A stretch of DNA of 64,000 nt from Harriotta raleighana. Taxonomy: Eukaryota. The notes below the pieces were generated by a model, which was given only the letters and a program-made list of their open reading frames with translations, was not told the origin of the DNA and ran no database searches. The position numbers and the translations under genes are program-made. The stretch's first letter is position 1. Each line of letters opens with the position of its first letter. Location: NCBI GenBank assembly GCA_050575255.1, contig JBNZDD010013610.1, positions 2,092,366 to 2,156,365 of the forward strand, read 5' to 3'. Positions 1 through 64,000 of the stretch are shown here, piece by piece.

Positions 1-628
1 TCAGATTCTGTTATTGCTTTCAATTCCATCAGTGTCTGTTGTTCTACTTCATGTACAAAATGTCATTTTCATATATTGCAATTGACTTCAAATGCATTTA
101 CTTAGTCTTGTCAGCACACTACTTTCAATGCTCCCTTGTGTGTACACTCACATCAGTCAAAAATATAAAACCCCATTGTTCAATAGCAAGAAAAAAATTA
201 CATCATATAATTGGTAGACATGTTTTGCAAGTTTTAATATGATGTATATTAATTAGGTTACAGTATACTTATACAAATTTTCGAATGATAATTGCACGTT
301 GTATTCCAGAATGACTTCAATATCAGCTGGCAATGTCCATAGAGCATCAAAATTCTTGTCCTTCCAATGTCTGTTTTGCAATGGACTTCATAGTCCATTG
401 CTCAGAGGGAATGTTAACCAGTTATTGCATTTTATTTATTTGGAGTCAGATTACAAAAAGCAAAGGCACGTAATCTAGCACACATGTTGATCAGTAATGG
501 TTTGATGTTTTAAAGCCAAGAGTATTTAAGTCAGTGCTTTTGTTCCTGTGATGTAAATCAAATGAAAGCTTTGTTTATTTATGTCAATTAGGAAAGAAGA
601 TTTATATTGTGTATCTTTATTTGTACAG

Positions 629-787
629 ATGATAAAACTTGAGCAGACAATCAAACAGCTTAAGGAAGAAAGAGCCCGACTGCAGCAACATTGCCATGAA
701 TTGGTAGAAGAAAATGAACAGCTTCATGCACAACTGGAGGCTGAGAACTTAGCTATGGAAAGTGAGCAGAATGTTATGTCAATGGAG
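629..787 (+). CDS. PMFBP1: Exon 1 in window (159 nt, phase 0-0): MIKLEQTIKQLKEE...NVMSME
   Basis: ttgtacag|ATG acceptor, GAG|gtcagt donor, heptad-rich. Confidence 0.85.
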
Positions 788-2127
788 GTCAGTCCCCTTT
801 TGTTCAATAGAGCTCCACAAAACCTCTATATGCTGTAGAATTACACATGTTAATCTGTGCATCATATCTAATTTTCAGTTAGCCGTAAACAATGTGTAAA
901 TTTATCTGAAAACGCCACATAACCGCTGGAAAATATTGTGGCGTGCAATCTGTTCATCATGTTCACAATAATGAACTAGTTAGTCCACAACATAGGAAAA
1001 TCAATGAATAATTCCCTTCAAAATATTTTAGTGTATGATCTATGTTACATGACCCATCTATGCACAATATTAGCTTTAGCTCTTTTTTCCATTCACAAAT
1101 CACAAGATTAGTTCGGATGAAGAACTTCTGAACTCTGTTTCAGAAGTCCTTGGCTTCCTGCGAAAAATTGCTCTGCATTAAAATGATTTTTTGTTACAAC
1201 TGTAAGACTGCCGGAGTCAACAAGTTGGTTGATTTTTTTACAAATTGATTTCAAAATTTCATTTTCCACATTTTTGTCATTTAGCATTAACTAGAATTGC
1301 TCATTAACTTTATACAGTATTCTACAAATGCAAAGAGATTTGAGCTGTGTTTTTTTTTGGCTTTGGCATTGAAAGTAATGACTTTGCTTACTAACTTTGT
1401 AACCTAACCTTGGTAACCTATCTTTGTGAATTGTGAAAAGTTTTTTTAGATTGGATATGAAGAATGTTTTCAAATATGATAGAGCTTGGAGCAAAGGGAC
1501 ATGGCTCAAATTGAAGACTCATTTCCAATCATATAGGAGTTCACAGAGAAATCTGATTTAATATGGAATTCCCAAAAGCAGTATGATTGTCAATTCAGAA
1601 GGAGATTCAAAAAGTCATCCATACTCCAACTGTAACAGAGGTTTCAAGGCACTAATTTTATTGTTATTCAAAAGACAAATGGAAAAGGTGCATGGTAGTA
1701 GAGACTGAGAGTGAAAGATAGGAGAGAAAAAAAAACGTTTTCAAATAAAATTCAGTTAAATCCATGTGCATATACAGCCATGTTACAAATACTATAACTT
1801 GATGGAAAATGTCAGATTGAATATAATTACCAAATCACAATTTGTCCCATATAAAGTCAGCGATTGTGTTTCTGACTGTGATACCAAATAAGAGTAAAGA
1901 TTTTGACTTAAGCAAACAAGCCATTTTCTTTCTTGTGGATTTCCGTTCAGTCATTGATTTTGTAATTTTCAAACATGCAACTTGTTTGTATTGGAAAAGC
2001 ATCAAAGGAAATGGAAAACCTTTGTTGTGATATAACACCACATCATGACAGAATCCTGGAAAAAGGTCATGTCACAATTGTTGCTAAATATATATTAAAA
2101 ATTAATGAAGCCCTTTTTTTTCTCCAG

Positions 2128-2211
2128 TTGAATATAAAAGAAAGTTTGATTCACAAGCTGAAAATGGAAAGCATTGCCCTGCAAGACAAAGCTAAGGCAG
2201 CTGAACAAAAG
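2128..2211 (+). CDS. PMFBP1: Exon 2 (84 nt, 0-0): LNIKESLIHKLKMESIALQDKAKAAEQK
   Basis: ttttttttctccag| acceptor, AAG|gtaaag donor. Confidence 0.9.
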
Positions 2212-3248
2212 GTAAAGTGTTCTGCATGATTTGCAATTCCGGGTCTACATAAATCTTTCAAAATTTGGCCCACACACAAAAAGTACATACATTTAAAACC
2301 AGAAGAAGCATATTTCTACACAATGAATTGATTTCTGTTGGGTTTCCATGAAAATACATGTAATTCCAACTTGTAAAGTAATTATAAATACAGTATTCAT
2401 TTATTGGATTAAATTGTAGACATTTTACATCTCTCCTGGGATTGAGAGAGTTGCTTTACATTTCATGCAATTCCAAGGCTATGTGTTTGAAGATGATACT
2501 GATTTTCATGTTGTCAAGTTACTCCAACTGGCCACCTTCATGTAAATCCCTGATTCCAATTATGCAGCAAGTTGTCTAGTTCACTTAGAGGGTTTATGCT
2601 ATAGAAGTGTCTCCATTCTTCACTGCTTCTTCAACTCGAGAGAGATCACAGGCTCAAGCAAAATCTTTTGGGCGTTTATTTATAATGGTACAATTTTTCA
2701 CGTAAGCATTCTTTTGAAATAAAAAACCTGATTCTTAGCAACTCATTAACACCTGTATCACCACAACTATATCAATGGTAACACAATTAAAATAACATGA
2801 CAATAAAAAACTATAGGTTCTCTGGGATTATATAAATTGAGAATCTATTTTTCTATGTAGTCAATTACAAACACCAAATCACCTTTGGAGCTCAAAACTT
2901 TTAATGATCATGTTTTTTGTTGGTACAGCATTCCTGTTTAATTTCAGTTAATGTTATGCATTGTAGAGAGTCCATTCAGAAATTGAAAATATTTACAGAT
3001 CACATGTACTACTGTATGCCTCCATCGGTTGAAAGAGCAATACTATATATTGCAGACCTGCCCTTTTTTTAAAAAAAAAGAAGCTGTAACAGAACAGTAT
3101 GTATTTTAGGCTTTATTGTTGATGCCCCTGCATTGCTAGCAGCTGAATCCATTAGGAGTACTGTGCCCTAATTTTTCAGGATATGTTTTACCATTAGAGA
3201 GCGAGAAAAAATGATGATGCCTGTTACATTCTTTTCCTTTCACAATAG

Positions 3249-3395
3249 ATTTTTCAACATGAAATGCAGATTGAACATCTAAATCAGCAGTTTAAATCAA
3301 CAGAGGCAGTGAAAGTGACCAGTGATGAGACAATCCACAGCCTAGAGAGACAGCTTCGAGAGTACAGAACACGCCATCAGGAGACGGCAGAAGAG
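3249..3395 (+). CDS. PMFBP1: Exon 3 (147 nt, 0-0): IFQHEMQIEHLNQQ...RHQETAEE
   Basis: cttttcctttcacaatag| acceptor, GAG|gtcact donor (weaker); open coiled-coil frame not listed in the ORF track. Confidence 0.85.
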
Positions 3396-3622
3396 GTCAC
3401 TGCTGTTACAAACTAAACACTTTTTTTAATCATTTAGATTCGCTTGTTATTTTCTGCTCCTAGCATTGCACTTTTAAACATCCATCCTTCAATAGAGAAA
3501 AGAGCAAATAAATAGGCCACAGCAAATATTTTTCTTTTGACAATAATGGATCCTGGGATAATGGAAAGAAATTCAATAATTAAACCAGAGTTTCAGATAC
3601 ATTTTGATTTTGATTAGATCTA

Positions 3623-3722
3623 TAATAATAATCCTTGCATTTTGATATAGCGCTTTTCATGCCTTCTAGATGTCTCAAAGCGCTTCACAGAATATATTGT
3701 AAAGTGAATTGACTGCAAATAT
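3623..3722 (-). mobile_element. 3' fragment of tRNA-head SINE with (TTA)n tail
   Basis: taataataatccttgcattttgatatagcgcttttca...cgcttcacagaatatattgtaaagtgaattgactg matches the full copy at 52431. Confidence 0.85.
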
Positions 3723-4224
3723 ATGGATGAAAGATCTACATCAATAAGCAGGAAGACTATCCTTCCCCAGATCAATACAATAATTCAATATACTCTGTAC
3801 TCCCCAATATCTTATAGATTGGATTTAAAATGACCTGGATTAAATTTATAAGAGGCAATATATTTATTGAATGGCATTCATGTTACACAAAAATTATCTC
3901 CTTTGAGTGCTGTGGGTTGGGACTGAGTGTTAATCTGATTCAAAACTTTTATTTAAAAATCTGCAAAGCGTTCATCTGAAATGCAGTCCCACATCTAATG
4001 ACTTAAATTAATCTTTATGTTAATTCTGGTATGACGCAGTACTGCAGTTGAGACTGGTAATGTTCTATATTATGCAACTCTGGAATTTGGTGATCTATTT
4101 GGTGTCCCTTTGAATATCTTCAAACCCATCCGACCAGACCTTGCACTGTGTACTTCAAAATAAAACATTATCTTGTGTTCCTCCATCAATGATAGGCTCA
4201 AAGCTGTATAGGCTCTTCTCAAAT

Positions 4225-4335
4225 GCATTTTTCTGTATTGCAGTTGATGGTTTAATCTATGACTCTTTTCCCATCAACTGGGGCTTTCCAAGGGTCTGTG
4301 TTCTATCCTCCCCTTTATCAATTACTCCCTCCACT
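4225..4335 (+). mobile_element. Highly decayed L2/CR1-type RT fragment
   Basis: Translates TGAFQGSVFYPPLY, a degenerate GVPQGSVLGPLLF motif. Confidence 0.45.
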
Positions 4336-5248
4336 AATCCAACCCAATCCATTTTTGGCTGTTAATTCCACTCTATATTCATCACCTTCCTTCATATTGC
4401 GTGCCCTCTGTGCCCTTAACCTTAACTCTTCCCGCAATGCAATGTTTCAATCACTGAATCTTGATCTTCATGCCCTTCAATGGAAAAATGAAAATATTTC
4501 TTTCAATTCTTCAGACATAGTTGCTTTGTTTCTCTTTGCAATCTATGGTTAGACTTCGCTGAAAAAAGTAATGTAAATGGAACTTGTCTCCCAAACCAAA
4601 GTGTTACTGGAGCAAAGCCAATGATGTTAAAGTAGGGAATACTACACAACATACATTTTCCTAGATTATTTTCAAATTTAGCTGTTTTATAGCATATTAA
4701 GTGCTGATTTGTACTGATTTTGCATCAGACGTTTACTCCTCTGGAGGCAACGTTTAGTGAAGAATGACTGATTTTCCTCCCACCAAACTTGAGAGGATCC
4801 TTTTTCGAGTCTCATCTCTGGTTTGTCTCTATATGGAGGGATCTGACCTTATGATACATGCTGCAGTGATTGGATTCAATGAAATGTCATTTCACTGCAA
4901 GCGTGCACCAAACTGAAGGAATTTATAAAATCAGCTGAAGAGTCAGATACACAATGTGTTCAGTTTGTCCTCATATTTTGAGCCTTGAGAACCACAAAAT
5001 AAGAAAAAAAGCAAAAAGACCTCTGATCTCTTCACAGAACTTCTCCTTTTGCTTTGCTTTATTGGGCACAATCAACAAACAAGGAATTATTGTGCGTGTA
5101 AATATTCTGATGATTAATCCATTTGCTGTTTGTGTATTTTGATTTGTTTAAATCAAAATAACTTTTGTTTGTTTTGCATCCAAATTGGTTCCCTCTATTC
5201 TTCTTAAAAGAAACTGAAGATCGTATGTTCCAAAAAAATTTATTCTAG

Positions 5249-5416
5249 GTGAATCGATGTGAAGATACAATAAGACAGTTGAATGAGGAGCTTTCATCTA
5301 TTCAGATTGTTCAGGATTCAACTAAGAGGAGCACTAAGGTGATGGAGGAAACATTCCAACAACTGACAACTGAGAGTGAGCTCCTACAAAACAAACTCAA
5401 AGAATCTCAAACACGG
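5249..5416 (+). CDS. PMFBP1: Exon 4 (168 nt, 0-0): VNRCEDTIRQLNEE...KESQTR
   Basis: tattctag| acceptor, CGG|gtaatg donor. Confidence 0.9.
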
Positions 5417-7723
5417 GTAATGCCAATTTGCTTTGTTGGTGCGTTTTACAGCAACACATTCAAAGAACAGATAAGGATATTGCATATATATGTATATTCT
5501 GTTAATCAGACTTAACTGTGCTCACAGCTTTATCTGCATTTCAACATACAAAACAGTTAGACCATTCAGTCCCTTGATCCTGTTCAACTAAATTTCCCTC
5601 TCTATTCTCCCCATCCGCTGATATCCTTACCTAACAAATATTCTAGTGACCCACATTGTGTTCTAAAAGCATTGCATTCAACTATGAAAAACTGTGTTGA
5701 AGCAGGAGTGAACAATAATTGAATTTCACAAAATTAATTTGATATTGGTGAAATGCTTCAATGCTGACTGATTACTATTCTATTCAAAACATAAGTATCA
5801 CAATTTAGTGATTTTGTTAATCAAATATTTGGATGAGCTTTTGTGTTCCGGCTTGATCAGCTTTCATTCCACACAATTATTTTATACTTCTGCAGATTTG
5901 ATTATTCACCATAATGGTGAGGTGGTGGGGTGGGGGCGGTGGAGGCGGTGGGGAGCCTGGTGGGTGATTTAAATTGACTGATAATTGAGGATGGAATATT
6001 TCGTCATTTAACTGGACATTGTTTGAATAATTAACAACTTTAATATACTTCAGAAGAATCGGATGTCACTTTATTATAGAAATATAAAAAGGTACCTGCA
6101 GAACACATGTATAAAGTTCAGACTGGTTCAGCATCTAGTAAGCCCTCTTTAGGACATCCTTCTGATGTGAAAGGTGGTATAAAAATGTAATTTATTAATG
6201 TTTATTTTCATTACTATTTGCTGACTGAACATAAAACTGTCCAAACACAACATTCTTTTGATTTCCACATCTAAAATGATTGATTTTCTGCGTAGGAATT
6301 CAAATTGCTGTTCTTTTCAGACTTAAGGTTACATTTACGTCAGTGAAACAAGCAAAGTTAGGTAGGTGACAGTAGCTTGGTGAATGATCAGAAAAACTGA
6401 TAATTCAATCATGGATAATCGAGGTTTCACTCTAGTTAATAATTATTGCAAACCACAAATTATTATTTTGCATGTTCGAGACCTTAACTCCAAAATTCAA
6501 GAAGTAATTGTGAAAAAACAAAGCGAAATTTCTTGCATCTCATCATAAACCAAATTTAAAAAAATGAAATCTACCTGAAATTTCAACTCTGCACCACAAT
6601 GTGAATACTTTGCTTTCAATTGTTTTGTCTGAGCCAAGACACTTGTAATTCAGATTGACTTGTATACTATTTCTTTGTTTTTGGAAATCAATTTCCTGTT
6701 ATCCTGAAACTCGCTCGCAGTCTGTTCCATGCAGCCTCCAGGTACTTGGGGTAATAAAATTCTGTCTGCATTCTGCACTGCGAGGTGTTTGATGTTACTT
6801 TTTGTAGAATACAGATACAGTAACAGAATAATAATGTAAAACTCTCAGTAGGGTGGCGGTGAAAGAAGTGAGGAGACTGATGATGCTTTCTGCATTGCTG
6901 ATTAGGCAGCTTTGGTTCGAGTTACAATGAGGCTTCGTATATCAGGCTTCACTTAAATAAGTGACCGAGGGAATTATAGGTCATTTTCGCCATAAAGCAA
7001 TATTCTCTTGATAATAAGCACTTTTCTTTTTCAAATCCATACCTTAAATACCAACTCTTGATGGTTAGGGTACTGTCAGTTGAAGTTTGCGATTCACTCT
7101 TATTCACAGTTGTGCAGGATCCTCAGTTATTGGTTCTTGGTGCGTATATTTCTCAATAACAACTGTTATTTAAGTGACGCCGCATATGGGGCAGTGTCAT
7201 GTGAGACATTGCCCTGCATGAATGCATAATATCAATGCAAGTTATTGTGGTTGTAATGTGTCAATTAAAAATGTGTCAATTAAAAAAGTTTTAATATTTC
7301 CTGAAATCGGAATGAATTTATGCTGCCTTTTTATTGGATGTACCCGCTCTTTTAATTCAATTGGGATTAGCAGGTTTATGAAATCAAGAGGATATATTCC
7401 TCAGTATTGTATGTGACCTAAATATTTCACATGAATCAATTATTATAATACATATGTATATGGCTGTAGAACTTCAGCCCCAGTTTCACAAAACAGTAGG
7501 TGTAGTTGCTGCAGTAAATCAGAAATGTGCTCTGCTGGGATGGAGAGAAATTTGGTTTGTAACAATACATTTCTACACCTCAGCAACATACTGCTTCCTT
7601 ACTGGCCTCATTGTAATTCAGTAAAATTGGTCCCATGGTCATCTAGAATACTACTTCAGTACAAAATACTGATCTAATTAATAGATCATTACACAGTTGT
7701 TGCTTTTTTTTTGCAATCTACTA

Positions 7724-8507
7724 CAGTAAAACCTTATTTATCCATGACTCAAATAATCGGAAAACCCGTTCAACCGCCATCTCAAAAAAAAAAAGTCCTG
7801 ATCCGACTAACCGGAAGTTATCCGGCGACGCATTGAATGTCGGGTCTAAACTCATTCCAAGTCCTTTTAAAAGTCGTGGGGTGGGGAGGAGAATGGAGGG
7901 GAGGAAATGGAGAGAGAGAGGGAGGGGGAGGGAATGGAGAGAAAGAGAGAGGGGGTAATGAGATATGAGGAAAGGGAGAGAGAGAGACAGGGGAAAGCAT
8001 AATGGAGTGAAAGAGAGAGAGAGAGAGATAGGGAAAAGCATAATGGAGTGAGAGAGAGAGAGAGAGAAATGGCAGCAGGTTGCTGCAGAGAGAGAGAGGG
8101 AGAGACAGGAAAGAGGTGGGGGCACGATGAGATTTGTGGACGGAATTTATATGATGGATTCAGACTGAATATCTTTGAGGGTCTGTGTCTGTGTGTGTGA
8201 CTGTATGTCTATATGTGTGTGTGCTAGCCGTTGGTCTAAACTCGTTGCTTTTTAAAGTCGCGTTTTTTACCTCCCATCGAATCCAGTGCTGCAATTGCGA
8301 AGTTAAGTATAAATAATAATGTACTAATAGAATATTCTGTTATTTTTTAGTCCATTATTAACATGGTATGTGTTAAAATAATTGTAATTTATTTTGAAAA
8401 AATTATATTTAATAATTTTAAAAATATATAAATCTGTTCAACCGGAAAAAACGTTTAACCGCCACTGGGCAGGTCCCGTGGGTGCCGGATAAACAAGGTT
8501 TTACTTG
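7724..8507. mobile_element. Non-autonomous TIR DNA transposon (pogo/Tigger-like) with internal GA and TG microsatellites
   Basis: TA|CAGTAAAACCTTATTTATCC at left and GGATAAACAAGGTTTTACT(T)G at right; subterminal gggcaggtccc..gggtgcc and an internal AT-rich block are shared with the element at 31537. Confidence 0.8.
7880..8125 (+). repeat. Purine-rich (GA)n compound microsatellite with repeated gggaaaagcataatggagtga units
   Basis: Seen directly; explains the low-complexity minus-strand ORFs 7721..8125 and 7818..8000. Confidence 0.9.
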
Positions 8508-9737
8508 TTTTGAATGGCATATCTCACCTGGTACTTTTTCACTGTGATAACTGAGCACTGTATAATGAAGCCATGAAACAATTAATAATAATTATCTTTA
8601 CATTTGATGTTGCACCTTTCATGTCAGGAAGACAGCTGAAACTGCTTTACAAGATTTAACATAAAGCACAGTGACTGTTTATTCTGTAGGCGAATTAGGA
8701 AGAAATCAAAATGTTAACTGCTTATGTAGAGAAAATCGCAATATTACAAATTTCTACCCAGTGCATAGCATGCAGTATATGTTGTGTGTTTGTTGTCCCT
8801 ATAATCTATTAGACATTGTATACCCTTAGGTCTGCTGTAATTATGTCACAAGGATACAGAAAACACTTCTCTGAGTGCCATTCACACTAAACTGAGATTA
8901 TACTGTTTATACTTGTTTAATTCTAGAAATACGAGACCCAAAACAGTCACAATTGGGGGTAGTAAAATTATATGCACAGAATATATGTAACAAACAGGTG
9001 AGAGTAAATTTAAATCACTAACTTAATATGGGATTTAGAGTTTATAAATCACTTGAGACTGTCAATACAGTTTGTCTCTATAGGACTTGGTATTTAATTA
9101 GGTTATAGATTTTCAATATTTATATTCACCATCTTAAAAATGTGTGCAACTTCCCTCTACCCCAAAAAAATTCATGCTGTTCCTAAGGAAGACTGCAATT
9201 TGCCAGTTTTTCTAGTAGAACGTTTTAAGCGAAAAAATATTCTCAACTCAAAGCTTCACATGATGATGATATTGCATCACACTACAAGGTATTATTTTCT
9301 GTGTTTTAATAGACTTAATATATGCTGCTATACTATCATAATGGTTCTCAATTGATGAGATCATAACTCATTTGAACATTTGATTTCCTGGGGAGAAATT
9401 GAACTGGTTCTGAACATCCTCTATTAAAAATATGGTGTGATTAAAAATCAGCTGTATATGATTAATGTCCGTAAGGCAGAAAGTAAGATTTTATCTACAT
9501 TTTTCAGCTTCCAGGTGCAACAGCAAGAGAAGTGGGATGTTTGAAGCTATAAACAGTCATTTACATTTCACTTCTATCACACATTTTCTGACCGTTTATC
9601 GCTTGCTGAATTTGGAAGTAGCTTAAAAATTGACATTAACAGTAATTATAATAGTTTAATGTTTTAGGGCTAAGATTGATCTTGACTGTGAGCATTTAAC
9701 GGCATTTAACATAAGGAAACCTTCCTGATCCCAGAAT

Positions 9738-9950
9738 ATAGAAATCATAGCATGCCATGGATGATTTGTTCATTTCAGAACTCATCTATCCTCATATCCT
9801 CCAATACTGTCCTCAAAATAGATGCATATCGAGTTCTCCTTTGAAGTTAATTGAAGGAGTATCTACTGCTTTTGTTGGTCAGACAGTGTGCTTTATATGC
9901 ACTACTCTTGTGTGGGGTGGAGAAGAGGGAGCAATTCTTCTCATCTCTGG
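9738..9950 (-). mobile_element. Old CR1-type LINE 3' end fragment
   Basis: atagaaatcatag tail remnant followed by diverged similarity to the reverse complement of the CR1 end at 28380-28588. Confidence 0.45.
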
Positions 9951-11429
9951 TCCTGCTTGAGGCTTTTTAATCAGGATGTGCTTATACTTACAGACAGAAG
10001 TGCTGGAGGTGGTGATAATAGAGTTGTAATCCCATTGGTAAATTAAGTCAGCCAACCATTCAAGAAACATTTGTAATTCCACAACAAGAAAGAGGAAGGT
10101 ATTTGGTCTATGTTGAAGTATGCTTGTTTTAAACTCCTACTCAAAAGGGACATCATTTGTCAGGCCCATCCTGACTTGCCATGAGAAGATTGTGGTGGAC
10201 TTCTCTTTATACTGCCGCAGTTCATGTGGTTGGTCTTCCACAATGGTGTTTCAGAAAGTCCCCACTTTGTCCTTATTCAAAAGAACAAAAAATTAACATG
10301 CAAAATCAAATGCAAGCATTATTTTATTGAAGGGAAAGACAGGCTTGAACCTATAATAACATACACAAAGTATCAAAATACTGTATCTACTAATGTCATT
10401 GTAAGTGAATGAATCCATGTCCTGAACGGGTGGAAGTAACTAAAGTGGAATGGAAAAGAAAATTCAAGATGAGAAGAGAAACCATCAAACCAAGAGGAAA
10501 ACACTTGGCAGAATCAGTATGCAATAGCCAAACCTTAATATCTACTCAACAAGGAAAATGCTATGTCCTCAGAGTATGAACAGGATGGTAAGTGTTTCTT
10601 TAAACAATCTCCCCACAGTACTGTGAAACCATGTTAATAACATTCACCTTAATTAGCTTGCTAATAGCAGTGTGTGAAGTCATTAATTCATATGAATAAA
10701 AGACCTGTTTCCATATACCTCAGCTGCACTTGAACTGCATAAATTATCATATGTGTTTGATGTCTGCAGAAGTCCCTCTGCATTTCCACTACTTGTTTAA
10801 TCCAAAATCATTAATAGAACAATGTTCTTCTTTTATTCACAGATGAGTCATGTTCATTGCTGAATCCATCCCTAAGGCTAAAATCCCCATCTATGTGATG
10901 TAAGAGAACCTCAAACTTTGGCAAGAGGAAGTCAAAAACAAGCACTGAAGATGTGCTACCTAGGGACAATGAACCACAGTGTGCCACTGAGTAAAAGGAA
11001 GTCTCTTAAACTGTCTTCCTCAGATCCATCTTTGTGGTATTTAAACCAGAGAATCTACAGTAGTGGATTGGTGGACATGTTGCCATGCCACACAGCTGCG
11101 AATACTGACAATACCAGAGACCGCTGAAGCCATGCTTTATAATACTGTTAACTCTATTGTAAATAAAATGGTTTTGAAGCATTAGTCATTCTATCGCTGT
11201 CTCTTAGAGAAAGTGTTGTAAAGATAGTTCTGAATCCCAAAGGTCATCACCTCATGTTTTTAATGAGAATAAGGAGCTTTGGCACACCTCGAAAACGTGG
11301 TGAGGTGCTATATCAAATGCAAGAATTATTATAAAAAAGTTCATCTTCTGAGCTTTCTCGTACCTCAGAGCACAAAATCCTACAATCATCTTTTTGTTTT
11401 GCTTCAAAAGATTGTGAATTCCAGTGATA

Positions 11430-11550
11430 TTTCTCCCACAAATATCCAGTCGATTCACTTTACAGTACTGTATATTCGGTGAAGCGCTTTGAGCCGTTGA
11501 TAAGGTGTGAAAAGCACTGTATCAAATGAAAGGATTATTATATTTATTAT
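11430..11550 (+). mobile_element. SINE 3' half (an extra tail fragment lies at about 11275-11332)
   Basis: cccacaaatatccagtcgattcactttacagta...gtgaagcgctttga...atcaaatgaaaggattatta. Confidence 0.8.
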
Positions 11551-11788
11551 GATATGACTGAGTTTTTACAGCTGTGGGTGGAGCAGGACTTCATGGTTTC
11601 AACTATCTTTTCTAATTCCTCACGCTTTCTTAAGTCATCAGTTCCATTGAAATTCTGAACCTGAAATTGTGCAGCAACAGTTATTATATATCCTCCCGAC
11701 GTGAAAGGTGCTCTATAATTGTAATGTTATTGTTCTATATCTTTAAATGCCATTCAAGCGATTAATTTTTAAAAATCGTGCTTTGCAG

Positions 11789-11968
11789 ATGATGGAAATG
11801 GAAGAACACCTGAATGCCACTGAGTTTGAATCTGACACCTTAAGATGCAAACTGCAGAATAAAGCAGAAGATTTTCAGCATCTTATGGACCAGTTCAGGG
11901 AATGTCAAGAAGCCCTGCATCAGGTGACCAACGAACTGGATGAAACAGGGAGAAATGCAAACAATGAG
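11789..11968 (+). CDS. PMFBP1: Exon 5 (180 nt, 0-0): MMEMEEHLNATEFE...RNANNE
   Basis: ctttgcag| acceptor, GAG|gtatat donor. Confidence 0.9.
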
Positions 11969-13113
11969 GTATATGACTAACTTTTGACCAGAAATGTTTT
12001 TTTAAAAATGGTTCAAAATGTTGACTGTCCACCACTTTTTGGTGAAATCATTCACTATTTTGCAGAGATGAATGTTGCTTGTCTGTATATGTAATTGATT
12101 CAGAAATGTTAATCATTTATTGTTCTTTCGCTTATCGAAATTGACCTCAGTCATGAGTGTGTAATACTGTATTATATAATACAATGTTTAAATGAAAAAA
12201 CTGCGGGAAAAAAACCTTACCCCATAAATGACTTGACCACGTCAGTGGTGTGACTTTAAAGTGAGCTTCTTCCACTGTACTATGACTCTTTATTGCTCTG
12301 CATATCTCTGTTCTGGACATTTTATTTTATATAAATCACCGCATTTTTAGGTTTGTCTTGTGCAACACGTATCTCATGTTGGATGCCGGTTTTGTTGACA
12401 AGTTTGCAATATTAATTGAGTTGTGCTGGAGTCAGCCCTGATTTTGAAACCTGGAGGAGGTAATTTTAAGAGCTGTGATTCACACACACTGCAGTAAAAA
12501 TATATAATGTGAGATTAGCACTCATCCCCCATAAGACATAAACTTTCAAGAAACTTTACTTTTAATGATATTTAGATTGCATGATCAACTATTTAATATC
12601 ATTAAAAAGGAAACACCTCATTTATGTTTCTGAACATACACCAATCTCTAAAATTGGGATTTCCTTTTTTCAGTCCTGATTGAAAATGATGTGGAGCAGA
12701 AAGTTTAAATTGGGTTTCACTCCTGGAAGTGTAATCATGGTACAGCTGTCTAGTCAGTTTCTGAGTTGCGTGAAATGTTATTCAAATGATTGAAACTTAT
12801 TAGCACCATCATCTTTAAATATTATTTTTGCTTGGAAGTATACATATACAAAAGTCCACAAAGTAACACACAAATAAAAATATATTTTTGACTACTATTT
12901 TTTTCCTTTTGTACTCTTTTTGACCTGTGATGCAACATATTGTATTTTAAACACAAGAAAACCATGTCAAGGAAACCCAATAGATAAGCCAAACAAAATA
13001 AATTATTTCCTGATTAAAAATGGCTAAGGATTAGATATTTTGTGTTATACCCATGAGAGCATAATTGGTATCTTATGTACATTTGTTTGACAAATGTAGT
13101 GATATATAAATAT

Positions 13114-13180
13114 CAGCACTTTGGGACGTCCTTCCGACGTGAAAGGTGCTATACAAGAGTAATTTTGTTGTTTGTTGTTG
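13114..13180 (+). mobile_element. L2 LINE 3' terminus only, (TTG)n tail
   Basis: cagcactttgggacgtccttccgacgtgaaaggtgctatacaagagtaattttgttg matches the end of the L2 at 14937-15002. Confidence 0.8.
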
Positions 13181-14002
13181 ATTTAAACAGACACGTGATT
13201 GGATCACTTGAGTATGATCTAGTCCACTCAGTTGGTAGGTTCAATACAAGTGTTCACTTTTTAGTTAAATAAACTTTTTATAGGTTGTTACACCTCTAAT
13301 TAAACTTTTGCTTTGTGTGAGCAAATTGCTCCAGGATTCTGTACCCCACAATACTAAAATGGTTACTGACAAAGCTGGAGATGCCTATGAATGAAAGAAA
13401 TCTATATACAGTAACAATGAAGAGACATTCTAATTTGTGAGGATGGTGATTTAATTGTTGTGATAAATCTGAAATATGTAAGGGAATAAAGTGATTGTAC
13501 AGGTTAAAAGGTGAAAATATTGAATTCCTAGGATCTAGGAGATATCTAAATTGAGCTAGATACCCCAAAACTGGAAAAGGCATGTATTTCAATATTGTGA
13601 TTCTAACAGCAGAAGGATACATTAAACAAGTACCAGAGAAGATGAAAAATGTGAAATCTCTGAGGAATTGTGGCCATTCAGTGGATTTTTTGAAGATATT
13701 TCAGCTCTAATTAGGCCCCATTATAACCAAAGCTGCTGAATGCATATTCATTGCGGTGGTGGGGGGAGAGAATGTTGGAGTCTGTGAGCAGTTCTCTTGA
13801 TATATGTTCTTCCTCTAGAAATAGTTCTATTAAAATAACTGCTTGTCCATAGCATTTTGTCTACTTCATATAGAATTAAAAATTACTGAAATGTGCTGAA
13901 AGTGTATTTTTTTTGTAAAATGCAGTGATTCTATGTTTTTGTCGGCAAACATATTTTTGCATTTGTATTTGATGTAATCTTCATCTTTTGAAAAACCTGC
14001 AG

Positions 14003-14086
14003 ATTGCGAGAAGGGAAGAAAAAAATTGTACTTTACAGAAGCACATAGAAGACTTGCAGGATCAGTATACCGGTTGTTACTCTGAA
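14003..14086 (+). CDS. PMFBP1: Exon 6 (84 nt, 0-0): IARREEKNCTLQKHIEDLQDQYTGCYSE
   Basis: cctgcag| acceptor, GAA|gtgagt donor. Confidence 0.85.
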
Positions 14087-14344
14087 GTGAGTGTATGTTG
14101 TATGTATGTGGTACATAGGTAAATGTAGAAATCAGCTATTTTCATAATTGCAGATTTCCATGCTTTTCAATGCACAAGAGAGGCATTTTGAAGATTTGAG
14201 CATATGTCCACTTTTCCCATTATTCAAGTCAGGCAAAGAATCTTCCTGGAGAATATGGAGAATCATGTTCAATCTATTTGCCTTAATGCGCAGAAGAGTA
14301 TCTTCTGCTCTATCAGTGTTTTAACCTGATTTTTTGCAACATTA

Positions 14345-15002
14345 TCCTCTTCATCTGCTACGACACTGCCTCACCCCTCATGCTGCTGAGATACTGGTCC
14401 ACGCCTTCATCACCTCAAGGCTGGACTATGGGAACTCTCTCCTTGTAGGCCTTCCCGGTTCCTCCATCCACAAGCTGCAGGTCATCCAGAACTCTGCAGT
14501 TCGTGTTCTCTCCCACACCAGGCTTCATGACCACATCACTCCCACCCTCGCCCGTCTCCACTGGCTCCCCATCCCCCAGAGGATCGAATTCAAGATCCTC
14601 ATCCTCACCTACAAGGCCATTCACGGCCTTGCTCCCTCCTACCTCTCTGACCTCCTATCCCCCTATCTACCTGCCCGTACCCTCCGTTCCTCTGGCACTG
14701 GTCTGCTCCACATCCCCTGCCCTAACCGTCCTACCATCGGCGGCCGGGCTTTCAGCCGCTCAGCCCCCAGGCTCTGGAACTCCATCCCCCAGTGCCTTCG
14801 CCTCGCTTCCTCCTTTTCCTTTCTTTTCGACCGTGCCTTCAACGCCCCTCTCGAGTCTCTACCCCCTCCTTGCTCCCACCCTTCCCCCCCCTCGCCCTGA
14901 ACATCTTCCCTTGCTCGGGTCCTGAACCAATCTGTCCAGCGCCTTGGGACGTCCTCCTGACGTGAAACGCGCTCTATAAGTGTAATTTTGTTGTTGTTGT
15001 TG
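14345..15002 (+). mobile_element. 5'-truncated L2-clade LINE (ORF2 C-terminus, 3' UTR, (TTG)n tail)
   Basis: [50 protein letters not shown] and [14 protein letters not shown] are typical L2 ORF2 C-terminal motifs; ends aattttgttgttgttgttg. Confidence 0.92.
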
Positions 15003-15154
15003 AATACAATTGCCTGTTTGTGTTGAATTCTGAGCACATTTATGCTGAGGACTTGGAATGAGAATATCTAAAACCATTTCATAGGACCTTCATGACCAAC
15101 ACAAAGATTTTAAAAAACATGCCCTTTAAATTTTTTCAATGCTTGTATGTGCAG

Positions 15155-15322
15155 TTGTTACACAATGAGGATGTTCTGGCGGAATTGAAGAGCAAGTTAG
15201 CAGATGTTAATGAAGAGTCAGCTGAACAAGCAGTGACTCTCTCAAATGTTACGTTGGAAAAGCAGAAGCTGGACACTGAACTCAGTATCCTTAGTGAAAA
15301 ACACATAACAGCACAGAGTGAG
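15155..15322 (+). CDS. PMFBP1: Exon 7 (168 nt, 0-0): LLHNEDVLAELKSK...ITAQSE
   Basis: tgtgcag| acceptor, GAG|gtatgt donor. Confidence 0.9.
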
Positions 15323-15969
15323 GTATGTTTCTATTACGTATTTGGTAGTTCAACAAGATTCTTCTAGTGCATATGTTACATTCTTGAAATTGCATCAAAT
15401 TTGGTTTTCATTAAGATAGGATCAACCTCTAATTATGGATCTGACAAATGAAATTATTTGAAAGACATCTGCATTTTATACGTTCGGCTTTGAAAGGAGA
15501 CATTTATTCTGTTGTATTGTGGCATAATTTCTAAATATTATAGTTGGAAACATCTGTATGCTTACTGCTGTATTTTTGTCAATATTTGTTCATTTTATAC
15601 CTCAGAAGCCACACATTTCCCCTAGACATTATAACTTAACATTTAAGATTGATAGAATTTAGGGAAATGCTTGAATTCACTTTTAATTTGGAAGTCAATT
15701 CTTTTTAAAAGCTGTGAAAATCTGGCTTCTAAATTAAGTCTTATTTTAAGAATTCTTCATAATTTAGATGTATGATCTTAAATTTTAAGACTAAATATCT
15801 TACAGGCTCAAGACAAGATAACATTCTGGGCCTCAGAATTCCAGGTCACCTGATCATTAAGCTCTGAAGCTATATTCTTTATCCACTCAGTGCAACATCT
15901 CACTAAATTTATTGTGATATCAAGCTTCACCTTGATTGAATCTCAGAAAAGTTGTTTTCTTTATGGCAG

Positions 15970-16053
15970 GTTAACACCAGGGATCAAACCATTTTGAAAC
16001 TGAAATCTGAATTAAAGACTGCTCAGGAAAACGTCAAGAGTGCATGGGAGGAG
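15970..16053 (+). CDS. PMFBP1: Exon 8 (84 nt, 0-0): VNTRDQTILKLKSELKTAQENVKSAWEE
   Basis: ttttctttatggcag| acceptor, GAG|gtaagt donor. Confidence 0.9.
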
Positions 16054-16304
16054 GTAAGTCCTATAGGCTTAGTGATGGATTTCTGCATTTATCATAATGC
16101 CAGGTTTCCCTTTCCTTTTCTTAAGGACCAGTGACTTAATTAGGTTTTAAGAGGCCTGAAAACTCCATGTTCTTAATGTTAAAACCATTGACTTGAAATT
16201 TAACATTGTGCAGAATTTTGAAAAATTTGGAAGGCGTTTTTTTACAGCTCTCAAAAGACGCTGCAGATATTCCATACTCGAGCAAAAGACTGTCAACATG
16301 CCAT

Positions 16305-16357
16305 TAATAATAAATAATAACTTGCATTTGATATAGCGCTTTTCACGTCTTCTAGAC
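16305..16357 (-). mobile_element. SINE tail fragment
   Basis: taataataaataataacttgcatttgatatagcgcttttcacgtcttctagac. Confidence 0.8.
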
Positions 16358-16442
16358 TTCACCCTGCATTATGTACATTTAACTCAATATGACTCACAAA
16401 TATGTTCCTCTTGTTTTTTTGTCATTGATTATGAATCCAATA

Positions 16443-16652
16443 TTTTACTCCACACGCCTAATAATAACCTCTAAAAAAAAATTTGGTCATTTTATTCCAC
16501 GACTGTTTGTGAGACACTGATGTGCACAAATCTGCTGCCGTGTTTCGCGCACAAATATATAGTCAATTCATTTTACAGTATATTCTGTGAAGCACTTTGA
16601 GACGTCTAGAAGACGTGAAAAGCGCTAAATCAAATGCAAGCATTATTATTAT
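16443..16652 (+). mobile_element. SINE lacking tRNA head
   Basis: ttactccacacgcctaataataa...gactgtttgtgagacactg...gacgtgaaaagcgctaaatcaaatgcaagcattattatt. Confidence 0.85.
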
Positions 16653-16989
16653 ATCTGCTCCATTATTTTTCAAAAATTATGAAGACTAACAAACTGAATT
16701 AGTATCTGGTGCTTTAGTTGCTTGCCAAATATATATGATTTAAAGATAGTTTGTTGTTGGTAAGAACACTTATGGGCCAAGTGAACTAAAGATGAAGTTA
16801 CTCAATTTGTTAGTCGAAATTTGTGCTGGCACTCAACTAATCGCAAAGATTTGTCCATAAAATTCCACATTTCAGTGGATGAGAACCCTCATTTCATTTT
16901 GAGAATGATTAACACAGATATTTTTGATCTTGTCTACCTCCTTCATACACTTCCTGAAACAGTGGGGCAAACCAACTTGGTGCAATTTA

Positions 16990-17600
16990 TAAAATGTATA
17001 AAGTGCTGGGAAGCTCCTCGAGGCAAGTTCCCAAGCAGGACATGTCTGTATTCCTTTCAGTTCAGTGGTTCTGTCAAGATGTTTTCTGTCCAGGTCTGGC
17101 ATTCTGTTAAGTGTAATGTCAGTAAAGAAGGCGTCAAGATCACTTTCCATTGATCCATATTCTGAGGAGTATAGATGTGAGCAGAATGCTTTCAACTTGG
17201 TAGTGATTCTCTCACAGGACGTGATTAGTTGGCCAGAGCTGTCCCTCAGGGCCAAAATTAGGGTAGAACTATCCATCACCCTAATAAATCTTGCTTTGAC
17301 TTCCTTGTCTTCTCCACATGCTTATTACAGTTGATTTTTGATCAAAATAATAATCATTCTGTCTTCTCACTCGCTAACCTTTTAAATCTGTATTTCTTCA
17401 CTATTAATGCCCTTCTAAGAGCAGGGCATGTCTGCACTTGAGCTCTCTAACCTATCATCCTTCCTTTTCTGCCTACTGTGTGTGACATGATCCTTCCACT
17501 GAGGCAAACTTTAAAGTATTCCAGAAGACTCTATGTCTCACTGTCTATAGGCATTATTCTGGATGTATTCTAATTTCCTGAAATACATCAAAGTAGATAG
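16990..17600 (-). mobile_element. Decayed L1-clade LINE ORF2 fragment (region between endonuclease and RT)
   Basis: Minus strand gives LEYFKVCLSGRI (cf. WEAFKAxLRGxII) and ILALRDSSGQLIT...KAFCSHLYSSE...LDAFFTDITLNRM, typical of fish L1 ORF2. Confidence 0.7.
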
Positions 17601-19004
17601 TGTGGGACCTTGACATACTGCGGATACTTATGATAGCACATGTGTCCATGAAGGTTAGGTAATGTTATTTTCTGGAGTAACTATTATGAACTAGGATAAG
17701 AAGCTATCCTTCTTTCTAATTGAGATGTACCATGGTATATCATTTATGCCATGTTTTAGATTGTAGATTGACAGAAGTGTTTCAAATAATAATGCACAAT
17801 TTGTTGAAATGTTTTTCCCCACAAAACACAGGAAAGGTTTGTTACGAGATTCCGAACTGGAAAAAAATAGGGCTTTGGCATTTGTGGGGATAGATATTAT
17901 CTGGTTTAACAAGGCACAGCTGACCACTTCATAAGATAAGTATCATTCTTGTCATTGCTCAGGTCACAGTGAATGATGACAATGGAAGGATTATTATTAT
18001 TATTATTCAACCTTTCCTAAACAAAAGGTTGGTGTCCATGGTTGTATCCTTACATGTTTTGTGAGCTCTTTATCTCTGAGGTGTAATCATTCGCAGACGT
18101 AAAGGAACAAGAGCGATCTCATGTGTCTCGTACTCCAGCTTGTTTTTTACCAGTTCCCCCAACCTGTACATGTTTATCTCATTTGTGGTACCTGACACCA
18201 TTTGCTATGGAAGTTCTTGTCTTATTTGATTATTGGCAAGGTTTATGCGAGACTTTCTCAAACTTCAAGAGAAATACAAAATGCAACTCTATAGTTTCAA
18301 GAATCCACTCTTTCAAGGTGATGTAGATCAGAGACCTCAACAACTCCTAAGATTCCCACTGATTGCATTCCGTAATAGTGCTCTTCCAACTCTATCCTTC
18401 ACATTCACTAAGTGTTTTTCTTTCCAGGCATCAGATTAATGGCTCGTCACAATCCCTATTTAATTTGGAATTTAATCCTGTGATCTCTGCTTTGTGAAGC
18501 TAATATCTGGAATTCAACTGTCAGAAAGACGGAACCTGTTTTCTATCAACTTGTGATGGTGCATGTTGCTGTTTCAGTGCACTATTCCACACATCTTAAA
18601 TCATTGAGAAATATTGTCTTTAAATTACCTTGGAAGCTAGTGTTGTCAAAGCAACATTGTATCTCTCAAACTCTGTCAGATAGTAACTTTAAATTTTATA
18701 AGTAGTACAAATAATTTATATGAAATGACATCTTCCTCACCCTGTAGATTTGGCTGAAAACTTTTATGTAGGAATTTTTTTTAGTTAAATGACAGGTTCT
18801 GAAAGCAGAAGCATATAATAGTATCGTCTTTTTGTTTGTGCATTGTACATTTGTGGCTTTATTTATTTATTTGTTTATTCAATTATTCATTCATTTCTTT
18901 CATTTATTCATAAGTGTACTGCGTTTGGGAAGCTCATTATAGCCCAAGGGCATGTTTCCAAAAAAAATGTGTATGTGACTTGTTTGTAATTATTCTTTGA
19001 TCAG

Positions 19005-19049
19005 ACTCGAAAAGTTACTCATTGTAAAATTGAAGGTCTTCTAGAAAAA
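19005..19049 (+). CDS. Candidate optional small exon (45 nt, 0-0): TRKVTHCKIEGLLEK
   Basis: tattctttgatcag| acceptor, AAA|gtaagg donor, frame-preserving with no stop; no homology support. Confidence 0.3.
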
Positions 19050-19211
19050 GTAAGGTTTCTGATTATAGCCAAGTTACTGTCAAGTTTGATCCTAACTGTT
19101 AAAGATGTTAAATATAATACATTTTCAGCAACCGACTTGAGTCTTGCCCATCATATATCTCATACCCTTTATATTCTTCTTCTTCACTACATTATGTGAG
19201 TTGAATATATT

Positions 19212-19310
19212 TTTCCCACAAAATGCTCGGTCAATTTACTTTGCAGTCTCAAAGACGTGATAAAGTGCTAAATCAAATGGAAGGATTAATACTATTATTA
19301 TTAATAATAT
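19212..19310 (+). mobile_element. SINE 3' fragment with internal deletion
   Basis: cccacaaaat..gtcaatttactttgcagt|ctcaaagacgtgataaagtgctaaatcaaatggaaggatta. Confidence 0.65.
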
Positions 19311-20344
19311 CTAGTTTTTGATTAACACTAAGAGTGCTGACAGGATTTTTAAAATTCCTGTCTTCATTTAAATTCTAAAATGTAAAACTTTACATGCGTT
19401 CTTCCTGCCACCCCTTGTTTTTCAATCTGTTTCTTTTCTTCCCTATTCTCACTTTGTCTTTTTTATTTTAACTTTTAGTTAAACAATTTCCTCCTTGCTT
19501 TTTCTCGCTGACTTGACTTGTCTTGTGAATGACTGAAAATCTATTTCGTCCCTCCTTGCCAAAACACATCTTTTGCTTGAGGATTGGCTGAGTACCAATG
19601 GATTTCAAAATCAGAGAGGTTTCTTTATCTCCTCGCCTCACAATGAGAAACAAGTATTTTATCCCAATCCATGAGTTTTAAAAAACCTTAACCTATTTGA
19701 ACCTATTCATTAAACATTATCAAACAAAAATGTTAAAGAAGGTTAACATAAATATTAATCTTTCTAATCTATGTATATGCTGAGGGGTTGGGGGAGGTCA
19801 TTATATGGTGTGTCAAAAGATAATAATGAAAAAAAGTTATTTGCTTTGTATATGTAATTCTTATCTACCTTCAGGGCAACCAATCAGGCTCCTTTAATGA
19901 CATTGTTATGCATCAGTGTTTCCCCTGTCAAAGTGCTTGTGTATATGAAAGTATTAGCAAATGTTATTGAAGAAGCATAATTGTGGATCAAGAGTTGACA
20001 AAAGCATAGATGTTGTAATACAGCAAGAGACTAAATACAGTACAAGCCGTGGGTTGTTGAGTTTCCATGGTGTTAATATCCTAAAGAGACCAGAGATTTA
20101 TTTTATTGCGGTTATAAAGGACTTATTAACAGTATTTACCACAAGAGTGAACCTGCTTATTCTTTCAATTAGTACATGTACTTGCCATTTCAATATACAG
20201 TGTCATGTCCACATTTTTAAAGATAATATTAATTGAAGTCACTATGTATTGTTAGAGAATTCCAAATGGCTGGTAATGTTATAGGAATGGAAACTTTTGC
20301 CTTCAGTTTCTCTTGGTGTTTTGGTCAAAAATCCCCCAGAACAA

Positions 20345-20512
20345 AATGGCCATTCATTTCATGGCTGTGTGTTGGACATTGCTGTGTGCAAATTGGCTAC
20401 CACATTCACCTACAGATCCAGTCAGTACAGTTTAGAGTAAAGCACTTTGGGAAGTTTTGAACATACCATAAGGCACTATACCAAATGCAAGGATTATTAT
20501 TTATTATTATTG
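20345..20512 (+). mobile_element. Diverged SINE 3' half
   Basis: ggacattgctgtgtgcaaattggct...gcactataccaaatgcaaggattattat. Confidence 0.75.
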
Positions 20513-21094
20513 TTAGTATTCACTTGCAGAATTTGAATTATAAGTATTTACAAAGATGTTTATATAAAGCACACTCCAAATGCTTCACAAATTTATGCTC
20601 AAATTTGTCTGTCTACCAGGAAGTAGGAAAACATAATTGCGTATTAAAGAGAATATTGAAAATTTAGAACCAAGGGGGTTAATTGGCAAGATTACAAACT
20701 GGAAATTGTCACTCGCTTCCTATCTTCTTCATCTGACCTTTTATCTTTCAAAATTATAACAATTAAAATTGGAATAAAGTGTATTCATTTCTGTCAGTTT
20801 TATATGGGAAAAATTACGTGATATTTGAAAATGATTTACATGAACTTTTTTCTCATATTGAAGCAACCGGCATGACATTAATTTTTAATGATTTCTTTCT
20901 GCTTCATTTGGAAAGAGATTGTGGCAACGCATTTTCCAGGTAATCAGGCGTATAGCCCTGTACAAAATAATAAGCAGTATGCCGACAATTTCCAAAAAAA
21001 AAGAGTGAAAAAGGTTGAGGTCAGTGACTAAAGGTGAAGCAGTAATGTATTCATTGCTGGCAAATTACTAGGACATTTGCTTTCTTTCCTCTAG

Positions 21095-21106
21095 CTTAGA
21101 AAACAG
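21095..21106 (+). CDS. Candidate micro-exon (12 nt, 0-0): LRKQ
   Basis: tttgctttctttcctctag|CTTAGAAAACAG|gtatgt: strong pyrimidine tract and consensus-like donor, frame-preserving. Confidence 0.4.
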
Positions 21107-24100
21107 GTATGTTTAATCATCCAGGGATATTGGAATTCTGATTGACCAGCACTCTCCTAGAAAAGTGTTTCTTAATTTTGATTGATGAAGCGGTTTATCT
21201 TAGACATTTTTTTCCACTCTGCATCATGAAAATGATATTAGAAACTAAATGAGATTCAGAATTTCCTGTTTGACAAGCTTGGTTGATGAAAGGGTTCCAT
21301 GTCAAGGTCTGACACACTAAAATTATATGCAAATACTGTTTGAGCTCCATTCAAAATTAATCAAGGGGCAAAAAAGCAGACTATCATAGGAGCATGTTCA
21401 TATTTCTGGCTCATTTTAAATTGCCAAAGGGTGTTTTCAGATTAGTTAGTTTGAGAAATTGGGGTTTGACAACGATGCTAAAGCTCAGTTTAGCCGGATT
21501 TTTGATGACTAACGCTTTAATTTTCTTTTTCTTCACAAATTTGCTGGCATTTATTTTTATCCTTGTGTTTTTAAAATTGTTGACATAATTTTCATGCTCT
21601 CTTAATCGTCCCAAATCAACATTTCACTTTAAATAAATATATTCTAGCCCAGACACCTTCTTTTCATCATTTGAAGACTCATTATATTGCTTTTTAAAAT
21701 ATTAATGGTAATATTCAATGCATATTATACATGAAAAATAAAAAGATGAAGGGAAATGCAATTTCATTGTTAAAAATGCCCTAATTGTGCATCATTACAG
21801 TACCATCCATTACATTTTAAGCATATTTTGTGTGCTAATATATAAAAGTGTAATTCTAATTTGTCAAATAACCCAAGTTTTCCCAAATATGCAGCTCAAG
21901 TGGACAAAAAACAAAAGTGCAGATAATAAAATAAGTAGTAGGCACAAAATAAAATTGAGTTAATTGGCAGAGATTTGGGATGAACAAAGGTTGGATAAAC
22001 TAATTGTGGCAAGACATATAGAACAAATGAAAATAAAAGCAGAAAAAAAGATGTGTATCCTCATGGGAGACAGATCAGTTACTCAAAAACAGATGATGAA
22101 ACATAGCTGATAAAGAACGTCAACTAAAAATATTGTGGCATTCAACTTTAAAATGTCAATGTAAATAAATTCTTCTGACTCTTCAAATGCTTGATTAATC
22201 TGTAACAAGTAGGGAATATGGAAGGGAAACATTTCACTGGTTACATAGCTTTAGGCTTTTCCTTTATTCTCACTTTGTTTGCATGTTGAATTGTAGCAAG
22301 GTACATTCTCGTACGATGTACCTCAGAGTATTTTTAAAGCACGCAGTATAATATGGTATGCTTTCATTAATGAAGAATAATGAACAGCTATACCGTATTT
22401 TATCTCTGAAGACACTTACCAGTTCTAAATAGCAGAATAAGCCTGTACGCTACATATCAAATTACTTTAGCTATTTATCCTCCCAGATTTTTCATTTGTA
22501 ATGCTGTAATGCAGTGTCCATTTGCTGTGAACTACTAACAGAATCATCTGAAAGATGGATGCTTTGAATGTATTGAATTATGATAAATAACACAGAAGCT
22601 CAGTTAAATAAAACTAAATACAAGTAGAATCATTTTGAAGACATCTTTGCTAATCAGAGTGAAAGAGTAAACTTTAGACTAATCTATTTTAAGATTCCTC
22701 AGCATGGGCTGTAAACTCATGGCCCACCTTTTCCTACTTTAGCTTTCCCGTCTTTTGCAGGACTGTGTCACTTTGGGTACACATTAATCACGGGTTCCCA
22801 CTCAACTCACTCAGACCAGCCCAAGAATCAAGCCTGAAACCTCCTGATCCATGCACTATTTTTTTTACGTCTATCTAAAATAATCTGTGAATAACACATA
22901 GGGCATCCATTTTAATACCTTCCTTTGAATTTTATTTTTAATTGTTTATGTTTTATTAGATCTCAACTGGCTTAAAATTTTTGTATATAATTAATGGAAG
23001 AAGATTTCAAACACAGTAGATCTCGTGAAGGGAAAGGGATCTTGACTCTATTAAGGATTTTGTATCCCTAGTCATCTATATCTTCATTGCAGAATGTTGA
23101 TTTTTAAGAAGGTAGCTACTGTTCTCTTCCTGATCATAGTCGTCTTCAATAAAACAAAGAGCGACCGAGGGAACTTTCTCTCACTCCTCTGGCAGGACTA
23201 CTTTGCGCGGAGACACACATATGAGTAGCCCAGGAAGACTCCATCTGGCTGTNTCTCTCACTCCTCTGGCAGGACTACTTTGCGCGGAGACACACATATG
23301 AGTAGAATTCCACTCAGTGGCGTACTTTAATGGCACAACCATTACCAGAAATTTACTTTCAACATTCTAGAGGGAACAGAGAGAATATATACTGAGGTGA
23401 ATTATGGGTGTGAGCCCTCATGTTCCTCTTCCATATATAATTAATGAAGTGTGATTTGTGAGTGGGTAACATAATTTCTTCTTTCTCCACAGAGATTATT
23501 TTATTTTCCCGACTCCTGTGTTATTTGTTTGGGATATGGAGAATAGCACTATAATTGGATTTACTCTCAAGGCACTTAATGATGAATAATCCACCGAAAT
23601 GCACAAAATTTAATTATACTGTATTGAATTTTTTTTTTAAATGCTTTCCTCGTCAATACATAGTCAATGAATGGAAGCTTAAATTGCCAGTGTCCTGAAA
23701 GCAGTGCTATTTTGCTTAGTATGTATGATTGACAGTCATTTGCAAGAATGCTTTAGTTGCCTACATGGAATTATTTAAAAATGCAAACTTTCAAACAATA
23801 CTGAAGGGGGTTACTACCAGATGCCACTTGATCACTATCTGAAAGGAAGAGTGACAACGGAAAGTGGGATGTTGTACAAGTTGCACTTTATGCCACAGTA
23901 TTGTCATCCTTCACTGTGAACCGAGCAACAAATTAAATATTGGTAATAGTACCTGTCCTCTCTTGGATCTGAGTATGGGTGCAAGTCATTTACCTAATCA
24001 ATTTTCAATAAGCCTCCTTTTATACACAGAGATCAAATATGTGCTAAGATTACATTTTTTGTGAATTCCACAAATTAAATGCTGTCTGAAAGACTTGCCA

Positions 24101-25025
24101 TGTATTAAAAGTGCATTATGATACCATTTATATTAAAAGGTTAATAGGTTGCTGGCATTTAACGACTTAGATAGATCTAATATTAGCCAATGCATCTATA
24201 TTTTTGTGGTATAACCTACTCAATCAGCAGCAGTGATAGACTGGGCGATAGTTATCTCACTCCAAAGATGGCTGTTGTTGGAGGAATAAAACAAAACACA
24301 TGTCCTGTTATTCTTCATAACTAAAATCTGTTTTAAACACTGACAACATTTAATATTTAACAAGCTGATGTTAAGCTGGAATAATATAATCTTTACTGGT
24401 TAAATACATTTTAAGTAGACACTGCTCCCCAAAAGATCCAAGTGTTTGATTTATGAATTTCACATTACTCCACCATTTAATGTGTTCATCACCATAAATA
24501 TGAAGAGTACTAATCATAGATGCACAAAAATCATACGTATGAATGTTGAACTCTGTAACTCAAAACTTGTAAAATTGACCTATTCAAGACAGTATAAACT
24601 AAAACGAAAGTGAAATCATGCCAACTGTTCCTCACTTTGTAAGATTTTCACATATTTACACTAAAGCGACAACCTATATGCTCTCATTTTATAACAAACA
24701 TATTCAGTATTCACAGACACACACATACACAAACACAGATTGACAGGGGCATTGTTTTCACAAAGTCCTAGGCAACAAACATACACACCAAATCAGTACA
24801 GAGTGTGGCTTGTGATTTTAACATTCATGGATAACACTGGCATGTTTGTATCTTAACCCTTTGAATTGGGCAGAATAAGGACTTAATTTTTATACTTTGG
24901 ACAATTACTGTATATCAGTGCTGTTGGTGGCTTTCATTTACAGAATTTACTTGAACAGTATTTACTTGACTGAACAACTGAATTATGTTTCTTCTCTTCC
25001 CTCCCCTTTTACATGTCAGCTGCGA

Positions 25026-25138
25026 GTCATTCCATATGTGGTCCTTTCCAAATTTACAACACTTTATTTATTCAAAACTGCATGTCATTCCATATGTGGT
25101 TCTTTCCAAAATTACAACACTTTATTTATTCAAAACTG
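25026..25138 (+). repeat. Tandem duplication, 58-bp period, 2 copies
   Basis: gtcattccatatgtggt[c/t]ctttccaaa[t/a]ttacaacactttatttattcaaaactg occurs at 25026 and 25084. Confidence 0.95.
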
Positions 25139-25309
25139 ATAGGATTATTTTGAAAGGAAATTTTTCAGTTACCGCAAGAACATGTCCCAAATGACTGCAT
25201 ATTTCGTTGAAAGCTCCCCTTCACTGGTACAGATGGTATGTACGTAGAGTAAGCTGCAAGAAACAAAAGCTAATGTGAGACCTATCAAATTTTGTTTGTG
25301 CGTCCTTAG

Positions 25310-25552
25310 AGTCAGAATCAGGAGAAATCCATGAATCAGCTTCAGAAAGAACTGGAAGCCAGCAAACGGGCACATGAATCAGAAATGGACCGCTTCACCC
25401 GTGAAAATGCTCAACTTCAGAAGGAGCTAGATTCTTGTACCAAGGAATTGCAGGAGAGAATGGCCAAAATGCAGCAGTACAAATGCACAGTGGACGTGCT
25501 AAATGCTGACCTACAGCGCGGACATCAGCTTCATCAAGAGGTGGTAGATGAA
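25310..25552 (+). CDS. PMFBP1: Exon 9 (243 nt, 0-0): SQNQEKSMNQLQKE...HQEVVDE
   Basis: cgtccttag| acceptor, GAA|gtaagg donor. Confidence 0.9.
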
Positions 25553-26160
25553 GTAAGGCTCACCATATTTTTCCTGTGTCATGTATGGTGTGATCTCGTC
25601 ACTGTGCTGTCCGGCGCCATCTGACGTCCTCCTGATGTCAAAGGCACTATACAAGTGTAATTGTGCTATTATTGTTATTGTCCTGTGATGCTCTATGATA
25701 TTTTCTTGGTCCTGTATGACTATCTTGTTGATGGTCATTAGATCATATGATAAGAGCATGTTTCCAAAATATTCCTTAATATCCAATGGTACCCACAGAT
25801 TTGAAAGATTGCACACATGTCTACTGTAAGAGACCATCATGGGAAGCTACAATGGTGCTGATCACCTGAGGAAACAACATTTTCTTAAATGGTTCTTTTC
25901 CTAAACTACAGGTCGTCTCCCTGATGATCAACAAAGGATTTTCCTGAAAAAATATTTTATTTCTTAAACAGGAATTCATAGAGTATTTTATGAGGGAATG
26001 TATTTACACTGCAAAGTACCTCTTTTTAACATCTCAGCCACACGATTTACAAAAAAACAATCCTACCTAACGTGTTTAGAGAAATCATTATTGACAGCAC
26101 TGAGCTACACCCTTGAAAAGACCTGACATTTCAGGTCAGATGCAGGCTTTGAGTCTTGCT

Positions 26161-26209
26161 CAGCTGACGTCAGCTGCAGGCTCTATCCATCAGCACCTGC
26201 GTTGACTCA
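26161..26209. promoter_or_regulatory. Candidate intronic cis-element: CRE within a double E-box palindrome, plus AP-1 site
   Basis: CAGCTGACGTCAGCTG at 26161-26176; TGACTCA at 26203-26209. Motif evidence only. Confidence 0.35.
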
Positions 26210-26647
26210 GTGCAAATCAAAATGCTTTTCATTCCAAGATGCTGATTTTAAGCTGCCAATAAATATCACCATGTGTTATTACACCCATTGCATAAATATG
26301 GATAACATCCGGCATTCTTGATGATAGATTGTCTGATGTCAACTTTTTAAGACGTCTTACTCCCATGTATAGCCAAACTGCAAATACAAGTTATGTTTCC
26401 TTTTCCTTTTGTATAATGTGTGATGTGATAAGCAATTATATACGACACATAAAATGTCACTCTTATTCAGGCATGTATGATTGTCTGGTGGAGTAATTGG
26501 AAATTTCAACATATGCAAGCAAAACAAAGTACTCTACCCTATTTTAGACTTAGCGAAAACAACTAAGTCTTATGTTTCCAACAAGCTTTGATTATTTACA
26601 GCCATGGAAACACTGTATTTCTACTCAAAATTGATCACAACTTCAGT

Positions 26648-26805
26648 TGTCAGCCTGGCTGAGTGGGTAGAACTCTTGCCTTTGGGTCAGAAGGTTTGGA
26701 TTCAAGCTCTGCAATCAGGACTTTGAGTACATAGTCTAGGCTGACACGAGCAGTGCTCGGGAAGCGATGCCTAGATGAAGTTGCCCTTCTTTGGATGAAC
26801 AATTA
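26648..26805 (+). mobile_element. Deu-domain SINE (SacSINE1-like), 5' part
   Basis: gtcagcctggctgagtgggtagaactcttgcctttgggtcagaaggtttggattcaag...tctaggctgacac: tRNA-like head then start of the Deu domain; similar to copies at 43198 and 35535. Confidence 0.7.
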
Positions 26806-26837
26806 CAGATAAGAGAATCATCAAAACGTGATTGCCT

Positions 26838-28588
26838 ATGGAGGAAATCTTATTGTGGAGGCAGAGGACATGGCTGATGTACTGATTGAGTACTTTGCCT
26901 CTGTCTTCACAAGAGAAGAAGATGCAGCCAATGTCACAGTATTGGACGAGAGTGTAGTAGAAATGGATAAGATAAGCATAACCAGAGAGGAAATACTAAA
27001 AAGGTTGACAGCGCTCAAGGTAGATAAGTCGCCCTGTGCGGATGGGATGCATTCTAGGTTACTGAGGGAAGTACGGGAGCAAATAGCAGAGACTCTGGCC
27101 ACAATCTTTCAATCTTCCTTGGACACAGGGGTGGTACCAGAGGACTGGAGGTTGCTAATGTTACTCCGCTGTACAAATAGGGGCAGAAAGACAAACCTGG
27201 GAACTACAGGCCAGTCAGTCTAACGTCAGTAGTGGGCAAAACTTCTAGAGTCTATAAGCAGGGACAAGATAGATCTTCACTTAGAAAAATATAGGCTGAT
27301 AAAGGACAGCCAGCATGAATTTGTTAAAGGCAAATCTTGCCTTACAAATCTGATGGAATTTTTCAACGATGTAACAGAATGGGTGGACGAGGGCAGCGCA
27401 GTTGATGTAATTTACATGGACTTTCAAAAGGTATTTGACAAAGTGCCGCATGAGAGGCTTATTAGGAAAATAGAGGCCCACGGCGTTAAAGGGATAGTGG
27501 TAGCTTGAATCCACACCTGGCTGCGAGACAGAAAGCAGAGAGTTGTGGTGAGCGGCTGCTTTTCAGACTGGAGGAAATGTACAGTGGCGTCCCCCAGGGA
27601 TCAGTTTTGGGACCATTGCTCTTTTTAATATACATTAATGATTTGGATTTGGATTTAGGGAGTATGATTTCCAAATTTGCAGATGATACTAAGTTAGGGA
27701 GAATAGTGAATAGTGAGGAGGATAGTAGCCATCTGCAAGAGAATAGATAAAATGGTAAAGTGGCCAGACACATGGCAGATGTAGTTTAATACAGAGAAGT
27801 GTGAGGTGATACACTTTGGGAGAAGTAATGAGGGGAGGCAATATAGGCTAGATAGTACAATTTTAAGGGGTGTGAAGGAACAGAGAGACCTGGGGATTTG
27901 TGTTAATGACTCTCTGAAAGTGGCAGGACAGGTAGACAAAGCCGTTAAGAAGGCATATGGGATACTAGGCTTTATAAATAGGGGTAGAGAGTACAAAAGT
28001 TAGGAAGTGCTGATTAACCTCTATAAGACTTTGGTTAGGCCTCAGCTGGAGTACTGTGTACAATTCTGGTCACCACACTTTAGGAAGGATATTAAGGCAT
28101 TGGAAAGGGTGTAGAGGAGATTTACTAGGATGGTACCAGGAATGAAGGACTTCATCTACGAGGAAAGGTTAGATAGGCTATTCTCTCTAGAACGAAGAAG
28201 ATTGAGAGGAGACCTAATAGAGGTTTATAAGATTATGAGAGGTTTCGACAGGGTGAATTGGGAAAGACTGTTTCCACTGGTGGTCGAATCAGTGACTCGT
28301 GATTACAGATTTAAAATAGTTTCAAAACGAAGCAGAGGGGAGCAGAGGAGAAATTTTTTCACTCAGCAGGTTGTTCGAATCTGTAATGCATTGCCTGAAA
28401 AGGTGGTGCAGGCAGATTCCATAATAGCTTTTAAAAGGGAACTAGATCTTTATTTTAGAAGAGCAAGTCCGTTAGGTTATGGGGAGAAAGCTGGGCAGTG
28501 GGATTGAGTTGCTCTGTTCAAAAGAGCCGGCACAGACTAGATGGGCCGAATGGCCTCCTTTTGTGCCATATAATTCGATGATTCTATG
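26838..28588 (+). mobile_element. 5'-truncated CR1 LINE, RT domain to 3' end, inactivated by stops and frameshifts
   Basis: KSPCADGMHSRLLREV, NYRPVSLTSVVGKLLE, YMDFQKVFDKVPHERL, GVPQGSVLGPLLFLIYINDLD, SKFADDTKL, FSLERRRLRGDLIEVYKI; ends in the CR1-type ATTCGATG-ATTCTATG repeat. Confidence 0.95.
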
Positions 28589-28757
28589 TTTCCCAATCTT
28601 TGCTAATCCATGGAAATGTCTCAAAGTTTTACCGAGTTTATATTTTTAGGATTCTGTATTTTGTAGAGATTCCTTAGTAGCCTTGGACGACCAACCTTCA
28701 CACCTCTACATCTTCACCTGTTTTGTGAAGACTGACATAATTTTGCATGTTTTTCAG

Positions 28758-28988
28758 GTGTCCCGGTGTGAGGAAGTTCTGCGCAAACAGGAAGCGGAAA
28801 TGTCTCAGCTCAGACGGCAGCAGTTTGACTCCGACGACTGTTTAGTCGAAGCCAATCAGAAATGTAAATCTGCTGAAATGACTCTGGATCTATTTAAGCA
28901 GAAATACCAGTCTTGCATGAAGAAAATCACAGAGCTGGAATGTGCCAAGCAGATCCTGGAGGGCGAATTAATAGAAGTGAACAATCAG
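28758..28988 (+). CDS. PMFBP1: Exon 10 (231 nt, 0-0): VSRCEEVLRKQEAE...IEVNNQ
   Basis: tttttcag| acceptor, CAG|gtcagt donor; contains the LDLFKQKYQS PMFBP1-like motif. Confidence 0.92.
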
Positions 28989-30707
28989 GTCAGTCCACAA
29001 GGAGAGGACCTGCAGTTTATCTTCCTAGCATTGTAGAAAACCTTTGAGGGTGCACAATGGAATTTACTATTTCACCATGCTTTTAAGCTCTAAATGTTTT
29101 CAATTCAGGAGAAAATATGGCACAATATTTTTGATAAATTGCTGGAAGGATATCCTTAGATTTCTTCCCCACCACCCCACACTGTTCTATTTCCAGAACG
29201 TTTTTGGTCTCAACTATTTATATTCTGAAGTTGTTGCAAATTGTGAGCAGAGAAACTGTGAGGGGACTATGGGAGTACGTCTATACTTACACTACAATAT
29301 ATGCAGTAATGTACAATTCATTCTTGCAATAATTATTCTTTATTAATTCATTCCTGAAAACATACAAAGTCTTGGGAAATGCATGCAGATGCATTATGTA
29401 CAGAATAATTTATATAGTATATGGAAAAATTACTTGCCAGTACTTAATTAGATTAGGGCTCTAATCAGATTAGTATTGAAATCCCTCTCAGGTATTCGTA
29501 ATTGTTTATAATATACACTGGTTCAATTTTATGTGGAAGTGTTATTCAATTTTGCCTGTATTTGTGCCAGCAGCATCTGTCAATGCAGGTGCCAAGTGTC
29601 CTTGCACTTAACATGTTCTTGATGCATGATGACATTCACAAGAGGATTAACATTTGTGATGTCATTATACCAGGTTTATTGAAGAGTAATTTGTTGTGAT
29701 TACTTGGAATGCTATGTCCAATATACACTATGTAAACGTGCTGTGTTAGCAATACGAAATGCAGCGCATCAAAGAGATTAAAAGACATCAAAGAGGAGGA
29801 CAGAGACTGGAATATTCCGGAGCTCAATGGTCTCACTGAAGCTAAAAGTACATTTGAAATAAAAACAGAATAATTTAACAAATCCACAAATGGATCAGTA
29901 TTTTAGATTTTCTAAGGGAATCTTAATGATTAAGGACTGAATTTTAATTGTAATATCATTGAACCTCAGCTATTGCCCCTGTTTTCCCTTTTCAAGGTTT
30001 CCCAGGTTTGATTTTCTTCTCCTTTGCCCCTTTACGTTCACTGAATAGTAATACAGTTTCACACCTTTTTACTGCTATCTCATCTACTTTTGCTTTATTC
30101 CCTGAAATTTGCATGAATAGCATTGATAGCATTCTGTTAATGCTCATTGAGCTGATTTTCCTCCTTCCTAAATTTTTTTGCTTGCCTTGTCCTCCTCTGT
30201 ACCATGTATCATCCCACTATTTCAGTTATGATAAAGACGCTGAAACATTGCTGAAACATTATCTTTCATGACTCTGATTTGTTTCTGTACATTTCCAGCA
30301 TTTCTGTTCTTATTTCAAATATCCAGTAACTAATCTTGTGATTTTTAAAATTAAGGGATTTGGTTTATCCAGGAAGGAGGATTCCATTATAATTACCCTC
30401 AGTGCTTCTTATTTATTCATTAACTTATTTATTATTTGATTATATTAATTTGGTGCTGACATTGTCAGTCTAGGTAACTCCTCAGAGCCATTATCCCCCA
30501 AAGATTTCATCAGCCTTTATTGCTTAAACAAATATATTCATACAAATCAACAGAGCAACTAAAAGATGTTAGAATTGACCATAAAGAATTTCAAATGTTT
30601 TCATTTTCCAAAGAAACACAGAATTTCACGGAACACAACTTCCATCCTTTGATCTTTTGGTGTCTTAATTGCAAATTAAGTAGAACTATGTCTTAAATGC
30701 ACAGACA

Positions 30708-30860
30708 ACAAGAATAACAAAATTACACTTGTATAGTGCCTTTTGTACAGATGGAATTACAGGGGGAAAATAATATAATGCCTTTGATATAATAATGTCT
30801 TCAAAACGTCTCAAAGTACTTCACAGAATGTACAGTAAAGTGAATTTACTGTGTTTTGTG
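30708..30860 (-). mobile_element. Adjacent L2 tail (about 30708-30745) and SINE tail (about 30770-30860) fragments
   Basis: aacaaaattacacttgtatagtgcctttt and cgtctcaaagtacttcacagaatgtacagtaaagtgaattt. Confidence 0.65.
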
Positions 30861-30977
30861 GTATCATTTTGTGGATTTATTTATTTCAAATTTATTTGAA
30901 CAAAATATGCATTTTGGATATTTATCTAGACTATTCTTGTTTCTAACTTCTCATTGTTGGACATGTTATTTAATTAG

Positions 30978-31208
30978 ATCATCAGTCGTGATGAGACTGT
31001 CTGTAAAGTTCGGAGCGAGCTTCTTACATTGCAAGGCCAGTGTGAAACCAAGCGCAGTAAAGTGGAAAGTTGTGAGGACACGGTCGATCAGTTGACCAAG
31101 GAGCTGCAGGTTGCAAAAGCTGCCCTGAATGCTTCCAGAGAACATATTAAGCAATACGAGGAGGTGATTCGCTGTCTTCGGGATAAAGCATTTCTTCATC
31201 GTAGTGAG
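30978..31208 (+). CDS. PMFBP1: Exon 11 (231 nt, 0-0): IISRDETVCKVRSE...FLHRSE
   Basis: ttatttaattag| acceptor, GAG|gtaaac donor. Confidence 0.88.
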
Positions 31209-31536
31209 GTAAACATAAGATGTGTGTATTCACCTGTAGATGTAATTGCTGAGCAAGCTGGGGACAAAAACCTTCTTTCTATGACTATTTTCAGTCCGTA
31301 TGTATGGAGAAACTAATTTATACAAATCTAGAAATGATTCATTCAATTTGTGGCTGTTTGTGGAACTTTGCTGTGCAAGTTTGTCTACAAATACAGTCAC
31401 TTGACAGAACGTCCCTGTAAATCATTTTAAGACATGGCTTTTGTTGATTTTATAGAATAATCGGTGAAATGTTAGATTCTTTTACCTCTCCTGACAGGTT
31501 CTTTGAATGTGGCTAAGTCAGTGCTGCCTCACAGTA

Positions 31537-31999
31537 TAGTAAAAGCCCGTTTATGCAGTATCCAACCAACCGGAACGCTCAACCAACTAATTGGTACCTC
31601 CCATTCAAGCAACCAGATTTCATACCAGAGACATCAGACACACTCAGTGGCACATTTTGTGAGTCGGTTGTCTCATGAGAGTACATTACGAGTAGTTCTG
31701 AATGCTGCCGGAAGAGGAAAAACCGACAATGCCGCTTTAAACCACTACCGTCCGCCATTGTAGAAGTTTGCTTTGTGATTGTGTGCTGTGTTTATAGACT
31801 ATAATTGATATTTAGTGCTTTATTGGTAAGTATCCATATAATATTCTGTTATTATTTAGCCTATTACTAATATGGTATGTTTAAAAAAAGGTAATTTTTT
31901 GTGTTGGATTTTCGGCAACTTGCCTCCCGATTATCCAGCATAATCAACTAACCGGCACCGGGCAGGTCCTGAGGGTGCCAGATACCCGGGCTTTTACTG
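31537..31999. mobile_element. Non-autonomous TIR DNA transposon (MITE, pogo/Tigger-like), TA target duplication
   Basis: TA|TAGTAAAAGCCCG ... CGGGCTTTTACTG|TA; same family as 7724-8507. Confidence 0.85.
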
Positions 32000-33354
32000 T
32001 ACTTCATTTGGTCCTTCTTTGGTTCCAACCAAAGACTCATTGGACCATTAAACACCGTGCGCACCGCAAAACACTGGCTTTTATCATGTTGCTATTGAGT
32101 CATTTCCTTCCAGAATTTGTACTGAATTCACAAACATTTCATTTTTTCTATTGGGTTAATGTACTACTTTAAATGTGAATTACACAGCATGATCAGTAGA
32201 CTACTATTGGCTGCTATTGTTTCATAGATTTTCCACATTTCACACAAGATGTTTAGGAATGAATGCCAGACACGTATGCATTTTGTTTTGCAAGCACACC
32301 TTCAAAAATATCATTAAACAGGATTTATTGCCAATATTAAATGGTAAGGGGAATGTCAGACATTGTGGATGTATTCTTTTGCCCACGTGAGACATTGCAG
32401 CCCAATTTGTGCAATCTCATTATGTGTTCCAACAAACAGAAGAAAGGTTGCCAAACGCTTTTCATTAAAGATGGCATAGCAGTATGGATATTCCTCTTAC
32501 ATGAGCATGTGCTGTGGTTTTTTCTGTTTTGCCATTATGTGACCTTTGGTTCTCTATGTTTTTTGTCAGTTTTATGGATTAATCAGTGAAATGCAAGCAG
32601 ATTATTCACTGACATTAAAACATAGATTGATTAGGTAAGACAGCTGTGTAAATTTAGTGGAGCTTTAGAGATTCCGATCGCTGGGTAAAATAGAACGCTG
32701 TATTGCCCCCAACAGAAAGCAGCTGACTTGTAACTGGGGACAATTCAGATTTGTGCAGCGAGGACGTATTTAAATATGGATGAAGAAGAGTTGCAGTCAA
32801 CATGCATATTTCATGAAAGAGTGAAATCAGAAAGCTCTCACTTCATTAGAATTTTAACATTTCTCTTATATCTTTTTTAAGAGGATTATTATATTTAATT
32901 AAGTTAGATGCAAGGAAAGAGAAGCCCTTAGCTCAGCACTGTTACATTAAAGTAAATTCCTGCGGTACTGTTTTATACCATTTTCCTGAGCTAATGGGAT
33001 TCGCTTAGATTAGAAAATGTTTTTGAGGAGTCTTTACAAGGTTCACCAAAGTCCAATTTTAAGATTTGCTACTTTGAAAATGAGGAAAGGTGCTAAACAG
33101 TAATGGGTGACAGTTACAATGAATCATTTGGGATTTTCTATTCTTCTTTACTTCCCATTTATAAATTATGTTAGGAAATTATAAGTGGCATTGCGTTGAT
33201 ACATAGACTTGTTAACTGCTTTGACTTTGTATCTTGTTTATATATTTGTGGAGTTAAATTCCATCTATACTTAGTTTTATGTAGAGCTTCTACAGTTTGG
33301 CAAATAGTTCTGGGCGTTCTATATGAAGATGTGAATAGTGCAATGGGTTAGAAC

Positions 33355-33595
33355 ACTGTCCTTTGCAGGTTCCGGCCTGCTCCTGCCCTACCATCAGTGT
33401 CCGGGCTTTCAGCCTCTCCGCCCCTACACTTTGGAACTCCATCCCACAATCCCTTTTTTACCTTGTTCCCTCCCTTACCTCCTTCAAGACTGGTCTCAAG
33501 ACTCTCCTCTTTAACTGTGCCTTCAGTTGCCATTTTACTTTTCTGCCTCCCTCATCCTAACCCAACCCCCACCTCCCCACCCTTCCCACCATGTT
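33355..33595 (+). mobile_element. L2 LINE ORF2 C-terminal/3' UTR fragment
   Basis: PTISVRAFSLSAPTLWNSIP...SFKTGLKTLLF, homologous to 14700-14850. Confidence 0.85.
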
Positions 33596-35534
33596 GAAAT
33601 GCAACATAAATAGAGTAAATCTAGACACAGGTGGAATTTCTCCCAGTCAATCACTGTCGTGCTTTGTAAGAAAACAGTTCCCACCAGAACAAGTATAGGA
33701 TCAATCCCTTCAAAGATTATTGGAAAGTTATTAGTCATTTGTGAGGTTCTATATTTAAGTCAAAGTAGCAATGGTCTTACATAAGAGTTTCTATAGCTGT
33801 TTTCCAAATGGCAGAAGTTTGTAGATTGGTACTTAATGTTTTACAAAGTTCTTTGTAATTTATGATGCTCTTCATAATGAATAATCTGAAATATAACCTT
33901 GTTTTAGCTGCTACCAATATGATAATCAATATTCTGCTTTGCATTATTATACTAGGACAATTTGATGGTCTTAGGAAACCTTATTTCATGGCAATTAGAA
34001 CTGTAAACACTTTTAAGTGTTTCCTGACTAGAGCACTGTAAAGCTTTATTATGATTTCTGGGGATGTGAATTCAATTCATTTGGCAATATAGTCCCAAAG
34101 CAGACACGATGGATTGAATGGTTGCCATCTGTGTTTTTTTTATGGTTCTGTGGCATCCTGTTTGCCTTTTTACTCATTCTGAGCACAGTAACCCTATTGA
34201 AGTGAAGGGCTATCTGTGTATTTAAGCAATGCAGTTGTATTGGGTGCAAGATAAAGAATGTTTCTTTACAGAATAGTGGTAACGCAGGGTATCAATTGTA
34301 TCTGGACAAGGCAATTTTAATGCATTGGATATTAGTGGTGCAGTCAGAGTCAGGTAAGGACTAGAAGTGTACCTGCATAAGGAAAAATAGTTGCAGGTTA
34401 TGTGCAAAAGAACCAAAATATCCTATTTAACGATCCACTGCCAAAAATCCCCTTCATGGAAAACAAATACAAACATGAATTTATAAAATCAGCGAACTCA
34501 AGATTGGCTGATCCAGCAGAGGATACAGAAATCCTGAGAGATGTCAAAGCTGAAAGAGTTAAAATTATACTACCTCTTAATTTGCCTTTGGGGCTCAGAA
34601 TTAAATCTGAAAGTTACAGTAATACAACAAATCAAAGCCGGAGAATAAGTGTAGTGGACAGCTAAGTGTAAATAAAATTCTTCCTATAGTTGATGGGAGC
34701 GAGAAGCCAGTGACCCGTTAAAATTAAGCTTCGGTGGAATTGGCATTTTTTTGTGTTATATTTGATTTTATATTGATTTAGAACCATAAAGTTATTTGAC
34801 TATTCAATTTGTAAATATGTCGTCAAGGTAGTAGGCTTCCATTAGTCACATGAAGTCACTTGGATAGTAAAGCATTATTGATTTGAGTTCCTGTTAGCTG
34901 AGTGGATGCCAGGAATATTTCCTTTCAGTTATTTGTAGTATGAAAAGTGGGCGAAAGTAACTCCTGGGAATATGAAGCAAAAGTCCTTTCAGGCCTTATG
35001 TCCCACCAAACATTTCTGTTGAATCTTGTCGCGAAATTGATGTTTGTGTGCAGTTGGCGTTTCATGTGGCTGCTGTGACACTTGTTTGATTAAAGTTGAT
35101 GCCTTTCCATTTTTGCAGTATTAAGTCAACCAAAATACTGGGAATGTTGTCCCTTTGGGGGTGGTAATTTGCTGTGCTATTAAGGAGTGAGATCCAAGTT
35201 CACAGCTGTAATTCCCTTCATGGTGTTATCACTGCCAATTTTTTCTAATTGCTACATCAGCATTACAAGAATGTTTGTTACCATATTTTATGCTGTAAAT
35301 TCACAAAATTATTTCCTGCATAAGGTGACTTTCTCTTGTGACTCTCTTTATCCAATGATAATCTTTAAATTTGATAAAGAAACTTTAATGTCAGAAGAGA
35401 GTCTCAAAATGTTTCACAGTTTTCCTGTAAAGTGTATTGACTGTGTATTTTGCAGGCTAATCAATTTGCATACAGCAATGTCCCACAAATAACCAGGAAG
35501 TGAATACCCAATTTTAACAAGAGGGATTCGAGAC

Positions 35535-35748
35535 TAGGACACTGTCCTTTCTCTCTTTGAATAGCGCTATGGTGCTTTTAACATCCACTTGAACAGGCAG
35601 AAGTGTTCTTGGTTTCATATCTAACCCAAAATGCATAACCTCTGATAATGCAGAGCCCCCTCAGTGCCGAGCTAGACTCAAGTGGGGCTTCAATCCATAG
35701 CATTCTGCCTCAGAAGCAAACCTACTACCAATTGAGCCAGGCTGACAT
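35535..35748 (-). mobile_element. Deu-domain SINE
   Basis: Reverse complement begins tgtcagcctggctcaattggtagtag...tctgaggcagaa; Deu-like ttgaatagcgctatgg..ttttaacatccacttgaacaggcaga block. Confidence 0.7.
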
Positions 35749-38214
35749 CTTATCTTTGGCAAATTAGATTTTTCTCATTGAGGATTGAGTGTCTGAATTA
35801 CTTTAGTTGAGTCATGGCAATATGGTTAATTTAGCATGATCCTATAAATCCAGGAATCTTAAACCGATTGTTCCCTTTATGTTGCTGTACCTCAGGCTGG
35901 GTGATTTTGTGCATTTCAGTTTTCAATTAAATTATAATCTAAAAATCCACAATGAAATCGCCAGATTATGTCATTTACAATGTGCGGTGCCTTATTAACT
36001 AGGGTAATGTTGGTCGTAGACTTTCTCATTTGTGAAATAATCTGAAAATTGCACTGTGTCCTGTGGGCATCTTACATAAATGCACACCTTGTTTATTGCA
36101 AAGCATTAAGTGGTTTAGTTACAGGAATATAGATAAATGTATAACAAATGTATTTTACCAGAGGCTCAGTGATTTTTTTCTCTGATAATGAAATTAGTTT
36201 ACATGTTTTTGCAGTGCAAAGTTACCATTCGAAGACAGGTGTGGCATTAAAACCTTGTTAACATTATATTGGAGGTTATCTGAATGATGCATTTATAAAT
36301 TGTGTTTGCCCTGAGGGTAACACAAAAAAGATTGATTTTTTCACCCTTGCTAGGCTTTGATTTGCAGCTTTTTACTTGTATAAAACATTGTTATTTACAT
36401 TTGCTGGTAATATCTATGTTAGCCGACTGAGTTCATTTCACCAATCCAATGAGGAAGTCAGAACTAACTGAGCCAGCAAGCTGGTCCTTCTCTTCTCCCA
36501 AACACACACATACTTTAGTAGCATACAAGAGCTGAAATTATTTGCAATAAATATTTAGCAAGATCGACCAACCTTTCTCAATTGTATTTTTGTATGACAA
36601 TTATGGCATAATATTCTGATTTGAGATTTTCTCCCTTTGAACCCATTTGTATCCTCTTCTGTTCAATGGTACAGTATAATAAATTTTAGAAATATTTGCT
36701 TTTGATAATAATTTGTTAGTAAAGTAGTGCTTTGTTTTGTTTATATGTAACAATATAACAATATGGGACAAATTGGGATAAATCAACCATATATATGGAG
36801 GCAGGAAACAAGTCAATAGTTCTGATAAGATTTTGTCTATAGTGCATAATACATTCATCAATGAATTTCTTTTCATTGTTTCAAAGAAAATAATTTGTTC
36901 AATCGTAGTATGCAGTACGCACTGCCTCCGCTCTATGGGTTCTAGACTCCTCTTTGTCCCCCTGATCTTAAAATCTACTTTTTCAGTGTTTCTTTTATCC
37001 ACTTTTATGCTCTGTAATTTTACTAAATACATTTCTATTCATATTACAAATTGCTTGTTGTTGTGCCAGGAGTTTGAGAATTTACTGAATCTCTATCATA
37101 GTGAAGTTCAAATCATGATCACATATAAACGTATTTGATAGTTCTCGTGAGTTTGTAAAACTGATTTTACAATACATCAGCCTCAGTTTCTTCTTGATCT
37201 ATTTCACATTCACGGACTCAAGCCTTGCAGCTCTATATTCCTGTTATACGTACAGTATAGGATAAGATTGCATTGAGAAGTGTTTTATCGAGGTTCATCC
37301 TGTCCATTATCAGCGAGCCTCAGGGAGACAAAAGGAATAGAATACAAGGAAGGCAAAAACAATTTCCTTTGAAACTTACTTTATAATTCATAGAGATTTT
37401 TTCCTGTTCTTTTCAATCAATTCCAAAGAATAATGTCAATATCCTTTTTAATGAAGAGAATAACTTCAGGTTGTGTTTAACTATTTGCAGGTTTGTTATA
37501 AAAAAGGAAAGATTAAAATTATAAATTAATTACTTTCCTGTCCTAAAAGTGAGAGAGAATAAGAGTCATTTTAATTGTGCTGTGTCTCTGATCTCTAATT
37601 TTTCACCTCCTTTCACCTAAAAGTATTCATAATTTAAACATAAGATTATAAATTTCTCTTGAAATTATAATAAATAATATTATTAATCAACCTTAGGCAC
37701 CTTTGTGACCTTTAATTAGGCACCTTTGTAACTTTTCTCAGATTTCCAGATTGACAATCTGTCAAGAATAATGTATTACAGTACATCAATAATTTAAAAA
37801 AATACTCTTTGGATTATCACCAACTGACAAGTTTGGGAACAATCTGTTGAAGGCTAACTTGTTACCTTGGTAGTTTTTGAACCCCATTGAACAAGACATC
37901 CTTTTCTATCAACACTTTCTTGTGGGATTAAATGGGGATTGAAGGGTAAGGATCTTTGTGCTCCTGTTTATAATGCAGCTTTTTCACCTACATGATGGAG
38001 GCTAGTTTCTTCAGAAAATGCAGTGTTTACAGGAGGGCAAAGGGATACCTCAATATATTTCTATAGAAATACAGCATTGCAATTCATCTAAAAGATGGAC
38101 TTGCTTTAAAAGCTACTCACAAATAGAAATACATGTAAGATATCTGAAGATACTTCCACAGGGAAAGATAGATAGTTTCTTTCCTTCTAACCACACATAT
38201 ATCTTTCATTCCAG

Positions 38215-38337
38215 GCTACCGAACAGGAAGACACTATTGCAAAACTCCAAACAGACTTTGCTTCCTACAAAGCCATTCATAGCCACTCTGACAAAGAGTA
38301 TGAATCTCAGATTAGTCACATTGAAAGGCTTAAAAAG
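38215..38337 (+). CDS. PMFBP1: Exon 12 (123 nt, 0-0): ATEQEDTIAKLQTDFASYKAIHSHSDKEYESQISHIERLKK
   Basis: ctttcattccag| acceptor, AAG|gtgggt donor; coding frame differs from the listed ORF 38018..38374. Confidence 0.9.
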
Positions 38338-39204
38338 GTGGGTCCATGTCATTTCTTTAATACTTTTGCAATAATTCGGTGTTGTTTTGTGAGTTAATTC
38401 AAACCAAGAGGTTAGCTCTCTTTAGTGAGAGCTAAACTGCTGGGCATTATGTGGAATTGCTCTTCAGTTGAAAAAACATTAATATAGTAAAGGCAAAATC
38501 TTTCATGGCTATTAAAAATACACAAATATATCAAATACTGCTTTATAATCCTCACTTATCAAGCTTTTTGAAGAACTCTGCACTTCAATTCCTGTTTTTA
38601 ATTTATAAATATAAATTCATCTCAGAGCAGCCTTAAATTCGGAATAATTCATAAATCCACCCATTTCCAAGTCTCTCCCCCACCGCTCCCCGACACAAAC
38701 CAGAAGTAACAGAGTGACTAAAACACAATCTGCAGTGTCAGCTGTGCCAACAGTCTGTCAAGTGTGATAGTATTGGTCCTGCAGCTTGTTCCTACTGTAT
38801 TTGGTTCAGTCTTGACCATTTTACCCAGGGCTTCTGCTGCTGCAAGTGCTAATCACTCCATAACACAAAACCAATGATCAAAGAATGAGAGATGTTGAAG
38901 GTGGAACTGTCCCTAGAAGGGTGACTCTTGAATATTATATTGGACAAGACAGGCATACAAACAGCCCGAGTCCAGAGATTTTGACCTCCGGGGGACAGCT
39001 TGAATTATAAACCAAGTCATTAATTGTGGCCAAGTCACTTTTGCTCGGACAAATGTAAACAATGTACTGTACTCTTAAAATGGCATTTAGCTAGCAAATT
39101 ACTATCAACATTTTAGTATAATAGCCGTAACCAAGATACATGCTATATTAATGCCGCTCAACCCTGTTATAATGTAATCACCTGGATCCAATGCCCTATG
39201 TTCA

Positions 39205-39405
39205 ATCAATGAATCAATCAAAATTGCACTTGTATAGCGCTTTTCACGTCGGGAGGACGTCCCTAGGAGCTGAACAGTTAGATAGGGACCAGAACAGCGG
39301 GGAGGGGTGGGGGTAGGGGGAAGGAGAGTAAGAAAATCGACTGTATATTTGTGGGCCAAATGCGGCAGCCAAATTGCGCACAACAGTGTCCCACAAACAG
39401 TCGCG
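39205..39405 (-). mobile_element. Chimeric/nested retroposon: L2 3' end joined to SINE body
   Basis: aaaattgcacttgtatagcgcttttcacgtcgggaggacgtccc (L2 end), then gactgtatatttgtgggccaaatgcggcagccaaattgcgcacaacagtgtcccacaaacagtc (SINE body). Confidence 0.75.
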
Positions 39406-40659
39406 AGAGAAAGAGGGAAAGAGAGTAAGGCTTTGTTTTTTATAACAAAGCGTAGAAAAATATCCAACTTCCCGGGTTATCAGGATGTCACTGATATAAC
39501 TTCCTGTGTGTTATGCCATTCATTCGTCTTATACAATTTTCAACCAATTATAAGGTGCAATGTCAGATACCAAATTATTATTACAATAAAAAAGTATGAG
39601 AATTATACTTTTAACAGAAAATGATTTGTTTGCAAAAACATTCCATATGCCTGCTTAATGATATTAAATAGCCAGATGCAAATACATTTTGTTATTCCAC
39701 CAAGTGGATTTTTTCAGCCATAATTGTAATTAGTTTTTCTTACCTCCCCATCCCCTTTACACAAATGACATTGGAAATTCTGAATAGTTCAGAATTATCT
39801 CCATAAGTTATTGATAGTTATGAAATGCAGTGTAAGTAGGATGGCAGAAATGGATAAAGCCTTTTTAAGACATTTGTGATTGAAGATTGATTGCGTTGCA
39901 TTTGGTTATTTCTTTACCATTTGGAAATCATTCACTCATATGTGACAAGAATTGCTACTTTTAAAAATGAAGTATTAGTCCACACAGCAAAAGTTATTAA
40001 TGTAATAAGATGTTGACTGGCAGTACTGACAAATTGGAAGCATTACATTTAAAGGAGTAGTTCCATTCCTTGTAACAAGATTTACAGTGTGTGTTATTGT
40101 GTATTCAAAGTCTTGCAAATGATGCTGATGGCTTTACTTTAAGCACCATTAATTGATTGCTTTCAGCTGAGACTCGCATGGAGGACTATGTGTTATTGTC
40201 CTAAATGGTTTTCTACACAGTCTTAGCGTTGTCATTTATTTATTTATTGTTTAATTTTTAAGCAGTCATGGTTTAAATATAGTTTTAGTGCTTTATCAAC
40301 TTTTAGTGCTCAAGGAACTGTAAATTGGCAGCATTTGGTTTGGTGAAATAAGAGCAGATTTGTTTTACAGCTTTTGTCTTTGTGGCCATGTATTGTATTT
40401 GACGATCCAGTATCCTTTTGACTTATCTGATTAGATTTCATAGAATGAGAAAGTTCACTGGCCTCATGATGAAAGTAAACAATTCAACAGCATATTGAAA
40501 AGGAAAATCTGTGTGCATCAAAGTGGGAATATTGGAGCAACCAAGTGCCTTCTAACTGGAGTTAACATGCTGATAGCTTGTCACACAGATAACAAGCTAT
40601 CAGAATGGAAAGCATATACAGTATAATGAAAATAAGAAAGGAGACAAATAATGAGGTCA

Positions 40660-40785
40660 AACTTCCTTCTCTGTTTGAATAGTGTTAAGGGATCAATAAT
40701 GTCCATCTTAAAAAATAGATAGGACCTTAGCTTGGCAATCCATCTGAAATATAGCATCTTCAACAATACAGCACCTCCCCCATTG
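40660..40785 (-). mobile_element. Diverged Deu-domain fragment
   Basis: tttgaatagtgttaagggatc...catctgaaatatagcatcttcaacaatacagcacctccc, similar to 35555-35665. Confidence 0.55.
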
Positions 40786-41252
40786 GCTAACATAAAAGAG
40801 TTGATGTCTTGTGCATCTGTATTTACGATTGGAATACAAACACAAAACTCCATTTATTCAGCCCCTTTCATTTTGGGAGGACATCCCAAGGGTTTTAACA
40901 ATAATGGCCAGAGACCTGAACTGGAGCCAAAGGAGATTGGGGAAGGGAAAGATGACCGAAAGCATGATCAAAGAGGTGTAGGTCTTGAGATGGAAGGCTG
41001 GCATCGAGTTCCTGCAAAACGTGTAGTAGAATTTTAGAAATCAACTATTGGAATCGACTGTTTTCTACAGGATGCTTCTTTTCTTTCTTCCTAATTACAA
41101 TTGGATCACAACCAAAATGTTAGAATTCTACCCCATACATACACCACAAATGCCTGAATTTACTGAATATGTACATTAAAAACACCGCAGCACAAATCAT
41201 ATTCCTGAGGTGCTAATCCTTACTCATCTGATCCACTTGAGTGATCAGGTGT

Positions 41253-41348
41253 GTGTGGTAAGGAACCTTTATCAGGTTTTGCTCTGCCTGGAATCGAACT
41301 CGGGTCTCTCACTTGTGAGGTGAGTATTCTAACCACTGAGCTCCAGGA
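41253..41348 (-). mobile_element. Isolated tRNA-derived SINE head
   Basis: cctggaatcgaactcgggtctctcacttgtgaggtgagtattctaaccactgagctccagga (reverse-complement B and A boxes). Confidence 0.8.
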
Positions 41349-42061
41349 CAATCATCTATAAAATAGCTGCATTAATGTTACTATAAGGCAGGGGTTGGGG
41401 TATCTCAGTGCACTGGACACTTCGCCACAGAAAATCTGAATGAAACCCGTCCACATTCAAAGCGAGCCAGCCAGCCTCATGCCACCAAGGCGAAACATCC
41501 GCCCACTAAGTTCGGTCACTTCAATGGTGTGACAAGGCACTATATCAACTGCAAGTTTTAGTATTATTATTCATCTGCTCATAGATTGCAGACATTTAAT
41601 GGATAACACTTATGAACTTATTTATATATACATTGACCTTTGTTTAACATTATCAAACACTGCTGATAACTGGTAACCTTGGGATAAATTGTTTAAACGT
41701 GTGAACACTTAAATACTTCTCTTTTGCCTTGTAGTATCTGGAAAATAATTTAGTAAATTATGTTTAAAAGTGTGAAATAAGTACTTAAAATATCAAACCT
41801 GGCAAAAAAAAACTTGCATTCATCAAAAGGCATGTTGACAAATATAATTCGTAAAGACTACTCCAGAATTTATGCTGATGAATTGGTGTTCCCAGGAAAA
41901 TATGATGGGCAGTGATCCCATGTTCATTTTTGCATTACTTGGCTCTGTTTTATGTATTTCTTCTCTTTCAAATCTTTGATCTAACAAACAACTACTGTAA
42001 CAAGTTTAAGGATGTAGTGAAGGTGGTTTAAACCTCAGAGGAAATATCTGTTCTTGATATA

Positions 42062-42297
42062 TAAATAAATAATCCTTACATTTATATAGCACTTTCCACA
42101 TCTCATCAACGTCTCAAAGTGCTTAAATATACCATTTCTATAAACTTTGGGAATTTGCTACTCGATGAAGTTTAATAGATATAAATGCTATAATATAATA
42201 ATCCTTGCATTTGATATAGCGCTTTTCACATCTTATCGACGTCTCAAAGCACTACACAGCATAAGCTGTAAAGTGAATTGACTGTATATTTATGGGC
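42062..42297 (-). mobile_element. Two tandem SINE tail fragments (about 42062-42125 and 42190-42297)
   Basis: aataatcctt[a/g]cattt..tatagc.ctttt.cacatct..tc.acgtctcaaag occurs twice. Confidence 0.8.
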
Positions 42298-43197
42298 TAT
42301 ACCATAGACATACATTTAGTAATTTAATTGTTAAGTGTTAACTGTGACTGTCAAGTGCATTGATCATTAGCTGCATGCGATGCATTAGGAGCAAATATAT
42401 TTTATCCCACACTTCTACACCCATTTGGTGGACATGAATGAAGCAAACAAATAACTTAAACAAAATAAATCGTATTGTGCCACTTAGATTTGTGACTACG
42501 CAACTCTAAATTAATGTATGCATGGTCTACTTTCAGGTCTATGCATCAGATTTTAATTTCTTGTCACGTAGAGGCAATAAATATGAATAATGTAGAATTA
42601 CGCAGTGCTCATACAAGATATATGTTAAAATCTTGTAAATTTTCAATGTGCTGCATGCAGGCCTGGATGTTGAATAGGTCATAGGTTACAAGCTGAATTA
42701 AATTGTCACGAAATGCCAATCATCCAAATTTTACAGAGATGGTAACCAGTGCTGACACAGCTTAACTGATGCTTTGTGAAAGATTAATCTTCAGCTAAAT
42801 TATAATTTTATTTCTTTTGACATCTTAACTAATTCGCTTTTTTTTAAAAAAGTGACGACTAAAATTTATTATTGTGTATGAATTGAGAAAGGGCATGGAG
42901 TCCTCATTTTCTTCACAGGTTTTCTGACCATCTTCAGTCAATAACCATATTCAAGCCTGTGCTTCTATCCTCAGGTGCTGTTGCTCGCAGTACATATATA
43001 TGTGCCTCATTATATGCATCATCAATGCAATTTCAAGGTATTTTTTTGTCTGCTGCTCTTACTGTGCATGCAGCAGGCAAAAGTGAACTCCAAAGTTCAT
43101 ATCATCTACAAAAGTATTTATGGTCAAAAGTGGAAATGGTTTAAATTTTTAGTTATTTTTTCTTTGTTGCGGGTTATAAAAGTTCCAGGGATTTAGA

Positions 43198-43357
43198 TGT
43201 CAGCTGGGCTCAGTCCGTAGCACTGCCACCTCTAGGTCATAAGGGGATGGCTTCAAGCTCCACGTCAGGGCTTTGAAATCATAATAGGCTGACAGTCCTT
43301 AGGAGTGCTGGGGGATAGCTGCACAGTTCAGAGAGCTGTGTTTCGGGTGAGACGTTT
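43198..43357 (+). mobile_element. Deu-domain SINE, 5' part
   Basis: tgtcagctgggctcagtccgtagcactgccacctctaggtcataagg...taggctgacag...tttcgggtgagacgtt. Confidence 0.7.
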
Positions 43358-43492
43358 CCTTGATTCTAATTTTCATATGGTGGAATGGATTTGTCTTTGG
43401 TGCTCCCAAAAAGTTCTTTATCAGAAATGATTTTGAGTTAAATGATTTCTCCATTTAAAAGTAAACAGATGACTGGTCTGTTTTGCCACTAG

Positions 43493-43619
43493 GATATTGT
43501 ACAAGTCAATGGTGAGATTTCTGAATATGTTCAGCAAATCGGCAAATACCAGGGGATGGTGCACAAGATGAACGCTGAATTATGTACCATTACAGAACAA
43601 AAGAATAATAGCATTAAAG
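43493..43619 (+). CDS. PMFBP1: Exon 13 (127 nt, 0-1): DIVQVNGEISEYVQQIGKYQGMVHKMNAELCTITEQKNNSIK
   Basis: ttttgccactag| acceptor, AAAG|gtaata donor; split codon G+AT = Asp with next exon. Confidence 0.88.
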
Positions 43620-44693
43620 GTAATATAATTTTTTTTGGATTATAAATGAGCTACTGTAGAATCTTGCAAACGTCTAATTTGGAAGAAAATAATCTCATGT
43701 TATTTGCCTTTTAGAAGGTTTTTATTCAAAAATCTTAATTTTAAATTAGATACATGATCACACCATTCTTGCTATATATATGAACTATTTGGGATTGCTG
43801 TACAATGTAAACATTCCTTTGGAAAGAAAGGCCATCTTCAAACTGATTCTGATCATGTTTAAAAAAAAACCTTTGGCCCTCAATTTAGCTTGAAGAGTCT
43901 TCTTGTAAATTGTTCTGGTAGTTGGTGAAACATATTTGCATAGCTGGAGACATCCTAATCCTACAGAAGAAATATGGATGTCTTGTTAAGATTTTCATTT
44001 GCTTTAAGAAAGGGGAGGGTCTTTTCTTCCTTTGTGAGATTAAGAGAAAGGTTAAGTTTCATGTTACTTCCCCTACAGCCAAGTAACATTTGTATACCCG
44101 GTGTCATCAGCAGATGTATTATTGTTGAAAAGCATCTTGCATTACTGAATTCCCGAAGCCACACATGAAGACAAATACAAAGGCTAAGATCATAATTTAT
44201 GTCTTCAAATAGATAAGACCCTTCATTAGAGAACAATGATTGCTTGTAATTAGGAGAGGGATCATTAAATTCTGGTGACCCTATTTGCAAAGAGCGAGGC
44301 ATTAATGTGTGGTACAAATCAGCATTCCTAGAATGAACTGTGGCCACAGCCACAGCTTGACAGTTATGTTATCTTTGTACTAATGGTCACAATGTCTTTT
44401 GCTGGAATGCAGGAGCTCAAACTGATTAAAGGTCTCAGCTGCTTCTCATGGTATAATCAGTGCTCTATCCATTATTCCAACATAAAATATGCTAGAATAT
44501 TCATTACAACCATAGTAATCAACCTTTTTCTATTAAAATACTTGACTATTTATAGTCATTTGTGAAAGCAGCATGGAAATCAGGAACATGGAACAAAATA
44601 GGTAGCTCAGAATAAACTCAATAAATCATTATTAATTTTCAACAAATTTACCAATGACACACAGTAATATTTGAACTTAAATTGTATTTAAAG

Positions 44694-44851
44694 ATGTGGC
44701 AAGGTTGGAGAAGGTTGTCCAAAACCTGCAGCTTGAAGTAGCCTCTGAGTTGCAAAAACACAAAATAGAGTCAGCTGAAACGGAACAGCACATTAAGCGA
44801 TTGGAAAATGACCTCCGCAACTGTCGCAAGTCTTGTATGCAGCAAGAAGAG
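44694..44851 (+). CDS. PMFBP1: Exon 14 (158 nt, 1-0): (D)VARLEKVVQNLQLEVASE...CMQQEE
   Basis: ttgtatttaaag| acceptor (AAG type), GAG|gtgagc donor; phase matches exon 13. Confidence 0.88.
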
Positions 44852-44941
44852 GTGAGCAGTTAAAGGATAGGTTCACAAAGGTTCATATTTCTGATGGTAT
44901 CATCTTAATGTATATTCCTAAATAACATGTAACTTATCTTG

Positions 44942-45050
44942 TAATAATAATAATACTCACATTTGATTAAGCGCTTTCTCACATCGTCAAGGCGTCTTGA
45001 AGCACTTCACACAATATATTTTAAAGTAGTTACAGCGTATTTTATGGACA
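44942..45050 (-). mobile_element. Diverged SINE tail fragment
   Basis: taataataataatactcacatttgattaagcgctttctcacatc...gcacttcacacaatatattttaaagt. Confidence 0.7.
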
Positions 45051-46382
45051 AAATTTGACAGCTAGTGTTAAAAAAAAGGATTTCATGTTGAAACTTCAAT
45101 TTGTCTATTTATTGCCATGTGTAAAGTTCCAGTCAGAAGAAGAAAGACTTCACCCCAAAGGCAACATTTTCTCCCCATGCATTACGAATGAGGGGGAAAT
45201 TATGCTTGTGGCACTGAGTGTTTTGATTAGGCCAATTCCTGGTGTACCAAGCTCATATATAAATGTATCCAGGATTCTATCTGCCTTATCAATGTGTATT
45301 TCCCAAGAACATGCCCTCTCCTGAGAATTGTTCTCATCCAACTTCTGCTCGCGAACAAATTGATTGCCTGTCTAATGATGTGGAAAAAGTCGTTAGCAAT
45401 TTAGCGTAAACAATGGTCAAAACTGATACTAGCTAGAGGCAAATTTGTGGCTAATTCCCGGCATGAAATTTTCCTATTTAGAATGATTGGAAATGAGCAG
45501 CAATGCAATGGAACACATAATTAACACTTACACTTCTTAAATTTTATATATATATATATTTTAAAAACACACTAAAACAATTGAATTTTGTTCTAATTAG
45601 ATAAGATACAATAAGTGTCTTAAAAATATTTTGTATCAGAGCAGACTCAACGTTATTGTAAACAAAGTTTGTCCTGGGGAAGGTTTGCAGGCAACTGGGA
45701 TTTAAATGCTGTACGTCAGAGTTAGTCACAAGTGGGCTTAAACTTTATTTCAATACTTTTGCTGCTTAAATATTTCATGACCCAAAACAACATTAATAAT
45801 TTGTCGTGGAAACAAATTTAGTATTTAAAGTAAAAACTTTACAAGGTTTCTTTTTCAGGAATGAAAAACTCCACTTTAAAGGAGCAGAACCTAAGAACAC
45901 GATTAAATGAAATATACTGTCCTTCTGTTTCAGCAAATTCAGTTTCTTGATCAAGCTGGTTTTGTAGTGTAAATTATAGCCTAGTGTAGATAAATATTAT
46001 TCTAAAAAAGGACTCACTCTCTTTTTGAAGCAAGCAATGATTTATTCCAAAATATTAATTGAAACCCTGCCAATAAAGTTTGTAAAATTGCTGCTTCTAG
46101 CCATCATTGATCCATATTTCATGGCCATAAGTTACATTTGAAGCTAAGAATCTTTATCATAGGCCTATAGCTTTATTCCTAATAATTCAGCTCTTCTGGG
46201 ATGAATGTGGCGTTTGAAGCTATATATTCATTTTGATCTTTCTGTTTTAAGCCTCTAATGTGGCCTCTGATGGGCATTATCAACTTCTGATCTGAGTGAT
46301 TAAGTATAGGTTTTGGGCCCCTTAAATAATGCCCTTAGAAGTGAATTTGCACTCTACTTACTCTCCTTGGTTTCCTCCAAAG

Positions 46383-46629
46383 GCAATACAGAAGAGAGAT
46401 GACCTCTTGAGGAAGTCCGAGGCAGACCTGCTCCAGGCCCGTGATAGAATCAAAGGCAAGGCAGCAGGAATCGAGAAGCAGAGCACTATGGTAAAATGCC
46501 TGGAGATGGAGCTTCAGAGACATAAGAAGGAAAAGCAACAAAAAGAGAATGAAAATACTTCCCTCAAGGCTGAGATACAGCAGCTGAAACAGGAGCTGCA
46601 AGAGGCCAACAAGCAGTACAGACAATCGG
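46383..46629 (+). CDS. PMFBP1: Exon 15 (247 nt, 0-1): AIQKRDDLLRKSEADLLQAR...KQYRQS
   Basis: tttcctccaaag| acceptor, TCGG|gtaagg donor. Confidence 0.92.
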
Positions 46630-49600
46630 GTAAGGCTTGCAGGAAATTACTCGTACCACCCTTGTAAAATATATATATAATATATGTATATACACTGGTC
46701 AAGACTTAAAATAGAAAATATCCTAGTTCATTAATATGAAAAAAATCTGTGGTTAAAAATATATTACTGTATAAAATGGTTTTCAAATAATCTTGAAAAG
46801 GTTGTTCAATTTTGTTTTGCGTTCATTGAATTACCTTATAATATTACAAAAGCAATATTGATAACGCGTCGTTATACAATGCCCGTTATACAAGTGATCT
46901 GATGGATTTGCTGGCATCACAAATACTTATCATTTCCCGATTGTAAGATGTAACCTGCCTTGGGAGTTCCTGCCAATTGGGCTATTGTATTGATTTTCTC
47001 TGTAGAGGTTCACAAACTGAAGAATACTGCAGCAAAGATACTCGGAAGCAGCCTAGGAGTAACATCAGTCTTTAGTTTCTGTGGGCACACTTTCACCTCG
47101 TACAACTTCTCTATTGAAAATGAAAGAATCTGTAACACAAAATGGATGTGTTGATATACAATTCAATCGTTCACCAAAATTCTTTTCTTACATACTTTTG
47201 CAGGGTATTTTTTTCTATATTCAACACTCAAAGTTACATTGGGGGATAATAGTGCAACAGTCAGTGGCAGGATACTAACATTATGAGGCACTGGTCAATA
47301 AAGTAAGATGCAGTACTCATAGCAAGAGTGTTGGTAGCTATGCCTCAAGCCTCTATGTCTCTTTAAGAACCTCTTTACTTCCTCTCCCTTTAAAACGTGC
47401 TATCGAAGTACAGGTTACTTTAACTTATGGCCTGAAGTGTCATTTGTGTGAAACACTTTGGGGTGTTATATATGCTAATATGACCATAAGTAATTAATTT
47501 CCATTCAGGTAACTGATCACTATTTTCACAGGTCAGCCACTGAATTTTGGAACTCCCTGGGAGTCTCAGAAAGTCCCAACTATGAGTTCTTTATGGAAGC
47601 ACAGGCTTTGTCTGTGACTAGTCCGCCACATTACCATGAAGTAAAAACAGTTTCTCAGGGTATGGATACTCTATTGGATGTGGTCTAAATTGGCAATTAA
47701 TAACTGATCTACTGTGATAATTAATATGAGCTACTCCCAAGAATCCACAAATGGTGAAACTCCTGCAACTATTTGATGTGGTGTTGATTAAATCGAGGGA
47801 AAAGTAATCTATAGATTGACTTTGAAGTCCTGGGAAAATACAAGCATTTCTGTTTCATACGGGATGATGCGAAATCTGATGCAGAGAAAAACTTCAAAGT
47901 ATCTTTCAGCATAAATCTGCCCACTCTAGTTTGTATTTTGTCCACCCTACATTTGTCGAGGAACACCAAGTCGAATCTTGCAGGAATGCTTCCAGCTAAA
48001 TGTTATTTGTGATTTCTTTAATCTGTTTGAGATATTTCCTTTCTTCAATACAATATGTGATATGTTTGGCAAGAGGCACAGTAAGAAGACTGCAACTATC
48101 AACCTCAGTTCATTTCTGCAGAAAAGTAATATTCGTGAAGGTTTTGTACTAATGAGATTCCATCATAACCCAGACCTCAGTTTATCATAAATAATCAGTT
48201 TGCTATAAAACACATAATTTAAGCAAACATTGATAATCCTTAATAATCAGGATATTTCTCCTTGATAATCAGAAATATATATTCCCGTTTGAACTGTTTT
48301 GATGTTAACTACCACCATATTTAGTCTGTATGGAATTCATTATAGAAGTGTATTTGTTGTATATGTTCTATTTTGTGTTTATCTTAACTGCAAAGAAAAT
48401 TTAGTTTTTCTCGAATCAATCAAAACTATTTTAAGCATCTTTTCAAAGTCATGCTTAAAAAATAACTCGCTGGGCAAAAGTTAGTGAGGTGTGAAACTCA
48501 AAATTAAACATGTCGAGATATGTTTTGGTATGAGACTAAGGTTGTGAGTGATAAAATGTTTCAGTTAATTACCCTTTATATATTCCTCAGTAGATACCTT
48601 TTCATTTTGGAATTTTGATAAATTAACCCCAAGAAATGACTTGTTAATGCATTCCCTGTGTTTCACCCTTTAGGTGATTTTGCATCTTTTTTTCCCCTTT
48701 TACAGTTTAACCATAACAGTGCAATGGTTGTAAATAAGAGTGTACATTATAACAGAATACTATTTTGTACCCTATTCTCTATGGTAGTGATAGCAAAGGC
48801 AACAGAGGGTTAAGAATTGTATTCCATCTTTTGTAAGACCATAATCTAGGGTTGAAGTTACAATCTCCAAAACTCCCATTTTGTGTGTTGAGCACATTGT
48901 GGTTACCCTAGTAACACTACAGTAAAAATATTTATGCCGTATTTTGACTGCTGCAGATCTAATCTCACAGAACGTCAAAGTATAATTTATTTTTCATTTC
49001 TGTTCCATGTTACCTCATTTTATTATGCTATCTTGTGCCAATTATCCTCCTATCCAAGGAATGAGGAGTAATTTGCTCCCAGATTAGTAACTAATGATGC
49101 ATAGTAACGAAGAGGCATTGCAGAAATGGGACCCAAAGTGACTCATTTGACAGTTTTTGCTCCCTTCCTTTCCTCCCTCCTTGGGGAAAAGGTTCTACTC
49201 TGTGCTTCTCTTGCCATGTTAGCCTAGTCAAAGAGTATTACATATGCAGATTACTGGATGTGAAACTCTGACCTCGTCACTCTTCAGGTGCAAATCGTTG
49301 GTTTTAAATCTGCGAGGCCACTCGACCTTTTTGCCCCGAGCTTTAGTAATTATTGATGGTGCATGTATGTAAATTTCACATGCAGGTGACCTATTAGAAG
49401 TAGTTTTCCTGCGGTTGCAGAACCACACAAATCAGATGATGACTTATTTACCTGATTGTGAAGACTTCGCATTGTTATCCTTCATCTTTCCCTTGTCAAC
49501 ACATGTCATGTTTTGTGTCGTTTGCGTCTTAAAAGGTGTCAGATTGGTATCATTCTTGAACCTTGAAATTGTTTGCAAAAAATGTTTATGATGCAAGCTA

Positions 49601-52430
49601 CCATAGATGAAAGCATGCATTCAGCCATAAAGCAGACACCTTCTTCTTACTTGTTATTAATAGAATTTAAGTTATAATAACTTTAAAGAACAGATCTTTA
49701 TCTAGTTGATTATTCTAAAACTATGTTAAAAATGATAAAGTGTAGTGACTGGATTTATAGGTGAAATGGCAACAGTTTGTGGACAGCAGTGTTTTGCTTA
49801 TGGCCATGAAGTGAATGATCCATGTTTTTCTAGAGGATTGTTGGACAGGACAGTGGGTGAAATTCACCTCTGTTTTCAAGTACTGTAATGCCATAAGGTC
49901 TTTAACATCCGAAGGAACAGGCAGACAAGAACTTTGGTGTTCACTCTGCCATAGAATCTCATAATTTGATTGGTAATTTGCACAAATTGATTTCTTTTAT
50001 ATAAAAAAACTGATAGATTAATGAGAATAGATAATCTTGAGAGGAAAGTACTGTATATTGAATCTGATGTATTACAATATAAATTCATAACCATATTCTT
50101 ATTTGAAATTGCAAAACAACAAATTGCTTGCCTGAATGATATGGCTTCTTAGTTGATTATTGAAACAGATAATCTAGCCTAGGAGTAAATTTTGCAAGAG
50201 AGTAGCATACCATTTGTTTTCGATGCATTAGAGTAAATAAACTAAAATGTGATTGCAGTGAATGGTGCATTTAGAAAATGCTTTTGCCTCACAAAAGAAT
50301 AAGATTGTTCTTAACATAATCTTTTTGTTAAACTGGAAACCAGGCTAATTATGTTTTTATTAATCATTGTAGGTGCCATGATGCAATAATTGTCCCCCAA
50401 ATTTTTATATTAATGCAAAATAGCTCACTTAATAAATGTACATTTATTTGTCAGAAATGATCTGAAAATCTAATGAACTATATGAAACTCATAATAAATA
50501 ATATGCTTTTTGTTTTCACCTTGTTTGTTTATTTCAGCAACTTTAAACAGATGATAATGACCATTCCGTGGTTAAACAAAGTAATAAAATAAGACTGTAC
50601 AGTTTCCAAAGAGATTTCTGTTAATCTTCTGTGGAAACTGTAAATTTCAATGCAATCGTATACTTTAACAAATAATATTAGCAGCTCAGATTGCTTGAGA
50701 TGAAAGATTAAAATACATCCTGGGCATCTGTTCTCCCTTAGCTTATTTGTTTAGTATATGCTTATGTCTAAATAAGTGAAGCTATTCGAATATGCATGCT
50801 CACTAGCAGTGCTTCACTTACTGCCTTGAATGTACACAAAATATATTCCTTTGCCCCTATTGCCACTTTTCACGAAAGGTTCTCCCTTTTGTATCTTTGA
50901 CCTGTCTTTGTCAAGCAACTAAAAAACAAAATAGTTGCGTTTACCAATTGTTGAATTGTTGTAATCGTTCTCAATATTAATGTCTTCACATCTCAAAGCT
51001 TTGGTGATTTCGACCTGCAGTGCTTTTGTGTTCTTGTTACCAAACTACATTTATCAGTTATACATTACAGAGATACGGCAGCTTTTAACCTTTTGCCTAC
51101 AATCAGAAATGTCCTTTGCTGTATTGCAAATCTAGCATTGCCTCAGGCAATGAATTGATGGACCTTTTTATTTCTTACTATCTCGCCCTACTAACAAGGG
51201 ATGGGATTTTGAAGCTTATTAAAGCTACCCATGGGGAGAGCTCAATCCTTAACAGACCTTCGAGAATTTAAAAAAAAAAAAGCTTTAGCGGTTTTGATTC
51301 CTGTTTTAATTTCATTTTCTTTGTTTCTCATGTTCAATTTATTTGNCATGGGGAGAGCTCAATCCTTAACAGACCTTCGAGAATTTAAAAAAAAAAGCTT
51401 TAGCGGTTTTGATTCCTGTTTTAATTTCATTTTCTTTGTTTCTCATGTTCAATTTATTTGGTTTACTTTAACCACACAAGTAACCACACATGATCAATGT
51501 TAATACACATATGAGGACTGTTTTGATTCCTTCAAAAGCAGACAATATTGCTCAAAAATCAATATCTTACAAGAGAAGTGCTTCACCCTCTCTCCGTATA
51601 TCTCAGTCCTACTGGATGTTTTGCCCTCCTAACGATTTTTCCCTGTGGGCCACATCTTTCTCCCCCCGCCCCCCCCTCACCCCCACCAGCTATACAAAGG
51701 CACTATTTTATTATTACGCCCCCAGGAGGAGGAGTGGAAATGGAGTAAACGGGGAATTTTTCTGCTTCTACGTACCTTTCGATTAAATTTTTTGATCCAT
51801 CAACGGAGATTTATGAACCGGGCAAGTTCAGTAACTGTCTGCTGTAACGCCTCCTTCGGGAGCTGAGGTGGTTGGAGGAGAACCTCATTACTGAAGTGAA
51901 ACAGCAGTAGCTGACACCCCCTGTTGGTGGTTTAAACTGATCACATAGCATGTGCGTTATATATCTGTTCCTAATCAATTTCCAGATCACATTTCCATCA
52001 CTTTGGAAATGAATCCTGCACAAACCCTATTGCCTGCAATGGACAAACATAGGAAACACCACCACAAAATATTTTGTCTTTTCTCTTAGAAATGCAATGT
52101 TTGATTTATTCGTTTGAGCAAAAGCAAATTTCAAATCTCATCTCGAATTATAGCTTCAGTTTAAGTCAGGTTGATAATCATGGTAATTCCTTTACTTTTT
52201 GCTACCACAATTTTGTTTTATTAAATTGACGATCATTCTAAATCTATATCAGCAAATTCAGCTTAATTAATTAGGACAAAATTATGTAAAATAGAAAATG
52301 TTATTCTTTAAAACAGCAATATTTAAAAGTTTTATTATTTAAAACTTTATATAAAATATGGATAATTGATGGCTCCTTAACCAAGTTCCTTGGAATACAA
52401 TAGTCCAGACAGTTATTGTGCGACTGGCTG

Positions 52431-52462
<32 letters not shown>

Positions 52463-52782
52463 CCTTGCATTTGATATAGCGCTTTTCACATCTTATCAAC
52501 GTCCCAAAGCGCTTCACAGAATATACTGTAAAGTGAATTGACTGTATATTTGTGGGCGGAACGCGGCAGCCAATTGCGCACAGCAGTGTCCCACAAACAG
52601 TCATAGATTGAAATGACCAATTTTTTTATTATTGTGTTTTTTTTTGGAGGGATTATTATTAGGCATGTGGAGTAAGGAAACTTGCCCAAGGTTTCGCCCT
52701 GATCTGCCTGGATTCGAACACAGGTCTCATGCTTGTAAGGCATGTAAGGCGAGTGCTCTAACCACTGAGCCACAGGAGCTCC
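52431..52782 (-). mobile_element. Full-length tRNA-derived SINE with long perfect (TTA)n tail (youngest-looking copy)
   Basis: Minus strand: A box TGGCTCAGTGG, B box GTTCGAATCC, body, L2-like end and about 10 TTA units. Confidence 0.92.
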
Positions 52783-53473
52783 AACTTCACAGTACTCATT
52801 TGTGATTTTCATAGAGTTGAATTAACTGGAATATTTAAGCAAGGTCTGGTTTGCTTATCACATACAGTATATAGTATGTAATACATTGGCAACAGGAATT
52901 CTATTAAGATGGTAACTAGTGTACAAATTTGTCGCAGTTTAGAAGGGAGATATTCAAACTATTTGTACTTATTAATAACTTTACTATAAATTATTTAATA
53001 AAGCTATTACATGCTATGCTAGTGATAACATTTTAATAATAAGAATAGTCATTCAGCACTAATTTATATATTACACATTATATATTATATACAGGTTATA
53101 TATTCACAAGTTAACCAATGTTATTCAAACAGGGAAGTATTTATAAAAGATGTTGTCACAAATTATGTTTTCTTGTGCCAATGTCCAGTTATAATGGATG
53201 TGTACATAAGAACAAAATTAGTGTATCAAGTATTTTTAAGAGACTGCCTGTTTCTCTTGATTACATTTGTGACCCTCTATGAAAACATAGTAGGCAAAAT
53301 CTACGGTTCCCAAAAGAACAGTATTAAATTGACAAATTATAATGACATTTTGCTGCTTTTAAATATTTATGGGGCGAACTTCTTGGAAAACAGAAAGAGT
53401 TTCACAAAATTATCGAATAAAGTAGATAATGTGGGAAGACTGGAGCCTTGGGATAAATATTGGTCAAGTTATA

Positions 53474-53662
53474 AAATCACAGAATCATAGTGTTATACAG
53501 CACAGAAGGAGGTCATTCGAAAAGAGCTCTTTGAAGAGAGCTGCCCATATCAATCCCACTGTCCCGTTCTTGCTGCATAGCCCTGCAAACCTGTCCTCCT
53601 CAAATAATTATCTACTTCTTTCTTAAAAGTTTTTATCTATTCAGCTTGCACCACTTTCAAGC
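53474..53662 (-). mobile_element. CR1 LINE 3' end fragment
   Basis: atcacagaatcatag tail, cagcacagaaggaggtcattcg, aatcccactgtccc; complementary to 28400-28588. Confidence 0.8.
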
Positions 53663-54017
53663 AATATTGGCATATTTAGAATGTGTCAGAAAATGTTAAA
53701 GTAGAATTCTCTGCTGGCTTTCCAATGGTAGAAGATTTGAACGAAGTGCACTTTGGACCAAAACTGCTTTATATAAGCTTGCTCCGGTTTTAAGTGATAA
53801 ACATATAGTTATCAAATCAAGGAAAATAAATTCCCATAGAATTCCCAACATCTGTGGCAACTTTGCCAGCTAGCAATGTACTAATCTACCTATGTACTGT
53901 ATCCCATAATGTAACGTGTAGTGACGGTGTGTTTTGTGGATGAAAACACGGCAGCCGGTTGTGCACAGCAATGTTATTAAGTACTGTATGTTAATATGTG
54001 GCATGTTTCCTTCACAG

Positions 54018-54207
54018 CACAGGAGCTGGCACATCATGAGGAAAAAGTACTGTTGATGGAGAGCAGCCTGCAGACCACACAAGACCAACTGAGCGATCGT
54101 ATCGCAGAGATTGTACGGCATGAACAGACAAACCGCAAGCTGCAGGCCGAGCTCAGGGCACTGAAAGAACGGGCAATGAACAAGGACAAGGAAACGGAGG
54201 AGGACAG
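54018..54207 (+). CDS. PMFBP1: Exon 16 (190 nt, 1-2): (A)QELAHHEEKVLLMESSL...KETEED
   Basis: tttccttcacag| acceptor, ACAG|gtaaag donor; phases match both neighbours. Confidence 0.92.
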
Positions 54208-54451
54208 GTAAAGCATTTAAGGATAACTCCTTCAGACAAATCACAATATAAAAGGATGACAGGCTGAGAATGGTTATTTTAGGCAAAGTGATTTGAGTAT
54301 AGCATTATAATTAAATATTAAGTAAATTAATGAATAATCAACCAAGGTAGTCCTCATGCAAGCACCTTCTGATATTGATATTAAATCAATTGTGGTAGTG
54401 TGTATCAGAATTCTCTGTCAGGCTGTTGCTGCAACTGTCAGTTTCTGAAAG

Positions 54452-54757
54452 TAATAATACTAGCATTTTGATATAGCGGTTTTCACATCTTCAAGATGTC
54501 CCAAAATGCATCACGGAATATACGGTAAAATGAATTGACTGTATATTTGTGGGCGATATGCGGCAGCCTGATGCACCCAGCAGTGTCCCACAAACAGTCT
54601 TTGGGTTGAAATGACCAATTTATTATTATTGTTATTATAGGGATTATTATTAGGGTTGTGGAGTAAGGAAACTTGCCCAAGGTTTCGCCCGGCTTGGAAT
54701 TGAACCCAGCTCTCTCACTTGTAAGGCGAGTGCTCTAACCACTGAGCTACAGGATCC
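54452..54757 (-). mobile_element. Full-length tRNA-derived SINE
   Basis: Colinear with 52431-52782 from tail to aaccactgagctacaggatcc. Confidence 0.9.
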
Positions 54758-55954
54758 AAATTATTATCCTAATAGTTAACTATTGATATTCAGGGTTAGT
54801 TGATTGAATTTCTCTCTAAAAAGTGATTTTTGTCGAAAATCTATGCCTCCTAACCATTCCCGCTCACTGTATTATTTTAGTTAATTTAAGTACATTTTTG
54901 ATAATATAAATATTTATTTGTAGTTTTTTACATCTGCTTTCAAAAACATCATTTGTAATTTCCTAAACTAAGATATCAAATATCTTCATGTTTCATTAAA
55001 CTGTATTTTTCTGTCTTATTTAAATCTTCCATTCAACACAAAGTCGCCAACAGCAAATGGATACACATTTAATCCTTTCAGTCAAAGCATTTTAATAATC
55101 TGGAATATTTGAACCATTAAATAAAAGGTATTCACTTCACTGGGTTACCAGAAAGGCAAAATGTGGAATACTTTCCTATCATTATTTAAAGAAAAAGGAT
55201 GTCTGCACAGTCAGTGAGCAGAAGTGTTAACTACACAATATGCCAATAAGTATTAGGTTGGATTTAGTAATTAAATGATGGTTTGAAGAATAAACTGGGT
55301 ATTTGTCAAAGCTGAAATAATTCCTTAAGTATCTTCTGCTACACAGCTGGCAAATGTAATTGCTGGTGTATTGATTGTGCTTTGTGTAGAGCTGGTGGCC
55401 TGGGCGGAGGAGAGAGGCATTGGGAGTGAAGCGTATCGATTAACCGTTATAGGAGTTAGTGGTTTGTGATGTTCTGTTTGTTGTTTGGACTTTTCTCAGT
55501 GAGAAATATTTCTTTTGACAGAATGAATGAGTAAATACAGTGCAGCATGAAAAATAGCTTCTTGTGACTTCACACATTGTTATAGATGGGGCATTTATCT
55601 ACTGCATTGAACGCTTCCATAGGAATACTCTTGTAACACTAACAATAAATGAGAATGGAATTACCTCACAGATTTTCAGATCAATGACTTTCTTATCCTA
55701 CCAGAACTAAATCTTTTGGCTGTTCATAGAGGAAGACTGTATTAAGAATGTTAGTCTCAGGAAGGCAAACGTTGTTTGGGTTCCTGTGCTGCGTAGAGTA
55801 TCACAGTCGAGAATCACACTCATGAAATGAGTTGTTTATCTCACTTCACTTATTAGGAGAAATGATAACTGATTAACTGATTTAATTGTTGTGGAAGGGA
55901 GGGAGTGAAGAGCTACAAAAGACCTCAACATCCTGATTTGAGAAGATGTAATAG

Positions 55955-56150
55955 GGGGATGATAGTCAACCAAGGTTTAGCAGCTGATCACTAGCCATAG
56001 ACCTCTATTCCCCTACTAGAAAGACCATGTGTGTGTGTTAGGTGAGGACAGGATCGATTTTTGGGTGCGATGCCCTGTGGTTGAATAGGCCACTAAAACT
56101 TGATGTATAGTGAGTCAGGTCCTGGAGGTCACCCAGTGCCTGTGCAACCA
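55955..56150 (+). mobile_element. Ancient SINE fragment, AmnSINE2-like
   Basis: ctgatcactagcca..cccctactagaaag..tgtgtgtg..aggtgaggacaggatcg..tgcgatgccc..gttgaatagg resembles the recalled AmnSINE2 consensus; related pieces at about 59110-59225 (+) and 56930-56980 (-). Confidence 0.5.
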
Positions 56151-57121
56151 AAGCCCCATTAGAAGGGGAAAAAAAAGTCAAATGCCTTCAGGGGAGAAGG
56201 AGGGGAAAATTAGAATATACAAAGATAAAGAACATACAAGAGCATGCATTCTGTCTTTTTTAGTAATGGACTGGACAACCTGCAAATCAATTGTATTTAT
56301 TTATTTATTATTAATATGAAACATCTATTTCTATCTTTCACCTCCTTGTATAAAAACATTTCTTGGGATTACAACAATTGATTTTGTGTTATAAGAATAG
56401 GGCTTAGCATGTTTGCTCTCCCTACTAAACCTTTGATCCCACCATTGAATCTTAATTTAGTTCTGCACCAACTGGTGCAGCATCCCTTCAATCCTGCTGC
56501 ATCAATACAATTTTATCATAGAAAATTACATGGCTCCTAGCTATGTTTTCCACCACGAGAATGTTCAGACCCCTGTTGGTGTAAAAAGGACTGGTGGATC
56601 CCAATGACACAAGGTAGAGAGCCTTAATGCCTCTGCATGTATTTTTGACAGCCAGCAAACAAGATCAAAGACTTCAGAAAGTTATTATAAATGTTGTGCT
56701 CTTAACAGAGTCCTCTGCTGTATTGTTTGTTCAAAGCATGTGAAGTGAATGAAGGTATATATTAACTACCTAAGTTGTAGTAGTCATCACTTTCAAAATT
56801 AAGCTGTACTTCGTATACTGCACTCACCGCTCTCCCTCGATGCAGTGGTAATTTATCAGTCTCATACCTGAGTAGTCAGTTGGTCCACCTCAGCCCACGC
56901 TACTAAAAGGCACCAAGCTAACGTAAAGCAAACCTTTCCACCAGGGAGTCATTGGAAATGTGCTTAAGAAGCTCGATTCTCTTCCTAAATCTATTTTGGA
57001 GGAGCTCCAGATGCTGAACAAATTTGTAAGCTGGAATTCATGTCTGGCCTCCGTATGTTAGTATTGATTTGATCAAAGATTTATATTTTTAAAAAAAGAT
57101 AAAATGCAGATATCAACTCAT

Positions 57122-57411
57122 ATCCTGTGGCTCAGTGGTTAGAACACTCGCTTTACAAGAGTGAGACCTGTGATCGAATCCAGGCAGATCATAGAAAACC
57201 TTGGGCAAGTTTCCTTGCTCCACACACACACACGCCTAATAATCCCTTCAAACAAACTACAATCCGTGGGTCACTGCTGTGCGCAATTGGCTGCCGCGTT
57301 CTGCCCACAATTATACAGTCAATTCACTTTATAGTATATTCTGTGAAGAGCTTTCGTACATCGATAAGATGTAAAAAGAACTATATCAAATTCCAGGATT
57401 ATTATTATTAA
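57122..57411 (+). mobile_element. Full-length tRNA-derived SINE
   Basis: tcctgtggctcagtggttagaacactcgctttacaagagtgagacctgtgatcgaatccaggcag ... tatcaaattccaggattattattatt. Confidence 0.9.
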
Positions 57412-57753
57412 TATTTTCAAATTAAAAACTTAAAAATTAACAGCAAATTAACCAAATCTAAAAGGGAAACTTCAACACAGCTAGCAACCGAGTAAGAATT
57501 CATTATCTTTCATATACTGTTTGACTTGCTGAATATCGCAATTATTTTCTATTTTCATTTAAAATTTCTAACATTTGCTATTTTTAGTAATATTTTCATG
57601 GAATGGGAACCATTGCATCCATGAGATGTGCAACTCTTTGTAAACCTGGGTGGGTATCAGTGGATTAAACATTTGAATGAATCAGAGCAGCTCTGAACAA
57701 TTGTGTCAAACAACATCCCTCCCTGACTACCTTCTCTTACATTAAATATACAG

Positions 57754-57907
57754 GAGACTGATTGAAAAGCTCAAAGCTGAGAGTACACAGAGTAAACAGA
57801 ATCATGAAAGTGCTGTCCAGGCAGGAATAAAGCAACAGCAATCTGCTCACAAGATGGAAATGGAAGTTAACAACACCAGAGAGCAAATGAAAATACTGCA
57901 ACAGCAG
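57754..57907 (+). CDS. PMFBP1: Exon 17 (154 nt, 2-0): (R)RLIEKLKAESTQ...KILQQQ
   Basis: atatacag| acceptor, CAG|gtaggt donor; split codon AG+G = Arg. Confidence 0.9.
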
Positions 57908-58334
57908 GTAGGTCGGCCGGTCAGTGAGCAGAGCTGCAAATTTAAGGCTATGAAGCAGCAACTTCAAAGGCCATTCATAGCATGGCACATATGCCTAAGG
58001 TCAGAGATCATCTACATTGATTGTAATAGGTTATCTTCAAAGCAAAGCCTTCTCAGTTCAACCATCTTTTCTCTGATACCGTCATCTTTGAAAAAGAGAC
58101 CACCTGCAGAGACTCATCTACTGAGGATCCAAACCTTGGAATAAATCCCAGCAGATATGTTAGTCTCTTGTATAATGCAACAATAAGTGTTACAAATATA
58201 GAACAGACATTGTGTTGCATCTTTTTCTGAAGTAGCGTTGTGATCGTATAATTTGTGATTTTTAAACATTTGTGCTTTTGTTCATCATTAGCTTTTGCCA
58301 GTTTCATGTCCCTGCTCTTCCCATCCCAATATCC

Positions 58335-58585
58335 GCAGGCAGGCTTTCAGATTTCCTGCCCCCGATTCTCTGAAATTCCATCACACAGTCCCTCTGACTC
58401 ACTATCTCCCTCACCTCATTCAAGGTCGACCTCAAGACCTATCTCTTTCACTTGGCTTTTAGTCATCTTTCCCCTTCCACACCCTCGGCTCCCAACTGTG
58501 GCTCAGGTGCCCAGCCAGTACTGCTTTAGTGCATTGGGATGCCCCCCCCCCGTCGTGAAAGAAGCTACATGAATGTAATTCTGTA
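58335..58585 (+). mobile_element. Diverged L2 LINE 3' end directly upstream of exon 18 acceptor
   Basis: ggctttcag..ttcaaggtcgacctcaagacctatctcttt..gcattgggatgccc..cgtcgtgaaagaagctacatgaatgtaattctgt, homologous to 14745-15000 and 33400-33530. Confidence 0.75.
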
Positions 58586-58598
58586 TGATATATTTTAG

Positions 58599-58766
58599 GT
58601 GCAACAGAAAGATGACATGGGAAAACGGCTTCGAGAGGAATTAAGCATCGAACAATCAAGGCATCAAGAATTAGAGAGACAGCTTCAAAAACTGAAAGAA
58701 CGCGCAGGAGAACTGGAAAGAGAAACCGAAAGCATGAGTGAAAAATTGAAAACTAATTCGCAGATG
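58599..58766 (+). CDS. PMFBP1: Exon 18 (168 nt, 0-0): VQQKDDMGKRLREE...KTNSQM
   Basis: tattttag| acceptor, ATG|gtgagt donor. Confidence 0.9.
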
Positions 58767-59765
58767 GTGAGTATAGAAGATAAACATTTAACAATAAGCA
58801 TGACTTGTAGGGGCAGACCATTCACTGGGAGCAGAAATTAATCCCATTCCGCTCCTGTTAACCCTGCGAGACACAGATCGAAAGCGTCAGACAGTGCTCT
58901 CAATAGCAAATTATGTGATTTTAGCTGGTTATATCCCTGCAGTATGCCAGCACACACCCGGAATTCGATAAGCAGCGTGCATCCTTCCAGGGAGAAAGCG
59001 CACAATTTGTTTTCAGACCCAGGAAAATTGCCATGTTTAGGTGGCAAACATACATGGAATTTTCAGTCTGGTTTGGATACTAGACCGAGATGTGGTGATA
59101 GTTTTTAGACACCCGGCAGGCCAGACATCCTGCTGAAAAATGTGGATGAGTCAAACTTGGATGTAATTGCTCCACAGTTGAAAGCACACCAACATTCACA
59201 CAGATATGAAGAATGGCCATGTAGAAAAAGGGGCACAGGGTGACAGGTATCACAGAACTGTATGAGTTGAGACATCTTTTTAAAAAACAGCACACATTTT
59301 GTGTGGAAAATGCATTAAAAAATTATTATTTTATCAGTGGAGGACAGTACTGTACACTCCCAAGACTTTCATCTATTGCGTCTGTATTTCTTTTCCTCTA
59401 CAATGACTGTTACTGTGTCCATCTTAGATCTGTAATTGAATAGAGGATATCTCACTGGTGATATTGATTTTCTCACAATCCTTTACAAGTAAGAAAGACT
59501 AGCAACTCGGGAGTACCACCGCCCGTTAGCCAACGATAGCAGCCTCATGCACAATTAGAAGAATTCCTGGACCTCACTAAAACCAGTGAGCTATTCTATT
59601 TGCTCTTTGGGGAAGAGCAATACATAGAGCATTAACAAAGGCTTTAAATTCTAGAGAGATCTGCCAGATGTCAAATGAGAACTCACAGATTATATATTTT
59701 TGATAATTCAAATAACCTTTCAGGCAGTGTAAATATCATTCACTCCTTCAAAATAAATATGTTTC

Positions 59766-60128
59766 ATAATAATAATCCTTGCATTTTATATAGTGCTTTT
59801 CACATCTTCTAGACGTCTCAAAGCTCTTCACAGAATATACTATAAAGTGAATTGACTGTATATTTGTGGGCGAAATGCAATTGGGCACAGCCGTGTCCCA
59901 CAAACAGTCATGGATTGAAATGACTAATTTATTATTGGTTTTTTTGAGGGATTCTTATGTTTGCTCTCTCTACTCAACCTTTGATCCCACCATTGAATCT
60001 TACAAGTAAGAAAGACTTGGAGTAAGGAAGTGTAGAGTAAGGAAACTTGCTCAACATTTCTCCCTTCCTGGAATTGAACCAAGTCTCTTGCTTGTAAAGC
60101 GAGTTCTCTAACCACTGAACTATAGGAC
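59766..60128 (-). mobile_element. Full-length tRNA-derived SINE interrupted by a roughly 70-bp insertion
   Basis: Colinear with 52431 and 54452 except 59957-60030. Confidence 0.9.
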
Positions 60129-60579
60129 TCTATATTTGTGGGTTTTCTGAATAAAATTGCATATTGATTTTTTTCCTGGTAATTATACCTTCTTTCAAAA
60201 TACATATCGGTTATTGTCAAAAAATAATTGTCCAATTATAATGTTTAATAATGGCACTTTTACTTGTGAACATTAACAAAAATCTCCTAGATTAATGTTA
60301 ATCAGTTAACTGCTTTCATTAATGAAGTCAGTTTGCTCACTGTAGTCAATTCTGATGTCATTCAGGTAACAGAGAAAATTAAATATCTTTAATTTATAAT
60401 TTATCAATGGCTCGAAGGGTAAAATTATTTTATCCTACTATTTTGTAATGCGTGTGGATTCATCCATAGAGACAAAAAAAAGAATTAAGAAGAATAGAAA
60501 CCCTTGTCACTTTTAAGTATAGGCATGTTTAAATAGGAATGACAAATTTCAGATCCCAAGTGCAAAGTGGAAACGAAAG

Positions 60580-60723
60580 CCTTGGACATTTATTTGGGGA
60601 GGACGGTTTTGTGAGATTATGGGGAGAGAGCTGGGGAGTGAGGTGAAACTGCTCTTTTTATAGAGTCGGCACAGACTCGATGGGCCAAATGGCCTCCTTT
60701 TGTGCTGTAAGATTCTATGATTC
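60580..60723 (+). mobile_element. CR1 LINE 3' UTR fragment
   Basis: ttatggggagagagctgggg..agagtcggcacagactcgatgggccaaatggcctccttttgtgctgtaagattctatgattc; close to 28477-28588. Confidence 0.88.
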
Positions 60724-61571
60724 CACCTTGTTGTACCCTGTGAGATCATCGTTTCCTAAAATTTAAGATTGCGCAGAATTGTGGAATATTCTTAGTTCAC
60801 TCTGAATCTGGATGCCAGTTTCCCACCGGTATTTTAAAATATGTCTTCCAAATTGTTACTGAATTTAAGAATTTTGCAGAACTCTGCACAGTCTTATAAG
60901 ATAGTTCTTAAGACTTTTGAGGTTAGGTGGAATTTCAGACCTTAAGTATCTGCTTAAAGATTGTGATCAGATGACACCCAATTGTCTGGATGAGTTTATT
61001 TGTATCTTTTGTTTATGTAAAATAAAGCGTTTCACTAATATCAGCATAGAATTAGCATGACTGGTATTGCGCACACTGCTCCTCTCATATTAAATATATG
61101 TTTGGACGGGTTGCGAAAGGTTAAACAAATAGATGTAAAAGTCAGTAATGAAAACCTCTGGTCTTCAAACACATGCTTCCCTTGAGACAGGCTTACATAC
61201 AACTGATATAATGAATAGCTTACTCTGTAGAATAGATCTGAATATATTACCGTTCTGCTTCTGTGATAAGACATACAGCATTAACCCTTCAACAGCAAAA
61301 ACGTATCTATAGACTACATAACATTTCTTCAAGATGGCATTAACCTTGTTCTAGTTAACTTTAGACTGATTTGTATTGCATTCTGTAAATCTGTAAATAA
61401 GGATCATCAGCTCTTAAGAGATACAGATTAATAAAGATGTTTACAGAACTACATTTATATGCACATGTCTCTATCCATTAACATGTGAATGTGGACCTGT
61501 CATAAGAGCAAACCAAAAAATATTGTACCTAACTACAGTAAATTCAATGCTTATATATATTAGATAACATA

Positions 61572-61632
61572 TTATATATATGTGTGTGTATATATATGTA
61601 TGTATATATATATATATACACACACACCACAC
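61572..61632. repeat. (TA)n/(TG)n/(CA)n compound microsatellite
   Basis: Seen directly. Confidence 0.9.
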
Positions 61633-61808
61633 AGTAAACTTCTGTAAAATATCATTAACTGTTGGTTGAAGTAAATGTGGGGGTTTGATGTGCAAAATAT
61701 TATATATACTACTGTCTTGTATAAGGAAGAATTTATCTAACGAAAATTGGTGAGAGAAGGAACAATTACATCTAAACTGATGTACAGAATCTTCATTTTG
61801 CTTCCTAG

Positions 61809-61976
61809 CTGAAGGACAGGGATGATCGGATTTCAAATCTCGAATCCTATTTGACTGAGTTGCAGAGAAAGTACCAGACGCTGCTTAGTAAACACAGAAA
61901 TTGTGAATCAGAAATGCACTTGAACAAGACAAGCCTGATGTCAGCTCACAAACAGAACAAACACCATGCCAAAGAG
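61809..61976 (+). CDS. PMFBP1: Exon 19 (168 nt, 0-0): LKDRDDRISNLESYL...KHHAKE
   Basis: ttttgcttcctag| acceptor, GAG|gtaaga donor; not listed in the ORF track. Confidence 0.9.
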
Positions 61977-62664
61977 GTAAGAATTATTATATGTATTACC
62001 TATTGTCTAGCAGTAGAGGAATAGGCTATGAGTAACGACCAGATAAGTTCGGGCTCTCCAGCCTCGGCAAGAGACCTCTCTGAAGGGAACCTCGTAGAGC
62101 TATAAGATGGTTGATAGGGTAGAGAGAGTAATTGTAGATCAATACTTTCAGATGCTCTCAAGATAGCAGGACAAAAGATCACAGGATCAGTGTTAGGAAG
62201 GCAAGTTTAGAACAGAAAGTAGGATTTATTTATTTACTTACAGAGCAAGTAGCAAACACAGATGGTTAGGGTTATCAGGAATTGTGGTTGAGGCCATTTT
62301 TAGCTCTTAAATAATCACTTGAGGCTGCCAAGGATAAGCAAGACAATTTGGTATTCTGGAAGTATGTGGTTGGTCGATGACTGAAATGGTTCTCTCTTAT
62401 GATATAGAAAATTATAAGCAGAAAATATATTCTCATAGTGATGTTGCACATGATTGAAACATCACATGGAAAATGATATGCAGTACAAGATCAGATAGCG
62501 ATACATTGCTGGCCATGTTTCATAACCTTCAATAAAGTGGTTCCATAACATTAGAAGCACAATTAGCCAGAATGCTTCAACCAAATCCGGTAATCTTGCC
62601 TGTGGCAAGGGTAATTTGGGTCAACTAATAAAATGTTCTTAAAATGATCAATAATGTGATAATC

Positions 62665-62725
62665 ACAACAACAAAAACAAATTACACTTGTATAGCGCCT
62701 TTCACATCAGGAAGATGTCCCAAGG
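62665..62725 (-). mobile_element. L2 LINE 3' terminus only
   Basis: acaacaacaaaaacaaattacacttgtatagcgcctttcacatcaggaagatgtcccaagg. Confidence 0.8.
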
Positions 62726-63707
62726 TCATTGATTAAGAATTCTATGCTTCCTAAATTTGGAGAGGCAACTCATCAATTGTTGTTAATTTGCTGTTAGATT
62801 TATCCTTTATTGTTCTCTTTTAAATAAAGACTTTCTGTTTCCTCTTTCCTTTTCAATTGTTTTCTTTCTCCTTCTTTGAATTTCCCTGCATTGTATTTGA
62901 TTAGATAATATATTTTAGCACTCTGCTACCAATTACAGGACATTTAACTTTATAAACATTTTAATGGCTGTGTTTCTCTGTTGAGTGTACTGTTTTATTG
63001 AGCAAGAACAATGTTCTTACTCATCTTGTTGCTGAACTGAAGACTAGGGGCATAATACTTCAATTGACTTAAAGTTGATGGTTCCTCAATATAGAATACA
63101 GACCGAATAATTAGAATTAAAACACAATTTTAAGGCAAATCTTTGATTGAAAAATCAACTATTTTCATTTGGACTTCATCAACCTTGTATATATTCTAAG
63201 ACTAATTATTCAAGGTATCTCATATATACAGGTTTATACAGGAATTGATAATCAACTGTTATAGCCAATGAAGAAGTCTTCAGATAACGTTTGCTCCGGG
63301 AGCACTGCTCACCTCATCTCAAACTCAAATGAAATAATCACTGCTTTACACTTTTCTACACAGTGTAAATATTCTATAGGACAACAACAAAAAACAGGTG
63401 CATTATAAGCAAGAATAAATATAAAGCACCAGTACTAAATAGAGATTTGTACGAGGATGAGCATCCTGAGTTTTACATTAAGTTCTGCCTTGGTGTTGGC
63501 ACAGTTTGAGATGGTTGAAGCCAAATTATGATTCAGACTTCTGTTTCTTAACTTCTCCAGCTCAACAACGCTGAAATTGAATCAGCCGGAAACCCCAAGG
63601 CATTTGATTTCAAAGCAAAAAATTCCAGTCTCACTGCAATAAGCGTCAATGTATCTATGTGTGCTGAATTACAATGCACTCGAAGGAACCAGACAAGTTA
63701 ATTTTTT

Positions 63708-63782
63708 AAGTGCTTCACAGGATACACTAGAAAGTGAATCGACTATTTTTTTTCTGGGCGAAACACGGCAGCCAATTTACAA
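63708..63782 (-). mobile_element. SINE body fragment
   Basis: gtgcttcacaggatacactagaaagtgaatcgacta...gggcgaaacacggcagccaattt. Confidence 0.7.
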
Positions 63783-64000
63783 AAGAAGATTCATTAGAGA
63801 TAGTTTATTATAGTTAATAATAGTTGGCAACATTTTTAACTTTGATCACCAAAGTATGATTAAAATCATATCTGAAAAATATGCCTAACTCAATTAACTT
63901 TTTCCTGTCGCATCTGCACTAATTCATTTTGTTGTCAACCTTCCACACCTTTTATATTTTTAAGAGAATTTCATACTGTCTTTGAAAGGAAACAAATATT

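Follow-up and report, generated by a model that had tools for sequence, protein, structure and literature searches.

A 28-residue repeat and register-matched exons in the predicted coiled-coil rod of chimaera PMFBP1, likely derived from tandem copying of an 84-nt exon

Fibrillar collagen genes contain a characteristic series of 54-bp exons with sizes that are multiples or trimmed forms of an ancestral unit matching the structural repeat of the protein. In the chicken BG genes, exons of 7 (sometimes 8) residues encode the tail of a membrane-bound Ig-V protein, as described in the available part of PMC4046983. Coiled-coil rulers and spacers like ROCK, giantin, and Sas-6 are composed of a long divergent rod and a conserved end region, and molecular rulers are defined by their conserved length in the accessible text of PMC5082667. 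The human infertility gene PMFBP1 (polyamine-modulated factor 1-binding protein 1) has scarcely been described in structural terms; its mouse product is a testis-expressed sperm head–tail coupling protein of the sperm neck that binds CENTLEIN via residues 750–1023 in the C-terminal region, and mammals require this protein (available sections of PMC8363609). Full-text literature searches, with subscription journals mostly outside their scope, listed no work that by its title or opening abstract lines deals with the exon structure, a repeat, or a paralog of PMFBP1.

The window analyzed here comprises 64,000 nucleotides of the chimaera Harriotta raleighana (contig JBNZDD010013610.1, positions 2,092,366 to 2,156,365) and contains 19 exons on the + strand (629 to 61976) that have AG/GT ends throughout and splice into a single open frame. 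Judged by their best matches, the adjoining DHX38 gene, and a phylogenetic tree, these exons make up the central part of chimaera PMFBP1. Exon 15 shares 96% identity with a Callorhinchus protein and 68% to 73% with shark and ray pmfbp1, and the whole chimaera model (at least 1,775 aa) is colinear with elasmobranch PMFBP1 at 56% to 60% identity. A ZFHX3/4-type gene lies upstream on the same strand, and human PMFBP1 presumably adjoins ZFHX3 as well. Downstream, exons of PRP16/DHX38 follow on the opposite strand, and human DHX38 and PMFBP1 are placed at one shared locus in the accessible portion of PMC5333359. In a quick, unrooted maximum-likelihood tree of 21 rows, a branch with support 100 splits off a paralog clade from mammals, teleost pmfbp1, and chimaera PMFBP1, and alignment scores concur. 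This paralog likewise has a ZFHX3/4-type gene upstream in the same orientation, and the split between both genes predates the divergence of cartilaginous and bony fish. Proteins of amphibians, sturgeon, and tarpon are products of the paralogous gene, several of them under the label PMFBP1. Searches for a pre-duplication outgroup gene found none: an N-terminal search returned three elasmobranch proteins alone, and atlas searches returned unspecific coiled-coil clusters that had few features in common and gave no lead. Pfam searches with 15 exons gave coiled-coil matches only, all below threshold, and those with five full-length relatives (E 1e-5) gave ATG16 in one and nothing else. No solved structure of a PMFBP1 relative was found at E 1e-10, and we treat the rod as a predicted coiled coil. 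The exons homologous to the CENTLEIN-binding part of mouse PMFBP1 were mapped by eye to the region downstream of the window.

The first 12 exons are all of phase 0-0, and their junctions, like those further downstream, are supported by colinear shark and ray proteins at the level of sequence. Exon 1 (629..787; 53 codons) aligns to shark and ray PMFBP1, has heptad position a as its first residue, and carries a stutter near residue 38. Exon 2 (2128..2211; 28 codons) is a single repeat unit, and exon 4 (5249..5416; 56 codons) comprises two. Between them, exon 3 (3249..3395; 49 codons) is missing from the Chiloscyllium models and lacks its first heptad in the Hypanus model. Exon 5 (11789..11968; 60 codons) has a terminal stutter and is missing in three ray models, while exon 6 (14003..14086; 28 codons) is again missing from Chiloscyllium models. 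Exon 7 (15155..15322; 56 codons) and exon 8 (15970..16053; 28 codons) are followed by the long intron 8 (16054..25309). Exon 9 (25310..25552; 81 codons, likely 25+28+28) has a stutter near residue 24. Exons 10 (28758..28988) and 11 (30978..31208; 28+28+21) have 77 codons each, and the equivalent of exon 10 is skipped in database isoforms of fish (77 codons) and mammals (74 codons). Exon 12 (38215..38337; 41 codons, i.e., 42 minus 1) starts at a, ends at f, and is skipped in isoform models of zebrafish and Carassius. Exons 13 (43493..43619; 127 nt, phase 0-1, first residue at g) and 14 (44694..44851; 158 nt, phase 1-0, with a stutter) match a single 88-codon exon of the paralog. Exons 15 (46383..46629; 247 nt, phase 0-1, first residue at g), 16 (54018..54207; 190 nt, phase 1-2), and 17 (57754..57907; 154 nt, phase 2-0) form a phase-linked triple. 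Exons 18 (58599..58766), which is missing in the Narcine model, and 19 (61809..61976) have 56 codons in phase 0-0, and three further 56-codon exons follow past the window end (64052, 65110, and 68387). LINE-derived open reading frames (e.g., 26914-27019) and other false exon calls had no match in relatives and were dropped.

Of these 19 exons, 14 are phase 0-0, and their lengths as given in a preliminary description (53, 28, 49, 56, 60, 28, 56, 28, 81, 77, 77, 41, 56, and 56 codons) are exact. Its reading that ten of them are multiples of 7 (7n), that 53, 60, and 81 are 7n+4, that 41 is the sole exon of neither kind, and that exons 13 and 14 (127+158 nt) sum to 95 codons and thus again 7n+4 holds as well; the triple of exons 15 to 17, which it left out, has 591 nt or 197 codons (196+1, i.e., 7n+1). 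At least 10 of 14 exons at 0 mod 7 would be expected by chance with a probability of 2e-6 (1.4e-5 for any residue class), and the shared mod-7 class of three of the four remaining exons is weak evidence alone (p = 0.016, rising to 0.097 when the class is chosen post hoc). As a held-out test, 9 of 13 phase 0-0 exons of chimaera PMFBP1 outside the window are also 7n (p = 1e-5). Such enrichment is not routine among coiled-coil genes: 17 of 22 de novo called chimaera PMFBP1 exons are 7n compared to 18 of 77 in eight coiled-coil control genes (Fisher p = 7e-6), though the control exons are unverified de novo predictions by a splice model that had learned from PMFBP1 and its paralog, so that mis-called ones would overstate the contrast. 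The controls themselves show a mild bias in the same direction (p = 0.02), and one gene of the rootletin family has 6 of 14 exons at 7n. All 19 7n exons of chimaera PMFBP1 have sizes of only 28, 49, 56, or 77 codons, and the heptad count is divisible by 4 in 14 of them (p = 1e-5).

The heptad register was fitted with a custom, intron-blind Viterbi model of hydrophobicity (rather than Marcoil or DeepCoil) that gave an identical outcome under two penalties. This fit places four register breaks in the window, all of them +4 stutters and located in exons 1, 5, 9, and 14, which bears out the earlier proposal that exons of 7n+4 length carry stutters. Heptad position a is the first residue of 22 of 26 rod modules in chimaera PMFBP1 and 21 of 24 in the paralog, compared to 29 of 106 in controls, where the fraction still exceeds a null of 15.6% (p = 0.001). 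The paralog shares the exon sizes and the four stutters of chimaera PMFBP1. The odd lengths of the 41-codon exon and the 197-codon triple arise because two introns lie one codon early; a myosin-like skip residue inside the triple was rejected given that the register runs through it continuously.

The real unit underlying this layout is a 28-residue repeat and not the free heptad. Sequence blocks at exon starts are similar to those at offsets 0, 28, and 56 and dissimilar to those at 7, 14, and 21, and within 56-codon exons the offset of 28 scores 0.435 with the other four offsets below zero. When heptads were shuffled with splice-adjacent residues masked, 0 of 2000 shuffles scored as high, in PMFBP1 and the paralog alike, and MAFFT aligned 14 of 15 56-codon exons in a single register. 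A profile trained only on 28- and 56-codon exons located unit starts in the untrained exons 12 to 17 on a grid of 28 residues with one step of 25. This grid persists although all five introns of that region lie off unit starts, and the period is thus not simply read from present exon borders, a point that counts against an origin by exon copying. Also counting against such an origin, the unit profile peaks at the module start in just 6 of 13 untrained modules of chimaera PMFBP1 and 1 of 12 in the paralog; in the 197-codon block, which is shifted, the peaks fall at offset +1. The units resemble each other only distantly (mean column identity of 32%), and some of this likeness could be common to long coiled coils in general. 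In the stutter-free half of the rod, the similarity at lag 28 is 0.48 compared to 0.52 for myosin and remains high at lags of 56 and 84. In PMFBP1 of Pongo and zebrafish, the repeat has eroded.

Differences between relatives were assessed from automated database models of isoforms and exon loss. From exon 1 on, Chiloscyllium model P0023 differs from the chimaera by whole exons only (absence of exons 3 and 6, presence of an extra 56-codon exon), and Hemitrygon P0003 has exons 3 and 6 in a form free of indels. The extra 56-codon exon occurs in shark and ray PMFBP1 and in the paralog at the position of chimaera intron 8, where alignment scores for it are at chance level, an absence that the preliminary description had missed; an assembly gap hiding this exon was ruled out, as a 3,580-nt contig of a relative spans the N at 23253 and has a shorter spacer there. 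The suggestion that exons act as interchangeable modules therefore stands in the sense of register neutrality over evolution, because whole exons of 28, 49, 56, and 60 codons vary between cartilaginous-fish models. In contrast, the claim that most of them could be skipped is not supported as stated: just 10 of the 19 can be removed singly with frame and register unchanged, or 13 if loss of a stutter is allowed. Unlike a molecular ruler, PMFBP1 is not conserved in length, with about 930–1,220 aa in mammal matches and 1,630–1,930 aa in elasmobranch models; in three elasmobranch species, the proteins have 1,850–1,930 aa compared to about 1,000 in mammals. Relatives also carry indels that are not 7n: three rays have one of −3, Narcine has one of −18, and mammals have many, and mammal PMFBP1 has lost the 7n discipline. 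Taken together, the database models suggest that whole exons were lost repeatedly without harm to the register, and this makes it likely that the rod is a length-tolerant tether.

In our reading, the predicted PMFBP1 rod consists of 28-residue repeats in series, with introns located where repeats begin, and this layout likely arose by tandem copying of an 84-nt phase 0-0 exon before gene duplication. An exon of 28 codons would have been copied in tandem, followed by duplication of the gene itself; units may have merged to 56 codons through intron loss or been trimmed, either by one heptad (49 and 77) or by a three-residue loss (25, 53, and 81; the stutters), and in exons 12 to 17 the introns may have slid or been replaced. 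Selection for an unbroken coiled coil likely purged out-of-register length changes thereafter, and the possibility of losing entire exons with the register unharmed would be a by-product. Growth by copying of a 28-codon exon likely explains why nearly all exon starts share one heptad phase. The 28-residue repeat alone does not yield this pattern, as shown by myosin, which has such a repeat yet only 3 of 17 phase 0-0 exons at 7n.

The shared phase could alternatively have been maintained since regulated exon skipping yields rods of varied length, i.e., a tunable ruler or linker, and whole-exon isoform differences within species (28 and 49 codons in Chiloscyllium, 49 in the Xenopus paralog, 77 in zebrafish and Misgurnus) as well as g|a introns that leave 10 of 19 window exons removable fit this notion. 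Similarly, a paper that PMC4046983 cites ascribes chicken BG size polymorphism, in its title, to heptad-region length. However, these skipping isoforms are automated models, and the 10 distinct rod deletions among 34 pairs of isoforms or close relatives comprise four of 7n, three of 7n+4, and three of neither kind (41, 101, and 150). Given that the register-breaking 41-codon exon is skipped in two fish genera, this mix resembles permissive in-frame skipping; moreover, eight further Narcine isoforms differ from X1 near the protein ends only, and mammals depend on PMFBP1 (available sections of PMC8363609) despite their loss of 7n discipline. We therefore regard maintenance by regulated skipping as unlikely. 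We give somewhat less credence still to the conjecture that the rods of PMFBP1 and its paralog are quantised in steps of 28 or 56 residues and that exon gain, loss, or skipping sets the length of a lattice-matched sperm head–tail tether within and between species. With a coiled-coil rise of 0.148 nm per residue, such steps would span approximately 4.1 and 8.3 nm, close to the spacing of tubulin monomers and dimers.

Introns could also have been gained singly at proto-splice sites (xAG|G) set at heptad borders by the codon usage of coiled coils, with 7n lengths as a generic by-product. An xAG codon indeed precedes 25 of 31 real phase-0 junctions, and introns of controls are mildly enriched ahead of position a, but the register bias there is much weaker (Fisher p = 1e-8). 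Exon-internal AG|G is rarest precisely at g|a (1 of 108 in chimaera PMFBP1 and 4 of 109 in the paralog) and most frequent at e|f (14 of 127 and 9 of 127), and the predicted exons of 21, 35, 42, and 63 codons are missing from both genes. These observations largely refute proto-splice insertion as the main cause and leave it highly improbable. We consider least probable of all that the 28-residue period is a selected binding or packing repeat (for packing into filaments as in myosin, or for matching a lattice) that introns followed secondarily. Its persistence in both paralogs and across the region of off-grid introns and a lag-28 similarity near that of myosin speak for such selection, but 28-residue charge banding is absent (p = 0.66 and 1.0 compared to 0.003 for myosin), the decay in Pongo and zebrafish is at odds with it, and packing leaves intron placement unexplained, as myosin illustrates. 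As an extra constraint, a packing repeat is compatible with our preferred explanation by exon duplication.

The exon map of PMFBP1 doubles as a register map of its rod that marks four conserved stutters and natural units of deletion, and predicts which in-frame exon losses should be tolerated. It provides ready-made length variants for testing the importance of rod length at the sperm neck and a clear example of a long coiled coil whose likely assembly from a four-heptad exon is still legible in two paralogs.

Compared to PMFBP1 of sharks, rays, teleosts, and mammals, the chimaera gene is an orthologue that is colinear over its whole length. Elasmobranch PMFBP1 has 49- and 56-codon exons that the chimaera model lacks, while mammal PMFBP1 (about 1,000 aa) aligns solely to the C-terminal part of the chimaera model (at least 1,775 aa), and the repeat that is clear in the chimaera has decayed in mammals. 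The myosin II rod has a four-heptad sequence repeat of similar strength, but differs in its 28-residue charge banding, its introns unconnected to the repeat, and its skip residues where PMFBP1 has stutters in the window; Myosin_tail_1 gave no match on the PMFBP1 contig among the 45 matches listed. The butyrophilin-related chicken BG genes are alike in that many symmetric, heptad-matched exons compose their coiled-coil region (available part of PMC4046983), but the unit of PMFBP1 has four heptads, is often fused, forms a soluble rod, and is old and kept between paralogs. No Pfam match to BG or butyrophilin traits (Ig-V, membrane anchor, B30.2) was found in five full-length relatives at E 1e-5, and the chimaera PMFBP1 model contains no 7-residue exons (smallest coding exon of 65 nt). 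PMFBP1 resembles the coiled-coil rulers and spacers in its long divergent rod with a conserved end region, but its length spans a nearly twofold range and changes by whole exons at a time. Like fibrillar collagen, it has exon sizes derived from one unit matching a structural repeat, even though the Gly-X-Y triple helix of collagen is unrelated to its predicted alpha-helical coiled coil.

The window carries 19 plus-strand coding exons (629..61976), every end of which is AG/GT and which together form a single open frame; exon 15 shares 96% identity with a Callorhinchus milii protein and 68-73% with shark and ray proteins named pmfbp1, identifying the source as a chimaera. Flanking stretches add 12 exons upstream and 7 downstream, resulting in a PMFBP1 model of 38 exons and 1,775 residues without stops that excludes the first and last coding exons. 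Further downstream lie DHX38/PRP16 on the minus and PSMD7 on the plus strand (loci L020-L021), and PMC5333359 lists DHX38 and PMFBP1 under a common human locus. In a quick maximum-likelihood (ML) tree (21 sequences, unrooted, SH-aLRT support only), a branch separates a second clade from the side that holds our gene, mammalian PMFBP1 and teleost pmfbp1. The predicted exon junctions are supported by comparison with shark and ray proteins, themselves automated models: from exon 1 on, the Chiloscyllium model (P0023) differs by whole exons only, and two exons missing from it occur without indels in the Hemitrygon model (P0003). Two single-N joins between duplicated flanks (23253 and 51346) are assembly overlaps, decayed reverse-transcriptase fragments that we take to be LINE-type lie within introns at 14325-14897, 16875-17321 (minus strand) and 26813-28504, and high-copy short repeats occur near 16300-16650, 20470 and 25600.

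The preliminary description had proposed that exon lengths are quantised to coiled-coil heptads (7n codons) or heptads plus a stutter (7n+4). Its 14 phase 0-0 lengths are exact, as are the 95 codons of the pair of exons 13 and 14, and 10 of the 14 are 7n (p 2e-6), as are 9/13 held-out phase 0-0 exons of the same gene (p 1e-5). For comparison, ten control coiled-coil genes, found by Pfam family in the same genome, were run through one exon-calling pipeline; 25 of 174 calls were dropped by a score filter and spans picked by eye, and two paralogue pairs were reduced to one gene each, leaving eight genes with 149 exons. With this de novo pipeline, 17/22 phase 0-0 exons of PMFBP1 are 7n and 3/22 are 7n+4 compared to 18/77 and 11/77 unverified calls in the eight controls (Fisher p 7e-6 for 7n; 23/97 are 7n across all ten), at least two control exons being presumably mis-called judging from the exon sizes of myosin. 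The pattern is therefore not routine among coiled-coil genes. Pipeline recall on curated exons of the two study genes (28/30 and 25/27) is optimistic, since both genes served to train the splice model. A mild 7n bias is general among the controls (p 0.02), for example in one rootletin-family gene (6/14) and SYCP1 (4/10). The former (loci L063-L070) is partially quantised with exons of 28, 49, 56, 77 and 147 codons; the latter (loci L052-L057), also partially quantised, has three 21-codon exons in a row and one exon present twice, probably by assembly duplication. Along the rod of another gene (loci L086-L093 on contig C13719 of genome G000), presumably kinectin-like, a pair of 91-nt (2-0) and 69-nt (0-0) exons recurs several times, and this is likely another coiled coil built by exon duplication, with a non-7n unit.

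A paralogue or twin on contig C13668 (~850,000-1,045,000, minus strand; loci L023-L042) has near-identical exon sizes at 38% protein identity, and 18/25 of its phase 0-0 exons are 7n, though not as an independent sample of the pattern. In place of 95 codons over two exons it has one 88-codon exon, short by exactly one heptad at its end. Each gene has a ZFHX3/4-type gene upstream of it in the same orientation (the ZFHX pair is 70% identical) and PEX2 adjoins the twin, an arrangement indicative of a large-scale duplication. Proteins of sturgeon, tarpon and amphibians, labelled PMFBP1, PMFBP1-like, EEA1-like or hypothetical, cluster with the twin in the ML tree, so the exon layout was in place before cartilaginous and bony fishes diverged; none of the mammalian matches tested grouped with it.

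A register path fitted blind to introns places four breaks in the window, all +4 and in exons 1, 5, 9 and 14, so that the 7n+4 exons had correctly been read as containing a stutter, the commonest tolerated heptad discontinuity. The twin shows the same four stutters, and two further breaks (+4 and +5) lie upstream of the window. Among non-7n blocks, 5/6 are 7n+4 compared to 11/59 in controls (p 0.003), and 22/26 rod modules begin at heptad position a compared to 29/106 in controls and a caller baseline of 15.6% of internal offsets. Two apparent length exceptions, the 41-codon exon 12 and the 197 codons of exons 15-17, resolve by register: exons 13 and 15 begin at position g, so 41 is 42-1 and 197 is 196+1, and exons 12-17 form a block of 333 codons (7n+4) with one stutter.

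While the heptad numbers stand, the unit is not 7 but 28 residues. The 19 7n exons of the gene measure 28 (seven), 49 (three), 56 (seven) or 77 codons (two) and no other size, and exon-start blocks resemble other exons at offsets 0, 28 and 56, not 7, 14 or 21. Comparison within 56-codon exons gives a score of 0.435 at offset 28 and negative scores at the other offsets, and 0/2,000 within-exon heptad shuffles reach the observed class structure in either gene. When a profile built from the 28- and 56-codon exons is run over exons 12-17, on which it was not trained, the unit starts fall on the 28 grid with one 25-residue unit; the introns there lie off this grid, three of them at most 3 codons ahead of a unit start. 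Proto-splice intron gain is disfavoured, because among internal junctions AG|G occurs least often at g|a (1/108). The most plausible reading of the exon pattern is that an 84-nt phase 0-0 exon was duplicated in tandem and that its copies were then fused and trimmed under selection for register; whole-exon loss would be tolerated as a consequence of such duplication kept in register.

Over evolution, the exons apparently act as modules: five elasmobranch models (four species) contain 49- and 56-codon segments that our gene lacks, and variously lack exon 3, 5, 6 or 18. Loss of the 56-codon exon, kept in the twin, looks genomic, because searches of the corresponding intron score at chance level and its sole N (23253) is bridged by a relative's contig. 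The 49-codon segment occurs in elasmobranch PMFBP1 and the sturgeon twin; neither chimaera gene yielded it (27-kb intron upstream of exon 1 in PMFBP1, matching intron in the paralogue), which reflects either parallel loss or a missed exon. Smaller indels among relatives are -7 (three times), -3 (three rays), -18 (Narcine) and +3 upstream; a CAG located one heptad from the start of exon 3 (3249-3270) is a candidate in-register alternative acceptor, and a Hypanus model lacks exactly the first 7 residues of exon 3 compared to Hemitrygon. The proposal of interchangeable modules that can be skipped in register apparently holds for whole-exon differences between species, but some isoform deletions also break register. 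Ten distinct rod deletions among 34 isoform or close-relative pairs include four of 7n (28, 49, 49 and 77 codons), three of 7n+4 (46, 53 and 74) and three of neither class (41, 101 and 150); at the level of models, skipping extends to the register-breaking 41-codon exon and shows no indication of being selected for register. In mammals, PMFBP1 is ~1,000 residues long, its repeat has decayed and non-7n indels are numerous.

PMFBP1 is likely a long coiled-coil tether, and its 1,481-residue rod would span ~220 nm at the coiled-coil rise of ~0.148 nm per residue. Mouse PMFBP1 binds CENTLEIN through residues 750-1023, and at the sperm head-tail junction CENTLEIN connects PMFBP1 to SUN5 (PMC8363609); in our gene, the exons homologous to these residues lie just past the window. 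Regulated length tuning by exon skipping, as expected of the proposed tunable ruler or linker, is no more than a possibility. Conserved length, which defines coiled-coil rulers and spacers as characterised in PMC5082667, is absent from the PMFBP1 family.

A full-text literature search, with subscription journals mostly outside its reach, found no publication on PMFBP1 exon structure, repeat or twin. The heptad and 28-residue layout is a real, strong feature of a known gene, and PMFBP1 is a variant of a gene architecture that is already known in kind. As in collagen, exon sizes derive from one unit. The lag-28 similarity of the stutter-free half of the rod is close to that of myosin, but PMFBP1 has no charge banding, and myosin introns disregard the myosin repeat (3/17 exons 7n). 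Heptad-matched exons like those of PMFBP1 are described for chicken BG genes in PMC4046983.
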